The position numbers were made by a program, and so were the translations under genes. Under the pieces are notes generated by a model that worked only from the letters and a program-made list of their open reading frames with translations, was not told the origin of the DNA and ran no database searches. A DNA stretch of 64,000 nt, taken from contig JAXLNO010005103.1 of assembly GCA_038087875.1 (NCBI GenBank), positions 186,001 through 250,000 on the forward strand, given 5' to 3'. This document shows, piece after piece, positions 1 to 64,000 of this stretch; position 1 is the stretch's first letter, and each line of letters begins with the position of its first letter. The DNA is from Malacoraja senta. Taxonomy: Eukaryota.

Positions 1-545
1 CACAGATTCACCACCCTGTGACTAAGGAAATTCCTCCTCATCTCCATTTTAAAAGTACGTATTTTTATTGTGAGGCTGTGCTAGACTCTCCCATTACTGA
101 AAACATCCTATCCACATCCACTAACTGGGACTTTCATTAACTGGTAGGTTTCAGAGATTTCCCCCTCATCCTTCTAAATTCCCACGAGTAGAAGCCCAGA
201 GACTTCAAACATTCCTCATACGTTAAATCAATCATCCCCAAGACATACTTCCTCTGGACCCTCTCCAAAGCCAGCACATCCCTTCTAATATCGAGCCCAA
301 AACTGCTCACAATATTCCAAATGTATCCTCACCAGTGCCCGATAAATCCTCAGCATTATATCATTGTTTTTATATCCTAGGCCCCCGGAAATGAATGCTG
401 GCATTGCATTTGCCTTACTTACCACCGACTCAATCTGCAAATTAACTATTTGGGAATCCTGCACTAGTACTCCCACTTTGTAGCTCAGATCTCTGAATTC
501 TCTCCCCATTTAGTAAATAGTCTGTCTTTATTCCGACTGCCAAAA
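1..545 (-). mobile_element. CR1 RT 3' remnant
   Basis: LGYKNNDIMLRIYRALVRIHLEYCEQFW. Confidence 0.8.
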
Positions 546-605
546 TGTAAAACCAGACACTTGCTACACTGTATTCCATTTGGCTCTGCTTTGCCCACTC
601 GGTGG

Positions 606-886
606 AACTGCTGTCTTACAGCACCAGAGACCCGGTTCAATTCTGACTACGGGTCCCGTCTGTACAGAGTTTTGTACCTTCTCCCCGGGACCTGCGTGGG
701 TTTTGCCTGGATCTCCGGTTTCCTCCCTCAGTCCAAAGACATACAGGTTTGTAGGTTAATTGGCTTGGTATAATTGTAAATTGTCCCCTAATAAGTAAGA
801 TAATGTAAGTGTGCAGGGATCGCTGGTTGAGGCAGACTCGTGGGCCAAAGGGCCGGTTTCTGCGCTGTATCTCTTAAACTAAAACC
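606..886 (+). mobile_element. HE1/V-SINE (tRNA-derived)
   Basis: Box B-like head, V-domain gggttt..ccgg..tccggtttcctcc..ccaaagac, CR1-derived tail ctctaaactaaa. Confidence 0.85.
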
Positions 887-943
887 ACATTCCATTGACT
901 ATCAATAATTCTGGGCAATTAGATAACCACAAATTAATAATGG

Positions 944-3075
944 GTGGCACAGTGGCGTAGCAGTAGAGCTGCTGCCTTACTGCACCAGAGACCTGGGTTT
1001 GATCCAGACTACAGGTGCTGTCTGCAAGGACATTGTATGTTCTCCCTGTGACTGCGTGGGTTTTCTCCGGGTGCTCCGGTTTCCTCCCACACTCCAAAGG
1101 CATACAGGCTTGAAGGTTACTTGGCTTAGGTAAAATTGTAAATTGTCCCCAGTGTGTTGGTTAAAGGTCTGTCTCACTGTGCGAGTTGACCCACGAGTGA
1201 CCCCGAGTGAAAGACTCGTGGTTGCGTACGAGACTACAAGTTTATGATCCAGAGTTTAACCGAGTTCCCACGGGCATGTCTAAGTTTCCCGTTTACTTCT
1301 CATTTCTGCGATGTTCCAAGTTCGTCTCCCGAGTGTACCAAGTTCCTCTCCCGTTAATCTTGAGGCAACAATGTATATCGAAGTGTTGAAAAATTATCAC
1401 ATGTTAAAAAAATGATGTCATGCCAGCCAAAGAACGTAGAGACTATTGTGTTTGCTGCATATGTTCTGCACAACCTGATCCGTATCAGAGGTGCAGCTTC
1501 AGGATCAGCAACAGCCATACAGGACGGTGACTTAGTGGACAGTCAAACAGGGAGAATAACACTAGGTGCGTGGAGGAGTGGTACAAATGACGAGACTTTG
1601 GTGCCACTGCAGTGTTTTCGAGGTAACACGGGGACCAACAGTGCAAAAGAGCAGAGAGACCATCTCTGCTCCTACTATAATTCAGAATTGGGCAGTGTGC
1701 CATGGCAGGACAGCTTATTTTGAGCGGCTGCCGACCACAGGTACATCACTGCATGAGGAGAGCCCACATGCAGAAGAATCCAGTTAATTTCATGTTTAGT
1801 TTAAATCCTGCTGACTTTTCATTGTTTAACTTTAAGTGTGGATTTTATTTTTTATTGTGGTGTAAAAGTAATTTCATTGCATCTGTCTTTCCTTTAAAAC
1901 GTGGTTATCATGCATCTGCTTATCTGATTGTAGATCTCAAAACTTGTCATTTAGCGCATTGCATTGTATCTTTTATTGCCTGAATTTAGACTTGTGCATT
2001 TCTCAGCTGAATTAGTATATAGTGGAAATACTTTTATTTGTGCTTCATTTGTTGATTTTCATTTATGAGAAGCCCTTTTCAGACAGTGGTGTTTGCTGTA
2101 GTGCTACGTTTCTCAATATGCGCAAAAACGCGTTTTTTATATTGAACAAGAATAAAGACTTTGTTTCACATTCAAGACATTTGTTTCACATAAGACTTTG
2201 TCTTATTTTCTGATCTACTGAGAGGTGACAATTTTAAACATTTAAAAAGCACAGCATATGAGGCAGTTGAGTCCTTAAATCTCACAAATGATTGTGAGAA
2301 TCAAGATGTGAATATATTTTGCCTTCCTCTATTTTGTGTTTTATGATGAAAGGAATATTACATTCAAGTCATGAGACTTTGTAGTGATATTAAAATGAAG
2401 ACTTCCAGACATCAATTTGATCTTGATAGCAAATAACTCTCTTTTATTGTGCAATGAAGTAAACAAACAGTGAGAATCAAACGGATCAGCAAAAAGCTTT
2501 TCAACACAACACAACACAACACAAATTTATATATAAACTTCAAGCAATTTTTTCTTTTCAACCCACTCTGTCACCTTATCAATAACTTGCTTAACTTTGT
2601 TAAGCAGAATTTGTCTTTAAAAAGTCTAAGTAACTGATATTTCTGTCCCTGATTATTGTTTCTAAAAAGAGTTCCCACGGTAGAATCACGAGTCACAAAG
2701 TTAAACGCACGGGCCACTACGTTCTTACAACGAGTTTAAAATGTTTCAAATTTTAACCACAAGAGTACATTTTACTCGTGGAAAAGTACAAACATGTTTG
2801 AACTTTTGCAAGAGTTAACAAGTTTCACGTGTACCTCCCGTTAGCACCAAGAGTTGCCAAGTTGCGTCCACGAGTTCAGACGTTTCCGCTACGTTAATTG
2901 TACGTGATTACCACGAGTTAAATTTGTTTTAAACTCGGGGTCACTCGTGGGTCAACTCGCACAGTGAGACAGCCCTTTTAGTGTAAATGTACAGGATGAT
3001 CACTGTTCGGCAAGGACTCAGTGAGCTGAGGGGTCTGTATCTGCACCATATCTCTAAAGTCTAAAATCTAAAGCC
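944..3075 (+). mobile_element. V-SINE split by the Harbinger element (944-1163 and 2981-3075)
   Basis: SINE sequence resumes exactly after the TTA duplication. Confidence 0.85.
1164..2977 (+). mobile_element. PIF/Harbinger deletion derivative inserted into a V-SINE
   Basis: About 45-bp TIRs (aaggtctgtctcactgtgcgagttgacccacgag... / ...ctcgcacagtgagacagccctt), TTA target duplication at 1161-1163 and 2978-2980, transposase C-terminal remnant IVFAAYVLHNLIR at 1412-1723. Confidence 0.9.
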
Positions 3076-3166
3076 ACAGTTTAGTTAAGAGTGTGAGTTG
3101 AGGCTGTTATCTCAGTCCAGGAGGTTTATTGTCTCAAGTGATCAGCCTCATTGACTTGCCACTTAC

Positions 3167-3439
3167 CCTGTGGAACATTGACTCCCTGCAGCAGAGTTGC
3201 ATGTTCGATGTAACAGGAGAATTTTGCCACATCTTCTCTACTCAGTTGAATTGTATTCTTCAGCTGGTAAGTCCCGTCCCAATTGGGCAACAGATCACTG
3301 GATTCAGACTCGTGGACCCCCTCACCATCTCTCAGCCACGTTACATCGATGGCCCGTGGGTAGAAGCCTGTGACAAGGCAGGAGAGTCTCAGTGATTGTG
3401 ACCCATCACGTTTAATCCCAATAAACACCTCAGGGGTTT
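3167..3439 (-). CDS. Second class I alpha3-type Ig C1 exon (orphan within the window)
   Basis: Acceptor cttacacttgcag, donor G|gtaagt, 273 nt phase 1-1, no stops; LSCLVTGFYPRAIDVTW...PNWDGTYQL...FSCYIEH with both Cys and the core Trp. Confidence 0.9.
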
Positions 3440-4426
3440 CTGCAAGTGTAAGAAGCGTCAGAATCAGTGAAGACATGAACAAAAGCCTTCAATTGTAAGA
3501 TCACTGCAACTCGCCTCTTTCCCAATCAGTTTTTTCTCCAGCTGAACTAAGTTTTCAGCCTAGACCCAAAATGCTGGAATAACTCAGCAGGTCAGGCAGC
3601 ATCTCTGGAGAGAAGGAATGCCCAGAGATGCTATCTGACCCACAGAGTTACTCCAACATCTTCTATCTTCGGTGTAAACCATCATCTGCAGTTCTATCTT
3701 GCACAAAGTTTACAGCCTTTTCTCTTTTCATTTTGCATTTCTGGCAAAACAACAAAACATTTAGTTTTAATATCACTGACATGCTCCTTATCTTAGCTCC
3801 AGACTTTAACTGACAGTGCAGATGAAAGGGGAATGCAGGGCCCAATGGAGGAGTATAACTCACCATTGGTATTGATGCTGTAGACATGATTGCTCCTACT
3901 TGTTCATCAATCTCTGCTGAATAATAACACCAAATATTCCAAGAGGGAATGGGAGGAAGAAGTTCTTAAAATAGAGAACTGTTGGAAATTGGATGTCACC
4001 ATCCTAAGGAGTAATAGTAAGATTAAATGAGAACTTACCAGTTTGAAGTTTGATCTTTATTTTATGAGGAGTTACGACGAGGGATTACGTGAAGAAGACC
4101 CCGTCCAGCCGCATGCGCGTCAATCTTCAAAGCAGCGGTGTGAAATCACAGGTAATAGTAATTGAAGTATAATAGTAAGATTAGAGAAGACTAGAACTAC
4201 CAGATGACCTTTATGAGGGTTGGGAGTGGAGGGCACGTAATCCCTCATCGTAACTCCACATAAAATAAAGATCAAACTTCAAACTGGTAAGTTCTCTTTT
4301 AATCTTACTATTTTACTTCGGAGTCACGTGAGTGATTATGTGAAGATTTCAAAGCTCTGTGATTTCATGCCGCAGATTCAAATCCAGGCGTCTCACTGCA
4401 TCGATTGACTCAGAATGAGTAAATAA

Positions 4427-5503
4427 TCAATAATGCATCAAACCATAACATTGCTTTAAACGCATTAATGGTTTATTTTGTAAAGAAACAATAGCAACCC
4501 CTTCTATCCCAGGGGGAAACCATAAAACTGAACTCAAAACAGAATGGGCAAATACCCCCAGTTTGGCAATTGGTTTATGATAAAACGTTTGGAACATCAA
4601 TTCACTGGGCCATCCTGCGGCCGTGAGAATATGGTCTATAGGGACGTCCATTGCCCTGGCCGCTGAAGTTGATGCCGCCCTGATGGAATGAGATTTAAAA
4701 TTGTCGGTGTCAATCCCAGCATAAAGCAGAACCTGCTTTAGCCACCTTGAAATAGTCTGAGCTGACACCTTTCTATGCGATTTTCTGTGGCTAATAAACA
4801 ATGCTGATTCCGCACCTCTTAGGGTTCTGGTAGCCTCGATGTAATATAACAAACATGACACCACACACAGGCGGGAATCTGTAGGGTATGCCGAAAAAGT
4901 AATCTTACACCCTGTCGCCCCTAGTCTACTCTGCTTGAGCAAATTATAGATGTAAAAAATGACGGTATCTGCTGACACTTCCATCCTGTCTAGTCGCAGC
5001 TTCTGTAATGTCTGCACACATTGGGCTGAAACCAACACCATAAGCATGACTACCTTCATGGTGACTTTGGCCAAAGACAGGGCTGTGACAGGAGTCTACT
5101 GACGAAGGAGCATAAGAACTTTGCTTACATTCCAGATTACCGAATACCTGGGCCTGGGAGGATTGGAATTAAAAATTCCTTTCATAAATCTAGAAACTAG
5201 AGGGTGTGTCCCCACAGAATATAGTTCTGATCCCATGGATAAGTATGAAGACAGAGCACTTCTGGCTGTATTGATCGCACTATAGCTTAACCTATGATCG
5301 AAATAGAGCATTGACAAGAATTCCAGCACGTCTGGGATGCCTGCAGTTTGATATGAAATATTCTGCCGTAAGCAGAACACCTCCCACTTTTTTATCAAAG
5401 AGATGTACTGCTTTTGGGTACTATCCCTCCAGGCCGCAGTGATAACATCCACGGTGCGATCGGATAGTCCTCTCCCCAGGTATGGCCTTCTTAGAATCTG
5501 CAA
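4427..5503 (-). pseudogene. DIRS tyrosine recombinase (split)
   Basis: YSAINTARSALS N-terminal domain; FKSHSIRAASTSAA (HxxR), AAGW and FQTFY (catalytic Tyr). Confidence 0.92.
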
Positions 5504-6384
5504 ATTAATAGATCAATACGATCATGTAAAGGATGTTGATCGCCAGTTACCGGGTGCACCAGTAGGTTTCTATGTTTGGGAACAATCATATGAGGCTGTG
5601 TAGTCATCTGTAAAACGAGAGGGAACCATGGATGAGTAGGCCAGTCGGGTACCACCGATACTCGTGAGGCGGAGACCTGCTTGATTTTTTGCAGACGCCG
5701 ACTCATGAGGCAGAATGGAGGAAATGCATATAAAAACATTCCACCCCAATGCAGCGAGAATGCATCTACTGCTGCTGCCCCATGAACTGGTTCCAATGAA
5801 ACATATTTAGGCAACTGGTGGTTTAGTCTGGATGCAAACAAATCGATATTTGGCATCCCAAACTGAGCAGCAACATCTTTAACTATGTCATGACTCAACA
5901 TCCATTCTGTGTTGTCATTGAATTGGTGTGACCTAGTGTCTGCCACTATGTTGAATCTACCTGGTAAGTAGATTGCTGAAAGCCAAATGTCTTTGGGAAT
6001 ACACCAGCTCCAGATCTGATTAGCCAATCTATCACAAGATTCCGACCTGACTCGACCCATATGATTAACATACGCCACTGCTGTAGTGTTGTCAATTTGA
6101 ACCTGCACATGCAAATGACTCTTGGTAGGGCAATAAGCTTTAAGCCCATAAAACGTTCCCAAAAGCTCTAAATAATTGATCCCTCGTAATTGCCGAAGGG
6201 ATGCCTCTTCCCTATTCCATCTGCCTCCACAGCTGGAAAAAGTATCAGTAGCATCCCAACCTAGAGCACTAACATCAGTCTGTAAAACTATGGAAGGTGG
6301 TTCAACCAAAATTTTCCTGGAACTACTTGAGACATTCATGATCCACCATTGTATTTCAGCAATGGCTTCAGCTGGTAATTCCAT
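5491..6384 (-). pseudogene. DIRS RNase H plus methyltransferase-like domain
   Basis: LQTDVSALGW, INYLELLG, IDNTTAVAYVN, YLPGRFNIVAD; then IDLFASRLN and LYAFPPF. Confidence 0.9.
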
Positions 6385-6725
6385 GGACCTATCAAATTGA
6401 CCTGAATGTGTCCTCAGTGCCTGTTCTTTTGCTCATTGTAATTGTTGATAATGCAGAGGTCCAAACTGCACAGCTGGAAAAGCAGCCACTAATTTACCAA
6501 TCAAGCTCGCCACCTGTCTGATTGAAGGTCGTTGTTCAGCAATGAGCTTGATACCACCTTCAATTAACTGCAGCCTTTTATCCCTGGGCTGTCACCAACA
6601 TGTGATCTGAGTTAATAGTGAAGCCCAAGTAATGAATAACATTGACTGGTGTTAATTTGGATTAACTGGATGGTTTGATGAACCCCAATTTCTCAAAAGT
6701 GAGTATAACAACGGAAACGGATGAT

Positions 6726-7623
6726 TCAGCTGCGTCCCGAGTCTTTCCTACAATTATCGTCCAAATAGGCCATTACGATATGACCCCGAGCTCGAAGTAG
6801 CCTCAGAACTGGTTTTAACAATTTGGTAAACAATCTAGGAGCTGAGGTTAATCCATTAGGCAGTGCTTTGAATTGCCATAATTGACTCATCCAGCTAAAC
6901 TTCAAATATCTCCTATTATCGCAATGAACAGACACTGAGTAATATGCATCTTTAAGATCTATGCTTGCCATATAACCCTTTGGAAATCAGCTGTTTAGCA
7001 GTAGGGAAAGTTTCCATTTTGAAATGTCTATACTGTACAAAAGGATTAAGGCTCGTCAGGTCCAGGATGATTCTACATCCTCCATCCTTTTTAGTCCTAG
7101 GAAATATATTGGACACAAACTGGTGGGGTTGACGAACCCCAATCACCTCATTCTCAATCACCCCTTTATTGCATAATTCCTCAAGTTCTGCCTTTATCTC
7201 CATATTCTCTTCGTGTGAGAAAATGAGTGTCCGGCTTGGAACATGCTGAGTGGGTGGACACAAATTAGGATAGAATTCAATTTGAAACCCTTCAATACTG
7301 CACAGCACAAACGGATCTGATGTTATCTCCTGCCATTCTTTTAGAAACAAGTGTAACCTACCCCCAACTTGTAAATATTTCCCAATTGAAATGTTTCTAT
7401 CAGGAGCAAAACCACCTACCTGCATGGTTATTGGTGGAACTTGTTGCCCCCGGTTCCTCATGGGAAAATTCATGTTTGCCCGTGTGCCTGTAGCAGGGCG
7501 CCAGCTGCGCATATTCGGGAATGAACGGCTCGTTCCTTCACCAGCCCCAGTCATTGCACCCCGTCGGTAGGGGAACTGCCTCCGAACCATTTTGCTGCCC
7601 ATCAGCGCTTTGATTAACCCCAC
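6726..7623 (-). pseudogene. DIRS reverse transcriptase (split over two frames)
   Basis: FVSNIFPRTKKDGGCRIILDL, FKME, SIDLKDAYYSV, FKALPNGLTSAPRLFTK, YLDD. Confidence 0.92.
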
Positions 7624-7714
7624 TGTCTTAGCCTCATCATCGAGCTTAGCGAGGTCCTCCCCAAACAGCAGATTTGGCAGTTGAACATTGCTGGGCTTGC
7701 ACTGCGCTGCAAAT

Positions 7715-8089
7715 TTAGGGTGAATTGTAGGGCGTGTGGCACTTTTTCCTCAAACAGTTCACTTCAAAATGTGCACTGCACAGAAGACCTAAGACCTTTG
7801 CGGAGGTGAATCCTCCTGGCCCGTCAATGGGTCTAGCAGACTTAGAAGTAGCCTTACGCCCCAACGGCACGGTGATGGTGCTCACAGGCAACGTGTCTGC
7901 AGTCGCTAACCCCCCTGCTAATGATGGTACAGGTGAACTAGGTGGGCACCCGCTACCCGCACTCCCGCGGTCTTCCAAGCTTTTAGCAGCGGGTCGCCTC
8001 GCCTTCACCTTAGAAGCTTTCTGCATGTTGATCTCGCTCTGAAAAACAAGCGTTTCCACCAAAAAGCAACCTCCAACTAAGTTGAGCAC
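7715..8089 (-). pseudogene. DIRS gag-like ORF1 N-terminal part (gag appears internally shortened)
   Basis: Position at the 5' end of the element, low-complexity basic/Pro/Ser-rich sequence, abrupt join near 7740 to a gag C-terminal segment. Confidence 0.55.
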
Positions 8090-8242
8090 TTACCCCGAGG
8101 TTTTAAACTTACCGCTGGAGAAGCGCTGCACCATGCGTCTGACGTAATGACGCGCACGCGGCTGGACGGGGTCTTCTTCACGTAGTCACTCACGTGACTC
8201 CGAAGTAAAATCCTTGATTTAAATCAGAAAATACAAACAAAA

Positions 8243-8500
8243 TTCGCAGCAGTCGAACGGATGCCTCGCAGCATCAGAGACCCGGGTTTGATCCCGACTA
8301 CGGATGCTGTCTGTGTGAACGTCGTACGTGGGTTTTCTCCGGGCGCTGGTCTCCACCCACATTCCAAACTCGCGCAGGTTTATCGGTTAATTGCCCCCTG
8401 TAAATTGCCCCTAGTAAGATGAGTAAGGTGCCAAAGTGGGATTGAGTCATCGAATCACACTGCGTTGAAACGGGCTTTTCGGCACAGCATGCCCCATCTA
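8243..8500 (+). mobile_element. V-SINE
   Basis: gagacccgggtttgatcc head and V-domain. Confidence 0.75.
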
Positions 8501-10540
8501 CATTAGTCCCAACTCCCCACGCTTGGCTCATAACCCTCTAAACCTATCCTATGCATGTACCTGTCCATTGTCTGTTTATTGTTATGATAGTACCTGTCTC
8601 AATCTCCTCCTCTGGCAGCTCGTTCCATATACCCACCACTCTTTGTGTAAAAATGTTACCTCCCAGGTTCCTATTAAATCTCCCCACTCACCCCCTCTCA
8701 CCGTAAACCTATACCCTCTGGTTCTCGAGTCCCCTATTGTGGGCAAAAAACTCATGCGCATTTACCTGATTGATTGATCTCATAATTTTGTAAACCTCTT
8801 TCAGATCACCCCATCCTCCTGCACTCTAAGGAATGAAATCAGAGCCTTCTCAACCTCACCCTCCCTGAACATAGACTCAGTGACTTGCAGAACAGTTCAG
8901 CATAGGAACAGGCCCTTGGGCCCATACCTTCTGTTCTGAACGTGATGCCAAGTTGCACTAATCTCCTCCACCAACACATGTTCCATATCCCTCCTTTCCC
9001 TGCATATCTATGCCTTTCTAAAGACTTCAAATGCCACTATCAAGTATCCTTGTAAATCTACTCTGGACTCTTTCCAGCTGGTGTGTTAAAAACAAAGTGC
9101 ATGAAGAATTCAGTGTGTCAGGCAGCATCTGTGGTGGGAATCGACTGACAACGTTTTGAAGTCACCAGTCTGAACAAGAGTTCCAGCCTGAAATGTCGTT
9201 GGTTCATTCCATCCCACAGATGTTGCCTGACCCACTGTGTTCCTCCAACAGTTTTGCTCAACGATCCAATATCTGCAGTTTCTAGTATCCCCAGAGATCT
9301 GTTAACTGTTACCATTCATTTGCCCTATTTTATTACATTTTGTATTACATTTCTGTTAAATTATGTTGCAGTCTTGGAAATGTTTTCACCTCAGCTGCAA
9401 ACCTGCGTTCCTAGTGCACATTTCTACATTAATCATGCTAAATTATGATCATTGCCACCAAAGCACCTCATCACTACCACTACAATACTACTCCCATCTT
9501 GCTGCCAAGCAATACCCACCATTTTCTATACAGTCGCCTTAATACTATTTCTTAAATGAATTTGAGATCCTCTGCACTCTGCTTCAGTGACAGGTAATAT
9601 TAAGTGTAAATTCACAACTATTTATTGTTCTGGGGTGGGTTATTTTGCACCATATAAACAGGCCAAAATATTTCTCCTTCCGTATCCCTAAGTTTATTTG
9701 ATATACAATGATAAATACAAATCAATGGATCATTTAAATGTTTACTGTGCTGATGGGGACCATTCATCCTATCAGGCCAATGCCACCTCTCTACTGGAGA
9801 AAATCACTTGTTCAACCCCAGCCCCTCGACTGTAGTTTTGCATGTTTTTGCTCACAATTAGTTTATCCAATTCTCTCTTTGTAATGAAACATAAATAGGA
9901 TTCGGATCAATGAACGGAGAAAGAAAATTGCAGGGGTACAAATTACTATCTTTATTACATCAAATTACAAGACAAAGCATTAAAAAAGCAACGAATCTCA
10001 TGGTTTTCAGCTCAATGTGTTAAATGATAGAAGCCGTAGCAAATACCATCAAGTCTCACAGTCTTCTGCCCATTGGAGACTCCTTTTTATGATGGCTGGT
10101 ATAGAGATCTTGCGGGCCCAGCCACTGTCCTTCAAAGGTTCTGCATTAAATCAAGCACCGAGCTATTCTTGCATGTCTCGGAGAAAAGAAAGGTTTAACT
10201 TATCCTTTAGCTACACTAAATATCCTTGTAGGCTGCTCCATAATTTCCCAGTTATTCTAAGTGAGCCCTCAATCATCTAATTGTTTCCCAAAGCCAGCCT
10301 ACTTGCTTACCATAAAGTGCTGTTAGCAGAAAATTTAATCTTAGGTGAAAACCCCGTTTACCTTTTCCAGTGCATTAAGGGCATAATGGACCCAACTACA
10401 CAACATCTACATGCCATACACTTGAAATTCCAAACGCACGTTGCATAGAATTCCTTGTCCGCTCTCAAACCCTTCAGCAAAGTGAGCAGCCTCCCTATCC
10501 ATTCTTCCATTCAAAGATTGATAATTTTCCAGAGCTCGTA

Positions 10541-11062
10541 AGAGGGAGCACATAACGCCTATTCTGGCCTCCCTCCACTGGCTGCCTGTGTACTTTAGAG
10601 TTCATTTTAAGATTCTTTTATTTGTTTTTAAATCTTTAAATGGTCTCGCCCCGCCTTACCTCTCTGAGCTGCTTCATCCCTACGCTCCTGCTCGGTGCCT
10701 CAGGTCAGCTGATCAGCTGCTCCTGGAGGTACCGAGGTCTAAGCGGAAGCTCAGAGGGGATAGAACCTTCTCTGTTGCTGCTCCGACATTATGGAACACT
10801 CTACCTTTGCACATTAGACAGGCCCCTTCACTGTCCATTTTCAAAACTAGTCTTAAAACCTTTTTCTATTCCTTGGCTTTTGACCCTGCATGAGACTTTG
10901 CTCCTGTTTTAGTGTTTCTATTGTTTTTTATTGTTTTTACTGTCTTTTAATGTTTTTATTGTTTTGTTTTATGTTTATGATTAGTCATGTACAGCACTTT
11001 GTTGCAACAGTGGTTGTTTTTAAAGTGCTCTATAAATAAAGTTCAGTTCAGTTCAGTTCAGC
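10541..11062 (+). mobile_element. 5'-truncated L2-clade LINE with (GTTCA)n tail
   Basis: Stop-free EHITPILASLHWLPV...FKILLFVFKSLNGLAPPYLSELL...GDRTFSVAAPTLWNTLP; 3' end aaagtgctctataaataaa-(gttca)4. Confidence 0.9.
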
Positions 11063-14000
11063 TCCAAGAATTTAATATGTTCCTCCCTCTGACTCTTGAG
11101 ATTCCTCCTTATCCCTTTCTAAAGATACATCATGTTATTCTGAGAAATGTGCTTGCCAAGACCATGGCATCTGCAGTTTTAGTCTCCTGATCTTAGGAAG
11201 AATGTTCTTGTTATGGAGGGAGTGCTGTGAAGGTTCAGCAGATTTCAGGGATGGGAGGACTAATGTATGAAGGGCGATTTGGGCGATTAGTTTTACATTG
11301 TGATTAGGACCATTCAAAATCAACTACAACATTCTTATGGGTCTGTACAGATTGAAGAGAGTCAAGAGTGTTTTATTGTCATATGTCCCAGATAGTACAA
11401 TGAAATTCTTACTCGCTGCAGCACAATGGAATATGTAAACATAGTACATGGTAAACAATATGAAAAACGAGAAAGAGAAAAACAAAATCAATGTGCACAT
11501 ATATATATATATACACACACACACAAACATATATGTGTAGAAAAGTACGCATACATATATTCAAGAGGGAAATCCGGTCAGTTCAGGATCCAGTGGTCAC
11601 AATCTGATGGTCAGGCTTCAAGTTGAGATGAAGAGCGATTACTTCTCCCACAGAATGATGAAGGTGTGGAATGTTATACCACTGGAAGCAGTTGAACACA
11701 GATCATTGAATTTATACAAGGAGTTATATGTTATTTGTATGGTCAAAGGATCAGAGAAACAAAAGGATCAAGCTATAAATTTTAGGTCACAATTGATCAC
11801 ATGGAATAATAGTTCAGGCTCAAATGCCTGAATTCCTATTACTTTTATATTCTGCATTTCAACATTTTTATATTTATCGTGGCCACATTTCCTCTGCATT
11901 AAAGAACATGATAACTGGGATGCTTAAAAGGAACCGAGACCCTGGTGCCAATGCCTTTTTGCAGATGCATACATTGGTTTGGTGTTCACAAAGCGAGGAC
12001 AAATCAGAAATAATTTTCTGAACACGCCATCCATTGCTATTTCAATGTGCTTACCCAAGATACAAAAAAATAATACTATATTAATCTATATTAAAAAATG
12101 TTTGGATAAAATAAACAAAACACGGTCATCGAATGTCCCTGGGTAAGTCGTCCACCCCCTGCCCTCCACCCCTTTGAGAAGTGGCTGAAGGGTGATATTA
12201 AAATACATAAAGCTTTTAAATGAATCACTATGGTGAAAACATTTCCACCATAAAATCCAGCAGGGAATTCGACAGAGAATGCTCCCTCTCCTCCCCTCCC
12301 ACCCAATACTGGTGAGAATGAGGATCCAGATCAATGAATTGCATTTAGGGGACGGCTGGGCAAACACAAAAGAGAAAAGAATAGTCGGTTCTACATTGGA
12401 GAATCCAGCATAGACTTGCCAACCATGTTGCAGATCGCATAAGGTGGGAAGAGGCTCATGTGGACCATATGCAGCAGTATTGGCAGGATCGGCAGAGTGG
12501 CCTGTTCCTACACACTTGTCTCCACTACAACCTTGTATTACTTTGACTGCCAATTCATTTTTGATCATTTTGTTCCCATTCATTCTTTAAAAAATACAAA
12601 ATCAACTTTGACGTAAGATAACTGTGATTGATGCTGTTGCAAATAAATGGAGGCCTTACATTTTCTTAACAACAATTTAATTTTGCGCCTTGCATATTGT
12701 ATCTTTCATATTATATCTTGCACATTCCATATATCTTGCCTTTACTTCGCAACATGAAGCCACTATAAAACAGGGTGCAATCCAATGTGTTTACTTGGAT
12801 TTCATGCCAATCTATTTCCAAAAATCTTATAATCAATGGTCTATTCATCAAGCACATTCTACAGGCAACTATTATTAGGTGAAATCTCAAGAGCAGAACT
12901 TGTACCAAATGAGCCACATAAAATGAACTTGATCACTGTGCCACCAATCACTGTGGACAATTTTATATTCATATGGATGATAAATTCTTTGCATTAGATT
13001 AGAAATGTACAAAGTACAAACAATCAAGACTTTTTGACATCATCAAATAACCAAGTGTTATGTAACAACATTTATTGGTGCTGTGTCTCAGACTAAATGC
13101 AGTGTTAAAACAAAATATATTCTATCCAATAATGACTGTAGCTAATGGAATCTGCAACTAAAAACAGAAGACTGAAAGCATTCAATGGCTCAAGCAAAAT
13201 TATTGGGACAAATGGTTGATGTCACAAATAGGGTCAAGAACCTGCACCAGACCTGTGAGGGAAGAGGATGAATTGCCAATATATAGCAATCAGGGAGGAA
13301 TAGGACAGAGGCTGGTAGATCAAACGTAGAACCAGGTGGGGAGAGGATAATGGGTAGATGGAAACAGGTAGGAGAGGAGGAGGAAGAGGTGAACAACAGG
13401 AGAATAAACTGTTCAAATGAGACAGAGGTTCACTTGCACCTCTTTCAACTTTCTCTACTGCATTCATTGCTCACACTGCGGAGAAACTAGCTTAGATGTC
13501 AACCATTTTGTAGAGCACATCCCTTTGAAGTAAAGATCATCCTGAGATCTGTTGTATGGTATTTTAATACCCCTTCCCACTCTCACACTCACCCATCTGT
13601 CGTTAACCTTGGGCACAGAAAGTTTTAAGTAAAATATCTGATAATCCACCTGGGTAACTTACAAGCCGATGGTATGAATATAAAGTTTTCACATTTCAGC
13701 TTATCCATACCACTGGTGTTCATTTGTTCTCCCACAACCACCCATACACCAACTTTGCTCCATCTGCCCATCATCCCCTCCCCAGCTGATTCCACCTGCC
13801 ACTTACCAGTCTCTGCCCCATTCCTCCTTCAAACTGTTAGAATCTTCCCATCCTCTCATTCAATTCTAATGCAGTGCCTTGCCTTGAAATGTTGGTATAT
13901 GTCAGTTGCCTCCACAGATGCTGTTTGACCAAGTACTTCCACTGGCCTTTCTTTAGTCTACAATTCTTGTTGGAAATAACCACAAAGTCTTACTCTATCT

Positions 14001-14116
14001 ATAATTGAAACCATTTAATTGGTGCTTAGAGAGCTTTCTAAAATCATGAGGGCGATTGATCAGGATTTATTTTACCCAGGGTAGGGTAATCAGGAACCAG
14101 CAAAAACAGGTTTAAG

Positions 14117-14751
14117 CAGTGTTCAATGCTAATTTTTTAGGTGTCGGAGCTGTCAAACAGGGGCATTTCAGATTTTGCTGGGGGGGGGGGGGGCAAGCCA
14201 GTCTCCCTAGAGGGTCAAACAAGATTATAGCCTATTACTACATCCCAGTGTATAGCTAGCACATTAAAACATATAATACAATTTAATTATGACAAAATAT
14301 TGCACCGTTGCACTCACTGATTATCATGAAATATAATTATGAAGCAAGTAAAGAAAAAGACGGTTATCATGTATTTTTACAGAGGTGCCGGCAAGACACC
14401 GACTCGCCCTGACTATCCTGCAGCTCTGGGCCTTCACACACACACACACTCTCACCCTCACACCCATTCACCCTCACACCAACCCACTCACCCACCCACC
14501 AGAGTTCCAGGCTCAGCTCCAGGCCCACAACCACAAACGATGCACACATCACATGGTCTGTCTCTGCTGCATCATAGTGTTCCCCTCCTCCTACAGGGAA
14601 CCTCAGTAGTGATGGGTCTTCCCCTTACCCCTCTTTTAATCAGGTTACCCCGACCACACATCCGCTAGTTAAAATTCCACGCTGTTTATTTTTTCTTTAA
14701 CAGAGGTGCCGGATCGGTGCTCAGGTGAGCTCCGGCAGCACTGCACCCCTG
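14117..14751. mobile_element. Non-autonomous hAT element inserted in a CR1 remnant
   Basis: 8-bp TSD ggtttaag (14109-14116, 14752-14759); imperfect CAG..CTG TIRs. Confidence 0.82.
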
Positions 14752-15672
14752 GGTTTAAGGTGAGGAGGAAGATTTAGTAGGAACCTGAGAGGCAACCTTT
14801 TCTACTAAGAGGTTACTGGGTGTATGGAATGAGCTGCCAGCGAAGGCAGAATAACAACATTGAAAAGACACTTGGACAGGTACATGGATAGAACATGTTG
14901 AGAGGAAAGTGGGCCAAACGCTGGCAAATGTGACTAACCTAAATGTAGCATCTTGTTCAGCTTGGAGCATTAGGCTGAAGTACCTACTTCCATGCTATAT
15001 GGCTCTATGACTCTTTGTTAGATGAACATAAACATGGCAAATGGAGTTTAATAATGGAAAATATGTGCTCACACACTTTGGTAAGAGCAATTCAAAGGAA
15101 GCTATTATCTAAATGGAGTGAGATTGCAAATGAGTGGAGTACAAGAGATTCAAGTGCTTAAAGTGCAAAACAAAAAGCCAGCAGATAGATGCAGCACACA
15201 ACTCAGAAGGTGAGTAGCATTGAAAGGTAGGTTACTATTGTAATTATGGTACATGATGTTGCTAAGGACAAATCAGGAGCACTGTGCACAGCTTGGTCCT
15301 CAAATTTAAGAAAGGATATATTAATATTGGATATCAGCTAGAAGAGATTTCTGGAATAAGCAAGTGTTGCCTAACCATGAATGGCTGAAATCACTGGTTC
15401 TGTGTCCCTTGGAGATGACAAGAAACAGAATTAACCTTATGAATGTATTAAAGAGGCATGATGTGGTGGTGAATTGATGGATAATGCGTGGATATATTCT
15501 AAAAGAACAGGGAATTGTGTCTTATGTGGAATAAGCACAGTAAAGGAGTTGAGGCATCAGTCATATCAGTTGTAATCAACATAAATTGCTAGATAGCTCT
15601 AATTTGTACAAATGCAGGGCAGACTATTGAGAATTTCTGTCATGTTTGATAAACTTAATTTAACTCTTTCCA

Positions 15673-15678
15673 TTTATT
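15673..15678 (-). terminator. Candidate polyadenylation signal AATAAA of the class I-like gene
   Basis: tttatt on + strand just downstream of the predicted stop codon. Confidence 0.5.
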
Positions 15679-15729
15679 TCAGTTCCTGCGTTTAAATCAC
15701 ATCCATGAAATCTTCTACTCAGCGATTAG

Positions 15730-15770
15730 TTAGCAGTGCACGTTCTGCTTTGGTTGAATATTTTGATAAT
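15730..15770 (-). CDS. Probable terminal cytoplasmic exon (D)YQNIQPKQNVHC*
   Basis: Strong pyrimidine tract and acceptor (tttaacttccctcctcag); phase-1 compatible with the TM donor; TAA followed about 50 nt later by AATAAA. Linkage to the TM exon is inferred. Confidence 0.65.
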
Positions 15771-15899
15771 CTGAGGAGGGAAGTTAAATATTAGACAACA
15801 AAGAAATGGCATAGCAGAGAACAGAACTCAGAAAGATGCAACTAGTTTATTTGCTTTAACTGTTGATTCATCCCACATAACATCTTCCTTCCAGATATA

Positions 15900-16412
15900 A
15901 AGGCACAGCGCCAGACACCTGGGTTTGATCCTGACCACGGGTGATGTCTGTATGGAATTTGTACCTTCTCCCTGTGACTGCATAGGTTTTCTCCAGGCGC
16001 TCCAGTTTCCTCCCACATTCCAAAGACAGATGTGCAGGTTTGTAGGTTAATTGACTTGTGTCCCTAGCTTATGTGGGTGATCGTTGGTTGGTGCGGACTC
16101 AGTAGGGCCGAAGTGTCTGTTTCAATGCTCTCTCTCTAAACTAAACAAAAAACTCAATACTCCTTCAAATAGTTTCGTTCACACAAGTTCTATGTTATCT
16201 AACTTTCGCTTCCACACTAGGGTCAAATTACAGAGACCAATTAACCCATAAAACCTGGCATCTTTAGTATGTGTGTGAAAACTGGAGGACAGTGGAAACC
16301 CATGCGGTCATAGGGAATACATGCAAACTTCACACAGCCGACAACCGAGGTTAGGATTGAACTGATGTGTATGACGCACTGAGGCAGCAGCTCTATCAGC
16401 AGCGCCACTCTG
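15900..16412. mobile_element. Tail-to-tail pair of V-SINEs (+ then -) just upstream of the terminal-exon acceptor
   Basis: 15900-16150 forward, about 16170-16412 reverse; both carry the V-domain. Confidence 0.75.
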
Positions 16413-16949
16413 CCTCAGGTTGCGTCATGTTCAGCACAAACATTGTTGGACAAAGGACCTGTTCCTCTATTACAGGGGCATTCCCATTCACCGTAAAATT
16501 CAGCGAACTCAGCACCATTGGGTCACTGGAAATATTCCCTGCCTGACCATCAGATCCCTCCAGATCAGTCGGACAGACACCAGTTAGGCAGCATCTGCCT
16601 GCAAATGATTCATGTCCCTCAAACCCCTGCATCTCCATGCACCCACGAAGGTGCACCCCAGACGCCACCATCCCTGGCAGTGCTTTCCAGGCACACACCA
16701 CATAGTATGTAATAAAAACTTGCCCTTTTTAAAAACTGCAGCTTCTACCCTGCACTGAATATAATGCAATAATTTAAATGCCATAGTAGGCATTTAGTTA
16801 ATTGGGATAATTTTAGTCAATTGGGAGGTGTGATTGCAAATCTTGTACAATATCATAAACCAAGTAAAATGTGACAAAGTCAAAATGGCCAGGCACAAAG
16901 AACAGAATAATCATGAACATCAATAACATGTCAGTAGCTAGACTCTCCT

Positions 16950-19900
16950 AGTGGCAGCATGCTGTAAGGTTGCAAACTCGTTTGCTCCCTTAATTTTTAA
17001 CTTCCACTCACCACTCTTTCAATGTTACTGGTGACTATTTGACTTCAAGACACCGTCTAACTGTTCATAAAGTGTTGATAACACTTTTACACGCCTTAAT
17101 CGTGAAAAGGATGGAGACAAGAAGGAAAGGAGGATCCCCAAAGAAGGAACTGGGGAAAGCCACAACCACAGCTGCAGCTTCTGATTCCAGCATCATAGAA
17201 GCAATATCGAAAATGAACGATGAATTGAAAAATGAGCTGAAAAATGAAATGAAAACAAGATTTGGCAGTTTGGAAGAAATGGTGAAAGGAGTTTCGACCA
17301 AATTGAAGGAAGTCCAAGGAATACTGTCTTTGTTACAAGATGAACTTCGTGAACAAAAGGATCAAATTGATATCTTGCGCACCCTGGGACAGGCGAGAGA
17401 TTTGAAGATTGAAAAATTGGAACGGCGAATGAATGAAAACACTCGAGCACTTCAGCAATACAAGTCTAAAAATATGGACTTAGAAAACAGAAGCCATCGT
17501 TTGAATTGACGAATTGTTGGTTTGCCGGAAGGCCAAGAAGGAAATAACGTTATAAAATATGCTTCTAAAATGATAAAGGAAACATTCAACATTGAGCACA
17601 ATGAAAACCTTCCGTTCATGGATAACGCACACAGGATTGGGAAGAGATCCGGTAATAAACCGAGACACTTGATCATTCGGTTTCATTTTTTTCAAATGAA
17701 GGAGAATATTCTCCAGGCAGCAAAAATGTTTGGTGTGATTGAATATGAAGGATGTAAGTTTCGGTTTGTCCCTGATTATAGTTACGAGCTTTTGGAAATA
17801 AGAAAGACTTTTTATAATGTAATGTCTGATTTACATAAGAAAAACTGCGCCCAGCTTTATTGTCACCAGCTAGATTGCGTATTCGGCTTTTCAATGGTAA
17901 CTTTTGATTTTTTAACAGTCCTCAAGACGCCTCCAGCTGCGTCTGAAGAGCTACGACGAGGAAGGGGAGTAATTGATAGCTGATTAAGTTATAATTGGAG
18001 ATTTACTGTTCCTATTTTGACAACATTTCGTTTGGTAATGATTAAGAATTTAACTGGACGAGTTGTTTTTCGTTTATATATATTCTTTTAAGAATTTCTT
18101 TGTTAATTCGTGTTCTCCTGTCGTTAGACAAACTAAGAGAACGCAGTTCTTGTTTTTCATATCTTGACCTTGGATAATAATAAGCAGCATTCCATGCCAG
18201 TCTGTATTTTTTTTTCTTCTCTCTCAAAGAGATAATAACGAATGTGCTATGACGTAATGGTTAAATATTATTCATTTTATGCTGAGCGCTGTTACTGGGA
18301 GAGATGGGATCATGGAGGGGATTAGGTAGTTTGCTGACTGTCTTTTGGTCAGTTTGGGGTTCTACAGGGGTGGGAGGGGGGAGGGGGGAGGGGTCTTTTG
18401 TTCCTTATTTAGTGATCTCCATTTGTGCAAATTCTGAACTACAAAATTGGCTGAAATGTCGTCACCTGGCTCCGCCCTAGATTTTACTTCTTCCAGTATT
18501 ATGAACTTTTAGGCTTCAAGAAATTAACCCATTACATCCCACATGATTTTTACAAGCAATATGGATAAAGTTCCTTTCATGGAATGTGAATGGCTTGAAC
18601 CATCCGATTAAGAGGATTTAAAAAAAAAAGTTCTTCACAGACTAAATGCTCAGATTATCTTTGTTCAGGAAACTCATGTAAGGCAAGATGACAAGTCACG
18701 ATTTTTCAAGTTTTGGAGAGGACAGCAGTTTCATTCAAATTCACAGGCTAAGGGGAAAGGAGTCTCTATTTTTATCGACCCCTCAATTCCGTTTGTTCAG
18801 CATGAAACAATTTCTGATCCATATGGCAGATTCTTGGTGATTACCGGTGTCCTTTATAGGCAAAAGGTCGCTATGGTGAATGTCTATGCACCAAATATTG
18901 ATCACCCTGAGTTTTTTAAACAGTTAATTGCATCCTTTCCTAATTTAAATGAACACTTTTTAATAGTGGGTGGAGACTTCAATTGCTGTTTGAATCCCTC
19001 GATTGATAGATCTACATCTGATCATGTGCTTCCAAATAAATCAGCTAATTTTATTAATTATTTTTTACTTGACTCGGGAATGTTAGAAATTTGGAGATTC
19101 TTACACGCAAATGACAAAGAATTTTCATTTTTCTCTCATGTATATCATAGTTATTCTAGGATCGACTATTTTATACTAGATTCTCGGCTAGTTCCATCGG
19201 TCATTGCATGTGAGTATGATACAATTGCTATTTCTGATCATGCACCAGTGAAACTATTGATCAAACTACCTGATTCCAAGTTTAGTGCTAAACAATGGCG
19301 ATTTAATACTACTTTGCTTCAAGACTTAAACTTTATTAAGTTTATGAAAGATCAGATTGCTTTTTACTTCTTGACAAACTCTAATGAAGAGATATCCAAT
19401 GATATAGTTTGGGATGCTTTTAAGGCATATATTCATGGACAAATTATTTCATACTCCGCGGGATTAAAAAAACAAACACAAAAAGAAATACACACATTGG
19501 CTGACGAGATTAAAGAAATTGATAAAAAATATTCAAAAGCTCCTAGTTTAGAGCTCTATAAGAATAGAGTTGAACTTCAATTGAGATATGATTTGTTATT
19601 AGTATCACCGATTGAGAACCAGTTACGTAAAACCAAAAGTAAATTTTATATAAATGGCAAAAATCTGGTAAATTACTTGCTAATCAATTGAAAGCAGTGT
19701 CGGCCAAGAGTCAGATTACTAAAGTGAGTAAACGGGATGGTACAGTAACTGTAGACCATGATGAAATTAATAAATCCTTTCAGGAATTTTATACCTCCCT
19801 ATACCAATCAGATTTTCCTACTGATTCCAATATAATGCATGAGTTTTTAAAGAAACTGAACTTACCAAATTTACCATACAATGAGTCTCTGTTGTTAGAT

Positions 19901-22790
19901 GAACCCATCACGGAAGAAGAAATACAGAAAGCAATTTTTTCAATGAATTCTGGTAAAACTCCCGGTTTAGATGGGTTTACAGTAGAATTTTTAAAGTATT
20001 TCTCAAATTTATTGTCTCCATGGCTATGCAAGGTATTTAAAGAAGCCTTTTTTAAGGAATAGATTACCACAATCTTTTTATGAAGCTTCTATTTCTTTAA
20101 TTTAAAAAAAAGATAAAGACCCTACTGAAGTGACATCATATAGACCTATATCAATGTTAAATGTAGATTTTAAAATTATTTCCAAAATATTAGCTATGAG
20201 ATTGGAAAAGATTTTACCGTAAATTATCTCTGAAGATCAGACAGGTTTTATTAAAAATCGTTACTCATTCTTTAATGTTAGGAGATTAATAAATATTGTA
20301 CATACAGCGTCTAATAAAACCCCAGAATGTGTCATCTCACTTGATGCCGAGAAGGTTATTGATAGAGTAGAATGGAATACTTATTCAATATACTTGAAAA
20401 AGTTAAGATTGGTCAAAAATTTATCTCTTGGATCAAACTGATATATCTTATACCTCAGGCTTCTGTATTTACTAATAATCAGAGATCCCCTTTTTTCAGG
20501 CTCTTTCAAGGTACTAGACAGGGCTGTCCCTTAAGTCCTTTACTATTTGATATTGCTTTGGAAACTTTAGCCACTGCTATTAGGGAATCCCCTAATATTT
20601 TTGGTATTGTCCGGGGGAATAAGACACATAAGCTATCTCTTTATGCAGATGATCTGTTATTATTTATTTCTAACCCTGAGAAATCTATTCCGGCAATAGT
20701 AGCATTACTTAATCAATTCAGTAGTTTTTCTGGTTATAAACTAAACCTTAGTAAGAGTGAGCTTTCCCATTAAATAAATTTGTTTCGAGTTATGGACAGC
20801 TTTCATTTAGATTGACTACCGAAAGTTTTACTTATTTAGGTATTAAGATCGCCAAGAAACACAAGGATTTATTTAAAGCTAATTTTATTCCTTTAATTGA
20901 CCATATTAAACATCAGTTCACTAAATTGTCACCAATGTCCTTATCCTTAATTGGCCGAATCAATGCTATTAAAATGTTCATTTTACCTACATTTCTGTAT
21001 TTATTTCAGACGATACCAATTTTTATTGCCAAATCTTTCTTTGATATTATAGACTCTAAAATTTCTTCATATATATGGCAGAATAAAAATCCCAGACTAG
21101 GTAAAAAATACCTACAGAAATCAAAAAAAGTTGGTGGTTTGGCATTGCCGAACCTTAGACTCTACTATTGGGCAGTCAATGTTAGTTATTTAACATTTTG
21201 GACAAAAGATTTAGAAGATACCCAATGCCCTGGATGGATAAACCTAGAATGTGATTCCTTACAAGGTCTATAATTGGCTTCTATTCTAGGGGCCTCGTTA
21301 CCTTTTACAATTACGAGATTGAATAAATATATGATGAACCCAATAATAAGACATACGTTCCGAATACAGTTTCAATTTCATACGTTTTTTAACTATCTGA
21401 TTTTATCCAAATTTCTCTTCCAACCATCTAGTACTGATCAAGTTTTTTTGTTATGGAAGAGGAAGGGATTAGTAGCTTTTCGTAATTTGTTTTTGGAGTG
21501 TTGTTTTATGTCTTTCGAACAACTCTCCAATAAATATAACTTACCTAATTCACACTTTTTTAGATATTTACAAATTAGACAAAAGGAACTACCCCTTTTT
21601 CCGCTACCACATCAACCCGAAATCTTGGATTTTTTTTACAGTTGAACCCTTATCAGAAAGGATTAATAACGACTAATCATGAGTTGATTTTAAAATTGCA
21701 AATAGATACATTTGATAAAATTAAGAATGACTGGGAAAGAGAACTCCAAATTTCTTTATCTATAGAGAAATGGGAGAGGATCCTTCAATTAGTTAATACC
21801 TCTTCAATGTGTGCAAGACACGCTTTGATACAATTCAAGGTGGTCCACAGAGCTCATATGTCAAAAGATAAGTTAGCTCGTTTTTATGGTTATATAAATC
21901 CTACCTGTGACAGATGTAACTCTGAAGTGGCATCACTGACCCATATGTTTTGGTCCTGCCCTATTTTGGAAAAATATTGGAAATACATTTTTGATTCTAT
22001 TTCGGTAGTCTTAGGTATAGATTTACAACCTCATCCTATTACTGCAATTTTTGGGTTACCAATGTTAGATTCTATTCATTTGTCCCACTCCGCCCATCGG
22101 TTGATTGCTTTTACCACATTAATTGCCAGAAGATTTATTTTCTTTAAATGGAAAGATTCCAACCCTCCGACCACACTCCAGTGATATTCTGAAACGATAT
22201 CATGTTTAAATTTAGAAAAAATCAGAAGTGACATTGTTGAACCCTTGGTTAAATTTGATAAGACTTGGGGAAAATTTATAGAACACTTTCATACAACATA
22301 AATTGTTCCCTCTTTAACCTTTATAAAAATTATTTTACCTTCATAGAGTGGAACGGACTTGACGACAAACAGACTTAAATTGTTGAATATCTCAGTTCAG
22401 ATTCGGTTTTGCTCTGTTTTGTTTTATTTATTTATTTACTTTATTTTTATTCTTATTTTATTATTATCAATTTTTTAATTTATTTTTTAGTTTAGGGGGG
22501 TTTTGTTTTTTCTTTTTCTTTTTGTCTTTTTATCTTTGCTTTTTTTAAACATTTATGTTTCCTTTTAAAGATTTAACTACATTTACATAAAGACCGAGAG
22601 GTCTATATTCATTGTGTATTTTGACACTGGTCTCATATTAGGTTATACCTGTTATTAATGTGTTTAATCCTGATCCCTATGTATCAATATCATTGTTATG
22701 TTTATCATTATTCTTTTTGCTCTGTTTTTTATGTTTTATTTTTGTTTTTGATTTTTGGAATAAAGCAATAAAAAAAATTTAAAAGAAAGG
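16950..22790 (+). mobile_element. Decayed full-length L1-clade LINE (different family) in the TM-CYT intron
   Basis: ORF1 pieces 17039-17983; EN/RT pieces about 18570-22184 (GGDFN, SRIDY, GTRQGCPLSP, YADD, CDRC...HMFWSC) with several stops and frameshifts; T-rich 3' UTR and A-rich tail; 5' boundary approximate. Confidence 0.9.
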
Positions 22791-23320
22791 TACTGAATAA
22801 AAAAGTTGGGATGTTCTGCTACAGTTGTACAAGATGTTGGTGAGGCCACATTTGGAGTATTGTGTTAAGTTTTGGTCACTCCACTATCGGAAGGATGTCA
22901 TTAACAGGGCCTGTGATTCAGGGAGAGGATGAGAATGCTTGGACTTTAGTCCTTGGCACGCAAGAGGCTGAGGGGTGATCTTATAGAAGTTTATAAAATC
23001 AAGGAGCATAGATAGATTGAATGCACAGAATCTTTTAACCAGCCTTGTGTAATCAAGAACCAGAGGACTTAGGTTTAAGGTGAGAAGGAAACGAGTTACT
23101 CGGAACCAGAGGAAGTGGAAATATGGAAGAACATTCCAGGGGAAGGAGTTGAGGCAGGTATTAAAACACATTTAGAACACACTTGGACAGGTACATACTG
23201 TAGATAGGAAAGGTTCAGTGAGATATGGGTCAATTCCAGGAAAATTGTAGTTTAAACATGGCATCTTGGTTGGCATGGCTAAGTTGAGGCAAAGGGCCCA
23301 TTTCCATGCCGTATGACTAT
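22790..23320 (+). mobile_element. CR1 3' remnant
   Basis: Degenerate YKSWDVLLQLYKMLVRPHLEYC and RLRGDLIEVYKI, followed by CR1 3' UTR. Confidence 0.75.
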
Positions 23321-24007
23321 GGCACCGTGGGCTTGAAAAGCCAATTCTTTTCCGTTTCACTGCTAAATGATAGTTAATCACCCTCAGTAATAGTGACCAC
23401 AATGGCAGACCCATGACCATGACTGGTTTACAGTGATAATAAGCTAACCATTGCCTCAGTTCAAATATGCATGTCGTTGATGTTCAATGACTAAATTGTT
23501 GCTGCATTCTTAGTTTTGGCAAGGTTCTGATCTGGGTGCTGGAGCTGTTAGACATCTTGATACCATGAAAGCAGAATCTCAATTTCAGGAAATATACTTG
23601 CTGAATGGTGTCTCAGACCAGCAATGCCAGGGAACATTGTATTTTGAAGAGGAAATATTACACAACCAAGGCCAAGTGCTCGAGAAAGCAGCACGTCTGT
23701 TATTTCAATGAAAACTCTGCTCTTCATCCATCTTGTCATTTTGATCACCCAGTTTAGTTTATAATATTGTATAACATTTGCAATCAATTCTCACAGTTTA
23801 TGACATTTACAGCTGGCGTGAAGATGCATCAGTCAATACCTTCTGTCTTCCAATTTAGTTTATTTAATAGAAAGATAGAAACATTAAAAAATAGGTGCAG
23901 GAATAGGCTATTCGGCCCTTTGAGCCATACATGGCTGATCATCCAAAATTAATACTCCGATCTGGCTTTTTCCCCATATCCCTTGATTCCCTTAGCCCTA
24001 AGAGCTA

Positions 24008-24330
24008 AATACTCTCTCTTGAAAACAGTGATACAGTGTGTAAACAGGCCATTTGTGCCACCAAATCCATACTAACCAGCAATCACCCATTCATAATAGA
24101 TTTCCCATCCACTCCTACACTATCAGGGTGTCTTACCAAGGATGATTACCTGCACACCTGCTCATCTTTGGGATATGGGAGGAAACCGGAGCTCCCTGAG
24201 GAAGCCCACATAGTCACAAGAGAATGTGCAAACTCCACGTAGACAGTACCCAAGGTCCAGATTGAACCTGGGTCTCTGGCGTTGTGAGGCAGCAGTTCTA
24301 CCAGCTGCACTACCATGCTGCATTACGTAC
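24008..24330 (-). mobile_element. V-SINE
   Basis: Reverse-complement head and V-domain. Confidence 0.75.
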
Positions 24331-24645
24331 AAACTCTAAATCCTACACTGACTTTCCATCCACTTGTTATATTCAACACAATAACTCCTTTACACAGGAG
24401 GAAAGTGAACTGCAATTCATCACCAGAATATCTCTTACAACAGTGTGATCACAGGCAAGAAACCAGTGATATAGATAATAATACACTAAAACCCTGATCA
24501 TCCAGCTCTCTTGGGATTTGGGAAATGGTAGATTTTAAGGACTGCTGCATGTTACTGCAAACATACTTTAATTCAACTAATTTAAGCACTTGTTGAGCAA
24601 GTCAGTGGTTGAGGTGCATCTGTACACTACTATCAGACTTAAGCG

Positions 24646-25039
24646 TATAAAAAAAAAAACTGAGGTCAGGTAAAGGGTGATGATAGCTGGAAAGTTGGTA
24701 TGTCCCATTTGCGTAATGCTCATAAAAACTATTTGTTTTTCTCTTTCTCCTCTTTCTCTTTCTCCTTCTTTTCTAGGGTCTATTTCTTAACTCTTTTTCT
24801 ATTGTTTTTAATTTTGTTCTTATAGGGTCTTTGTTTTGTCTTGTTGTCACATTTTCTACACTTTCACTTTTTCCTTCACTTTCTTCTTTCTTTCAATCTT
24901 ATCCTTTCCTTTTACTAGTGTAAAAAACAAACGGAGTACATTAATTGTAAGAAGATATAAGTGACGAGTACTAATGTATGTAGTTGTAATGTAATGTACT
25001 TCTAATAAATAAAATTAAAAAAATAAAAATTAAAAAAAG
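24646..25039 (+). mobile_element. 5'-truncated L1 (3' UTR only), same family as 42478-48743
   Basis: 10-bp TSD gacttaagcg (24636-24645, 25040-25049); sequence resembles the reverse complement of 42480-42880; A-rich tail. Confidence 0.88.
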
Positions 25040-25619
25040 GACTTAAGCGGAGGAATACCCATTGTAATTTGCCTGAAGAGTCTCGAACCAGATTGTCACC
25101 TATCCATGGCCTCCAGGGATGTTGCCTGACCTGCTGAGTTACTATAGCACTGTCCCTCACAGTCTTTCCCAATCTTATAAATCAAAAATAGTCAGCATTT
25201 TTCTACATCATAAAGAGTCATGGAAATATGCAGCATACAAACATGGCCTTTGTCCCACTGACCTGCACCAACCATTCATGTACACTAATCCTATATTTAT
25301 CCCACATTCTCATCAGCTCTCCCCACATTGTATCATGCACAATCTAGGGGACAACTAACCTACCAAACAATGTTTTGGGGATGTGGGAGGAAACCAGAGC
25401 ACCTGGGAAAACCCACATGGTCACAGGAACAACATGCAAACTCTACAGATACAACAGCCAATGTCGGTATTTAATTCAGGTCTCTGGCTCTGTGCTGTCC
25501 TGTTTCACATTGTAGTCCACCTGTCATGTTGTTGCTCATTCATTCGGCTTTCCACCTTGAACCATTTCTCCCACTACTCACATTCCCACTTAATTTGGAG
25601 TTTTCCAGCAACAGCAGCC

Positions 25620-25925
25620 TTGGTGGCAGCTACTGTGTGCAGCGGTAGAGTTGCTGCCTTACAGTGCTTGCAGCACCGGAGACCCAGGTTCGATCCCGAC
25701 TACTGATGCTGTCTGTACAGAGTTTGTACGTTCTCCCCGTGACCGCGTGTGTTTTCTCCAAGATCTAAGGTTTCCTCCCCACTCCAAAGACGTACAGGTA
25801 TGTAGGTTAATTGGCTTGGTGTGCGTGTATAGGATAGTGTTAATGTGCGGGGATCGCTGGTCAGCGCAGACTCGGTGGGCCTAAGGACCTGTTTCGTCAC
25901 TGTATCTCTAAATTAAACTAAACAA
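25620..25925 (+). mobile_element. V-SINE, full length (neighbours at about 25330-25500 minus and 26000-26310 plus)
   Basis: Complete head, V-domain and ctaaa tail. Confidence 0.88.
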
Positions 25926-26564
25926 AACTAGTAAATGTTAAACTGCAACCAATCTGCCTCATAGCTGACTTGGATCCTGAACAGTGCGAGCCCCCAACAG
26001 AGCAGCACAGTGTCACAACTCGTAGAGCTGCTGCCTCACAGCGACACAGACCCGGGTTCAATTTTGACCTTGAGTGCCATCTATGTGGAGTTTGCACGTT
26101 CTCCGTGTAACCGAATTGGATCCCTCCAGGGGCTCCGGTTTCCTCACACATGCTAAGATGTGTCAGTTTATAGTTTAATTGGCCACTGTAAATTGCCCCT
26201 AGTGGGTGGGTGACTGGATGAGAAGGTTCAATGAGATAGAATTCATGAGAACAGGTGGTTGGTGGTTGGCATGGACACAGTGGGCCGAAAGGACTGCCCC
26301 CATGCTGTACCTTTTAATGACTCATTGATATTTCTAGGATTTGGGGCAGTGAATCCATAATGTATAACATGTTTTTACACTGAATTCACAATTTTTAAAT
26401 ATCTGATTATCAGAAACATTTAACAACAGCACAAAGGCTAGTTGACAGTGGTGACTGTCGAGGCATTTCAGGTGTAGCTGCTGCCTTATCCTACTTGAGA
26501 TCGATCATTTCTTCAAGCCCAATACCATTACTAGCAACAGTGCATCACAATTTTTCCATCTTAC

Positions 26565-26672
26565 CTCTCCTCTTTTTTCTCCACCAAACAATTACTGCCA
26601 AGACAATAGCCATCAATATCAGCACACACACGGCAATAAGGCCTATGTGCCTGTCTTTCTTCCTATTTCCTT
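26565..26672 (-). CDS. Connecting peptide/transmembrane exon of the class I-like gene
   Basis: Not in ORF track; acceptor cttatttttcag, donor G|gtaaga, 108 nt phase 1-1; EGNRKKDRHIGLIAVCVLILMAIVLAVIVWWRKKRR (hydrophobic span followed by a basic stop-transfer). Confidence 0.92.
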
Positions 26673-28289
26673 CTGAAAAATAAGAATGCATAATTTTACA
26701 AATCAATTGTTAAGCTGTGCAGCTAAATAGATGGGCACTGTCTGAAGACTTCAGAGTGAAGAAGGGTCTCGACCCGAAATGCCACCTATTCCTTTTCTCC
26801 AGAGATGTTACCTGACCGCTGAGTTACTCCAGCATTTTGTGTCTATCTTTGGGGCTTTTCAAGGTATATAAGATGATATGGTGTTTTGAATCACGGAGTT
26901 CTGCAACATGGCAAAGGGACAATATATGTTCTGTACAACTCTATGATCTATGGCACCATCACAGCCACAACTTAATTCAAGAAAGAAGGTGAATTAAAAG
27001 CAGAAAGCTTTAACCCTATATAAACTAACATTTGTTTTGGGGAAAATGCTGGATTCCTTTCAATAATGGCAGAACATTTAAGTAATAACAAAACAATAAA
27101 GTGCATTATCAGGGCATTAACAGGAAAATTGTAGAAAGAAAGAGATGCAGATACTGATTTACACAAAAGCTTTAGTTGAGTTTATTGTCACATGTATTGA
27201 GGTACAGTGAAAAGCTTTTGTTACGTGCTAATCAGTCAGTGGAAAGAATATACATAATAGACACAAAATGCTGGAGTAACTCAGCGGAACAGGCAGCATC
27301 TCAGGCGAACATGGATTCATCACCTATTCCTTTTCTCCAGAGATGCTGGCTGACCAGCTGAGTTATTCCAGCAATTTGTGTCCATCTTCGGTGTAAACCA
27401 GCATTTGCAGTTTCTTCTTACACATGGACAGGTGACGTTTCGTTTTGGGACCCTTCTTCAAACTTTGTTTGAGAAATTGATTAGAATTCTTTGAAAATGC
27501 AACAGGAACCCGTAGACAATGTATATTCGAGCAGCAGGTGTGCACAGTCTAAAATTCAAAAACAAAATGATGGAAAAGCAGAATAGGTAACAAAATTGGA
27601 ATGAGAAACAAAAGAAATACAATATATTGTAGAGATCCAAGCGTCGTGAACAAATCAATGTTTTTTAAAGAAATACAGTTTTGGCCCACTCGCGTTTAGT
27701 AAGGACTTGAGCAAAGTTCCTGCCGTTGTAATCGGGCACACCAGTTGACTGGCGACTGATTCATCACCAACTCCCACCAAAACCCTGTCATGTGATAGTC
27801 CCAGCTCCCCTGACGAGGGTTCTAGCAATAAGTGGCCTGACCACCAGATGTTGCACAATATCTGGATTTTCATAAGATATCAATCTAGTGATGCAAAGGC
27901 TTATGACATTGGGGGTAATAATTAGCATGAATGGAAAAAAACAATTTAGAGCAAGCAGAGAGTTGTCTTAAAGGAGTGTTCAGGTTGGGAAACTGCAACT
28001 GCAGGTTGGGAATTAATGCAAGAAAGTGAACTACTTATCGTTGGTATTAAGAGCAGATGAAGGGACTGATGGCGCTGTAGCCTAGATTGCTGATGATACA
28101 TAGATAGGTTGGAAATTAAGTTCTGGAGTATGTCAACAGTCTTCAGAGTGAAACATCAGATTCCTTAGTTGTGCATTGTTCGAGGGAATCGTCAAAAGTG
28201 AGCATTTGTGTAGGTTAGTGCAGCATACCTGGAATCAAACTACTACGATCGCTGTTTGTCAGGCAGTTATATTTGTTCTTGCTGAAGCT

Positions 28290-29040
28290 GTAACTTGCGT
28301 CAGGGAACTTACTTCATTAGGTTTTGTTTTATTAATGCCAGATGTTTCAAAATACAGAGCAAAGGTTTGTTTTGTATGCTATCCAAACAAATTATAAGAC
28401 TATACATAAATACAAACTCAAAAACAACAGATAGAGCAAAGAGGAGGATACAGAGTACAGAATATCGTTCTCAGCATTGTAACGCATCAGTTCCATAGAC
28501 AATGTGCAATGAGGTTGAGGTGAATCGGGCATTGAACCTACATTATGGAAGGACCCTTCCGAAGCCTGTTAACAGATGGAAAGGGGGTGTTCCTGAGTCT
28601 GGCAGTGTATACTTTCAACTTTCTGTACCTATTGCCTGATGGGAGCAGGAAGGAGGAATGACCGGGGTGGGATAAGTCTCGTTTTCCAAGGCAACCTGGT
28701 GTAGACTGAATCAATAGTGGGAAGTCTGGGCTGTGTGATGATCTTTAACTCTTTGTATGTTCTTGCAGTCTTGGGCAGTGAAGTTCCCAAATCAAGATGT
28801 GATGCAACCCAACAACATGCTTTCTCTAACAGCATCTATAGATGTTTGCTAGAGTCACCAGAGACATGATGAATATTCTCAGTCTCCGGAGGAAGTAGAG
28901 GTGTCGGTGTGCCTCCTTGGCTATGTGGCCAGTCCATGACCGAATATCGGATAAATTCATGCCAAGGAACATGAAGCTCTCAATCATTTCCGCTTCGGAC
29001 CATTGATTCGGATTGGGGCATGTACTCCCCCAGTGCCTTG
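28290..29040 (-). mobile_element. Rex1/Babar-like LINE 3' remnant
   Basis: Degenerate LPTIDSVYT...PSGNR segment and Rex-type AT-rich 3' tail. Confidence 0.6.
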
Positions 29041-29350
29041 CTGTTAATCACATCATGAGGAAAGATTCATTTTTTATTTAAACATACCTTTCATGGATTT
29101 CAGTTCCACAACTGAGAATCTCAAATACTCCTTCCTTGTATATTAGTTATTTATTTACTTTTGATAAATTTTCTGTTGACAAAGTCTTCTGCTCATGTGG
29201 AGAGTGGGTGCTGATTACGTGATTGATTAGAGCAACACCACTAAACAAAGAAAGTTTAAGCATCTTGGAATATGGGATGTAGTCACAATGATTAAAATGG
29301 AAACAACAGAAGATAATGATTATCTATGAAAGAATATTTAATGTTCTTAC

Positions 29351-29617
29351 CCCAGATGATGGTCTTCCCACCGGGCAGGCTGCTGTGATCGACATGCCAG
29401 GAATACTGTTTCCCATCATATGGATCATACTCAAGGACAGACTTTAGATGATATGTTCCATCGTTGTTGGGTATGACCCCAGAAGATTTGGTCTCAGAGA
29501 CATGTTGACCATTCTGCAACCAGCTGACATTGATGGCCGGTGGGTAAAATCCAAACACAGTGCAGTACAGGACTGAATGGTCATCAGGGCGGGCAGCGAG
29601 AGTGACCTCAGGGGAAA
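29351..29617 (-). CDS. MHC class I-like alpha3 (Ig C1) exon with F-strand Cys replaced by Trp
   Basis: Acceptor tactgtcttgtag, donor G|gtaaga, 267 nt; LYCTVFGFYPPAINVSW...PNNDGTYH...QYSWHVDHSSL...IIW. Confidence 0.95.
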
Positions 29618-30102
29618 CTACAAGACAGTAAGATGGTTATTTTCATCTTCAGTAAAACGTGCACAGTCACCCACCACAAAATATACTTCAGTCTACTACA
29701 ACAACCAAGTTACTGTCCACATCTGCCCCATTTTGCCTCTTTCGTCCCATCAACCAACCACGTGGTTTAAAAGGGATCGTACGCTCCCTGTTAAGACAGT
29801 ACACAACAAAGTTTGAAAGTACGTACCATTAAATTCAGGAGCAGTTTCTTCCCCACTGTTATTGGACTACTGAATGATTCTCATGTAAGATAAGATGTTG
29901 TCCTGATCTTCCAACCAATCTCATTGTGAACCTTGCAACTCTTTTTGATCTGCACTTTCTCTGTAACTGTAATGCTATGATATTGTAACCCGATATTCTG
30001 CACTCTGAGTAGTTTTCTCTTTGCGCTGTTCTACTTGTGGATGGCTTGATTGCACATGTGTAGTATGATCTGATTGGATAACACACAAACTTTTGACTAT
30101 AT

Positions 30103-30389
30103 TGTGGCGGCAGCCTATACACGGGCCACTTATGCTCGAACCCTCGTTAGGAAGTACGAGGGCGGGCACGTGGCGTCATGGGCTAGAGGGAGTGTCCTGG
30201 TACTTAATGTCATCTCACCTCGAGACCTTGAGGAGTTCAACCCGTAGCTGAGCCCGAGGGAACAACCTCGCTCAGCTACAGCAACACTGTTATGATAGTC
30301 GGCACCCACCTAACGTGTCAGCACTGAATAAACGATTATTTGAACCGGCCTGACGTCTCACCTTTATTCACCACGTTTGGTGCCGCTAC
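30103..30389. mobile_element. Solo LTR (Gypsy-like), 287 bp
   Basis: TGT...ACA termini with short inverted ends (tgtggcggc / gccgctaca), 4-bp TSD ATAT, internal AATAAA. Confidence 0.85.
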
Positions 30390-31169
30390 AATATCTCAGT
30401 TCACGTGACAATAATAAACTAATACCAACGGCAAATCTTTTCGCTAGGGCACATTATTGACAATAATAAATAATTGACAAGTTACGAAATGAGGGCCAAT
30501 TGGGGAGGGGCAAGCTTAAAATTGGCAGTATTTTCACTCCTCTTCAATAAGAGATAAAAGAGACCAGTCATTTGTTTACAAAATCTCTTTTTGCAGAGTG
30601 TGGTCATTCTCTGGCGCCAGAGATTTGTGAAGACAAAATCATTGGAAGTATTTAATGTGGCGGTAGTTAAACTTTTGAAAGATTTGAGAATTGAGTGCAA
30701 TGAGGAACTGGCACCGAACAGGAGTTGATGCCTGAGGAACGTCAGCCATGGTCATATTGAATGGTGGGCAGGTTAGAGGACCAAATGGCTTACTCGGAAA
30801 CTTGATAACTGAGGAGAAAATCAGGCTTCTGAATGATCGTTCCATAAGCTAGGGTACTGTCCAATTGACCACTACCCCATTACAGACAGTGGACTTTGTT
30901 TATGGAACTATACAGGAAGGAACTGTAGATGCTGGTTTAAACCGCAGATAGACACAAAATGCTAGAGTAACTCAACGGGTCAGGCAGCATCTCTGGAGAG
31001 AAGGAATGTGTCACGTTTTGTGTCGAAACCCTTATCTAATGGAACTGGTGTACTACATTGCTGAGAACTATATGCCACACTCTGTACCTTCCCCTTTGCT
31101 CTACCTTCAGTACTTGAGTTGACTTGATCATATATATGTATGTTGTTATCTCATCCAATTGGATAGCAT

Positions 31170-31452
31170 GCAACTACCTGGAAAGTTGCTGCCTTACAGT
31201 ACCACAGACCAAAGTTCAATCCTGACAATGGGTGCTGTCTATATAGAGTTCATATATTCTCTCTGTGACCATGTGAGTTATCTCCGGGTGCTACAGTTCC
31301 GTCACATTCAAAGACGTGCAGGTTTGTAAGTTTTTTGGCTTCTGTAAATTGTCCCTAGTGTGTAGGATAGAACTAATATTTGGGTGGTCGTTAGTCAGCA
31401 CAGGTTCAGTGGGCCAAAAGGCCTATTTCAATGCTGTACCTCGAAACTAAAC
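31170..31452 (+). mobile_element. V-SINE
   Basis: Head, V-domain, tail. Confidence 0.78.
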
Positions 31453-32399
31453 GTGACAATAATAATCCAAAATTTATCCCTGTGCCTATCTGTAGATTAG
31501 TGTCACTCATACTGTGGCTCCGCCCACAGGCTTATTGGACAGCTCTCTCTCTGGTAGACTGGTAGTAAGCATGCTGAGAAGAAAGCACCTTGTGTTTCCT
31601 CTGCAAAGTTACTAATAACCACTATGTGTGAGTTTGATCATTCTTCCAACACTATCTCTTGTGTTGTTACGTCTCTGGAACTAAGTGGTAGCTGCGCTTA
31701 ACTTTGTTGTAGCATAACTGTTTATGCTGAACAATTCATGAAAAAAGTCTAAAAAGGATTAAAAAAACAAGTGATTCCAGCATGTTGAAAGATAATTGGG
31801 ACTGATGCGTAATGGGTGGCACTGCGGCACAGTTCCAGTGACGAGGGTTCGATCACAATCTTGAAACAGAAAAACTTAAACTGAGGCAGGCGCCTCAACT
31901 TCATCAATCCAGTGCTGTTATGACACTGAGCCTTAACATGAGAAAATTAGAAATTGGGTATTTCCTTAGGGCAAAATCAGACTTCTCAGAGACTTGAAAG
32001 CTGCAAGATAGTACTGGAATGTGGTGGATCTCTGCGTGCTGTTCCAGAAGAGGACGAATTGTACTTATGTACAGTATGACTTGACTGGGGAGAATGCAGA
32101 ACAACCATTTCACTGCAGATAGACACAAAAAGCTGGAGTAACTCAGCGGGACAGGCAGCATCTCTGGAGAGAAGGGACGGGGTGTCCAGCATCTGCTGTT
32201 CCATCCAAACCATTTCACTGCATCTCTGCATGCATGAAACTAAACAGAGTTATATAAAATGCAGACATACTGCAGTACTCAAGTAGGTCAGGCTGTCATG
32301 ATTTTGCTGGTGGATAACTTTACTGTAATTTAAAAACACACAAAAACGTGCAGGTGTAACTCAGTGGTTCAGGCAGCATCTGGAAGACATGGTTATGTA

Positions 32400-33070
32400 A
32401 TCTTTCAGCTTGGGATCCTGCTTCATACTTCTTGCATCTGTTCTTTCTGTCTTCAACTTAACAGTTGAAAGGACCAGTTCTTTTATCGACAGGGAATGCA
32501 ACTTGTTGAATGTGGAATTGAGTTTGAAAGGCTGCAACATGTCCAGACAGAAGCTGAGTTGTTGGTCCTCATGGACACTTTCACCCTTGTTAGCCTAGTG
32601 TAAGAGAAACAGATGGATGGATCATGGTGGGTGTTGAATGGAGAATTAGAGTGGCAGGAATTAGGAATCTTAGAAAGTCCCATGGATTGAATGCAGGTTC
32701 TCCAGAAAGCAGCCTTCTATTTGTTTCATTGATGCAATGTGGAAGATTACATCATGAAAACTAAATGCAGTAGATTTGACTGGAAGTCCAAGTGTTTCAC
32801 GCTGTTTCACTTTGAAGAACTGCCTGGGTCTATGGAAAGTGGTAAATGGATAGATGTTGCTTGCACCAAGACAGGAAAGTAGAGGAAAGTTGTGGGGATA
32901 GTAGACAGACCAGGGAGCGAAAAAGGGAATGACTACTTCAAGATATAGAATGGGGAGCAGGGCAGGAGGGGAGGGAGAAATGGATTGACTAATTGAATCA
33001 GATTTAAACTGGGAGTAAGTATTCAACATGGAGGCTGGAGGAGTGGAAAACATATCCCTGCCCTGTCCAA
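32400..33070 (-). mobile_element. Old Penelope-like fragment
   Basis: Degenerate FKVKQR...GCFLENL GIY-YIG region similar to the two younger copies. Confidence 0.6.
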
Positions 33071-33142
33071 TGAGAATATATAGAACATAGAACAGTACAA
33101 GAACAGGACTTTCAGCCTGCAATGTCCATGTGGAACAGGATA

Positions 33143-33450
33143 CCAAGTTAAACTGATGCAACACAGAGGCACAGTGATAGAGTGGCTGTCTTACAGCATT
33201 AGAGACCCGGGTTCGATCCTGACTAGAGTGCTGTCTGGACGGAGTTTGTACGTTCTCTCTGTCACCCTGTGGGTTTTCTCTGGGGGCTCCGGTTTCCTCC
33301 CAAATACAAAAGACATGCAGGTTAATTGGCTTCTGTAAATTGTCCCTTGCGTGTAGGACAGAAATAGTGAATGGGCAATTGCTGGTCAGTGTGGACTCAG
33401 TGGCCCAAAGGTGCTGTTTCCATACTCTATCTCTAAACTAAACCAAAACT
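33143..33450 (+). mobile_element. V-SINE
   Basis: Head, V-domain, ctctaaactaaa tail. Confidence 0.85.
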
Positions 33451-33689
33451 AATCTCCACTGCCTGCATGTGATCCATATCCTTGTATTCCCTGCATACCC
33501 ACGAGCCTGTCCAAAACTTTCTTAAGCACCATTATCATGTCCTCCTCTACCACCACTCCTGGTAGCGCATTCTAGGTATCAAGCTGTCTCTGTGCAAAAA
33601 AACACTTGACCTGCACATCTCGTGTAAATTTTGCCCTTCGAAGCTTAACGCTGTGCTCTTTTGAGATGTGTGATAGACATGCAATCCCA

Positions 33690-35950
33690 TTAGGGGCTGT
33701 CAACTGTGGTCAAGAAAATCCATGGTTAACTAATATGAAAGACATCAATTGAATCATACAAAATAGTGAAAGACTGTTTGCCTTTTGATATTGGTTCAAT
33801 TATATTTGCTCCCACAAAATTGCATTAAAAAACCTATAGTGAAAATTCTATAATATATAGTGGTATATGAATTTGGAAACAATTAAAAAGGACTTTAAAA
33901 TTGGATAATTTATCACTCTGTCTCCCCATTATAAACAACCCTTTATTCAAACCTTCCATGTTGGATAAAGGCTTTACACAATGGAAAAATTATGGAATTA
34001 AAAAGATGGGACATCTTTCTAGGAAATGCACTTTTCTTTCATTTCAGGAGTTACAACAGATTTACGGACCACACTCAAATAACTTTTTCAGATATTTACA
34101 ACTTAAAGATTACATTAAATCAAATACACAAGATTACAGAACTAGGGAACCAGAAATCCTTGATGAATGTTTGAATAAACATCCTAATACAGAAAAATTA
34201 ATATCTCATATTTATAATACCCTCTTAGATAGTGAGGTCCCGCTGACGGATTTATATGGGAAAATGAATTAGGCCAACCCATAACGAAAGATATTTGGGA
34301 CTAAAGTCTACAATATATACATCAATGCTCGTTAAATGCCAGACATGCCTTAATACAATTTAAAGTATTACATAGATGACATTATTCTTAAACAAAATTA
34401 AATAGAATCTTCCCACATATCTCTCCTATTTGTGATAAATGCCAGCATTTAGAGGTTAACTTAACATACCTTTGTAAATTGTATAAAAATCAAAAATTTC
34501 TGGAAGGACATTTTCAGAATAATTTATGAAGTAGTCAATAATAATAATAATAATAATTATAAATTTTATTTATGGGCACCTTTCAAGAGTCTCAAGGACA
34601 CCTTACAGTATTTAACAAGTAAAAAAACATATAATCGGAGTAAAATAAATAGTAAAGACATCACCAATAGACAAATTAAAGACAGAATTCGATCCAAAAA
34701 CAAAAAAATCAGAAACACAATGTGACGAGAGAGCAGCGGCAGCTAAACCGCGCCAGCGTACACTCTCCCTTCCAGCAGCCATCTTGGACACAGACTAAAA
34801 TAATCACTAACACACAGAAATCATCCCCCCCACTGGATGGTTACCACTGTGGGGGAAGGCACAATGTCCAGTCCCCATCCCCAGTTCTCCCAAAGTCAGG
34901 CCTATTGAGGCCTCAGCTATTGCCTCTACGGAGGCCCGATGTTCCTGGCCGTTCTCGCCGGGTGCTGTTGCCCCGGCGTCGGGAGAGTCCTCTCAGCGGC
35001 TGGGCCACCTGGAACAGCCGCTTCCCTACCGAAGTCCGCGGCTTCCGAAGCCGACAAGGCCGCGCCAGTTTGGAGCTCCCAGACTCCCGATGTTGATGTC
35101 GGCACCGCCCGCTCCGCTCCGCAGACCCGCAGCCCGGAGGTGTTGACCTCGGCAGTCACAGCTCACCGGAGCTCCAGCGCGTCGATCCAGCGTGGCGACC
35201 CAGGCAAGGCATCGCCCGCTCCAGTGCTATGCCGCCACCGAAGCCGAGGTGCTGGGCGGTCCCCTCCAGGAAAACGGTGCTCCACGCCTGCTGGTAGGCC
35301 ACGAGGACGGGTCGACGGGGCAGCCCGGAGAAAAAGCTGCCTCACCGACCAGGTAGGGACCTAGAAATATAGTTACCCCCTTCCCCCTACATTAAAAAGT
35401 CTATTTCTCCCACAAACAGGACTCACTAGAACTACAAAAAAAAAGTGAATTAAACGGACAGCTGCTGACCTAGCAGCCGTTCCCCAAGATGGCCCCTCCC
35501 CTTCTGGATCCCGACTCAAAACTAATAATATTAGTAATATCAGAACAAAGCCTAAGCCTTATAATAAACCAAAGAAACGTTCTTGATTATAGTATAATAA
35601 TTGGGAAAAATTAATATTAACATTTTGGAAAGGTCCTATAACCCCCACAATTAAAATGTGGATTATGGAAATATCAGAGACCTTACATTTGGAAAGAACT
35701 AGACTTGTCTTAATTGACAAACATGAATTATTTAATAGAATATGGTCTCCATTTATTGATTTTTTGAAAGGGTAAATTGGTTCAGCATGGGAATCTGACT
35801 GAAATCCAAGCTCAGGATTAGATGAATAGTTATGCTTTATAACCTACGGACCTATCTCCAAAGTTGTATTATTGGCAAATTATTCCATTCTTCTTTATCA
35901 TGCCTTTTTTTAAATTTCTCACTTTCTATCTATAAAAAAATAAAAAAATA
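33690..35950 (+). mobile_element. Older truncated L1 ORF2 3' fragment, interrupted by another element
   Basis: DNLSLCLPIINNPLFKPS...NNFFRYLQLKDY homologous to the other L1 C-termini; resumes after about 35500. Confidence 0.8.
34535..35500 (-). mobile_element. GC-rich non-autonomous retroelement with L2-type 3' tail and (ATT)n end
   Basis: Reverse complement ends gtaaggtgtccttgagactcttgaaaggtgcccataaataaa-(tta)n; GC-rich body without convincing protein motifs. Confidence 0.6.
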
Positions 35951-36743
35951 AATAGAAGCAGATTTAATATACAATTGATAAATGAGGACCACTATTATTT
36001 TGATAGCTGGACTCCCACCTATTAGCAAAGTAGGATTGATATATAAGAAATGTTTGTATTATGATATGCACATGCTTCTAATAACAATATATTTTTTTAA
36101 ACAAATAGTGAAAGGCTTGGATAGATGTGGATGTGGAGAGGATGTCTCCAATGGTGGGAGAGTCTACGACGAGAGGTCATAGTCTCAATATTAAAGGACA
36201 TTCCTTTAGGAAAGAGATGAGGAGGAATTTATTTTGTCAGAGGGTGGTGATTCTGTGGAATTATTTGCCACAGAAGGCTGTGGAGTCCGTCAATGGATAC
36301 TTTTAATTCTTGATTAGTATGCACGTCAGGGGTTATGGGGAGAAGGCAGTAGAATGGGGTTAGGAGGGAGAGATAGATCAGCCATGATTGACGGGCGAAG
36401 TCGACTTGATGGGCCGAATGTTCTAATGCTGCAGCCATTACTTATGACCTGATGACTCAGTTGGCTTCCTCCATGTGCTCCAGTTTTGTCCAATATACCA
36501 AAAACATGCCGGTGAGTTAGTTGGACATTGCAAATTATCCGTCGTGGAGCTGAATGCAAGGAGAATCCGAGGGAGCTGAGTGCAAGTTGTGAGAGAGAGC
36601 TGTGGAACAGTTTGTCGACATTGCATAGAAAACTAACATAGAATCAATGGGCCGAATGACCTTTCCCTCTGTCATGATTGGGTCAGAGATAATATTACTC
36701 ATTGCCTACCATCACAAAACAACATCCTTTGTTCTGAACTCAC

Positions 36744-37019
36744 CTTTTCTGGTCAGGTATGTCTTTCCAATTGCATAGTATGTAAGCCATAGATCCACAC
36801 AGTCATGTTCTAACAAGCTCTTGAAATAACGGTTCATTTTTTCATTCTTGTCCCATTTCTCTTTGAAGGGCTCAGCTATTGGATCATGCACCGTCCACTT
36901 TAGCTTGTCCTTATCAAAACTAAATGCATATCTTCCATCAAAAGCCAACTTCAATATCCCTACAGTGGGACTGTGATCGTTCACCTCACAACCAAACTGT
37001 CCTTGAACGTAGTGATAAT
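36744..37019 (-). CDS. MHC class I-like alpha2 exon
   Basis: Acceptor atttttatttcag, donor G|gtgagt, 276 nt; YHYVQGQFGCEV...AFDG...KEKWD...DCVDLWLTYY with the C101-C164 pair. Confidence 0.95.
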
Positions 37020-37169
37020 CTGAAATAAAAATAAAAATCATTATTTGATTAATTGTTATGACTGGGTAATTTCTGGACACCAGGGTCCAAGTCATTTATA
37101 TATGTCACAAGTAGCAAGGGTCACAGCACAGATCCCTGCAGAACTCTACTTGTCACTGAACTACAGCTT

Positions 37170-37630
37170 GAATATTTGGCCTTCCGTACAACTGTAGACA
37201 CCATATTATTGTACGGGTGTGAGGCATGGACTCTCACTCCAGCACTGTCCTAGTCTCTCGATGGTACCTACACCCGAATGCTCGGAAAAGTTCAAAATGT
37301 CAGATGGAGGGACCACATCACCAACGCCCAGCTCTATGGGGAGAATCCACCTCTGACCGAGAAGATCACGTTGAGAAGGATGAGGCTCGCAGGTCACTGG
37401 CTCCGCCACCCAGAAATGCCAGCAAACAAGGTTGTGCTGTGGGAACCCACCCATGGAAGACTTGACCCAGGACGGCCAATCAAGATGATGCTGAAGACGT
37501 TGATGGAAGACGCATGTGTAGAGACAAAAGCTTGCCAGTTGCATGGAGGACAGAGATGTGTGGTGCGTCCGTCACCGTGCCCGTCGGAAACCAGCACGGC
37601 ACTAATGTTTTCAACGATTATTATTATCAT
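37170..37630 (+). mobile_element. RTE-clade LINE 3' fragment
   Basis: ILLYGCEAWTL, RWRDHITNAQLY, RRMRLAGHWLR, GRP; (TTA/TCA)-type tail. Confidence 0.8.
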
Positions 37631-37751
37631 CCACTACACCCCTCTATCCTGGGGATTTATCCACATTTCTCTTCAAGTGATCCAACATCTCCTTCTTGCT
37701 TAACTTCAAAGTGTCCCTGCATGTTAGCATTCTCCACATTGATTCTCCATG

Positions 37752-38550
37752 TGTAAGAAAGAACTGCAGATGCTGCAGATGTTAAAATCGTAGAGAGACA
37801 CAAAATGCTGGCGTAACTCAGCGGGTCAGGGAGCTTCCCTGGAGAGAAGGAATGGGCATCGTTTTGGGTCGAGACCCTTCTTCAGACTGATGTCAGGGGA
37901 GGGACAAAGATAGAATGTGGGCGGAGACAGTAAGACTGGTGGCAGAATTGGGAAGGGGGAGGGGATGGAGAGAGAAATCAAGGGCTATCGAAAGTAATAG
38001 AAGTCAATGTTCATACCGCTGGAGTATAGACTACCCAAGCGAAATATGAGGTGCTGTTCATCCAATTTGGGCTGGGCCTCACTCTGACAATGGAGGAGGC
38101 CCAGGACAGAAAGGTCAGATTGGGAATGGGAGGGGGAGTTGAAGTGCTGAGCCACCGGGAGATCGGGTAGGGTAAGACGGACTGAGGGGAAGTGTTCAAC
38201 AAAACGATCGCCGAGCCTGCGCTTGGTCTCACTGATGTAGAGAAGTTGACAACTGAAACAGCGGATACAGTAGATGAGGTTGGAAGAGGTGCAAGTGAAC
38301 TTCTGCCTCACCTGGAAAGACTTTAGGTCCTTGGACGGAGTCGAGGGGGGGACATAAAGGGACAGGTGTTGCATCTCCTGCAGTTGCAGGAGAAAGTATC
38401 CGGGGAGCGGGTGGTTTGGGTGTGAAGGGACGAGTTGACCAGGGAGTTTCGGAGGGAACGGTCTCTGCGGAAAGCAGAAACGGGTGGAGATGGGAAGATG
38501 TGATCAGTAGTGGGATCCCGTTGGAGGTGGCAAAAATGTTGGAGGATTTT
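37752..38550 (-). mobile_element. Penelope-like element fragment (GIY-YIG endonuclease plus pseudo-LTR)
   Basis: FTCTSSNLIYCIRC...LLYISETKRRLGDRFVEH...VAQHFNS...EQHLIFRLGSL..GMNIDF. Confidence 0.9.
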
Positions 38551-38689
38551 ATGATGTACTTATTATTAATAGTCCTTACTATTCTACATGTCTTCCTTGG
38601 TGAAACCAAACCTCGCCAAACTCCAAGCACATATTCCCTTCTATATCCTTAAGCAATCCACCTTTTGCTGCAATGGTTGCCTCGCCAAA

Positions 38690-39365
38690 AGTCGTCTGTC
38701 CCTTCCTTCTTTGTGTCTGTTTTGTACGTGTTAAATGTATATTCTTTAGTGTTCTTTAGCTTGTTTTGGGGGTGGGGAGGGGGGGGGGTTGGGGGAGTTG
38801 TGGGAAACTTTTCCTAATCTCTTACCTCGACGTAGATGCGATATTTTCTGTATCGTATCTCCGTCCACAATGCGGCCTAACATTGATGAATGGCGGCCTT
38901 TTGCTAGAGATCGACTGGGAGATCCATCGCAGGAGCCTGTGGACTTACCATCATGGAGCTCGCGATCCCTGTCGAGGATCGACTTTAGGGCTCCAACTGT
39001 GAGAGCCTGCAAGACTTTAACATCGCGGAGCCTGTGGTCTACGGTCGAGACCGACATCCGGGATCTCCAAGCCGCAGGAGTTTCGACCGCTCCGACGTGG
39101 GAGTTTCGATTCCCCAACGGGGGGTTTTGACCACCGACTGCAGATTGTTTGACTGCCCCGACCGCGGGAGATAAAGAGGAAGGAGATTAGACTTTATTGC
39201 CTTCTATCACAGTGAGGAACGTGCGGTCTCCTCTGTTGTGGATGTTTATGTTAACTTTTATGTTATTGTGTGTCTTGTTGCTTTTTTTTAGTATGGTGTA
39301 TGGTAGTCTGCATTTCAATGTACCTTAATTGGTATATGTGACAATAAACTAACCATGAAACCTTG
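38690..39365 (+). mobile_element. GC-rich non-autonomous retroelement with Rex-type tail
   Basis: Body shares motifs with 41875-42362 (ggacttaccatc..gagct, tgccttc.acagtga.gaa); ends tgtgacaataaac. Confidence 0.55.
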
Positions 39366-39449
39366 AAAAAGATGTGGGATTTTCTGTAATCCGACTCACT
39401 AAAGCCACTTTGTGGCCTTTATTAACCCCTTTAGTTTTAAGCTTTAGAG

Positions 39450-41290
39450 CAGTGGTTCTTAACCTTTTTGGCCCCACGACCCCATCAGGCATTCTTGATC
39501 AGTACCGTGACCTCTGAAACAAAATTTGAAAAAAAACAGCCCGATTTATTAAAACATGTCTGCCATTGCTCAGTCAATGGGATGGCTGAAATTGCTTCGC
39601 AGTCATCAGGCAATCAAAACGTGGACGAATGCTCGACAGGCAGCACCTCATGTCAGTGTCGATCACAAGCCTATTGCGTACCTTCGTTTTCAGAGTTACC
39701 ATAGTTGAGAATCCACCCTCACAGTGAGAGGTTGAGGGGGAATGGACCAATAGGGTCAGGGCCCTCTTCGAAAGAGCAGGACATTCCTTCACTTTCAGCC
39801 AAAACGTGGCGAGCTCTTGTTCCATGAAGTCACTCTTGAGTTGCGCATCTTCACGAATTCAGTAAAATTCAACCTTCGGTCACGTCAGTATCGCTGATGC
39901 CACCGTCTTCAACGGAAAAGGGTCAGAGCATCCACTCATCACGAGAGCGGTCATCCAGTCTGGGGAAGTAACGTTCGATGGCTTCACTAATTGCCAGAAG
40001 GTGGGTTGAGATCTCCTCGTGGAAGTGGCATTCAGCATCAGGCGTAGCATCCAGGAGAGTCGTCATCTCAGGGAAGATAGCCATGTCACCGTCCTGGACT
40101 GTTCTCTGGTAAAGGTTCCTCCTGAATGCCATTGGGAGGATTCCTTGAAGCGACAGGTTCAAGGAATTCACCTCAGCGAAGAAGTCAGCCAAGTAAGCAA
40201 CCTTCATCACGAACAGTTCAACTTGCATCTTTTCATGAAGCTGATTCTCCTTCTCAGTACCCCTTCTCTCCAAGAACAGCGCTATTTCCACTCGAAGTCG
40301 AATCACATGATTGAGAACTTTACCACGCAAAAGCCAGCGCACCTCTGTGTGGAATAACAGAATAGTGAAATCGGCGCCCATTTCTTCACACATCGCTTGA
40401 AGATTCTTGAGTTTGTTGCACTCTCTCGGATGTGGTTCACAATCTTCACCACATCTGAAAGCACTTCTCGAAGACCAAGAGGGAGAGTCTTCATCGCTAA
40501 AGCATGGCGATGTATCATGCAGTGGGGGAAGGAGACATGTGAAGCGACATCATTCACGAAGTCTTGGAAACCGGATCTGCAACTGACCATGGAAGGTGCC
40601 CCATCTGTACACATCCCGACAAGGCGTTCCCAGCCAAGCTCATGTTTGATGAGGAAGGCTTCCAGCATTCTGAACACATCTTCTCCCCGAGTGGTAGTAG
40701 CCAATGGCTCCGAGAACATGTACACCTCCGTCATGGCTACTCCATCGAGGTAACGAATGTAGACTAGCAGTTGGGAACATGAGGCAACATCTGTTGACTC
40801 GCCCAGTTGCAGTGAATACACTGGACTGCTCTTCACAGCCCTCACTACTTGCAGCAGAATATCATTACTCATATCCGAGATTCCAGCACCAACTTCGCTG
40901 CTTCGAGAAGGCATGGCTTGATAAGCTCTTCACCGATGCTGTGAGGTTTCTTAGTCTGTTCGATTCGATAAGCAATCCGGTATGAAGCCTCTAACGCTGC
41001 TTCATTTTGATGAGCGCAATGACCCGTTGAATAGATGCGGGATCCCTTGAGTTATGGCTTCTTTTCGTTTGAAATAGTCCACGCTCTTCCCCGCCAGGTT
41101 GCTGTGACAAGACTCCAAATGGATCTTCAGTTTGCTGGGCTTCATGCTCTCGTGACTCAAAACCTTGGCACAGAGAACACATTGCGGCTTGACCACGGAT
41201 TTTGAACAATGCTTGTGAAGCCCAACTTGAGAAATGTTTCACTATACGTGCGCGTCTTGGAAGACATGGTTCACAACACACACTGTTTGT
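39450..41290 (-). mobile_element. hAT (Buster/Charlie, ZBED5/SCAND3-like) transposon, decayed, one TIR visible
   Basis: TIR cagtggttcttaacc after ctttagag; BED finger PQCVLC..SMKPSKLKIHL, YSLQLGESTD, CTDGAPSM, HCMIHRHALA, HTEVRWL, dimerisation motif PSTSHCEGGFS; stops and frameshifts. Confidence 0.9.
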
Positions 41291-41874
41291 GTGTGTATAC
41301 GCAGGGCCTGAGAGGAATTTTATCAGTGGGTACCATGCTTTTGGGCCCCCTTCCCTTCTCCATTAGTCATCCTGTTTTTATCCACTATGCTACAGTTTTA
41401 TGCCATGAGCTGTAGCCTGCACGGCAAAAAGGGGTATGGAAGATGAGAGAGGGGTGGAATGGGGCGCTCTGTTGATTTTCTGCATTTGAGGCCTTATGTC
41501 TCTATACACCCTCCATGATAAATATAAATAAATATAAATAACATAAAAGGATCAGAAAGCACATTTGTTTTCCTTCACTCTATACATGCGGCCTCACCCG
41601 TTGAGTTTCTCTAGCATTTTATCTAGCTTTGTTTTGAACATCTTTGTTTATGCTACAATACAGATAAGGAGAAAGAATTCACATTGAAACATCCTTTTAT
41701 GTTTCAATGCAGATCATATCATCAAAAGACATAATTATTAGTAAAAAGTAAAAGATTTACTTTTATTATATAAATTTACTTTATATAAAGAGCTTTCCTG
41801 GCCTTTTTTGTGTGAAAAATGTCAAATCACAGCATGAAAATGTATTGTTCTGGCAATGTATGATTCAATACTAT

Positions 41875-42362
41875 TGATTCAATACGTTGACACCGTGGAG
41901 CTGTGGTCTGCGGAGCTTCTAGCCGCGGGCATGGCGTGGACTTACCATCCGGAGTCTGGGATCCCTTGCCGGGGATCACCAGAGATGAGCTCGAACCGCT
42001 AGCCTGCGGCCTATAACATCCTGAAGCTGCGGTCTCCACTAGGAAAGTGCCGAGTCGGGACCTCCAAGCCGCAGAGTGTGTTTGTCCGTCCCAACGTCAG
42101 AGTTTGGATCATCCCGACGAGAGGGCCTTGTACATCGGTCCGTCCCTAGATGCGACTACGGAGGGGTTATGGCCCCGAACACAGGTGAACAAAGGAGGAG
42201 GACTGGCTGAAACTTGTTGCCTTCCACAGTGAAGAATGCTGTAGTGGATGTTTGTGTTCAATTTTATTGTGTATTGTGTGTTCTTTTTACGTGTATCACT
42301 GCTGGCAAATTCACTTCACTGCACCTTCGGGTGTATGTGATGAATAAAACTGACTTTGAATA
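41875..42362 (+). mobile_element. Related GC-rich non-autonomous retroelement
   Basis: Same internal motifs as 38690-39365; ends tgtgatgaataaaactgactttga. Confidence 0.55.
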
Positions 42363-42887
42363 CTTAGCCTGGCCAAATCCACAAGACATTCATGAGACAA
42401 TGTCGACCTTAAATAATTCTTAATCAGCTTGAGTTTGCTAAATGACCTCTGCAGAAGCTACTGTTGCTGGAATTGTTTTTTTTTTTTTTTTTAATTTTTA
42501 TTTATTAGAAGTACATTACATTACAACCACATACATTAATACTCGTCATTTATATCTTCTTACAATTAATGTACTCCCTTTATTTATTTTTTTACACTAG
42601 AGAAAGAAAAGATTGAAAGAGAGAAGAAAGTGAAGGAAAAAGTGCAAGTGTAGAAAAGTGTAGAAAATGTAACAACAAAAAAGGACGCAGACCCTATAAG
42701 AGCGAAATTAAAAACAAAAAGAAAAAGAGTTAAGAAATAGGCCCTAAGAAAAGAAAAGAGAAAGAGAAAAAAAGAGAAACAAATGTTTTTTTTTTGAGCA
42801 TCACGTAAATAGGACATACCAACTCTTCAACTATCATCCCCCCTTACCCGACCTCAATTTTTTATTTTTTTAAAGTACTTTTGCACC

Positions 42888-45800
42888 CTATGTTTGTAAT
42901 AATTCTATAAATGCAGACCACGTCAGGTGGAAGTGATCTGGTTTACCTGCTAGGAGGAGTCTTATCTCTTCAAGGTGTAATGTTTCAAACATATTTGAAA
43001 TCCACATATTTATAGTTGGTATTGGAGCCTTCTTCCAAAATTTTAGAATTAGCTTTTTTCCAGTTATTAACCCATAATCCATTAATTTCTTTTGAAACAC
43101 ATTTAGTTCTGGATCATCTTCCGTTATTCCAAAGATAATCCATTCTGCTTTGGGTATCAGTCTTGTTTTAAATAACTTTGTAAAGATTTCAAAAATTTCA
43201 TTCCAAAATTTTTGAATTTTTGTACAGAAGACAAATGAGTGCGCTATAGTTGCTTCTTGGGATTGACATTTATCACAAATAGATGATACGTTTGGGAAAA
43301 TTTTATGAATTTTAGTTTTCGAATAATATAATCTATGTAAAATTTTAAATTGTATTAAAGTGTGTCTTACATTAATCGAGCATTTATGCACTTTTAATAA
43401 GTATTCATTCCAACTTTCCTTTGAAATTTTAATAGCTAACTCTTGTTCCCAGTCTCTTCTGATACCCTCCGTAGATGGTATTTGTGCATTTAAGATAATA
43501 TTGTACAAATATGATATTAAGTTTGCTGATTCCGCTTTTATCTGCATTGCCTCGTCCAGTACATCTGCTGGGTTATTATGATGATCTTTTATATATTTTT
43601 TCAAATAGTCGCATATTTGAAAGTATTTAAAATATTGATTATTTCCGAGTTTATATTTTATTTGTAATTGTTGAAATGAAAGTAATTTTCCAGTTTCATA
43701 CAAGTCACCAAGCGTTTTAATTCCTAGTCTATCCCATTGTGTATAAGCTTTATCTATAATAGAAGGACTAAACGAAGGGTTATTGACTATAGGTAATAAA
43801 AGTGATAAGTTTCTTAATTTTAAATTTTGTTTTATTTGTTTCCAAATACGGATTGTACTATGAATAATTGGGTTCTTATTATAGTTTATGTTATTCAATT
43901 TCATTGGAGAGAGGAGGATCGCTCCAATGTTTCTAGAGGAGCAATCCTCTTTCTCCATTACAATCCAGTCTACTTGCTGGGCGGAGTTATCCATCAGTTG
44001 AATCATGTTTTTAATATTTACTGACCAATAATAATACATAAAATTAGGTAGTGCTAGACCCCCCAATACTTTAGATTTATTCAGATGGGTTTTTTGTATT
44101 CTATGTGATTTATAGTCCCATATAAAATCAGTGATATCTGAGTCGAGTTTTTTGAAAAACTTCTTAGGTAAGTATATAGGAATTGATTGAAATAGGTATA
44201 AAATTTGTGGTAAAAAGATCATTTTTATTGCGTTTATTCGGCCTATTAAAGACATCGGAAGCGTTTTCCAGAATTTAATTAATGTATTCAGTTTATTAAG
44301 TAGGGGGTCAAAATTTGCCCTGAGCATACCTTGATATGCTCTGGTAATTTCGATTCCCAAATATTTAAATTTTTCTGTAGCTATTTTGAAAGGGAATTTT
44401 AAAAGATGTGTTGAATCTTTCGGTTTTATTGACATAATTTCACTTTTATTCCAATTTATTCTATATCCAGAAAAAGATCCGAAGTCTTCAATTAAATTTA
44501 ATATATTTGGTATAGTGATTTGAGGTTTTGTAATATACAATAATATATCATCCGCGTATAAAGATATTTTATTATATGAGTCTTTAGTATTATATCCATG
44601 AATATCAGGGTGTATTCTAATTTTTTCTGCTAGCGGTTCAATAATGAGAGCAAACAGCTGTGGTGATAATGAGCATCCTTGTCTATTTCCCCTTGATAGT
44701 TGAAATTTCGAGGATAATATGTTATTAGTAAGTATTCTAGCTGTAGGTTTGTTATATAGTAACTTAATCCATAAAATAAAATTCTCTCCCAGTTGAAATT
44801 TTTGTAATACTTTATCCATATAATTCCATTCTACTTGATCAAATGCTTTTTCAGCATCCAGCGAAATAATTGATAATTCTTGATCTTCAGATTTGTGTGA
44901 GTGCATTATGTTGAGTAGACGTCTCATATTATTAGAAGAGTATCTCTTAGGGATAAACCCTGTCTGATCTGGGTTTATTAATTTACTAATGTATTTACTT
45001 AATCTTCTGGCTAATGTTTTCGCTAATATTTTTTGATCTGTGTTTAACAATGCTATAGCTCTATATGAGCCAGGTTCTTCTAAATCCTTATTTTTCTTAG
45101 GTATTAATGTAATCGTTGATTCCGCTAATGTATCAGGTAGTATTCGTTTTTTAAAAGCGTATTGGTACATTTTTTGTAATCTTGGTATTATTTTATCATA
45201 AAAGCTTTTATAAAATTCATTAGTAAATCCATCAGGGCCTGGTGTTTTTGCATTTTTTAGTGAGTTTATTGTATCTTCTAATTCCTTAATTGAGATTTGT
45301 GCACCCAGTTCCTCTTGTTCCTTCAGCTCTAACTTTGGAAGATTACAGGTATCCAAGAACTTTGTGATATTATTGGAATCAATTATCGTTTTAGATGTAT
45401 ACAAATTCTCGTAAAATTGCGCAAATCTTTTATTAATATCCTTCGGTGTTGTTAATAATTCCCCTTTATCTGATTTGATCTTTGGTATAGTATGTTCCTT
45501 TTCTCGTTTTTTTAGCTGACGAGCCAAAAGTTTATGCGGTTTATCCCCAAATTCAAAGTGCTCTTGTTTTGTAATTTGAAAAAGTCTTATAAGTTTGGCA
45601 GATAATAATTTATTTAATTTAAATTTTAAAATTATTATTTTATTATGTTTATCTATTGATGGATCTTTAGCATTATCTATATCCATTTGTCTAATAAGTT
45701 CTTCTAACTGTCTTTGTTCATTCTTATTCTTTTTATTTTGAAAAGCTTGATATGAAATTATAATACCCCTAATGTATGCTTTAAAAGATTCCCAAAGTAG

Positions 45801-46674
45801 GCGATATATCTGAAGTATCATTTGTTTGAAAAAAGACCTCCATTTGTTCTTTTAAATATATACTCGCTTGTGGATCTTTTAAAATTTGAGAGTTAAATCT
45901 CCAGAATGAATTATTCTTAGACAATCCTTCCAGTTTTAAAAAGAAAGTTAGTGGAGAATGGTCTGAAATTGAATTTGTATGGTATATTGCATTAGATGTT
46001 TGGGGGATTAATTTTGTATCCAGCAGAAAGTAGTCTATACGTGAGTATGTCTTATGTACCATTGAGTAAAACGAATATTCCCTGCCAGTTGGATTCACAA
46101 TTCTCCAAACATCTGCTATATTAGTGTTATTTATGTAGGTATTGAGGAGTTCCCCAGTTTTCGATTTCATATTCCCTCTCTGTTTTTGACTTGATTTATC
46201 TAAGTACGGATCTAAAACAGAGTTAAAGTCTCCGCCTATTATAACATTTTGATAGTTTGACTCTGCAATTATATTGAAGATTTTATTGAAAAAGTGGGGG
46301 TTATCAAAGTTAGGGGCATATATATTTACCAAAGTAAATGGAGTGTCATGGATTTCTCCATTAACTATTAGGTATCTCCCTTCTATATCTGTTATAATAT
46401 TCTTTGCTTTAAATGGTATACCTTTTCTTATGATAATTGACGTGCCTCTAGATTTTGAAGTGAATGAAGAGTGGTATGTTTGACCTATCCATTTCGCCCT
46501 CAGCCTAACTTGGTCCTGAGGTTTTAGGTGTGTTTCTTGTAGGAAGGTAATGTCAGAATTATACATTTTTAGCTGAGCTAATATCTTACCCCTTTTGATA
46601 GGTTCGTTAATACCTCTTATATTCCAACTACAAAATGAGATTCCTCCTAGGTTCTTTTGTGTGGTGTCATGCAT
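42888..46674 (-). pseudogene. L1 ORF2p (APE endonuclease, RT, CCHC) with one frameshift near 45800
   Basis: SWNIRG, LQETH, GGDFN, SRIDY, SDH; KTPGPDGF, LDAEKAFD, RQGCSLSP, YADD; CDKC...HSFVFC. Confidence 0.93.
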
Positions 46675-47479
46675 TTTGAATAATTATAGTACCTTTGAAT
46701 CTTGTGGTGCGTCCATATCCCAGGTCTTTAGGTATTGGGGGAGTTTTTGAATTATTAACTTTTGTTGGTATGTCCATATTATTCTTATCACTAAACACAA
46801 AACACAAACAAGTGATTTTATGTGATAAAAAAAAAACTAAAAAAGTGAGGCTACAGTGTCTATAGTCGGCACTGTAGCGAGTGACCCACCTGTAGGTGGG
46901 AAAAAACCTTATTTTGACTTCCATTGCGTTGTTGCTCAACTCGCTCCGCTCTCTTAGTTAATCATAACATATTAAAATATTAAAACGAGGCCTCACATTC
47001 AGATATATAATACAATTTTACCCTGATATTTCCTTATAACATATATATATATCAGAGTTTAATTATTAAACCAATATTTTTGATTTCAATAAGAATCAGC
47101 TGTTGGTTGAAGGGGTTAACGAGACGTGCTCCTGGACATAAGCCAGGAGCTCGTTTCTCATCCCCTCCTCCCGCTTATAGGCAAGGTTACATTTTATTAA
47201 AAATTCATATTAGTATGTTAGTTCATTATTTTTTTGTTTTTTTTGTTAGTATTCTAATCTAACCTGCATAACTTTTAAAGTTGTTAATAGGATAAGTTCT
47301 TACAATTGGTTATAACATTTTAATCAATAAGCAATTATTTTCTAATTCATATCCAGCTATAAAGTTGTTTACACGTTTTGAACAGAAAATGTCCTTGCTT
47401 CAACATTCCAGAGATAACAATGTAACTATCCCCAGACAAAACATAGCTGAGAATTATTCGGATCTGCCAAAGCTCCCTT

Positions 47480-48550
47480 TTATTTCTGTTTTTCAACAAT
47501 CGTTTGGGCATATTTGAAAGCGTCTTCAGGCTTAACAAATGACTTTTCAAGACCATTAAAAGAAATACGCATTTTCGCGGGATAAAAAACCCCAAATCTG
47601 ACCCCTTCTCTCCCTCTTAAAAGATCTTTAACCTTATCAAATTTGTTTCTTTTTTGCACAATTTCATGTGGGTAGTCCCTGAATATCTTAATAGTGTCCT
47701 TGTCCAGCCGTAATTGTACACCATATTTGATTTTACTCATAACGTATTCCAGTTCTGCAGTATCTCGAAATTTCACTATAATATGTCGTGGATAAGCTTT
47801 TCCCGCATCAAATCTTTTTCCAAATCTTGGGACACGATGAGCCACTTCGATTTTCGGTTCCTTGGGAAGATTCAACAGTTGTTTCAACAAGCCCATGGCA
47901 AATTCACGTACCTGTTCCCCTTCTGCCCCCTCTGAAACACCAAGAATTCTCAAATTCTGGCGTCTAGAGCGAGCTTCCAGGTCCAGGCATTTGAATGAGA
48001 CTTTCTCTAATTGAGTCCCCATTTGTAGTGATGCTTGTTCGTTTTCTCGCCTCATTTGCTCATGTTCTTGCCTCAATTTCGCCATGTCTTCAACCAGTCG
48101 AGCCGTATTTTTCTCCAATTCCGTAATTGTGTGCATACTTGCAGCTACTGTTTCAAGTACAGCCGTGAACTTATCCGTAGTAATTACATCCATCTTATCC
48201 ATTTTCTCTGATAGTCCATCTTTCACCTCATCAATTCGTTTATTCATAATGTCCAGTAAATCCGTCATATTCTTCTGGTTACCAGCGTTTAAATCCTTCA
48301 TCATCTTCTCCATTCCTTCCATCATTTTTGCCGAATTTTCCTTCATTTCCTTCTTATCTTCCACCCTATTATCCGAGATCTCATCTTTCAAATTTTTCAT
48401 TGATTTCTTCAAGTCATCAAAGTCTTTCTTAGATCTTGTATCCATTTCTGCAGCCACTTCAGAGACTTCAGAGGTAACTTCTGTTTCGAACTTTTTCGAC
48501 AGCTTATTCACAGCTCTCTGAGGGCTCACAGCTGGAGTCAATTTACTCAT
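47480..48550 (-). CDS. L1 ORF1p (356 aa, coiled coil plus RRM-like region)
   Basis: Heptad-rich N-terminus; LEARSRRQNLRILGVSEG, IEVAHRV, PRHIIVKF motifs. Confidence 0.9.
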   Translation of the reverse strand: MSKLTPAVSPQRAVNKLSKKFETEVTSEVSEVAAEMDTRSKKDFDDLKKSMKNLKDEISDNRVEDKKEMKENSAKMMEGMEKMMKDLNAGNQKNMTDLLDIMNKRIDEVKDGLSEKMDKMDVITTDKFTAVLETVAASMHTITELEKNTARLVEDMAKLRQEHEQMRRENEQASLQMGTQLEKVSFKCLDLEARSRRQNLRILGVSEGAEGEQVREFAMGLLKQLLNLPKEPKIEVAHRVPRFGKRFDAGKAYPRHIIVKFRDTAELEYVMSKIKYGVQLRLDKDTIKIFRDYPHEIVQKRNKFDKVKDLLRGREGVRFGVFYPAKMRISFNGLEKSFVKPEDAFKYAQTIVEKQK

Positions 48551-49272
48551 TTAAAGGGCTTCAAACCACCGTTTAAAACATCGCGTTTAACGATGACGTC
48601 ATCAGCGCGGTAACCAGAAGCTCCGGTAAGGTTTTTAAAAACAATCCCGATTTTCGGACCCGTTTTACACGATAAATCGTGAAGTTTTTCGGGAGAGGAG
48701 CTGGGTGCACGTCTGTTAGTCTAACATGACGCCACCGGAAGCGGTTGCTGGAATTGTTAATAGTATTCTGAAGCTAACACAAACATTTGGAAACAGGTTA
48801 CCAAGTCAATAGTCTGTTAACAAGTTCAACAGATCTAATGGTTTTAACTTCATTTATAAAATTCACCCTCCCACTAACACACACATACACTCAGACACAC
48901 ACTCACTCACCTACTCACATACACCCACACACATCCACACACACACACCCTCACCCACTCACTCACACCCACCCATCCACACACTGACCCAAACCCAGGC
49001 CCGGACCACTCAAACAGCTGCGGCTCCTGACTCTCACCACCTCCCCAGGCGAGGCCACCGCAGCCACTGTCGCCGACCTTCACTGTCTTCAGAAAGCCAA
49101 TGATGCTGCTGCCCATATCTCTACTCCAGCTCCCCACGGGCCTCCACCAGCGACTCTGCCGACCCTCGCCTCTCCACCGGCCACCAGCGGGCCAGAGCCA
49201 TCACCTCAGCAGAGTTCCCGGCATAGCACCAGGCCCACAACCTAAACCATGCAGACAGCACATGGTCTGATT

Positions 49273-49806
49273 GCTGGTTCCTAGTGCTCCCCCCCCCCCC
49301 CTCCTGCAGGGAAGACCCATCAGTATTGATGACTCTGCTGTGTCCTAGTGCTCTCCCCCTACTCCTGCAGGGAAGACCCATCAGTAGTCATGACTCTGCT
49401 GGGTCCTAGTGCTCTCCCCCCTCCTGCAGGGAAGACCCATCAGTAGTGATGACTGCTGGGTCCTAGTGCTCCCCCCCCGCCCCCCCACACGGAAGACCCA
49501 TCAGTAGTGATGACTCTGCTGGGTCCTAGTGCTCTCCCTCCTCCTACAGGGAGGATCCATCAGTAGTGATGACTCTGCTGGGTCCTAGTGCTCTCCCTCC
49601 TCCTACAGGGAGGATCCATCAGTAGTGATGACTCTGCTGGGTCCTAGTGCTCTCCCTCCTCCTACAGGGAGGATCCATCAGTAGTGATGACTCTGTTGGG
49701 TCCTAGTGCTCCCCCCCACCTACACGGAAGACCCATCAGTAGTGATGACTCTGCTGGGTCCTAGTGCTCTCCCTCCTCCTACAGGGAGGATCCATCAGTA
49801 GTGATG
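49273..49806. repeat. Minisatellite, about 9 copies of a 59-60 bp unit
   Basis: Unit ctcct(a/g)caggga(a/g)ga(c/t)ccatcagtagtgatgactctgctgggtcctagtgctctccc; ccatcagta recurs nine times at about 59-60 bp spacing. Confidence 0.95.
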
Positions 49807-50823
49807 GGTCTTCCCCTTCCCTCTCTTTTAATCAGGTTACCCCGACCACACATCCGCTTGTGAAAATTCCCTGCTTTATTATGGATCACAATTTCTACGA
49901 ATTACGATATATAAAACTCTGAAGGCACAAAATGTGAATGCTAGTCTTCACAAAATATATGCAAAAATTTTCTGAGATTTCAGGAAATTCCCGCCCCCCC
50001 CCCCTTCCTTCAGCTCCCGGGCCCCTTTTGGACTCCGAGCCCGGGTACGATGTACCCCCTGCACCCCCCTCTCATAGGCCCCGTGTATACGTACGCGCAT
50101 ACGTGAACAAAAAACTGTGTGTGGTATGTACCTTTGTTAGGTTCCTAAAAATGGGCTCAACAAATTGATGTTCTTTACAACCCCTTCATGACCCCCGGAA
50201 AATCCCAAACGACCCCCTTGGGGGTCACGACCCCCCCACTGCTTTGGAGATACAGTGCTGAAACAGGCCCTTCAGCCCATACTAGGGACAATTTACATTT
50301 ACACCAAGCCAATTTACCTACATCTCAGAGAAAAGCCACACAGGTTACGGGGAGAACATGCAAACTCCATGCAGTCACCACTCGTAGTCAGGTTCAAACC
50401 AGGGTCTCTGGTGCTGCAAGGCAGCAACTCGTGTAAGGCCATGATCTCTTGGCTTTGCTTATAGTTATTATCATGTTTTATCTTCTATTGTGTTCTTTTT
50501 GCTTATTGCATATAAACAAATGTAAAGCTGCACATAAGGTTGGATCTTTTCGAGGCCCGAGCTGCCCCATCTATTACCACAAAAGTGCTTCCTATATTTA
50601 GAGAAACATAGATATAATAAGGCTCACCCCTCATGGGCATTGAAGGCTTTCTCTAAAATATGGAGACCATTAAGCTGTTCACTGCCAAGTTTATTTTTCA
50701 CTATTGGCCATGACCCCTAGTGTACTCGGCGGTGGCATTGAACAGGTTAAAGATATCCAGTGATTGAACAGGCTAAAGATATCCAGTGATGTGTAGCTGC
50801 GCTACCTTTCCTTGATATTTTTA

Positions 50824-51505
50824 AGGGCCTGTCCCACTTACGTGTCCTTGGCACACAAATTATGCGACCTCGTGGTCGCGTTGAGGCGCACGGGCATCGT
50901 ATGGCCGCGCAGGGCCGGTCCCACTTGGAAGCGCGGAGGAGTATGTAGTTGTGCGCGACATCGTGCGGGGCTCCGATAATTTTGTAGTGAACGGAATCTT
51001 CGCGTGCCAACGGCCTGTCGCGGAACTGACGGCCAAAGTGGGACAGGCCCAAGACCCTGGCGCGACGCAACGTCTCACTTTCAACAGCAGCAGAAGCAGG
51101 CAAACGATCGCCGAACTCGGCCTGGGGCTCACGGCCGTTGAGGTCCGGATCCGCCCCCACTTCTACTCCCAGAGCGGGGCCAAGAAAATTGAAGATAGAC
51201 ACAAAATGCAGGAGTAACTCAGCGGGACCGGCAGCATCTCTGGAGAGAAGCAATGGGTGACGTTTCGGGTCAAGACCCTTCTTTTCAGACTGAAGAAGAG
51301 TCTCGACATGAAACGTCACCCATTGCTTCTCTCCAGAGATGCTGCCGGTCCCACTGACTTACTCCAGCTTTGTGTCCATCTTCAAATAATGTCACACGCT
51401 CCAGACGGCTGTACGTACGCATGTAATCGCTCCCGACCTTCGTCAGACCATCGCGGCTCAACGTGTAATTTGCGTTCCCAGGACACGTAAGTGGGACAGG
51501 CCCCT
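50824..51505. mobile_element. Harbinger-type MITE carrying a nested palindromic Penelope-derived repeat
   Basis: TIRs agggcctgtcccacttacgtgtcc / ggacacgtaagtgggacaggcccct flanked by TTA. Confidence 0.85.
51191..51383. repeat. About 190-bp palindromic (fold-back) Penelope-derived repeat
   Basis: Two head-to-head arms; 51224-51266 is the perfect reverse complement of 51310-51352; related half or full copies near 3570, 9110, 25070, 26750, 27260, 30930, 32120, 55990, 58920, 60270, 60740, 61900, 63830. Confidence 0.88.
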
Positions 51506-52294
51506 TTACTTAGATGATTCATTCCCTCTGGCATTGATTGATGAATCAAAGTGGGGGGGGGGGGGGGGGGTTGATGGAATTTGTAAGGATTTGCTGAAGT
51601 CAGTTTGCTTAAAACTGCTCACTCCTTGAAAAGGAGAGTCTGTGAACTTTAGCCCAGAGACAAAGAACAGTTTGTGAACTCAAGGTTATAATTGATAAAA
51701 ATCTAGGCACAACTGTGAACAACAACCCTTTATTAGGATGAAGGTAATGAGCTAATGCCAACCATGCCCCTGGGACCAGGAGTAATAAGGAAGGGTCAAA
51801 ACTTGGATGATGTTTTCATTCCAATAAGAAACTCTACAAACAATGATAGCTGAATAAAACATAATTATGTTGTATCGATGAAGAGCCTCCTTTTCAAGCT
51901 GTTTTCTGCAGTCTTTTAGTTGTTCTGCAGATCCTTTACATTCTCTCGTCTTCGTGTTTTCAAGAAACACCACAAATAGCCGAATGTATACTAATTATAG
52001 AAACATAGAAAAATAGGCACAGGAGTAGGCCATTCGGCCATTCGAGCCAGCACCGCCATTCAATATGATCATGCCTGCATCTAGAATCAGTACCCCATTC
52101 CTGCTTTTAGAAACATAGACACACAGAAAATAGGTGCAGGAGTAGGCCATTCGGCCCTTCGAGCCTGCACCGCCATTCAATATGATCATGGCTGACCATC
52201 CAACTCAGTATCCTGTACCTCCCTTCTCTCCATACCCCCTGATCCCTTTAGCCACAAGGGCCACATCTAAATCCCTCTTAAATATAGCCAATGA

Positions 52295-53996
52295 TGTCTC
52301 TTATAGGCTGAATAAATGCTATAAAAATGATCTTTTTACCACAAATTTTATATCTATTCCAGTCAATACTTACCCAAAATGTTTTTTAAAAAATTGGATG
52401 CTGATATTATAAATTTTATATGGGACTATAAATCCCACAGAATCCAAAGAAAACATTTGTGTAAACCTAAGGAATTTGGTGGATTATCACTCCCCAATTT
52501 TTTATATTATTACTGGGACACAAATGTCAAAAATATGATTCACCTTTTGGACAATTCGGCCCAGCAGGTGGATTGGATAGTAATGGAGAGAGAGGACTGC
52601 TCCCCTTTTAACATAGGAGCGATCCTTCTCTCACCAACAAAAATAAAGAATACAATATATAGTAAAAATCCAATTATTCACAGTACAATTAGAATTTGGA
52701 AACAAATAAAATTATTGTTAAAATTAAGAAATCTATCACTTCTTTCACCTATAATGAATAATCCTTCGTTTAAACCTTCTATGATAGATAGAGCTTTTAT
52801 AAATTGGGAAAGAGCAGGAATTAAAACGTTTGGAGATATGTATGATAACGGAAGTTTTTTAACATTTCACCAATTACAACTTAAATATAACTTGAATAAT
52901 AATCAATATTTTAAATATTTCCAACTACGTGACTATTTGAAAAAGTATACACGGGAATATCAAAATATCTCTCCTGACTTATTAGATGGGATAATGAATA
53001 TAAAAGCGGAATCAGCTAATTTAATATCATACCTATATAATTCCATTTTAAATATAGAAATTCCATCATCGGACGGGATCAGAAGAGAATGGAAACAGGA
53101 ACTAGCTATAAAAATCTCGAAAGAGAGTTGGGATAAACATCTATTATATGTGCATAAATGTTCGATTAACGTAAGACATACTCTGATTCAATTTAAAATT
53201 TTACATAGATTATATTATTCAAAAGCTAAATTAAGTAAATTTTACCCAAATACCTCTGCAAACTGTGATAAATGCCTAGTACAAGAATCAACTATAGCAC
53301 ATTCTTTTGTTTTTTGTATAAAAGCTCAAAAATTTTGGAATGAAATTTTTGAAATTTTCACTAAATTATTTTAAATAAAACTGAAACCGAATGCAGAACT
53401 GATTATTTTTTGAACAATAGAAGCAAGTTTGGAGCTGACTTCGTTTCAAAGGAGTTTTCTTAGTTATGGCTTAATAACGGCAAAAAAATTAATACTGAAA
53501 TTTTGGAAAAATGCTCCTACGCCAACAATAAAAATGTGGACTTCTAATATGTCGGAATTGTTACATCTAGAAGATATGAGATTCCTCCTAGCAGGTAAAC
53601 AAGACCAATTCCAAAAGATTTGGTCTCCATATATTGACTTATTACAAACATAAGGTGCAACAAAATGATGATAATAAATGGTTTTAAGTCCTGGCGAGGG
53701 GTGAGTAAAGATAAGAAGTAGGTGCATCCCTTTCATATTGTCCTATCTTATTTTCTTTTTTCTCTTTTTTTCTTTTCTTCTTTAACTATTTCTTGTGGTT
53801 TAGGTTCACATGTGTGTTCCTGGGCCACTTTTTCATTCACTCACTGACTGTCCTTGCTAGTTCTTTCTATTATTCTTTTCTATTAAAGTTGAAAAACAGA
53901 AGTGGTACAAGAACTGTATAAATTTACGTTATTGCAGATTACTGTAATGTAAAATACTTCTAAAAAAAAATTTTTAAATTAAAAAATAAAAAATAT
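52295..53996 (+). mobile_element. 5'-truncated L1 nested inside a CR1
   Basis: TSD atatagccaatga (52282-52294, 53997-54009); ORF2 C-terminal region closely similar to the 42888-45821 protein. Confidence 0.9.
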
Positions 53997-54426
53997 ATAT
54001 AGCCAATGAACTGGCCTCAACTACATTCTGTGGCAGAGAATTCCAGAGATTCACCACTCTCTGTGTAAAAAATGTTTTTCTCATCTCAGTCCTGAAAGAT
54101 TTCCCCTTTATCCTTAAACTGTGACCCCTTGTTCTGGACTTCCCCAACATCGGGAACAATCTTCCTGCATCTAGCCTGTCCAACCCCTTAAGAATTTTGT
54201 AAGTTTCTATAAGATCCCCCCTCAATCTTCTAAATTCTAGCGAGTACAAGCCGAGTCTATCCAGTCTTTCTTCATATGAAAGTCCTGACATCCCAGGAAC
54301 CAGTCTGGTGAACCTTCTCTGTACTCCCTCTATGGCAAGAATGTCCTTCCTCAGATTAGGAGACCAAAACTGTAGACAATACTCCAGGTGTGGTCTCACC
54401 AAGACCCTGAACAACTGCAGTAGAAC

Positions 54427-54524
54427 TGCAGTCTGAAGAAGGGTTTCGGCCCGAAACGTTGCCTATTTCCTTCGCTCCATAGATGCTGCTGCACCCGCTG
54501 AGTTTCTCCAGCAATTTTGTGTAC
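54427..54524 (+). mobile_element. 98-bp Penelope pseudo-LTR-derived insertion with hammerhead-like core
   Basis: 12-bp TSD ctgcagtagaac (54415-54426, 54525-54536) inside the CR1; begins tgcagtCTGAAGAAGGGTTTCGGCCCGAAACGTT. Confidence 0.88.
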
Positions 54525-56699
54525 CTGCAGTAGAACCTCCCTGCTCCTATACTCAAATCCTTTTGCTATGAATGCTAACATACCATTCGCTTTCTTCACT
54601 GCCTGCTGAACCTGCATGCCTACTTTCAATGACTGGTGTACCATGACACCCAGGTCTCGTTGCATCTCCCCTTTTCCTAATCGGCCACCATTCAGGTAAT
54701 AGTCTACTTTCCTGTTTTTGCCACCAAAGTGGACACATTTATCCACATTATACTGCACCTGCCTTGCATTTGCCCACTCACCCAGCCTATCCAAGTCACC
54801 TTGCAGCCTCCTAGCACCCTCCTCACAGCTAACACTGCCCCCCAGCTTCGTGTCATCCGCAAACTTGGAGATGTTGCATTCGATTCCCTCGTCCAAATCA
54901 TTAATATATATTGTAAATAGCTGGGGTCCCAGCACTGAGCCTTGCGGTGCCCCACTAGTCACTGACTGCCATTCTGAAAAGGACGCGTTTACTCCTACTC
55001 TTTGCTTCCTGTCTGCCAGCCAGTTCTCTATCCACATCAATACTGAACCCCCATAACCGTGTGCTTTAAGTTTGTATATTAATCTCTAATGTGGGACCTT
55101 GTCGAAAGTCTTCTGAAAGTCCAGATATAACACATCCACTGGTTCTCCCTCTACTAGTTACATCCTCGAAAAATTCTATAAGATTCGTCAGACATGATTT
55201 ACCTTTCATAAATCCATGCTGACTTTGTCCAATGATTTCACCATTTTCCTAATGTGCTGCTATCCCATCTTTAATAACTGACTCTAGCAGTTTCCCCACT
55301 ACTGATGTTAGACTAACTGGCCTGTAATCCCCGTTTTCTCTCTCCCTCCCTTTTTAAAAAGCGGGGTTACATTAGCTACCCTCCAATCCTCAGGAACTAC
55401 TCCAGAATCTAAAGAGTTTTGAAAAATTATCACTAATGCATCCACTATTTCTGGGGCTACTTCCTTAAGTACTCTGGGATGCAACCTAACTGGCCCTGGG
55501 GATTTATCGGCCTTTAATCCATTCAATTTACCTAACACCACTTCCCGGCTACCTGGATTTCACTCAGTTCCTCCATCTCATTTGACCCCCGGTCCCCTGC
55601 TATTTCCGGCAGTTAATTAAGTCTTCCTTAGTGAAGACAGAACCAAAGTAGTTATTCAATTGGTCTGCCATGTCCTTGTTCTCCATGATCAATTCACCTG
55701 TTTCTGAGTGCAAGGGACCTACATTTGTTTTAACTAATCTTTTCCCCCATATCCCTTGATTCCTTTAGCCTTAAGAGCTAAATCTAACTCTCTCTTGAAA
55801 GTACGTTGTTTAGATAAGAGCCTTCTTTTCAAGCTTCTTTCTGCGGTCTTTTAGTTGAGTTTTGCAGGTGCTTTAGTTTGTCTCGTCTTCTCTCTGCTGA
55901 ATATGTAACAACTACAAGCTGTGAATAACAAAAAATCCTTGAAAACTAACACTGGACTGCGAGTGTGAGTACAAAGCATGTTCTAACGTGACCCAACTTC
56001 AGTCTGAAGTAGGATCCGCACCCGAAATATCTGCCTTCCCATGTTCTCCAAAGATGCCGCTTGACCCGTTGAGTTCCTCAGCACTTTGTGTCTGGAGGAA
56101 AGCAGCCTCTGCTCTTCCTTTCATCTACAATTGTTAAATAGTTCAATCCAGCCAATTAGTTCAATTTTACATTGTTGACTAAAATGAGAAAGAAGGCAAT
56201 TCAAGGATAAATAACTGCCCATAATTCCATGTGACAGAGAAAGAGGTCTTTCAGCCTCCTGAGCCCACTCAGGAGGCTGAGGGGTGATCATATAGGGGTG
56301 CTTAAAATCATGAGGGGAATTGACAGAGTGTATGCCCAGAGCCTTTTACCCAGAGAACAAAATTATTCCAACACTAATTTGCCCCAAAACGGATCTTCCT
56401 CATTTCTATCAATGCCACAAATCCACCTCTATTTGCAGCGGTGGCTTAATCTACTAATTCAGCACATTTTGGTATGTGGGAGGAAACTGGAGAACAAACA
56501 TTGTCACAGGGAGAATGCTTATACTCCACACAGACTGCACTGGAGATGATTGAACCTGGATCACTGGAGCTGTGAGGCAGCAGCGCTCTTTGCTATAAAG
56601 CAGTCATAGAGAGTCACACAGCAGGGAAACAAGCCCTTTGGCCCAACTTGTCCATGCTAATCAAGATACCCCATTTAAGCTAGTCCCATTTACCCTGGA

Positions 56700-57200
56700 A
56701 TCGGTAGACATCATTCAAAACGTTTCTCTCTAGATGTCAGCTGCTCTACATCGGTGAGACCAAGCGCAGGCTTGGCGATCGTTTCGCCAAACGCCTCCGC
56801 TCGGTTCGCAACAACCAACCTCATCTCCCTGTGGATCAGCACTTCAACTCCCCCCTCCCATTCCAAATCCGACCTTTCTACCCTCGGCCTCCTCCATGGC
56901 CAGAGTGAGGACCGCCGTAAATTGGAGGAGCAGCACCTCATTTTTCGCTTGGGCAGTTTACACCCCAGCGGTATGAACATTGACCTCTAATTTCAGGTAG
57001 TCCCTACTTTCTCCTCCCCTTCTCAGCTCTCCCTCAGCCCACTGACTCCACCTCTTCCTTTCTTCTTCCTGCCCCCCCCCCCCATTCCCCCCACCCTCAC
57101 ATCAGTCTGAAGAAGGGTTTTCGGCCCTAAACGTTGCCTATTTCCTTCGCTCCAGAGATGCTGCCTCACCCGCTGAGTTTCTCCAGCATTTTTATCTACC
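56700..57200 (+). mobile_element. Penelope-like element 3' fragment (GIY-YIG plus pseudo-LTR)
   Basis: LYIGETKRRLGDRFA...HFNSPSHS...EEQHLIFRLGSLHPSGMNID followed by the ctgaagaaggg repeat. Confidence 0.9.
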
Positions 57201-58244
57201 TATGCATGTCCCTGTCCATGTGTCTATTAAATATTGTTATTGTACCTGCCGCAACTCCATTCTCTGGCAGGTCATTCCATATGCTGACCACTCTCTGAGC
57301 ACAAAGATTGTCCCAAGTTCCAATTAAATCTTCCCCCTCTCACATTAAACCCATGTCCTCTGGTTATTTTATTCTCCTTCTCTGGGTAAAAGGCTCTGGG
57401 CATACAGTCTATCAATTCCCCTCATGATTTTAAGCACCCCTATATGATCACCCCTCAGCCTCCTGTGCTCCATGGAATAAAGCCCTGGCTTGCCCAATCT
57501 CTCCCTCTTGTTCACACCCTTGAGCCCCGACAATATGCTCATAAATCTCATAAACATAACAATGTTGCAGATAATATGTGCACCATAAATAATGCAAATA
57601 TAAAAAATATTTTTGAAGGCAATATGATTCAATAAACATGGTTCAATGAATCAGATGATAATCTAATAAATGTCATTCACATGTATTCACATATAATTTG
57701 AAAATAATAATAAATATTGCAAGATGTGGAAAATTGATAGAAATTATGCCCAGTGCATAATATTTTGATGTATTGTTCCCTGTTTGTACCCTCACCCTGT
57801 TTTAGTTCAGTTAAAGATTAATAATATAATTTGTTTAATGTGTAACCGAAGAGGTAACAAAAAGCAATGTTTTCAGAAATAATTAATCATGAATGAATAA
57901 CACTTTATTATGACATGTGACAAGTCACAGTGAAAGTCTTTGTTTTGTAAACCCAACGTATGTCAAGATTCTTCACATAAAGGGCACCGACAAAGTTATA
58001 AAATCTCCCACACCAGGTCCTCCTTTGTCCCCCCCCCCCCCCCCCACCTCACCATGGTTCCCCCACGTCTAGTCCTGCTTTGTTCAATGGTACACTACGA
58101 ATGTCATTGAATTAACACAGTAATGGTGATAGGACTTATTGATTTACAATATAAAACATGTCCAATTTCAACTTATATGGATATACAAGTGTGGTGCAGA
58201 TGGATTTGGACAGCTTACTTTACAATTGGTGCCCAAGATAATTT

Positions 58245-58460
58245 AGAGATATAGCACAAAAACAGCCCTTAGAGTCCACAGTGACCAGTGATCCCCTTTG
58301 GCATACAGGCTTGGAGTGTGGGAGGAAACCGGAGCATCCGGGGAAATCCCACGCAGGTCACGGGGAGTACGTACAAACTATGTACAGACAGCACCTGAGG
58401 CCAGGATCAACCCTGGGTCTCTGGCACTACGGCAGCAACACTACGGCTGAACCACAATGC
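58245..58460 (-). mobile_element. V-SINE (similar minus copies at about 50245-50435, 56430-56595, 59095-59270)
   Basis: Reverse-complement V-domain gtgggaggaaaccggagcatccgggga. Confidence 0.8.
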
Positions 58461-59340
58461 CATTTAGGTTATCCTTTAAATATTTCACACAACATTTCAT
58501 TCAAAATTTGTCAATAAAAGTAAAAACAATTGGTGAGGTACGCAAGGGATTTTAACCATTCAAAAAGCCACCAACATTTTAATGATTTGTAAAATGCTGG
58601 AACACACAGCAGGTTCAACAGAACCTATGGAAAGAGAAACAAAATTAATGCTTCAGAATTGTGAGAATGTGTAAGTTACAGACAGGAGTGGGAGGCATGG
58701 TTGGACATAGGGAGTATCACTAATAAGGTAATGACAGGTTTCCATGGTGATAAACTGACAATGAAGCCATCAGACAATGGCATTTTTGGTTTTTATTTCA
58801 CATTTGCAGCATCTGCAGTTCTTAGGTTAGTGACTCAGCATGGAAACGGGCCATTCGGCCCACCAATTCCATGCCAACCATCGATCATCTTTCACACTAG
58901 TTCTATGTTATCCCAAAATGGACACAAAATGCTGGAGTAAGTCAGGGGAGACACTCTGTGTGAGGAAGGGTCTTGACCTGAAAAGTCATCCATTCCTTGT
59001 ATCCAGAGATGCTGCCTGTCCCGCTGAGTTACTCCAGCACATTGTGCCTATCTTTGCTGTAAACCAGCATCTTCAGTTCCTTCCTACACATCTATGTAAT
59101 CCCACTTTCTCACCCATTCTCAGCACACAAGAGTAATTTACAGAGCCCAATTAACCTACAAACTCTCACGTTTTCAAGATATGGGACGAAACCGGAGCAC
59201 CTGGAGGAAATATCTGTGTTCACAGGGAGAACGTGTAGTCAGGATCAAACCTGGGTCTCTGGCACAGCGAGAAATTTCTTTGAGGTGTTTTTTTATGAAC
59301 ATTGATCACACTCCAAATGTATTGAAATGAATGAACTAAC

Positions 59341-59601
59341 TTGCTGTTTCGTTCTGCCTCCGCATCCATTCATCGACTTGCCCTTTGATGATTCCATGGA
59401 AACCAGTTTCAGAGACCGTATTTGTTACCCAGTAATTCCTGTCAAATGCAGCCGCCATCCATTTCTGTCTTGGAACTGTAATTACCATGTTTTTGTCATA
59501 ATACTGTATCTCACAACCGTCCAGTACACCCACGACACTATATTCTGGTAGATGAGTACTCCCGTGGTTCAGGGTGTAGTAATAGATCAGTGTGTGAGGC
59601 C
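59341..59601 (-). CDS. MHC class I-like alpha1 exon
   Basis: Acceptor ttctttgtttctag, donor A|gttagt, 261 nt; GPHTLIYYYT...LPEYSVVGVLDG...NYW...MRRQNET with Y7, Y59/W60, R84 and the N86 glycosylation sequon. Confidence 0.95.
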
Positions 59602-59964
59602 CTAGAAACAAAGAAAAGAATACAATTATTGTCAAGTAATAGAAATTTCTATGGATAGGAAAGGTTTGGAGGGAAATCGGCAAAACACCAATTGGATTTA
59701 CATTGCACTAAACATGATATAATTTACCCTGTATCTATAGATTGTGAACGGCTTCATTGTAATGTAGTCTTTTCACTGACTGGATAGCACACAAGAAACA
59801 TTTTCACTGCAAAACAGTACACGTGACATTAATAATAAATTAAACTAAGCTAAAATATAGATAGGTGGGTCAAGGGTAGATGGGGCATCTTGGCTGGCAT
59901 AGATAAGCTGGGCTGAAGGGCCTGTTTCTGTGCTGTACATGATTCTAGATGTCAAGCTTACTTA

Positions 59965-60265
59965 GATTATTTTAGTTTAGTTTAGAGATACAGTGTGGAA
60001 ACAGGCCCTTCAGCACGAGTCCGCACAGATCCCCGCACATTAACACTATCCTACACACGAAGGACAATTTGCATTTATATCAAGCCTATTAACCTACAAA
60101 CCTGTACGTCTTTGGAGTGTGGGAGGAAACCGAAGATCTTGGCGAAAACCCACTGGTCATGGGGAGAATGTACAAACTCCGTACAGACAGCAGCCATAGT
60201 CAGGATCGGACCCGGGGCTCTGACACTTTAAGGCAGCAACTCTATCGCTGCCCCACCGTGCCGTG
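59965..60265 (-). mobile_element. V-SINE, full length
   Basis: tttagtttagagatacag tail, V-domain, head. Confidence 0.88.
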
Positions 60266-61112
60266 ACTGAAGTCTCAAGAAGGGTTTCGGCCCGAAACGT
60301 TGCCTATTTCCTTCGCTCCATAGATGCTGCTGCACCCGCTGAGTTTCTCCAGTATTTTTGTGTACCTTCGATTTCCAGCATCTGCAGTTCCTTCTTAAAC
60401 ACTGTTCCAATGCTATATCTCTATATCATCTTGAGCTGCAATATACAGTAAGTTGTCCAAATCGGATTGCACCATGCCAGTACATCAAGAGCAGACTCTA
60501 AAAATATCAATGTAACATTTAACTTCTGCTTTGATATGACCTCCTGGTGACTTGTTCACCACATCCCCCTTTGTCAGGGAGTTCCCCAATCATCTCACTG
60601 GAGAGGCCCCACATTCACACTTACTCAAATACCACACATTTCCTGCTAGACTAGTTTTTCAACTGTTTACTCTCACAGTCTGCCCTGTGAACATGCAGAA
60701 ATTAACATCACAAAACATCAGGATTGAACAACTCATTATCAACCTTAGACACAGAGTGCTAAAGTATCTCAGCGGGACTGGCAGCATCTCTGGAGAAAAA
60801 GGCTGGATGACACTTTGTGTCAGGACCCTACTTCAGTCTCAAGCAGGATTAGTCTGAAGAAGGGTCCCAACCCGATACATCAGTCTGAAGAAGGATCCCA
60901 ACCTGAAGCTTCACCCAGCATCACCCATCCTTTTTCTACAGAGATGCTGTAGAACACCTCTGACCCGTTGAGTTACTCCAGCACTTTGTGACTCTCTTTG
61001 GTACAAACCAGCATCTGCAGTTCCTTGTTTCAACATCATTATCTATCTCTTTGAGAAAGCGTTCCCATAGAATTTGCATCCTAACAAAATAAGATCACAC
61101 AAAGTTACCAAT

Positions 61113-61440
61113 AAGGGCGGCACAGTGGCACAGTGATAGAGTTGCTGCCTTACAGTGTTTGCAGTGCCAGAGACCCGGTTTCAATCCTGACTATGGGTGC
61201 TGTCTGTACGGAGTTAGTACGTTCTCCCCGTGACCTGCGTGGATTTTCGCTGAGATCTTCGATTTCTTCCCACACTCCAAAGACGTACAGGAATGTAGGT
61301 TAATTGGCTTGATGCATGTGTCAAATTGTCCCTCGTGTGCATAGGATAGTGTTGGTGTGCGGGTTAGTCGCTGGTCGGTGCAGACTTGGTGGGCTGAAAG
61401 GCCTGTTTCCGCGCTGTGTATCTAAATTAAAAAACTAAAG
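61113..61440 (+). mobile_element. V-SINE, full length
   Basis: gggcggcacagtggcacag head, V-domain, tail. Confidence 0.88.
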
Positions 61441-62519
61441 AACCTATTTTACATATCTCACTTCCTTTGGTTCACGCAGTGTTCTCTCTGGTGTAGACTG
61501 CTTGAGCCATTTTTAGTGCTTATTCTGGCTAATAGAGATAGCAACATGAAAACCACAGAAAGAATCTTAAAATAAACTGAATCCTGCAGCATATAAACAG
61601 GCCCTTTTGCCCAATCTTGTCTATGCTGACCGAGATGTTTATCTACAATTACATGAATTACGCCCTTATCCCTCCCTGACTTTCCTACCAAAAGTCCAAA
61701 TGCTTTATAGACATTGTGATTATGTCTGCCTCTACCATCTCCCCTGCAGCTCATTCCAGATAACTACTGTGGTGAGAAACGTCTGCTCAGATCCCCTTGA
61801 CATTTCTCTCCCATCACCTTAAACCTCCAGTTCTAGTCCCCACTGCCCCGGGAAATAGACAGTTACTCTCTATCCTATCTATACCCCAACGATAGACACA
61901 AAATGCTGGAGTAACTCAGCAGGGCAGGCAGTTTTTATGGAGAGAAGGAATGGATGATGTTTAGAAACGTCACTCATTCCTTCCCTCCAAAGATGCTGCC
62001 TGTCCTGCTGAGTTACTCCAGCATTTTATGTCTGTCTTCGGTGTAAACCAACATCTGTTAATCCTTCCTGAAGAAGCGTTTCGACCCGAAAAGGTCTCGA
62101 CCCGAAATATCACCCATTCCTTCTCTCCAATGATGCTGCCTGTCCCACTGAGTTACTCCAGCTTTTTGTGTCTTTCTTCAGTTTAAACCTGCATCTGCAG
62201 ATCCTTCCGACACATTCTATAGCCCTCATTATTTCACTCCTGCATTCTAGTGAGAATAAATGCAGCCTATCCAATCTCTTCACATAACACCAGACCTCTA
62301 TTCCAGGCAACAACCTGGCAAAACCCTTCTGCACTACTTTTTATGCCATCACATCCTTTTTAGTTTAGAGATACATTGCAGAAACAGGCCCTTCGGCCCA
62401 CGCCGACCAGAGATCCCCGCACAGTAACGTTAGTAGAGGAGCGACCAGAACTCTACACAATACTCCATGTGCAGCCTAACCAATGTTTTGTTTGATTTCT
62501 CAACTCATATACTTGATGC

Positions 62520-63110
62520 CAGAGTCTATTCAGTTATACAGGGCCCTGGTGAGACTGCACCTGGAGTATTTTGTGCAGTCTTGGTCACCTAGTTTGAAGA
62601 AGGACGTTCTTGCTATTGAAGGAGTGCAGCAAAGTTCACCAGGTTAATTCCCAGGATGGCAGGACTGACATAAAATAAAAGAATGAATCGACTGGGATTA
62701 TATTCACTGGAATTCAGAAGGATGAGAGGGTATTTGATAGAAACAGAATACTTACAAGGGATTTGACAGACTAGATGCAGGAAAAATATTCTCAATGTTG
62801 GGGGAGTCCAGAACCAGGGGTCACAGTTTACAAATAAGGGGTAGGCCATTTAGGATTGAGATGGGGAAAACCTTTTCACCCAGAGTGTTGTGAATCTGTG
62901 GAATTCTCGGCCACAGAAGGCAGCGGAGACCAATTAACTGAATGTATTCAAGAGAGAGTTAGCTCTTAGGGTTAACGAAATCAAGGGATATGGGGAGAAA
63001 GCAGGAACAGGGTACTGATTCTGGTTGATCACCCATGACCATATTGAATGGTGGTGCTGGCTTGAAGGGCCAAATGGCCTACTCCTGCACCAATTTTATA
63101 TGTTGCTATG
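62520..63110 (+). mobile_element. CR1 3' fragment
   Basis: ALVRLHLEYFVQSWSPSLKKDVLAIEGVQQSSPG and a 3' UTR matching the other CR1 copies. Confidence 0.82.
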
Positions 63111-64000
63111 TCTAAGTGGACAAGCATGCCAAAGTGCATTTTTTGCTTTCCTGTCTCCCCTTGTCGGCATTTTCACGTATCAATGAACTTGCAACCCAAG
63201 GACTCTGTATATTAACACCCCTCAGGTTCTTACCGTTTATGTCCTACCAGAACATGACATGCCGACACGCACAACTTCACACATCTCTGGATTACATTCC
63301 TTCTGTTATTGCTCCATCCAGCTCTCTAGCTAATCTGTATCCCACTGGATCCATAGACAACCTTCTTCAATGTACATGTCATCTGCAAACCTACTAATCA
63401 AACCACCAATATTCACATCCACATCATATATACTATCCACTGCAAAACACAAAGGGCTGCAGGGACTCAGCAGGTCAGGTAATATCTGGAGGGATTTTAT
63501 CCCCGCCAAAAATAAACATTATTCAGAATAATGAAATATATACAAAACAAGAACAGTGCAAACAACTTTTCTGCCATTCTCAGTGTCCACACATGGATTA
63601 ATTACAGTTATTTTTGGTTGTGTTCACAAACTATCCTTATATCAAGCACCCTTGCCACTTGTATAGCCCTCCTGGGTTAATAGCCCTTCCCTTGTTTGAG
63701 GGGCGTCTTCACCAGTTGCAGCCCCCCAATGTATTGCCACGAAGGACCCTAGACTGTAGACCTCCACTGAGCCTTGGTGTTGGCTGCAACAAACTCCAGT
63801 GAGTCCCTCAGCACGTACTCCTGCAGTCTGGAATGGACAGATGATGTTTTGGGTCAGACACTTCTTCAGACTGATTGTAATAGAAAGCTGAAAAAGAGTT
63901 GTGGGGCTGGGACAAAGCCTGGCAAGTGATACAGGTGATAAGACATAAAAAGCTGGAGTAACTCAGTGGGACAGGCAGCATCTCTGGAGAGAAGGAATGG

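What the first reader, a model, noticed from the sequence alone, without database searches (positions are those of the whole stretch)
3167..3439. Intact but orphan second class I alpha3 exon downstream of the gene's poly(A) site
Seen: a stop-free 273-nt phase 1-1 Ig C1 exon with strong splice sites, both cysteines and the core Trp, on the same strand as the class I gene but about 12 kb beyond its predicted terminal exon. It matches the gene's own alpha3 at only about 33 of 91 positions by eye, so it is not a recent tandem copy. It ends VNVPQ without the usual terminal Trp and has Trp at the G237-equivalent position (PNWDGTYQ), near the beta2m interface. I found no alpha1/alpha2 exon between 3.5 and 26.5 kb. 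Inference, four models: (a) alternative splicing joins the same alpha1-alpha2 platform to either of two constant regions (alpha2 to this exon is in frame); (b) alpha3 to alpha3' splicing gives a four-domain class I; (c) the described gene is nested in an intron of another class I gene; (d) remnant of a gene whose platform exons were deleted. Model (a) is attractive because the proximal alpha3 has lost a disulfide cysteine.
Basis: partly seen in the sequence, partly recalled or inferred. Interest (0 to 1): 0.78.

Follow-up and report, generated by a model that had tools for sequence, protein, structure and literature searches.

The report
Stranded alpha3 exon of neighbour gene
The exon is real and undamaged, but it is the leftover back half of a different, sister MHC class I-like gene that was cut off at a jumping-gene boundary, so it is most likely a young gene fragment and not a second constant region of the gene upstream.

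Summary
Window 3167-3439 (- strand) is a stop-free 273-nt phase 1-1 exon with AG and GTAAGT splice sites. It encodes a C1-set Ig domain (Pfam E 5.7e-16) and lies 12.3 kb beyond the stop codon of the class I gene upstream.

It is not a diverged copy of that gene's alpha3. It belongs to a second class Ib lineage ("Y") found across sharks and rays. It is 88% identical to alpha3 of a full-length Leucoraja erinacea gene (P0006) and sits inside the Y clade. The window's own gene belongs to the sister lineage "X" (PDB 9ch4, E 6.5e-120). About 2.7 kb of flanking intron is collinear with the P0006 locus.

That homology stops within 6 bp of the end of a tyrosine-recombinase (DIRS-like) retroelement at 4018-8220. 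The other side of the element is unrelated to Y. No Y-type alpha1 or alpha2 exists anywhere in the 64 kb. A TM/CYT exon is predicted about 1.3 kb left of the window.

No related skate or sawfish locus has a Y alpha3 within 10 kb downstream of X. No annotated or run-assembly-derived (Logan) protein contains the exon.

RNA evidence could not be obtained. The scan noted other class I gene halves elsewhere in this genome.

The parts
3167..3439 (-). Intact alpha3 (C1-set Ig) exon of class Ib lineage Y, phase 1-1, 273 nt
   Evidence: It is 88% aa and 94.5% nt identical to alpha3 of P0006 in L001. In the tree it falls in the skate Y trio (support 100/99) within the Y clade (95/88). It has no private departure at conserved Y columns.
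3440..4017 (-). 3' remnant of Y intron 3, including the polypyrimidine tract and acceptor
   Evidence: Collinear with L001 18480-18997 plus 13612-13656, and with L002 13407-13947. The homologous intron continues in L001 and L002 but is replaced here by transposon sequence.
4018..8220 (-). DIRS-like tyrosine-recombinase retroelement sitting exactly at the 5' break of the Y fragment
   Evidence: Phage_integrase and SAM-like domains are found in ORFs 4427-5074 and 5096-5503, and a YLDD reverse-transcriptase motif is visible by eye in ORF 6726-6971 (no Pfam hit for that stretch). A related copy with the same ends lies at L006 45973-50800. Its two flanks are not contiguous in the empty-site homologues L001 and L002.
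2979..3166 (-). Y intron 4, proximal part, with the GTAAGT donor
   Evidence: Part of the 985-bp block 2979-3963, 91.4% identical to L001 19459-18480. The donor is identical to that of L001.
1163..2978 (.). 1.8-kb DNA transposon with 46-bp terminal inverted repeats, inserted into Y intron 4 in this copy only
   Evidence: TIRs at 1163-1208 and 2933-2978 are 97.8% identical. L001 is contiguous across the site, 19458|19459.
65..1163 (-). Y intron 4, distal part. The TM/CYT exon is predicted about 1.3 kb beyond the window start.
   Evidence: Collinear with L001 20611-19458 at 86-92% identity. The L001 TM/CYT exon starts at 21938.
8663..15729 (-). 3' UTR and downstream region of the X gene, orthologous or paralogous to other skate X loci
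   Evidence: Collinear with A. radiata L007 down to 8663, and with Rhinoraja L003 and L008 down to about 10040.
15730..59600 (-). Upstream class Ib gene of lineage X. Exons: alpha1 about 59339-59600, alpha2 about 36744-37025, alpha3 29351-29617 (second Cys replaced by Trp), TM 26565-26672, cytoplasmic exon plus stop 15730-15770.
   Evidence: tblastn with P0166, P0167, P0261 and P0264 gives 82-94% aa identity per exon. Exon ends were read. The leader exon is not in the window.

Best explanation
The exon is the alpha3 exon of a 5'-truncated copy of a lineage-Y class Ib gene. Y is the sister and genomic neighbour of the lineage-X gene that fills most of the window. A rearrangement with one breakpoint at the end of a DIRS-like retroelement placed the 3' half of a Y gene 12 kb downstream of an X gene. 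That half comprises the last 0.58 kb of intron 3, alpha3, intron 4 and probably the TM/CYT exon just outside the window. The cause was most likely unequal recombination between two copies of the element, during either a duplication or a deletion. The alpha1 and alpha2 exons were left behind or removed. The fragment has no leader or platform exons, so it most likely makes no product. It still looks perfect because it is young: about 2-3% private change in both exon and intron. Shown here: lineage membership, intron collinearity, the break at the transposon end, and the absence of platform exons in the window. Inferred: the recombination mechanism, the presence of a TM exon outside the window, and the lack of function.
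For: Lineage. The exon matches P0006 at 88% and P0007 at 87%, against 39% for the window's own alpha3. In the alpha3 tree the distal exon falls in the Y clade and the proximal exon in the X clade, and each clade mirrors the shark/ray split.

Intron homology. Window 65-1163 and 2979-4017 are collinear with the P0006 locus.

The break. Y homology ends at ...AATAG|TAAGATTAAA, where the retroelement starts. L001 and L002 continue with AGGCAAATAGAG, and that sequence is not found on the other side of the element at 8221.

Missing platform. There is no second alpha1, alpha2 or Y TM/CYT in the window.

Synteny. In Pristis and on L. erinacea scaffold JAMYXN010000384.1 a complete Y gene lies 42 kb upstream of X on the same strand. 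No Y alpha3 occurs within 10 kb downstream of X in Rhinoraja (two paralogues), A. radiata or Pristis.

Precedent for decay. L002 is a dead Y copy, with a stop in alpha2, a codon deletion in alpha3, a 5-bp deletion that removes the alpha3 donor, and a GC alpha2 donor.

Rates. Private changes on the window branch are 6/267 in the exon (3 non-synonymous, 3 synonymous) and 15/533 in the intron, so the exon is not evolving more slowly than the intron.

No product on record. No annotated or Logan-derived protein contains the exon.

Other notes of this scan report class I gene halves and exon-deleted copies elsewhere in the same genome (unchecked).
Against: The exon has no defect at all. Both splice sites are identical to those of the full-length gene, and it shows fewer private amino-acid changes (3) than the full-length gene's own exon (7). 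The 3N:3S ratio leans towards constraint, but this is not significant (my binomial estimate against a neutral 0.76 non-synonymous fraction is about p = 0.15). Transcription and splicing were never tested, because the single read-laying run failed. The region left of the window and the orthologous positions more than 10 kb downstream of X in other skates could not be read. The breakpoint lies in a 4.2-kb repeat, which is also where an assembly misjoin would fall.
Confidence: 0.65

Rival explanations
1. The exon is an ordinary alpha3 of a complete Y gene whose alpha1 and alpha2 are not in the window. Either the assembly was misjoined through the 4.2-kb DIRS-like repeat, or the platform exons lie more than 60 kb upstream with the X gene nested in intron 3.
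For: The exon and splice sites are flawless, and it is the least-changed of the three skate copies. Both sides of the junction are bounded by one repeat. This gene family already has introns of 7-22 kb.
Against: In both genomes where it can be seen, Y is a compact 12-22 kb gene lying wholly upstream of X. Y intron 3 without transposons is only about 1.1 kb. A nested layout would need X inserted into that intron. Long-read assemblies normally span 4-kb repeats (general knowledge, not tested here).
Confidence: 0.15
2. Read-through transcripts of the X gene skip or follow its own alpha3/TM/CYT exons and splice into this exon. The result would be an X platform on a Y constant region, or a four-domain chain.
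For: All junctions are phase 1 and in frame. This X copy's own alpha3 has lost the second disulfide Cys. At a paralogous L. erinacea locus the NCBI models include read-through fusions of X exons to a downstream GPCR gene, one of which skips alpha3 (P0183, P0259).
Against: The transcript would have to pass the AATAAA at 15677-15672 and then 12 kb that includes a same-strand retroelement. The arrangement is not conserved in four related loci. No protein model or assembled ORF combines X exons with a Y alpha3. On the window branch the exon changes as fast as the intron.
Confidence: 0.08
3. The fragment is expressed on its own, for example from a transposon promoter, as an alpha3-TM mini-protein or as a non-coding RNA.
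For: A retroelement lies immediately upstream on the same strand.
Against: There is no signal peptide or in-frame start that would deliver an Ig domain to the membrane. The ORF around the exon starts at a TTG inside the intron. No such ORF is on record.
Confidence: 0.03

Closest known systems
Leucoraja erinacea 'MHC class I-related gene protein-like, partial' (P0006; locus L001 on JAMYXN010000384.1) and its orthologues in Pristis, Mobula, Hypanus and sharks (lineage Y)
   Same: The alpha3 exon is 88% aa and 94.5% nt identical, with identical splice sites. About 2.7 kb of intron 3 and intron 4 is collinear. The batoid 'VPQ' ending and the skate 'NWDG' motif are shared.
   Different: The known gene has alpha1, alpha2 and TM/CYT exons within 12 kb and lies upstream of X. 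The window copy has only alpha3 visible, lies downstream of X, and carries two private transposon insertions.
L. erinacea P0007 locus (L002), a decayed Y copy annotated as a protein
   Same: It is a second extra copy of the Y 3' region in a skate, and its intron 3 is contiguous with the window's up to the break.
   Different: L002 keeps alpha2 (with a stop codon) and has lost the alpha3 donor. The window copy lost alpha2 entirely but keeps a perfect alpha3.
Truncated class I gene fragments in the human MHC (isolated-exon HLA class I pseudogenes left by segmental duplication). Recalled from general knowledge, not tested here.
   Same: Partial class I genes stranded beside intact ones in a repeat-rich, duplication-prone region.
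   Different: Here the fragment is of a different lineage from its neighbour and has no disabling mutation yet.
Elasmobranch CD1-like class Ib genes UFA and UGA (review PMC12562908; Verissimo 2023, PMC10751288), and PDB 9ch4
   Same: X matches 9ch4_A at E 6.5e-120 and Y at 4.6e-64. X and Y are MHC-class-I-type neighbours, present across sharks and rays, and single or low copy in most species. This fits the published description.
   Different: No reference sequences of UFA or UGA were available, so which of X and Y carries which name, or whether either does, is not established. X is multicopy in skates, with at least 10 copies in Rhinoraja.

Membership tests
MHC class I alpha3 exon (C1-set Ig domain) | C1-set fold signature with two cysteines about 55 residues apart and the core Trp | tested here: met
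   Pfam C1-set E 5.7e-16. Cys20, Trp34 and Cys75 are present. The best PDB matches are the alpha3 domains of CD1c, MR1 and 9ch4.
MHC class I alpha3 exon (C1-set Ig domain) | A single phase 1-1 exon of about 270-280 nt with consensus splice sites | tested here: met
   273 nt...ttgcag|AA ... CAG G|gtaagt.
Elasmobranch class Ib lineage Y (P0006/P0154 orthogroup) | The alpha3 groups with Y sequences and not with X or other class I lineages | tested here: met
   IQ-TREE places it in the skate trio (100/99), the batoid Y clade (96/94) and the Y clade (95/88).
Elasmobranch class Ib lineage Y (P0006/P0154 orthogroup) | Flanking introns homologous to those of a Y gene | tested here: met
   Window 65-1163 and 2979-4017 against L001, 86-92% identity.
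Elasmobranch class Ib lineage Y (P0006/P0154 orthogroup) | A complete gene: Y-type alpha1 and alpha2 exons upstream of alpha3 | tested here: not met
   None is found in the 64 kb by tblastn or profile HMM. Y intron 3 is cut 0.58 kb upstream of the exon.
Elasmobranch class Ib lineage Y (P0006/P0154 orthogroup) | A TM/CYT exon downstream of alpha3 | not testable with these tools
   By collinearity with L001 it is predicted about 1.3 kb left of the window start. It is not within 1-3166.
Gene fragment / unprocessed pseudogene | Loss of exons essential for a product | tested here: met
   No leader, alpha1 or alpha2 of its own lineage is in the window. The break lies at a transposon end.
Gene fragment / unprocessed pseudogene | Relaxed constraint or disabling changes in what remains | tested here: inconclusive
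   There are no disabling changes. Private changes are 6/267 in the exon against 15/533 in the intron, with 3N:3S, which is too few to decide.
Gene fragment / unprocessed pseudogene | Not transcribed or spliced into mRNA | not testable with these tools
   The read-laying run failed on a filter. Runs X2 and X3 hold exon and intron words about equally, as DNA would, and the one RNA-labelled run (X1) holds only about 3 of the exon's 26 sampled words.
Alternative 3' constant-region exon of the upstream X gene | The arrangement is conserved at related X loci | tested here: not met
   No Y-type alpha3 within 10 kb downstream of X in L003, L008, L007 or L005. The equivalent site may lie just beyond the fetched DNA in L003 and L007.
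Alternative 3' constant-region exon of the upstream X gene | Transcripts or protein models joining X exons to this exon | tested here: not met
   No protein in the 5.8-billion-sequence collection carries this alpha3 except P0006 and P0007. No direct RNA test was possible.

The most novel reading that the evidence does not exclude
The X copy in this window has lost the disulfide of its own alpha3. It could be rescued by read-through splicing of its CD1-like platform onto the alpha3/TM/tail of the sister lineage Y. That would be natural exon shuffling between two ancient class Ib lineages, created by a transposon-mediated rearrangement.
Probability: 0.06. Interest if true: 0.65.

Novelty: new member of a known kind. 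Interest (0 to 1): 0.25.

Why it matters
Mainly as annotation hygiene and as a small case study. It shows that the skate class Ib region is being reshaped by transposon-bounded rearrangements that scatter intact-looking gene halves. Gene predictors and readers can mistake these for new architectures. It also documents that two sister class Ib lineages are neighbours across sharks and rays, and that one of them matches a solved shark-type structure. This may help people mapping the CD1-like UFA and UGA genes. If the exon were shown to be spliced to the upstream gene, it would become an interesting case of domain swapping between class I lineages. Nothing found here points that way.

Tried and rejected
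- RNA and DNA read evidence.
- Searching the exon alone for short ORFs from run assemblies found nothing.
- A marginal TM-like HMM hit at 12862-12993 (E 0.34) was read and is not a TM exon.
- Two collinear weak tblastn hits at 14430-14703 lie in a low-complexity His/Thr/Pro-rich stretch and were dismissed as chance.
- dN/dS against L001 and L002 (0.61 and 0.44) and branch-specific counts are too small to separate constraint from neutrality.
- Attempts to see the orthologous site in Rhinoraja and A. radiata ended in unrelated repeats at the edge of the 10-kb flanks.
- I tried to name the lineages (UFA, UGA, UDA or UEA) from the literature. No primary paper or reference sequence was in the library, and a search for the PDB code gave only false matches.
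- The species of the window was not established. Its X gene product is not identical to any annotated skate protein. The locus is 90% identical to L. erinacea L006, 89% to A. radiata L007 and 87% to Rhinoraja.

Full report
**The observation.** On the - strand, window 3439-3167 reads cttacacttgcag|AA ACC CCT GAG ... GTT CCA CAG G|gtaagt. In the phase-1 frame it translates without a stop into 90 residues. It has the two Ig cysteines and the core Trp, and it scores as a C1-set domain at E 5.7e-16. The class I gene upstream on the same strand has these exons:
- alpha1 at about 59.34-59.60 kb
- alpha2 at about 36.74-37.02 kb
- alpha3 at 29351-29617
- a TM exon at 26565-26672
- a last exon at 15770-15730 that ends in a stop, followed by AATAAA at 15677-15672

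The exon therefore lies 12.3 kb beyond that gene's stop. It is 39% identical to the gene's own alpha3. Every factual point in the finding checks out.

**What the exon belongs to.** An exhaustive profile search found two near relatives at 89% identity. One is P0006, a 359-aa little-skate (Leucoraja erinacea) class I protein in which this domain is an ordinary alpha3 at residues 194-283. The other is P0007. Further searches defined two orthologous lineages that are each present in skates, sawfish, stingrays, mantas and many sharks.
- I call "Y" the lineage of the distal exon (P0006, P0154 and others; NCBI's automatic name is 'MR1-like').
- I call "X" the lineage of the window's own gene (P0166 in Rhinoraja, P0167 and P0264 in Leucoraja, P0261 in Amblyraja, P0169 in Pristis).

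In a maximum-likelihood tree of alpha3 domains the distal exon sits in the skate Y trio (100/99), inside batoid Y (96/94) and inside Y (95/88). The proximal exon sits inside X (99/99). Both clades follow the shark/ray split. The exon is therefore not an old tandem copy of the gene's own alpha3.

X matches the solved chain 9ch4_A at E 6.5e-120. Y matches it at 4.6e-64, ahead of MR1. A 2025 review states that two CD1-like, MHC-linked, low-copy class Ib genes of sharks and rays, UFA and UGA, have a crystal structure (PMC12562908). X and Y are plausible candidates, but I had no reference sequence to confirm this.

**The flanks.** The homology to the P0006 locus (L001) is not limited to the exon. 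Window 2979-3963 matches L001 19459-18480 at 91.4%. Window 3973-4017 matches L001 13656-13612. Window 65-1163 matches L001 20611-19458 at 86-92%. The window therefore holds the last 0.58 kb of Y intron 3, alpha3, and at least 1.3 kb of Y intron 4. The intron 4 part is interrupted by a private 1.8-kb DNA transposon with 46-bp inverted ends at 1163-2978. In L001 the TM/CYT exon begins 2.66 kb after alpha3. By collinearity it should lie about 1.3 kb left of the window. It is not inside the window.

**The break.** Upstream, the Y intron ends at ...GGAGTAATAG. The window then continues with TAAGATTAAATGAGAAC, which is the end of a 4.2-kb element. That element encodes a tyrosine recombinase (Phage_integrase plus SAM-like domains) and carries a YLDD reverse-transcriptase motif visible in its ORFs. 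A related copy with the same two ends lies at L006 45973-50800. L001 and L002 both continue past that point with AGGCAAATAGAGAATCTG. This sequence does not reappear on the far side of the element at 8221, and no L001 sequence from 12.7-13.6 kb is found anywhere in the window. So this is not a simple insertion into an intact gene. The Y fragment is truncated exactly at a transposon end. Beyond the element and about 0.4 kb of SINE-like repeats, from 8663 upward, the window is collinear with the region downstream of X in Amblyraja (L007), and from about 10040 with Rhinoraja. A single element joining two unrelated flanks is what unequal recombination between two copies of that element would leave. 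That mechanism is an inference. A misjoin in the assembly would look the same.

**No platform exons.** tblastn with 279 class I proteins found one alpha1, one alpha2, two alpha3 and one TM in 64 kb. Profile HMMs of alpha1, alpha2 and TM/CYT, built from the Y set and from the X+Y set and run with all filters off on every stop-to-stop frame, found the same.

**Synteny.** In the sawfish Pristis, the Y gene (CM019888.1, about 13.956-13.978 Mb) lies 42 kb upstream of the X gene (about 14.020-14.057 Mb) on the same strand. The same order and spacing hold on little-skate scaffold JAMYXN010000384.1. No Y-type alpha3 lies within 10 kb downstream of X in Pristis, Amblyraja or two Rhinoraja paralogues. 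The fetched DNA may stop just short of the equivalent site in two of these. X is multicopy in skates: at least ten annotated copies sit on one Rhinoraja chromosome. The region is therefore duplication-prone. The order X then Y-alpha3 seen in the window is not the ancestral layout.

**State of the copies.** L002 (P0007) is a dead Y copy. It has a stop in alpha2, a GC alpha2 donor, a codon deletion in alpha3, and a 5-bp deletion that removes the alpha3 donor. L001 is open through alpha1, alpha2, alpha3 and TM with canonical sites. The window exon shares its splice sites with L001 and has no private change at columns conserved across Y. Three-way counts of private substitutions are:
- exon: 6 (window), 9 (L001) and 11 (L002) of 267 sites
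- intron: 15, 29 and 40 of 533 sites

The window's six exon changes are 3 non-synonymous and 3 synonymous. The exon rate (2.2%) is about the same as the intron rate (2.8%), so there is no sign that selection has protected the exon since the copies split. The numbers are too small to exclude mild constraint. Pairwise dN/dS is 0.44-0.73.

**Expression.** Runs X2 and X3 hold exon words and exon-plus-intron words in similar shares (0.42/0.27 against 0.39/0.30). This is what DNA gives. One run labelled RNA holds about 3 of 26 exon words. No annotated or run-assembly-derived protein of 50-157 aa or 197-628 aa contains this alpha3 other than P0006 and P0007. X-lineage transcripts, by contrast, are present among Logan-derived proteins.

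**Verdict.** The most likely reading (0.65) is a young, 5'-truncated fragment of a Y-lineage gene stranded downstream of an X gene by a transposon-bounded rearrangement. The rivals are:
- a complete Y gene hidden by misassembly or nesting (0.15)
- read-through chimeric splicing from X (0.08); its only support is frame compatibility, the Cys-to-Trp change in this X copy's alpha3, and NCBI read-through models at a paralogous locus
- stand-alone expression (0.03)

Other notes of this scan report alpha3+TM halves and exon-deleted class I copies elsewhere in this genome. They are unchecked, but they fit the picture of a decaying multicopy region.

Noticed in passing
window 29397-29399 (- strand): The X gene's own alpha3 has TGG (Trp) at the second disulfide cysteine (YSWHV). 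Every skate, ray and shark relative examined has Cys (YSCHV). The other four visible exons are open with good splice sites. This copy may be a recent null allele or paralogue, or a base error.
   Followed up: partly
window 1163-2978: A 1.8-kb element with 46-bp terminal inverted repeats (97.8% identical), inserted precisely relative to L001 19458|19459. It looks like a recent DNA-transposon insertion. Its 103-aa ORF has no Pfam hit.
   Followed up: partly
L. erinacea proteins P0183, P0259, P0260, P0262 (LOC129716032, 249,698-bp scaffold): NCBI models fuse X-lineage class I exons to a downstream GPR139-like 7TM receptor, and one isoform skips alpha3. Either this reflects real read-through transcription at a paralogous X locus, or it is a gene-model artefact.
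   Followed up: no
L002 11716-14217 (L. erinacea JAMYXN010000412.1): The annotated protein P0007 is a pseudogene product. It has a stop codon in alpha2, GC instead of GT at the alpha2 donor, a codon deletion in alpha3, and a 5-bp deletion of the alpha3 donor. The model reads through intron sequence.
   Followed up: yes
Rhinoraja longicauda CM130181.1 (P0166, P0271-P0279): At least ten X-lineage genes more than 90% identical to one another are annotated on one chromosome, at 26.4 Mb and 38.5 Mb among other places. A lineage that is low copy elsewhere has expanded in skates.
   Followed up: partly
window 17000-22200 (+ strand): A LINE with endonuclease and reverse-transcriptase ORFs lies antisense inside the 10.8-kb last intron of the X gene.
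   Followed up: partly
window 52100-55750; L001 17008-18367 and 27551-29309; L006, L007, L008: A repeat unit of about 1.2-1.7 kb, at 90-94% identity, recurs in every skate locus fetched. It overlaps the place where another note of this scan reports hammerhead-like retrozyme repeats.
   Followed up: no
P0154 residues 1-72 (Pristis L004 10001-10216): The sawfish Y model starts with a 72-residue Gly/Arg/Gln-rich N-terminus encoded in a locally repetitive stretch, where a leader peptide would be expected. This is probably a wrong first exon.
   Followed up: no

Follow-up and report, generated by a model that had tools for sequence, protein, structure and literature searches.

The nonclassical MHC class I lineage UGA of sharks and rays is represented in the PDB by entry 9CH4, titled 'Crystal structure of shark nonclassical MHC CLASS I, UGA', and a review reports both UFA and UGA as CD1-like lipid binders (PMC12562908). 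The binding of a lipid-like ligand by UGA together with beta2-microglobulin is cited in that review as a personal communication, an earlier paper mentions UFA but not UGA, as unpublished data (PMC10751288), and a deep hydrophobic groove is given as a statement in the literature (PMC12562908, PMC10751288). The two lineages are named in these articles, and our search of the literature found no primary paper on either of them and no trafficking experiments on any UGA protein. Both the UGA lineage and its CD1-like character are therefore already on record (9CH4 title; PMC12562908; for UFA, PMC10751288). In humans, CD1B, CD1C and CD1D end in the recycling motifs YQNI, YQDI and YQGV, respectively (PMC5002281). 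Here we analyse a class I-like gene in a 64-kb stretch of Malacoraja senta DNA (the window), which we take to be a further, possibly impaired, copy of UGA and not a new kind of molecule, and we examine the short exon that encodes its cytosolic tail.

Gene structure and identity

Exons were identified from stop-free stretches and by Pfam and PDB searches (Table 1). They follow the class I plan of alpha1, alpha2, alpha3, transmembrane (TM) and tail exons, with GT–AG borders and phase 1 junctions throughout the gene, and the five exons from alpha1 to the tail contain no frameshift and no stop. Between them lie introns of 22, 7, 2.7 and 10.8 kb, packed with open reading frames (ORFs) of LINE, DIRS-like and hAT-like type; a last intron of 10.8 kb is therefore not unusual for this gene. 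A leader exon was searched for within the 64-kb window, including by alignment of L001, a Leucoraja RNA contig described below, and was not found.

Table 1. Features of the UGA-like gene in the window (coordinates are window positions).
Feature	Position	Strand	Details
Alpha1 exon	59341..59601	-	261 nt, phase 1 at both ends; L001 152-414 aligns, 92%
Alpha2 exon	36744..37019	-	276 nt; Pfam MHC_I E 2.6e-13; 9ch4_A 125 bits; L001 417-690, 94.5%
Alpha3 exon	29351..29617	-	267 nt, Ig C1-set; Pfam C1-set E 3.7e-17; 9ch4_A 119 bits
Connecting-peptide and TM exon	26565..26672	-	Ends ...VIVWWRKKRR; GT donor 26564-26563
TM-to-tail intron	15771..26564	-	10.8 kb; skipped in L001; antisense LINE inside, ORFs 16994-22181 (+)
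Terminal exon, coding part	15730..15770	-	(D)YQNIQPKQNVHC and TAA stop; Yxx-phi signal Y-Q-N-I
AATAAA hexamer	15673..15678	-	Specific to the window; not conserved in L001
Terminal exon, 3' untranslated part	12962..15729	-	Reaches at least 12962; indels relative to L001

The sequence and the predicted structure both point to UGA. Chain A of 9CH4 is by far the top match for the alpha2 and the alpha3 exons, and a confident AlphaFold model (pLDDT 87) for the orthologue in Amblyraja finds 9ch4 as its top structural match, with a Z score of 29.7 and 58% identity. Stegostoma P0159, which matches 9CH4 at 568 bits over all 268 residues, groups with the window in a single 100/100 clade. On these grounds we assign the gene to UGA as a skate copy of this nonclassical class I lineage.

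The preliminary description of this DNA had proposed a likeness to CD1, by convergence or shared ancestry. The part of this proposal that stands is the signal: the gene has the short tail with a tyrosine-based recycling motif that is a trait of the CD1 family. The sequence and the fold, however, have no more affinity to CD1 than to classical class I or to MR1. In Pfam, the alpha2 exon scores 50.4 bits against MHC_I and 16.6 bits against MHC_I_3, below the cut-off of 35; no CD1 molecule occurs among the 60 best PDB sequence matches; and in the structural ranking chicken CD1-1 is 34th (24% identity), with classical avian class I, YF1 and MR1 beside or above it. Membership of the CD1 family is thus not supported by the Pfam profile, the PDB matches or the structural ranking.

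Several other features of the locus and its relatives were observed. The LINE ORFs in the introns on the minus strand (42891-48550 and 39577-41238) are largely open and comprise ORF1-like (356 aa), endonuclease (300 aa) and reverse-transcriptase (987 aa) segments; the plus-strand LINE at 16994-22181 is more broken, and hAT-like transposase fragments also lie in the introns. Read-through of the alpha3 donor (29295-29350, minus strand) gives GKNIKYSFIDNHYLLLFPF followed by a stop, an ending that nearly matches the C terminus of a predicted 311-aa Leucoraja isoform lacking the TM segment (P0171); a similar but shorter alpha3 read-through end is found in Rhinoraja model P0180. This ending could belong to a soluble isoform or could be an annotation artefact shared by the models. 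A second, intact-looking class I alpha3 exon at 3168-3443 (minus strand) is 88% identical to Leucoraja P0016, a member of the sister lineage of UGA, and has a DIRS-like element (4430-7749) just upstream; it looks orphaned, because a search of the window found no matching alpha1 or alpha2 exon. Finally, the NCBI models P0152, P0166, P0167 and P0169 of Leucoraja erinacea fuse a GPR139-like receptor to a UGA heavy chain. Such fusions are probably artefacts of models that read through from one gene into its neighbour, and a search for GPR139-like sequence in the window found none.

The tail exon and its transcripts

On the minus strand, the 3' end of the TM exon at 26565 reads ...AGGAGAG|GTAAGA and encodes the peptide ...TGGTGGAGAAAAAAGAGGAGAG, and the acceptor of the terminal exon consists of a CT-rich polypyrimidine tract and an AG at 15771-15780. 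From 15770 the letters continue AT TAT CAA AAT ATT ... TGC TAA, with the TAA stop at 15732-15730. Both junctions are phase 1 and splice in phase, and the join therefore yields WWRKKRR-DYQNIQPKQNVHC-stop (residue by residue, W-W-R-K-K-R-R-D-Y-Q-N-I-Q-P-K-Q-N-V-H-C-stop). The tyrosine of YQNI is the seventh residue past ...VIVWW and lies after RKKRR on the cytosolic side; the TM helix is predicted in the AlphaFold model of the Amblyraja orthologue. Reading through the TM donor gives RRGKMEKL-stop.

As a chance control, we collected every AG site between 26560 and 3500, downstream of the TM exon, whose preceding tract was 75% pyrimidine or more (n = 46). A Yxx-hydrophobic peptide in the same phase followed 6 of these 46 strong-tract acceptors. 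The Yxx-phi motif by itself is thus not beyond chance, and the case for the exon therefore rests on relatives and on RNA.

Searching proteins with the alpha2 exon and then looking up the clusters of the matches led to 334-aa ORFs from public RNA assemblies. The source of one of them is L001, a 3455-nt Leucoraja contig in the Logan assembly of SRR11241640, which aligns to the window in blocks at 59603-59341, 37017-36744, 29619-29351, 26673-26565 and 15772-15490; its identity to the window is 92–94% in the four coding blocks (94.5% in the TM block, L001 957-1065) and 83% in the fifth. In L001, base 26565 is joined directly to base 15770, exactly as proposed (...AACAGGAGAG|ATTATCAAAATATT...). We also mapped read contigs over 12800-16100, most of which are 90–95% identical to the window. 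The X1 contigs, about 93% identical, span 12805-15116 and 15265-15772 at depths of 5–29 that are mostly similar from contig to contig. One of them (585 nt, from a run labelled 'RNA?') covers 15265-15772 only from its 78th letter and therefore breaks at the acceptor; owing to an AG/AG ambiguity its break at 15772 is placed within 2 bases of the acceptor, and the link to the TM exon comes from L001. As the RNA contigs are 83–94% identical to the window, they derive from relatives or paralogues of this copy. The join of donor 26565 to acceptor 15770, with the tail RKKRR-D-YQNI, had been proposed in the preliminary description, and it is borne out by the sequence and by the exact junction in a relative's RNA. 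We conclude that close relatives make transcripts with this splice and that the exon at 15770-15730 is the genuine last coding exon of the gene.

Beyond the acceptor, L001 (1064-3455) is colinear with the window from 15772 down to 12962, so that the 3' untranslated region of the terminal exon is at least 2.8 kb long. An AATAAA hexamer had been pointed out after the stop codon; it is present, but the site reads AACTATA in L001, where the transcript runs through into a repeat-containing 3' untranslated region. Relatives therefore do not usually rely on this hexamer as their poly(A) signal.

Conservation of the tail

In Amblyraja, Leucoraja and Rhinoraja, proteins from annotation and from transcripts terminate in DYQNI... 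or DYQTI..., with the tails RKKRRDYQNIPPNQNVPC in Amblyraja radiata, RKNRRDYQNIQPNQNVPC in Leucoraja erinacea and RKKR(K/R)DYQTI(Q/P)PN(Q/R)N(M/R)RC in nine copies of Rhinoraja longicauda. The corresponding tails are AYENIRANQNLRC in Pristis (AYENI...), DYESIRAHRRVNC in Hemitrygon (DYESI...) and DYENIPAHRNVNC in Mobula (DYENI...), and shark tails end at the motif (Heterodontus YNAV, Stegostoma YNVI, Scyliorhinus YNTV, Cetorhinus YNVV and Mustelus YNAV). The tyrosine and the hydrophobic residue at +3 are kept in the UGA of skates, sawfish, stingray, manta and five shark orders, and the other tail positions drift.

A maximum-likelihood tree recovered a UGA clade (100/100) in which 12 of the 16 rows have a Yxx(I/V) close to the membrane. 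Across these 12 motif-bearing rows, which stand for 12 species including that of the window, Y and I/V are invariant and the x positions vary; the four motif-less models of the clade (Heptranchias isoform X2, Pristiophorus and two Pristis paralogues) are unusual models or paralogues. The window lies inside a skate subclade (100/100) and is 94% identical to the Amblyraja protein and about 90–91% identical to that of Leucoraja (L001). The sister clade (100/100), which joins UGA at 99/99, has the motif in 0 of 10 rows, and its tails are longer. Because UGA keeps the motif and the sister lineage does not have it, the tail is best read as a conserved signal for sorting to endosomes or lysosomes. 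The suggestion that the tail carries a CD1b-type Yxx-hydrophobic signal thus gains from the comparison, a membrane-proximal signal of the CD1b/LAMP type being shared by sharks, rays and skates. The full four-letter match to the YQNI of human CD1b, by contrast, is not conserved, as orthologues read YQTI, YENI, YESI, YNAV, YNVI, YNTV and YNVV; since the two middle positions vary between species, the match is coincidental.

The name UFA for the sister lineage was weighed but set aside as unproven: our searches found no separate PDB entry for UFA and no sequence-level definition of it in the literature.

State of the window copy

The codon at 29399-29397 (minus strand) is TGG (Trp) in the window and TGT in L001. 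It occupies the position of the alpha3 disulfide cysteine, which is present in 29 of the 29 UGA-clade relatives that reach it, and the copy may therefore fold poorly or be becoming a pseudogene. Disruption of the alpha3 disulfide reportedly blocks the transport of mouse class I molecules. A damaging mutation, an allelic difference or an error of sequencing could account for the Trp. The comparison of the window with L001 gave an overall dN/dS of 0.35, which indicates that the coding sequence has been under constraint. UGA is also multicopy in a related skate, Rhinoraja having at least ten copies on one chromosome.

Discussion

Judged from its sequence, UGA probably cycles through endosomes or lysosomes, and we give a probability of about 0.7 to the reading as a whole, namely that the window holds the tail exon of a skate UGA gene with a Yxx-phi sorting signal whose protein follows this route. 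The tail has the attributes of such a signal: a conserved tyrosine and a conserved phi residue that enclose two variable ones, 6–9 residues past the TM segment and at or near the C terminus. A tyrosine about seven residues from the membrane in a tail of 10–20 residues is typical of lysosomal-type Yxx-phi signals (LAMP-1, CD63, CD1b), and extreme C-terminal placement marks the same type, often with an acidic or Gly residue before the tyrosine. In the mechanism that we propose, RKKRR would act as a basic stop-transfer cluster that is followed by D-Y-Q-N-I in the short cytosolic tail. The motif would bind the mu subunits of adaptor complexes, AP-2 and possibly AP-3, and UGA at the cell surface would thereby be taken up into endosomes or lysosomes; there it might load or exchange a ligand that is not a peptide and is probably a lipid, as CD1b, CD1c and CD1d do.

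Other accounts of the tail have to be weighed against this one. That 15770-15730 is a chance ORF behind a chance acceptor, the true tail exon lying elsewhere, draws on the frequency with which strong acceptors are followed by Yxx-phi peptides in our control; it is contradicted by the exact L001 junction, the break of the X1 contig at the acceptor and orthologous tails in more than ten species, and we regard it as extremely improbable. Little more can be said for a regulated retention of the TM intron that would remove the sorting signal, as the preliminary description envisaged. The read-through ORF ending in RRGKMEKL-stop does exist in the window, and the Pristiophorus UniRef model P0003 resembles such a read-through, but L001 and two other full-length transcript-derived ORFs (P0175 and P0176) are spliced to the tyrosine-bearing tail; the sequence used instead by the single alternative Leucoraja isoform (X5, P0001) is unrelated, and we found no match to it in the window. 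This switch is thus highly unlikely. A different role for the conserved tyrosine deserves more weight but is still unlikely: instead of CD1b-like deep endolysosomal sampling, it might serve recycling through AP-2 and early endosomes only (as in CD1c and human CD1d), phosphotyrosine signalling or basolateral sorting. Yxx-phi motifs are generic, the x positions differ among UGA orthologues, and only some CD1 isoforms bind AP-3 despite similar motifs. The very short tail, with its tyrosine about seven residues from the membrane, speaks for lysosomal-type sorting instead, as do the position of the motif at the very C terminus of shark tails and the acidic or Gly residue that often precedes the tyrosine.

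A further question concerns the copy itself. As one of many UGA copies in skates, it might have lost its function or be in decay, with a tail that is without effect in this gene and is intact only for lack of time. The change from Cys to Trp at a conserved disulfide position, the many Rhinoraja copies on one chromosome and the absence of a leader exon from the window are in its favour. Against it, the five exons are free of frameshifts and stops, all splice sites are canonical and dN/dS relative to L001 is low at 0.35; the Trp could have the other origins given above, and the leader may lie past the edge of the window, given introns of 7–22 kb. We consider decay a tentative possibility, somewhat short of even odds, and one that is compatible with a functional motif in other copies.

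Under the preferred reading, that of a sorting signal conserved in UGA, a lysosomal-type signal that is missing from the sister lineage makes a testable cell-biological prediction. It suggests that one class I-like molecule of sharks and rays samples endosomal compartments as CD1b–d do, and it bears on the age of lipid antigen presentation. Descent of the UGA and CD1 Yxx-phi tails from one ancestral lipid-presenting, endosome-sampling class I molecule, predating the split between cartilaginous and bony lineages, is doubtful in our judgement; if true, endolysosomal lipid presentation would be as old as classical MHC and not an amniote innovation.

Among known systems, the heavy chains of human CD1b (tail RRRSYQNIP), CD1c and CD1d are likewise class I-like, and their tails are basic and very short, with a Yxx-phi motif close to the C terminus (PMC5002281). 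UGA nevertheless resembles classical class I and MR1 at least as much as CD1, and YQNI is not constant among its orthologues. The sister lineage of UGA (Leucoraja P0016-like, annotated 'MR1-like' and possibly UFA) differs in its longer tails, which have no Yxx-phi motif in the 10 species sampled. LAMP-1, LAMP-2 and CD63 have the same placement of the tyrosine at 6–9 residues from the membrane in a tail of 10–20 residues, with the motif at the C terminus as in sharks; the LAMP-1 motif, which we take to be YQTI, would be that of Rhinoraja UGA. These proteins are unrelated to UGA, and the likeness is restricted to the predicted sorting signal. Shark UGA (PDB 9CH4) has the alpha3 disulfide cysteine where the window copy has Trp, and most of the sharks sampled gave one UGA match per species (three in Pristiophorus), whereas the family is multicopy in skates. 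Its shark members carry the same short Yxx-phi tail, which batoids extend by nine residues after the motif, ending in Cys.

What the first reader, a model, noticed from the sequence alone, without database searches (positions are those of the whole stretch)
36744..59601. Non-classical, hydrophobic ligand groove suggesting lipid or lipopeptide presentation
Seen (numbering by eye): Y7, Y59, R84, K146, W147 and Y171 are kept, but T143 is F, Y159 is L, W167 is L and Y123 is A. Groove-facing positions are mostly apolar (L5, V24, F70, I73, I74, W81, V95, G97, F99, L114, L116, M152, F156). Established: classical class I keeps the full anchor set, whereas CD1 and some non-classical lineages replace it with hydrophobic residues; several non-classical class I lineages are described in cartilaginous fish. 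Inference: a specialised-ligand presenter, with G97 opening a floor cavity and W81/F143 filling the F pocket. Together with the YQNI tail this is the best candidate for a little-described antigen-presentation system here. I cannot assign it to a named lineage.
Basis: partly seen in the sequence, partly recalled or inferred. Interest (0 to 1): 0.8.

Follow-up and report, generated by a model that had tools for sequence, protein, structure and literature searches.

The report
Skate copy of shark UGA gene
This is a skate copy of UGA, a shark and ray relative of the molecules that show antigens to T cells; UGA is already named and reported to bind fats, and this copy has lost one structural cysteine.

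Summary
They belong to one five-exon gene that continues with alpha3 (29617-29351), a membrane-anchor exon (26672-26565) and a tail exon (15770-15730, DYQNIQPKQNVHC). The leader exon lies beyond the window.

All three outer-domain exons match one solved structure far better than any other. That structure is PDB 9CH4, "shark nonclassical MHC class I, UGA". In a tree the gene sits inside the UGA clade (support 100), beside two skate orthologues. It lies apart from a classical-like shark sequence.

The apolar groove residues are conserved across 12 shark and ray orthologues, and so is a Tyr-x-x-Ile/Val tail. A 2025 review, citing a personal communication, calls UGA and UFA CD1-like lipid binders.

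By sequence and fold the gene is closer to classical class I and MR1 than to CD1.

One new point: this copy has Trp (TGG) in place of the second alpha3 cysteine, which is Cys in 47 of 47 homologues checked. It may be a defective copy.

The scan has already found UGA copies on other pieces of this genome.

The parts
59341..59601 (-). Alpha1 exon (261 nt, phase 1), encoding (G)PHTLIYYYTLNHG...WMRRQNETA
   Evidence: AG acceptor and GT donor. No Pfam hit on its own. Matches 9CH4_A residues 3-86 at E=7e-38. 87% identical to Leucoraja erinacea P0001.
37020..59340 (-). Intron between alpha1 and alpha2, 22.3 kb, swollen by mobile elements. It holds a sense-strand LINE with endonuclease ORF 45781-46674, reverse transcriptase ORF 42888-45821 and an ORF1-like ORF 47480-48550.
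   Evidence: ORF list. Pfam Exo_endo_phos 6e-18 and RVT_1 9e-40. The same intron is 4.3 kb in Rhinoraja longicauda.
36744..37019 (-). Alpha2 exon (276 nt, phase 1), encoding (N)YHYVQGQFGCEV...GKTYLTRK
   Evidence: Splice sites. Pfam MHC_I 2e-13. Matches 9CH4_A residues 90-179 at E=4e-35.
29351..29617 (-). Alpha3 exon (267 nt, C1-set Ig domain). The codon at 29399-29397 is TGG (Trp), where every homologue has the second Ig cysteine.
   Evidence: Pfam C1-set 2e-17. Matches 9CH4_A residues 182-268 at E=1e-33, which reads 'QYACH' against the window's 'QYSWH'. TGG here, TGT in Rhinoraja. Cys in 47 of 47 homologues.
26565..26672 (-). Connecting-peptide and transmembrane exon (108 nt, phase 1): EGNRKKDRHIGLIAVCVLILMAIVLAVIVWWRKKRR
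   Evidence: Hydrophobicity scan, sequence, splice sites. Matches the membrane-anchor segment of P0001 and P0151.
15730..15770 (-). Last coding exon, DYQNIQPKQNVHC plus stop, carrying the Tyr-x-x-Ile motif YQNI
   Evidence: AG acceptor, phase-compatible with the transmembrane exon. 10 of 13 residues match the Rhinoraja tail DYQTIQPNQNMRC. 90% DNA identity to L001 41023-41063.
15673..15678 (-). AATAAA polyadenylation-type signal, about 50 nt after the stop codon
   Evidence: Read directly from the sequence. Its use as a signal is inferred.

Best explanation
The finding covers the two groove-forming exons of a skate member of the elasmobranch UGA lineage. UGA is a non-classical MHC class I heavy chain.

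Shown here:
- A five-exon, phase-1 gene model spanning more than 44 kb. The leader exon lies outside the window.
- Orthology to the solved shark UGA structure.
- Lineage-wide conservation of an apolar groove signature and of a Tyr-x-x-Ile/Val tail.

Inferred mechanism:
- The heavy chain pairs with beta2-microglobulin through its C1-set alpha3 domain.
- The short tail (RKKRR-D-YQNI) engages adaptor complexes and routes the molecule through endosomes, as the same motif does in human CD1B.
- There the hydrophobic groove loads a lipid-like ligand. Small G97 and A123 lie on the floor; bulky W81 and F143 lie at the F end; L159 and L167 replace Y159 and W167 at the A end.
- The loaded molecule is shown to T cells.

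This particular copy has Trp in place of the second alpha3 cysteine. It may therefore fold or pair poorly, and it may be a defective paralogue or allele.
For: - Alpha1, alpha2 and alpha3 hit PDB 9CH4_A in order at E 7e-38, 4e-35 and 1e-33. The next hits are at 1e-9 to 1e-12 for alpha1 and alpha2, and 2e-26 for alpha3.
- An AF2 model of the Rhinoraja orthologue (91% identical to the window protein, pLDDT 93) aligns to 9CH4_A at Z 31.1, rmsd 1.6 over 268 residues. The entry title is 'Crystal structure of shark nonclassical MHC CLASS I, UGA'.
- In the ML tree the window sits in the UGA clade (SH-aLRT 100), with skates (100) and batoids (99). Its end branch is 0.028.
- Gene model: canonical AG/GT at every junction and 317 aa without a stop.
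- dN/dS against Rhinoraja is 0.14 in alpha1 and 0.20 in alpha2.
- The groove signature is conserved in 9-12 of 12 orthologues. Apolar residues fill 0.58 of 31 groove positions, against 0.42-0.48 in classical-like sequences.
- The tail motif is kept in nine of the twelve orthologue models: Y[QE][NTS]I in five batoids and YN[AV][VI] in three sharks; the other three models lack it and end early or read on into intron.
- Human CD1B, CD1C and CD1D tails carry YQNI, YQDI and YQGV (PMC5002281).
- UFA and UGA are reported as CD1-like lipid binders (PMC12562908; UFA in PMC10751288).
- Contigs of a probable RNA run lie on the alpha3 and transmembrane exons but not on unique intron. One contig runs 28 letters past the alpha3 acceptor.
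Against: - Lipid binding rests on a review's personal communication, not on data I could read or test.
- By sequence and fold the nearest neighbours are classical class I, MR1, ZAG and chicken YF1. CD1 is absent from the top 50 PDB rows and the top 30 Swiss-Prot rows.
- Six of the eight classical peptide-terminus residues are kept in this copy.
- The hydrophobicity excess over classical sequences is moderate.
- C259W is unique among 47 homologues, and alpha3 shows dN/dS near 1.
- The leader exon is not in the window.
- The RNA-like contigs differ from the window at 29580 and 26613, so they may come from another copy or allele.
- Scan notes report further UGA copies in this genome, one of them frameshifted.
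Confidence: 0.78

Rival explanations
1. This copy is a pseudogene or null allele of UGA. The lineage is functional, but this locus no longer makes a working heavy chain, because the alpha3 disulfide is lost (C259W).
For: - Trp (TGG) replaces a cysteine that is invariant in 47 of 47 homologues.
- dN/dS in alpha3 is about 1.0, and the transmembrane and tail exons show dN 0.08 with dS 0.
- The window has private differences from all four sequencing runs at 29580, and from three of them at 26613.
- Scan notes report several UGA copies in this genome, one with a 2-base frameshift (s1-140082).
- A truncated class I remnant lies just downstream.
Against: - All five exons are open, with canonical splice sites.
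- The terminal branch is very short, 0.028.
- Alpha1 and alpha2 are under purifying selection.
- The alpha3 and transmembrane-tail rates rest on very few changes.
- Some Ig domains fold without the disulfide.
- The base call could not be checked, because the read table was truncated.
Confidence: 0.4
2. UGA presents acylated amino acids or lipopeptides, as chicken YF1*7.1 does, rather than CD1d-type glycolipids or phospholipids. The retained K146, W147, Y7, Y59 and Y171 would hold a polar head group or carboxylate while the acyl chain sits in the apolar groove.
For: - Five of the eight terminus-binding residues are conserved across the lineage: Y7, Y59, K146, W147, Y171.
- YF1*7.1 structures with N-myristoylated or N-palmitoylated ligands are among the structural neighbours, at Z 26.3-26.7.
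- The fold is class I-like rather than CD1-like.
Against: - The review reports lipids comparable to those of human CD1d.
- R84 is not conserved in the lineage.
- F143 and W81 probably obstruct the classical carboxylate site (inference).
- No ligand data were available to me.
Confidence: 0.15
3. UGA is a specialised peptide presenter, like HLA-E or Qa-1, that binds a narrow set of hydrophobic peptides.
For: - Six of the eight anchor residues are present in this copy.
- The closest solved folds other than UGA are peptide-binding class I molecules.
Against: - T143F and Y159L are fixed across the lineage, and R84 is variable.
- G97, A123, W81, F99, L116 and L167 reshape the floor and both ends of the groove.
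- An endosomal Tyr motif is typical of CD1 and class II routing, not of peptide class I.
- The review reports lipids.
Confidence: 0.07

Closest known systems
Shark UGA (PDB 9CH4, 'Crystal structure of shark nonclassical MHC CLASS I, UGA', released 2026-03-18)
   Same: - Same lineage.
- About 60% identity over alpha1-alpha3, by my count from the alignments.
- Exons match in order.
- Same groove signature: Y7, Y59, F70, I73, I74, W81, G97, F99, L114, F143, K146, W147, M152, F156, L159, L167, Y171.
- The model of the skate orthologue superposes at rmsd 1.6.
   Different: - The window is a skate copy.
- It has W in place of the second alpha3 cysteine.
- It differs at some groove-edge positions: V95 against L, L116 against F, A123 against I, W168 against L.
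- Its batoid tail is Y-Q-N-I plus eight residues, whereas shark orthologues end in YNAV or YNVI.
Human CD1B, CD1C and CD1D
   Same: - Proposed function: a hydrophobic groove for lipids.
- A short cytoplasmic tail with a Tyr-x-x-hydrophobic motif. YQNI is letter for letter the CD1B motif (PMC5002281).
- Pairing with beta2-microglobulin through a C1-set alpha3 domain (inferred here).
   Different: - No detectable closer kinship. CD1 is absent from the top 50 PDB and top 30 Swiss-Prot structural neighbours.
- UGA keeps Y7, Y59, K146, W147 and Y171 of classical class I.
- Orthology to CD1 is unresolved, as PMC10751288 says for UFA.
Elasmobranch clade B (Leucoraja erinacea XP_055486430.1, P0006, and relatives), possibly the UFA lineage
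   Same: - Sister clade of UGA (SH-aLRT 96).
- Shares G97, A123, M152, Y155, F156, L159, D163 and Y171, and has an even more apolar groove (0.66).
- Lies on the same chromosome or contig as UGA in Pristis, Mobula, Heptranchias, Stegostoma and Mustelus.
- One of its alpha3 exons lies 12 kb downstream in this window.
   Different: - About 40% identity to the window gene.
- F7, H59, C99, L143 and R146.
- A longer tail without the Tyr motif in P0006.
- The name UFA is my inference, not shown.
Chicken YF1*7.1 (PDB 3P73, 9EB2-9EB6)
   Same: - A class I-fold molecule with a narrow hydrophobic groove that presents acylated ligands.
- A structural neighbour at Z about 26.5.
   Different: - About 31% identity.
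- A bird-specific lineage.
- Different groove residues.
Classical class I (shark UAA, PDB 6LUP; classical-like P0194)
   Same: - Same domain and exon architecture.
- The N-glycan site NET after alpha1.
- Y7, Y59, R84, K146, W147 and Y171 in this copy.
   Different: - About 33% identity.
- T143F, Y159L, W167L and Y123A.
- A separate clade in the tree.
- An endosomal tail motif.

Membership tests
Elasmobranch UGA lineage (non-classical MHC class I) | Closest relative among solved or named sequences is UGA, by a wide margin | tested here: met
   9CH4_A is the best hit for all three exons, at 1e-33 to 1e-38. The next hits are at 1e-9 to 1e-12 for alpha1 and alpha2, and 2e-26 for alpha3. The entry title names UGA.
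Elasmobranch UGA lineage (non-classical MHC class I) | Forms one clade with shark and ray orthologues of 9CH4 | tested here: met
   The ML tree of 63 sequences gives the UGA clade with the window at SH-aLRT 100, nested with skates at 100.
Elasmobranch UGA lineage (non-classical MHC class I) | Lineage groove signature (F70, I73, I74, W81, G97, F99, L114, F143, M152, F156, L159, L167, W168) | tested here: met
   All are present in the window, and each is in 9-12 of 12 orthologues.
Elasmobranch UGA lineage (non-classical MHC class I) | Short cytoplasmic tail with a Tyr-x-x-Ile/Val motif | tested here: met
   The window has RKKRR-DYQNIQPKQNVHC. Nine of the twelve orthologue models carry YQTI, YENI, YESI, YNAV or YNVI; three lack it and end early or read on into intron.
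Elasmobranch UGA lineage (non-classical MHC class I) | Intact alpha3 C1-set domain with its two cysteines | tested here: not met
   The first cysteine is present. The second is Trp (TGG, 29399-29397), while 47 of 47 homologues have Cys. This bears on whether the copy works, not on its descent.
Elasmobranch UGA lineage (non-classical MHC class I) | Binds lipids | not testable with these tools
   Only a statement in PMC12562908, citing a personal communication.
Elasmobranch UGA lineage (non-classical MHC class I) | MHC-linked and single or low copy | not testable with these tools
   The window holds no MHC framework genes. Scan notes list several UGA-like copies on other pieces of this genome, which I could not inspect.
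CD1 family | Sequence or fold closer to CD1 than to other class I-like families | tested here: not met
   There is no CD1 chain among the top 50 PDB rows (Z 26-31) or the top 30 Swiss-Prot rows. Those rows are classical class I, MR1, ZAG, HFE and YF1.
CD1 family | Tyrosine-based endosomal sorting motif in a short tail | tested here: met
   YQNI is identical to the human CD1B motif (PMC5002281). Whether it sorts the protein was not tested.
CD1 family | Deep, almost wholly hydrophobic pockets | tested here: inconclusive
   The apolar fraction at 31 groove positions is 0.58, against 0.42-0.48 in classical-like sequences. Pocket depth could not be measured without coordinates.
Classical MHC class I (UAA) | All eight peptide-terminus residues (Y7, Y59, Y/R84, T143, K146, W147, Y159, Y171) | tested here: not met
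   Six of eight are present. T143 is F and Y159 is L, and both changes are fixed in the lineage. R84 is variable in the lineage.
Classical MHC class I (UAA) | Clusters with classical sequences | tested here: not met
   The classical-like P0194 groups with bony-vertebrate class I, away from the UGA plus clade B group.

The most novel reading that the evidence does not exclude
This skate carries an expanded and partly decaying set of UGA genes, rather than the single or low-copy gene described for sharks. Within that set, this copy's C259W would be a tolerated change giving a disulfide-less alpha3 domain with altered beta2-microglobulin or co-receptor pairing. Separately, because Y7, Y59, K146, W147 and Y171 are conserved across the lineage, UGA's natural ligands could be acylated amino acids or lipopeptides of the YF1*7.1 type rather than CD1d-type lipids.
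Probability: 0.15. Interest if true: 0.6.

Novelty: new member of a known kind. Interest (0 to 1): 0.35.

Why it matters
UGA, with UFA, is reported as a lipid-presenting class I lineage in the oldest living jawed vertebrates. If that holds, CD1-type antigen presentation would be about as old as peptide presentation.

This window adds a batoid member with a full gene model. It shows that the apolar groove signature and the tyrosine tail motif are conserved from skates to sharks. It also flags a copy-specific loss of a structural cysteine.

It does not open a new system. The lineage has a name, a deposited structure and a reported ligand class, and the scan has already met UGA copies elsewhere in this genome.

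Tried and rejected
- Leader exon: scans of 59602-64000 for a signal-peptide exon gave only weak candidates (61592-61499, poor donor). A search with orthologue leaders found nothing. In Rhinoraja the leader lies 15 kb upstream of alpha1, so here it is most likely beyond the window end.
- Trp codon: the single read-laying run was meant to check the Trp codon and the alpha3-to-transmembrane splice. The stretch is full of repeats, the difference table was cut at the best-supported rows, and none covered 29397-29399. The base call stays unverified.
- Second gene: I looked for a second full class I gene and found only an alpha3 exon at 3167-3439. No matching alpha1, alpha2 or transmembrane exon is in the window.
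- Primary paper: searches for the paper on 9CH4 or on UFA/UGA found none in the held library. The supplements of PMC10751288 do not label UFA or UGA genes.
- Hydrophobicity control: a comparison against a large elasmobranch clade was uninformative, because that clade is itself non-classical-looking (V7, W97, M114, W152). I replaced it with classical-like P0194 and sturgeon sequences.
- Classical class I as an explanation: rejected on anchor residues and tree position.
- CD1 orthologue as an explanation: rejected on sequence and fold neighbours.
- Mosaic of unrelated exon fragments: rejected, because the five exons match one protein in order and share phase.


Full report
**What is in the sequence**

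The window is vertebrate DNA rich in mobile elements. Earlier notes of this scan call the organism a skate. The two coordinates of the finding are exon boundaries on the minus strand.
- The alpha1 exon runs 59601-59341. It follows "tttctag" and is followed by "gttagt".
- The alpha2 exon runs 37019-36744. It follows "tttcag" and is followed by "gtgagt".
- Alpha2 alone reaches Pfam MHC_I at 2e-13. Alpha1 alone hits no Pfam family.

**The rest of the gene**

Three further minus-strand exons complete the gene.
- Alpha3 is a C1-set exon at 29617-29351 (Pfam 2e-17).
- A connecting-peptide and transmembrane exon lies at 26672-26565.
- A 41-nt last coding exon lies at 15770-15730. It encodes DYQNIQPKQNVHC plus a stop, and an AATAAA follows at 15678-15673.

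All junctions are AG/GT and all exons are in phase 1. Joined, they give 317 residues without a stop.

The leader exon is not in the window. In the Rhinoraja longicauda orthologue it lies 15 kb upstream of alpha1, which here would be beyond position 64000.

The alpha1-alpha2 intron is 22.3 kb here against 4.3 kb in Rhinoraja. It contains a sense-strand LINE with endonuclease and reverse transcriptase ORFs.

I mapped the HLA-style numbers onto the mature protein: offset +2 late in alpha1, +3 and +4 in alpha2, and +3 after a one-residue insertion. Every claim holds.
- Kept: Y7, Y59, R84, K146, W147, Y171.
- Changed: T143 to F, Y159 to L, W167 to L, Y123 to A.
- The listed apolar positions are all as stated.

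Ungapped HMMER alignments to classical chains give the same register: 6LUP for alpha1, 7CPO and 5H5Z for alpha2.

**Which lineage**

Each ectodomain exon has the same best hit in the Protein Data Bank, 9CH4 chain A, and the hits are in order.
- Alpha1 matches residues 3-86 at 7e-38.
- Alpha2 matches residues 90-179 at 4e-35.
- Alpha3 matches residues 182-268 at 1e-33.
- The next hits (classical class I, MR1) are at 1e-9 to 1e-12 for alpha1 and alpha2, and 2e-26 for alpha3.
- By my count from those alignments, identity to 9CH4 is about 60%.

A HMMER scan of 1.8 billion representatives with alpha1 found only three clusters above 60% identity. Below them the identity drops to 44% or less.

A word-indexed search returned orthologues from these species:
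- Leucoraja erinacea
- Rhinoraja longicauda
- Pristis pectinata
- Mobula birostris
- Hemitrygon akajei
- Heptranchias perlo
- Pristiophorus japonicus
- Heterodontus francisci
- Stegostoma tigrinum
- Mustelus asterias

The window protein is 91.2% identical to the Rhinoraja protein and 87.7% identical to the Leucoraja protein.

The model has pLDDT 93. It aligns to 9CH4_A at Z 31.1 and rmsd 1.6 over 268 residues. The entry title is "Crystal structure of shark nonclassical MHC CLASS I, UGA", released 2026-03-18.

In a maximum-likelihood tree of 63 sequences:
- the window lies inside the UGA clade (SH-aLRT 100);
- it groups with the two skates (100), within batoids (99);
- its end branch is short, 0.028;
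- UGA is sister (96) to a second elasmobranch-wide clade represented by L. erinacea XP_055486430.1;
- both clades are separate from a classical-like sequence, P0194, which carries all eight anchor residues.

It is not met.

**What is known about UGA**

- Verissimo et al. 2023 (PMC10751288) mention UFA as an unpublished CD1-like lineage in the class Ib cluster.
[quoted passage not shown] It says crystal structure and mass spectrometry suggest they bind lipids comparable to those of human CD1d, citing a personal communication.
- I found no primary paper in the held library.

I did not test it.

**Lineage-wide features**

Across 12 orthologues the groove signature is conserved in 9-12 sequences per position. 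The positions are L5, Y7, Y9, Y59, F70, I73, I74, W81, G97, F99, L114, F143, K146, W147, M152, Y155, F156, L159, D163, L167, W168 and Y171.

R84 is not conserved: Q in six, R in two, E in two and K in two.

Apolar residues fill 0.58 of 31 groove positions in the window and 0.59 on average in UGA. The sister clade has 0.66, and classical-like shark and sturgeon sequences have 0.42-0.48. The excess is real but moderate.

The tail motif is conserved where the orthologue models reach the tail: YQTI, YENI or YESI in five batoid models and YNAV or YNVI in three shark models. The other three models lack it. Two appear to read on past the transmembrane exon, and one ends early. Human CD1B, CD1C and CD1D carry YQNI, YQDI and YQGV (PMC5002281).

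By fold and sequence UGA is not close to CD1. The top structural neighbours after 9CH4 are chicken, duck and fish classical class I, chicken YF1*7.1 and MR1 at Z 26-28. The Swiss-Prot neighbours are chicken BF, MR1, ZAG, HFE and classical class I. No CD1 appears in the rows shown. "CD1-like" therefore describes how it may work, not its descent.

**State of this copy**

Against Rhinoraja, dN/dS is 0.14 in alpha1 and 0.20 in alpha2. That indicates constraint on the groove domains.

The second cysteine of the alpha3 Ig domain is Trp here: TGG at 29399-29397 against TGT in Rhinoraja. The position is Cys in all 47 homologues I tabulated. Alpha3 as a whole shows dN/dS near 1, on few changes.

I could not verify the base with reads.

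Contigs of one probable RNA run (X1) lie on the alpha3 and transmembrane exons and not on unique intron. One contig continues 28 letters beyond the alpha3 acceptor, as spliced RNA would. However, X1 and other runs differ from the window at 29580 and at 26613, where they read Leu and the window reads Met, as in Rhinoraja. They may therefore derive from another copy or allele.

Scan notes list further UGA-like genes on other pieces of this genome. One was judged frameshifted by an earlier agent, and another agent also reached the name UGA. I put the chance that this copy is non-functional at about 0.4.

**Verdict**

- The lineage is UGA and is already known, so this is a new member of a known kind.
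- The pocket-level claims (G97 cavity, W81/F143 plug) remain inference.
- The new point is the copy-specific C259W change.

Noticed in passing
window 3167-3439 (-), with flank 65-3963: An intact phase-1 alpha3 exon of the sister lineage (88% identical to L. erinacea XP_055486430.1, possibly UFA) lies 12 kb downstream of the UGA stop. Window 3963-65 runs parallel to the L. erinacea gene from just before alpha3 into the next intron. No matching alpha1 or alpha2 exon exists anywhere in the window, so this looks like a truncated gene remnant. Its transmembrane exon would fall beyond the window start.
   Followed up: partly
window 42888-48550 (-): A LINE sits in the sense orientation inside the alpha1-alpha2 intron. 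It has an ORF1-like 356-aa ORF, a 297-aa endonuclease ORF and a 977-aa reverse transcriptase ORF. The last two overlap by 41 nt in different frames, so ORF2 is split. A partial copy of the same element's C-terminal part lies at 52379-53653 on the plus strand.
   Followed up: partly
window 4427-8089 (-): A block of retroelement ORFs includes a tyrosine-recombinase-type ORF (Phage_integrase, 1e-5) and so looks DIRS-like. It lies between the UGA 3' flank and the orphan alpha3 exon, at about the place where similarity to the L. erinacea sister gene stops.
   Followed up: partly
window 29580 and 26613: The window differs from all four sequencing runs laid on it at 29580 (synonymous, alpha3). It differs from three of them at 26613 (Met here, Leu in the runs and in Rhinoraja, in the transmembrane helix). 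These are private changes of this copy or individual, in addition to C259W.
   Followed up: no
L. erinacea proteins P0001 and P0153; Pristiophorus P0002: Public gene models of UGA orthologues appear to be misjoined. P0001 seems to read through the transmembrane-exon donor into intron. P0153 fuses UGA alpha1-alpha2 to a 7TM receptor domain. P0002 has a repetitive 170-aa N-terminal extension.
   Followed up: no
window 16000-10037 versus L001 40797-47876: The region downstream of the UGA tail exon runs parallel (82-88% identity) to the Rhinoraja longicauda downstream flank. The UGA 3' neighbourhood in the window is therefore probably genuine and not a misassembly.
   Followed up: partly
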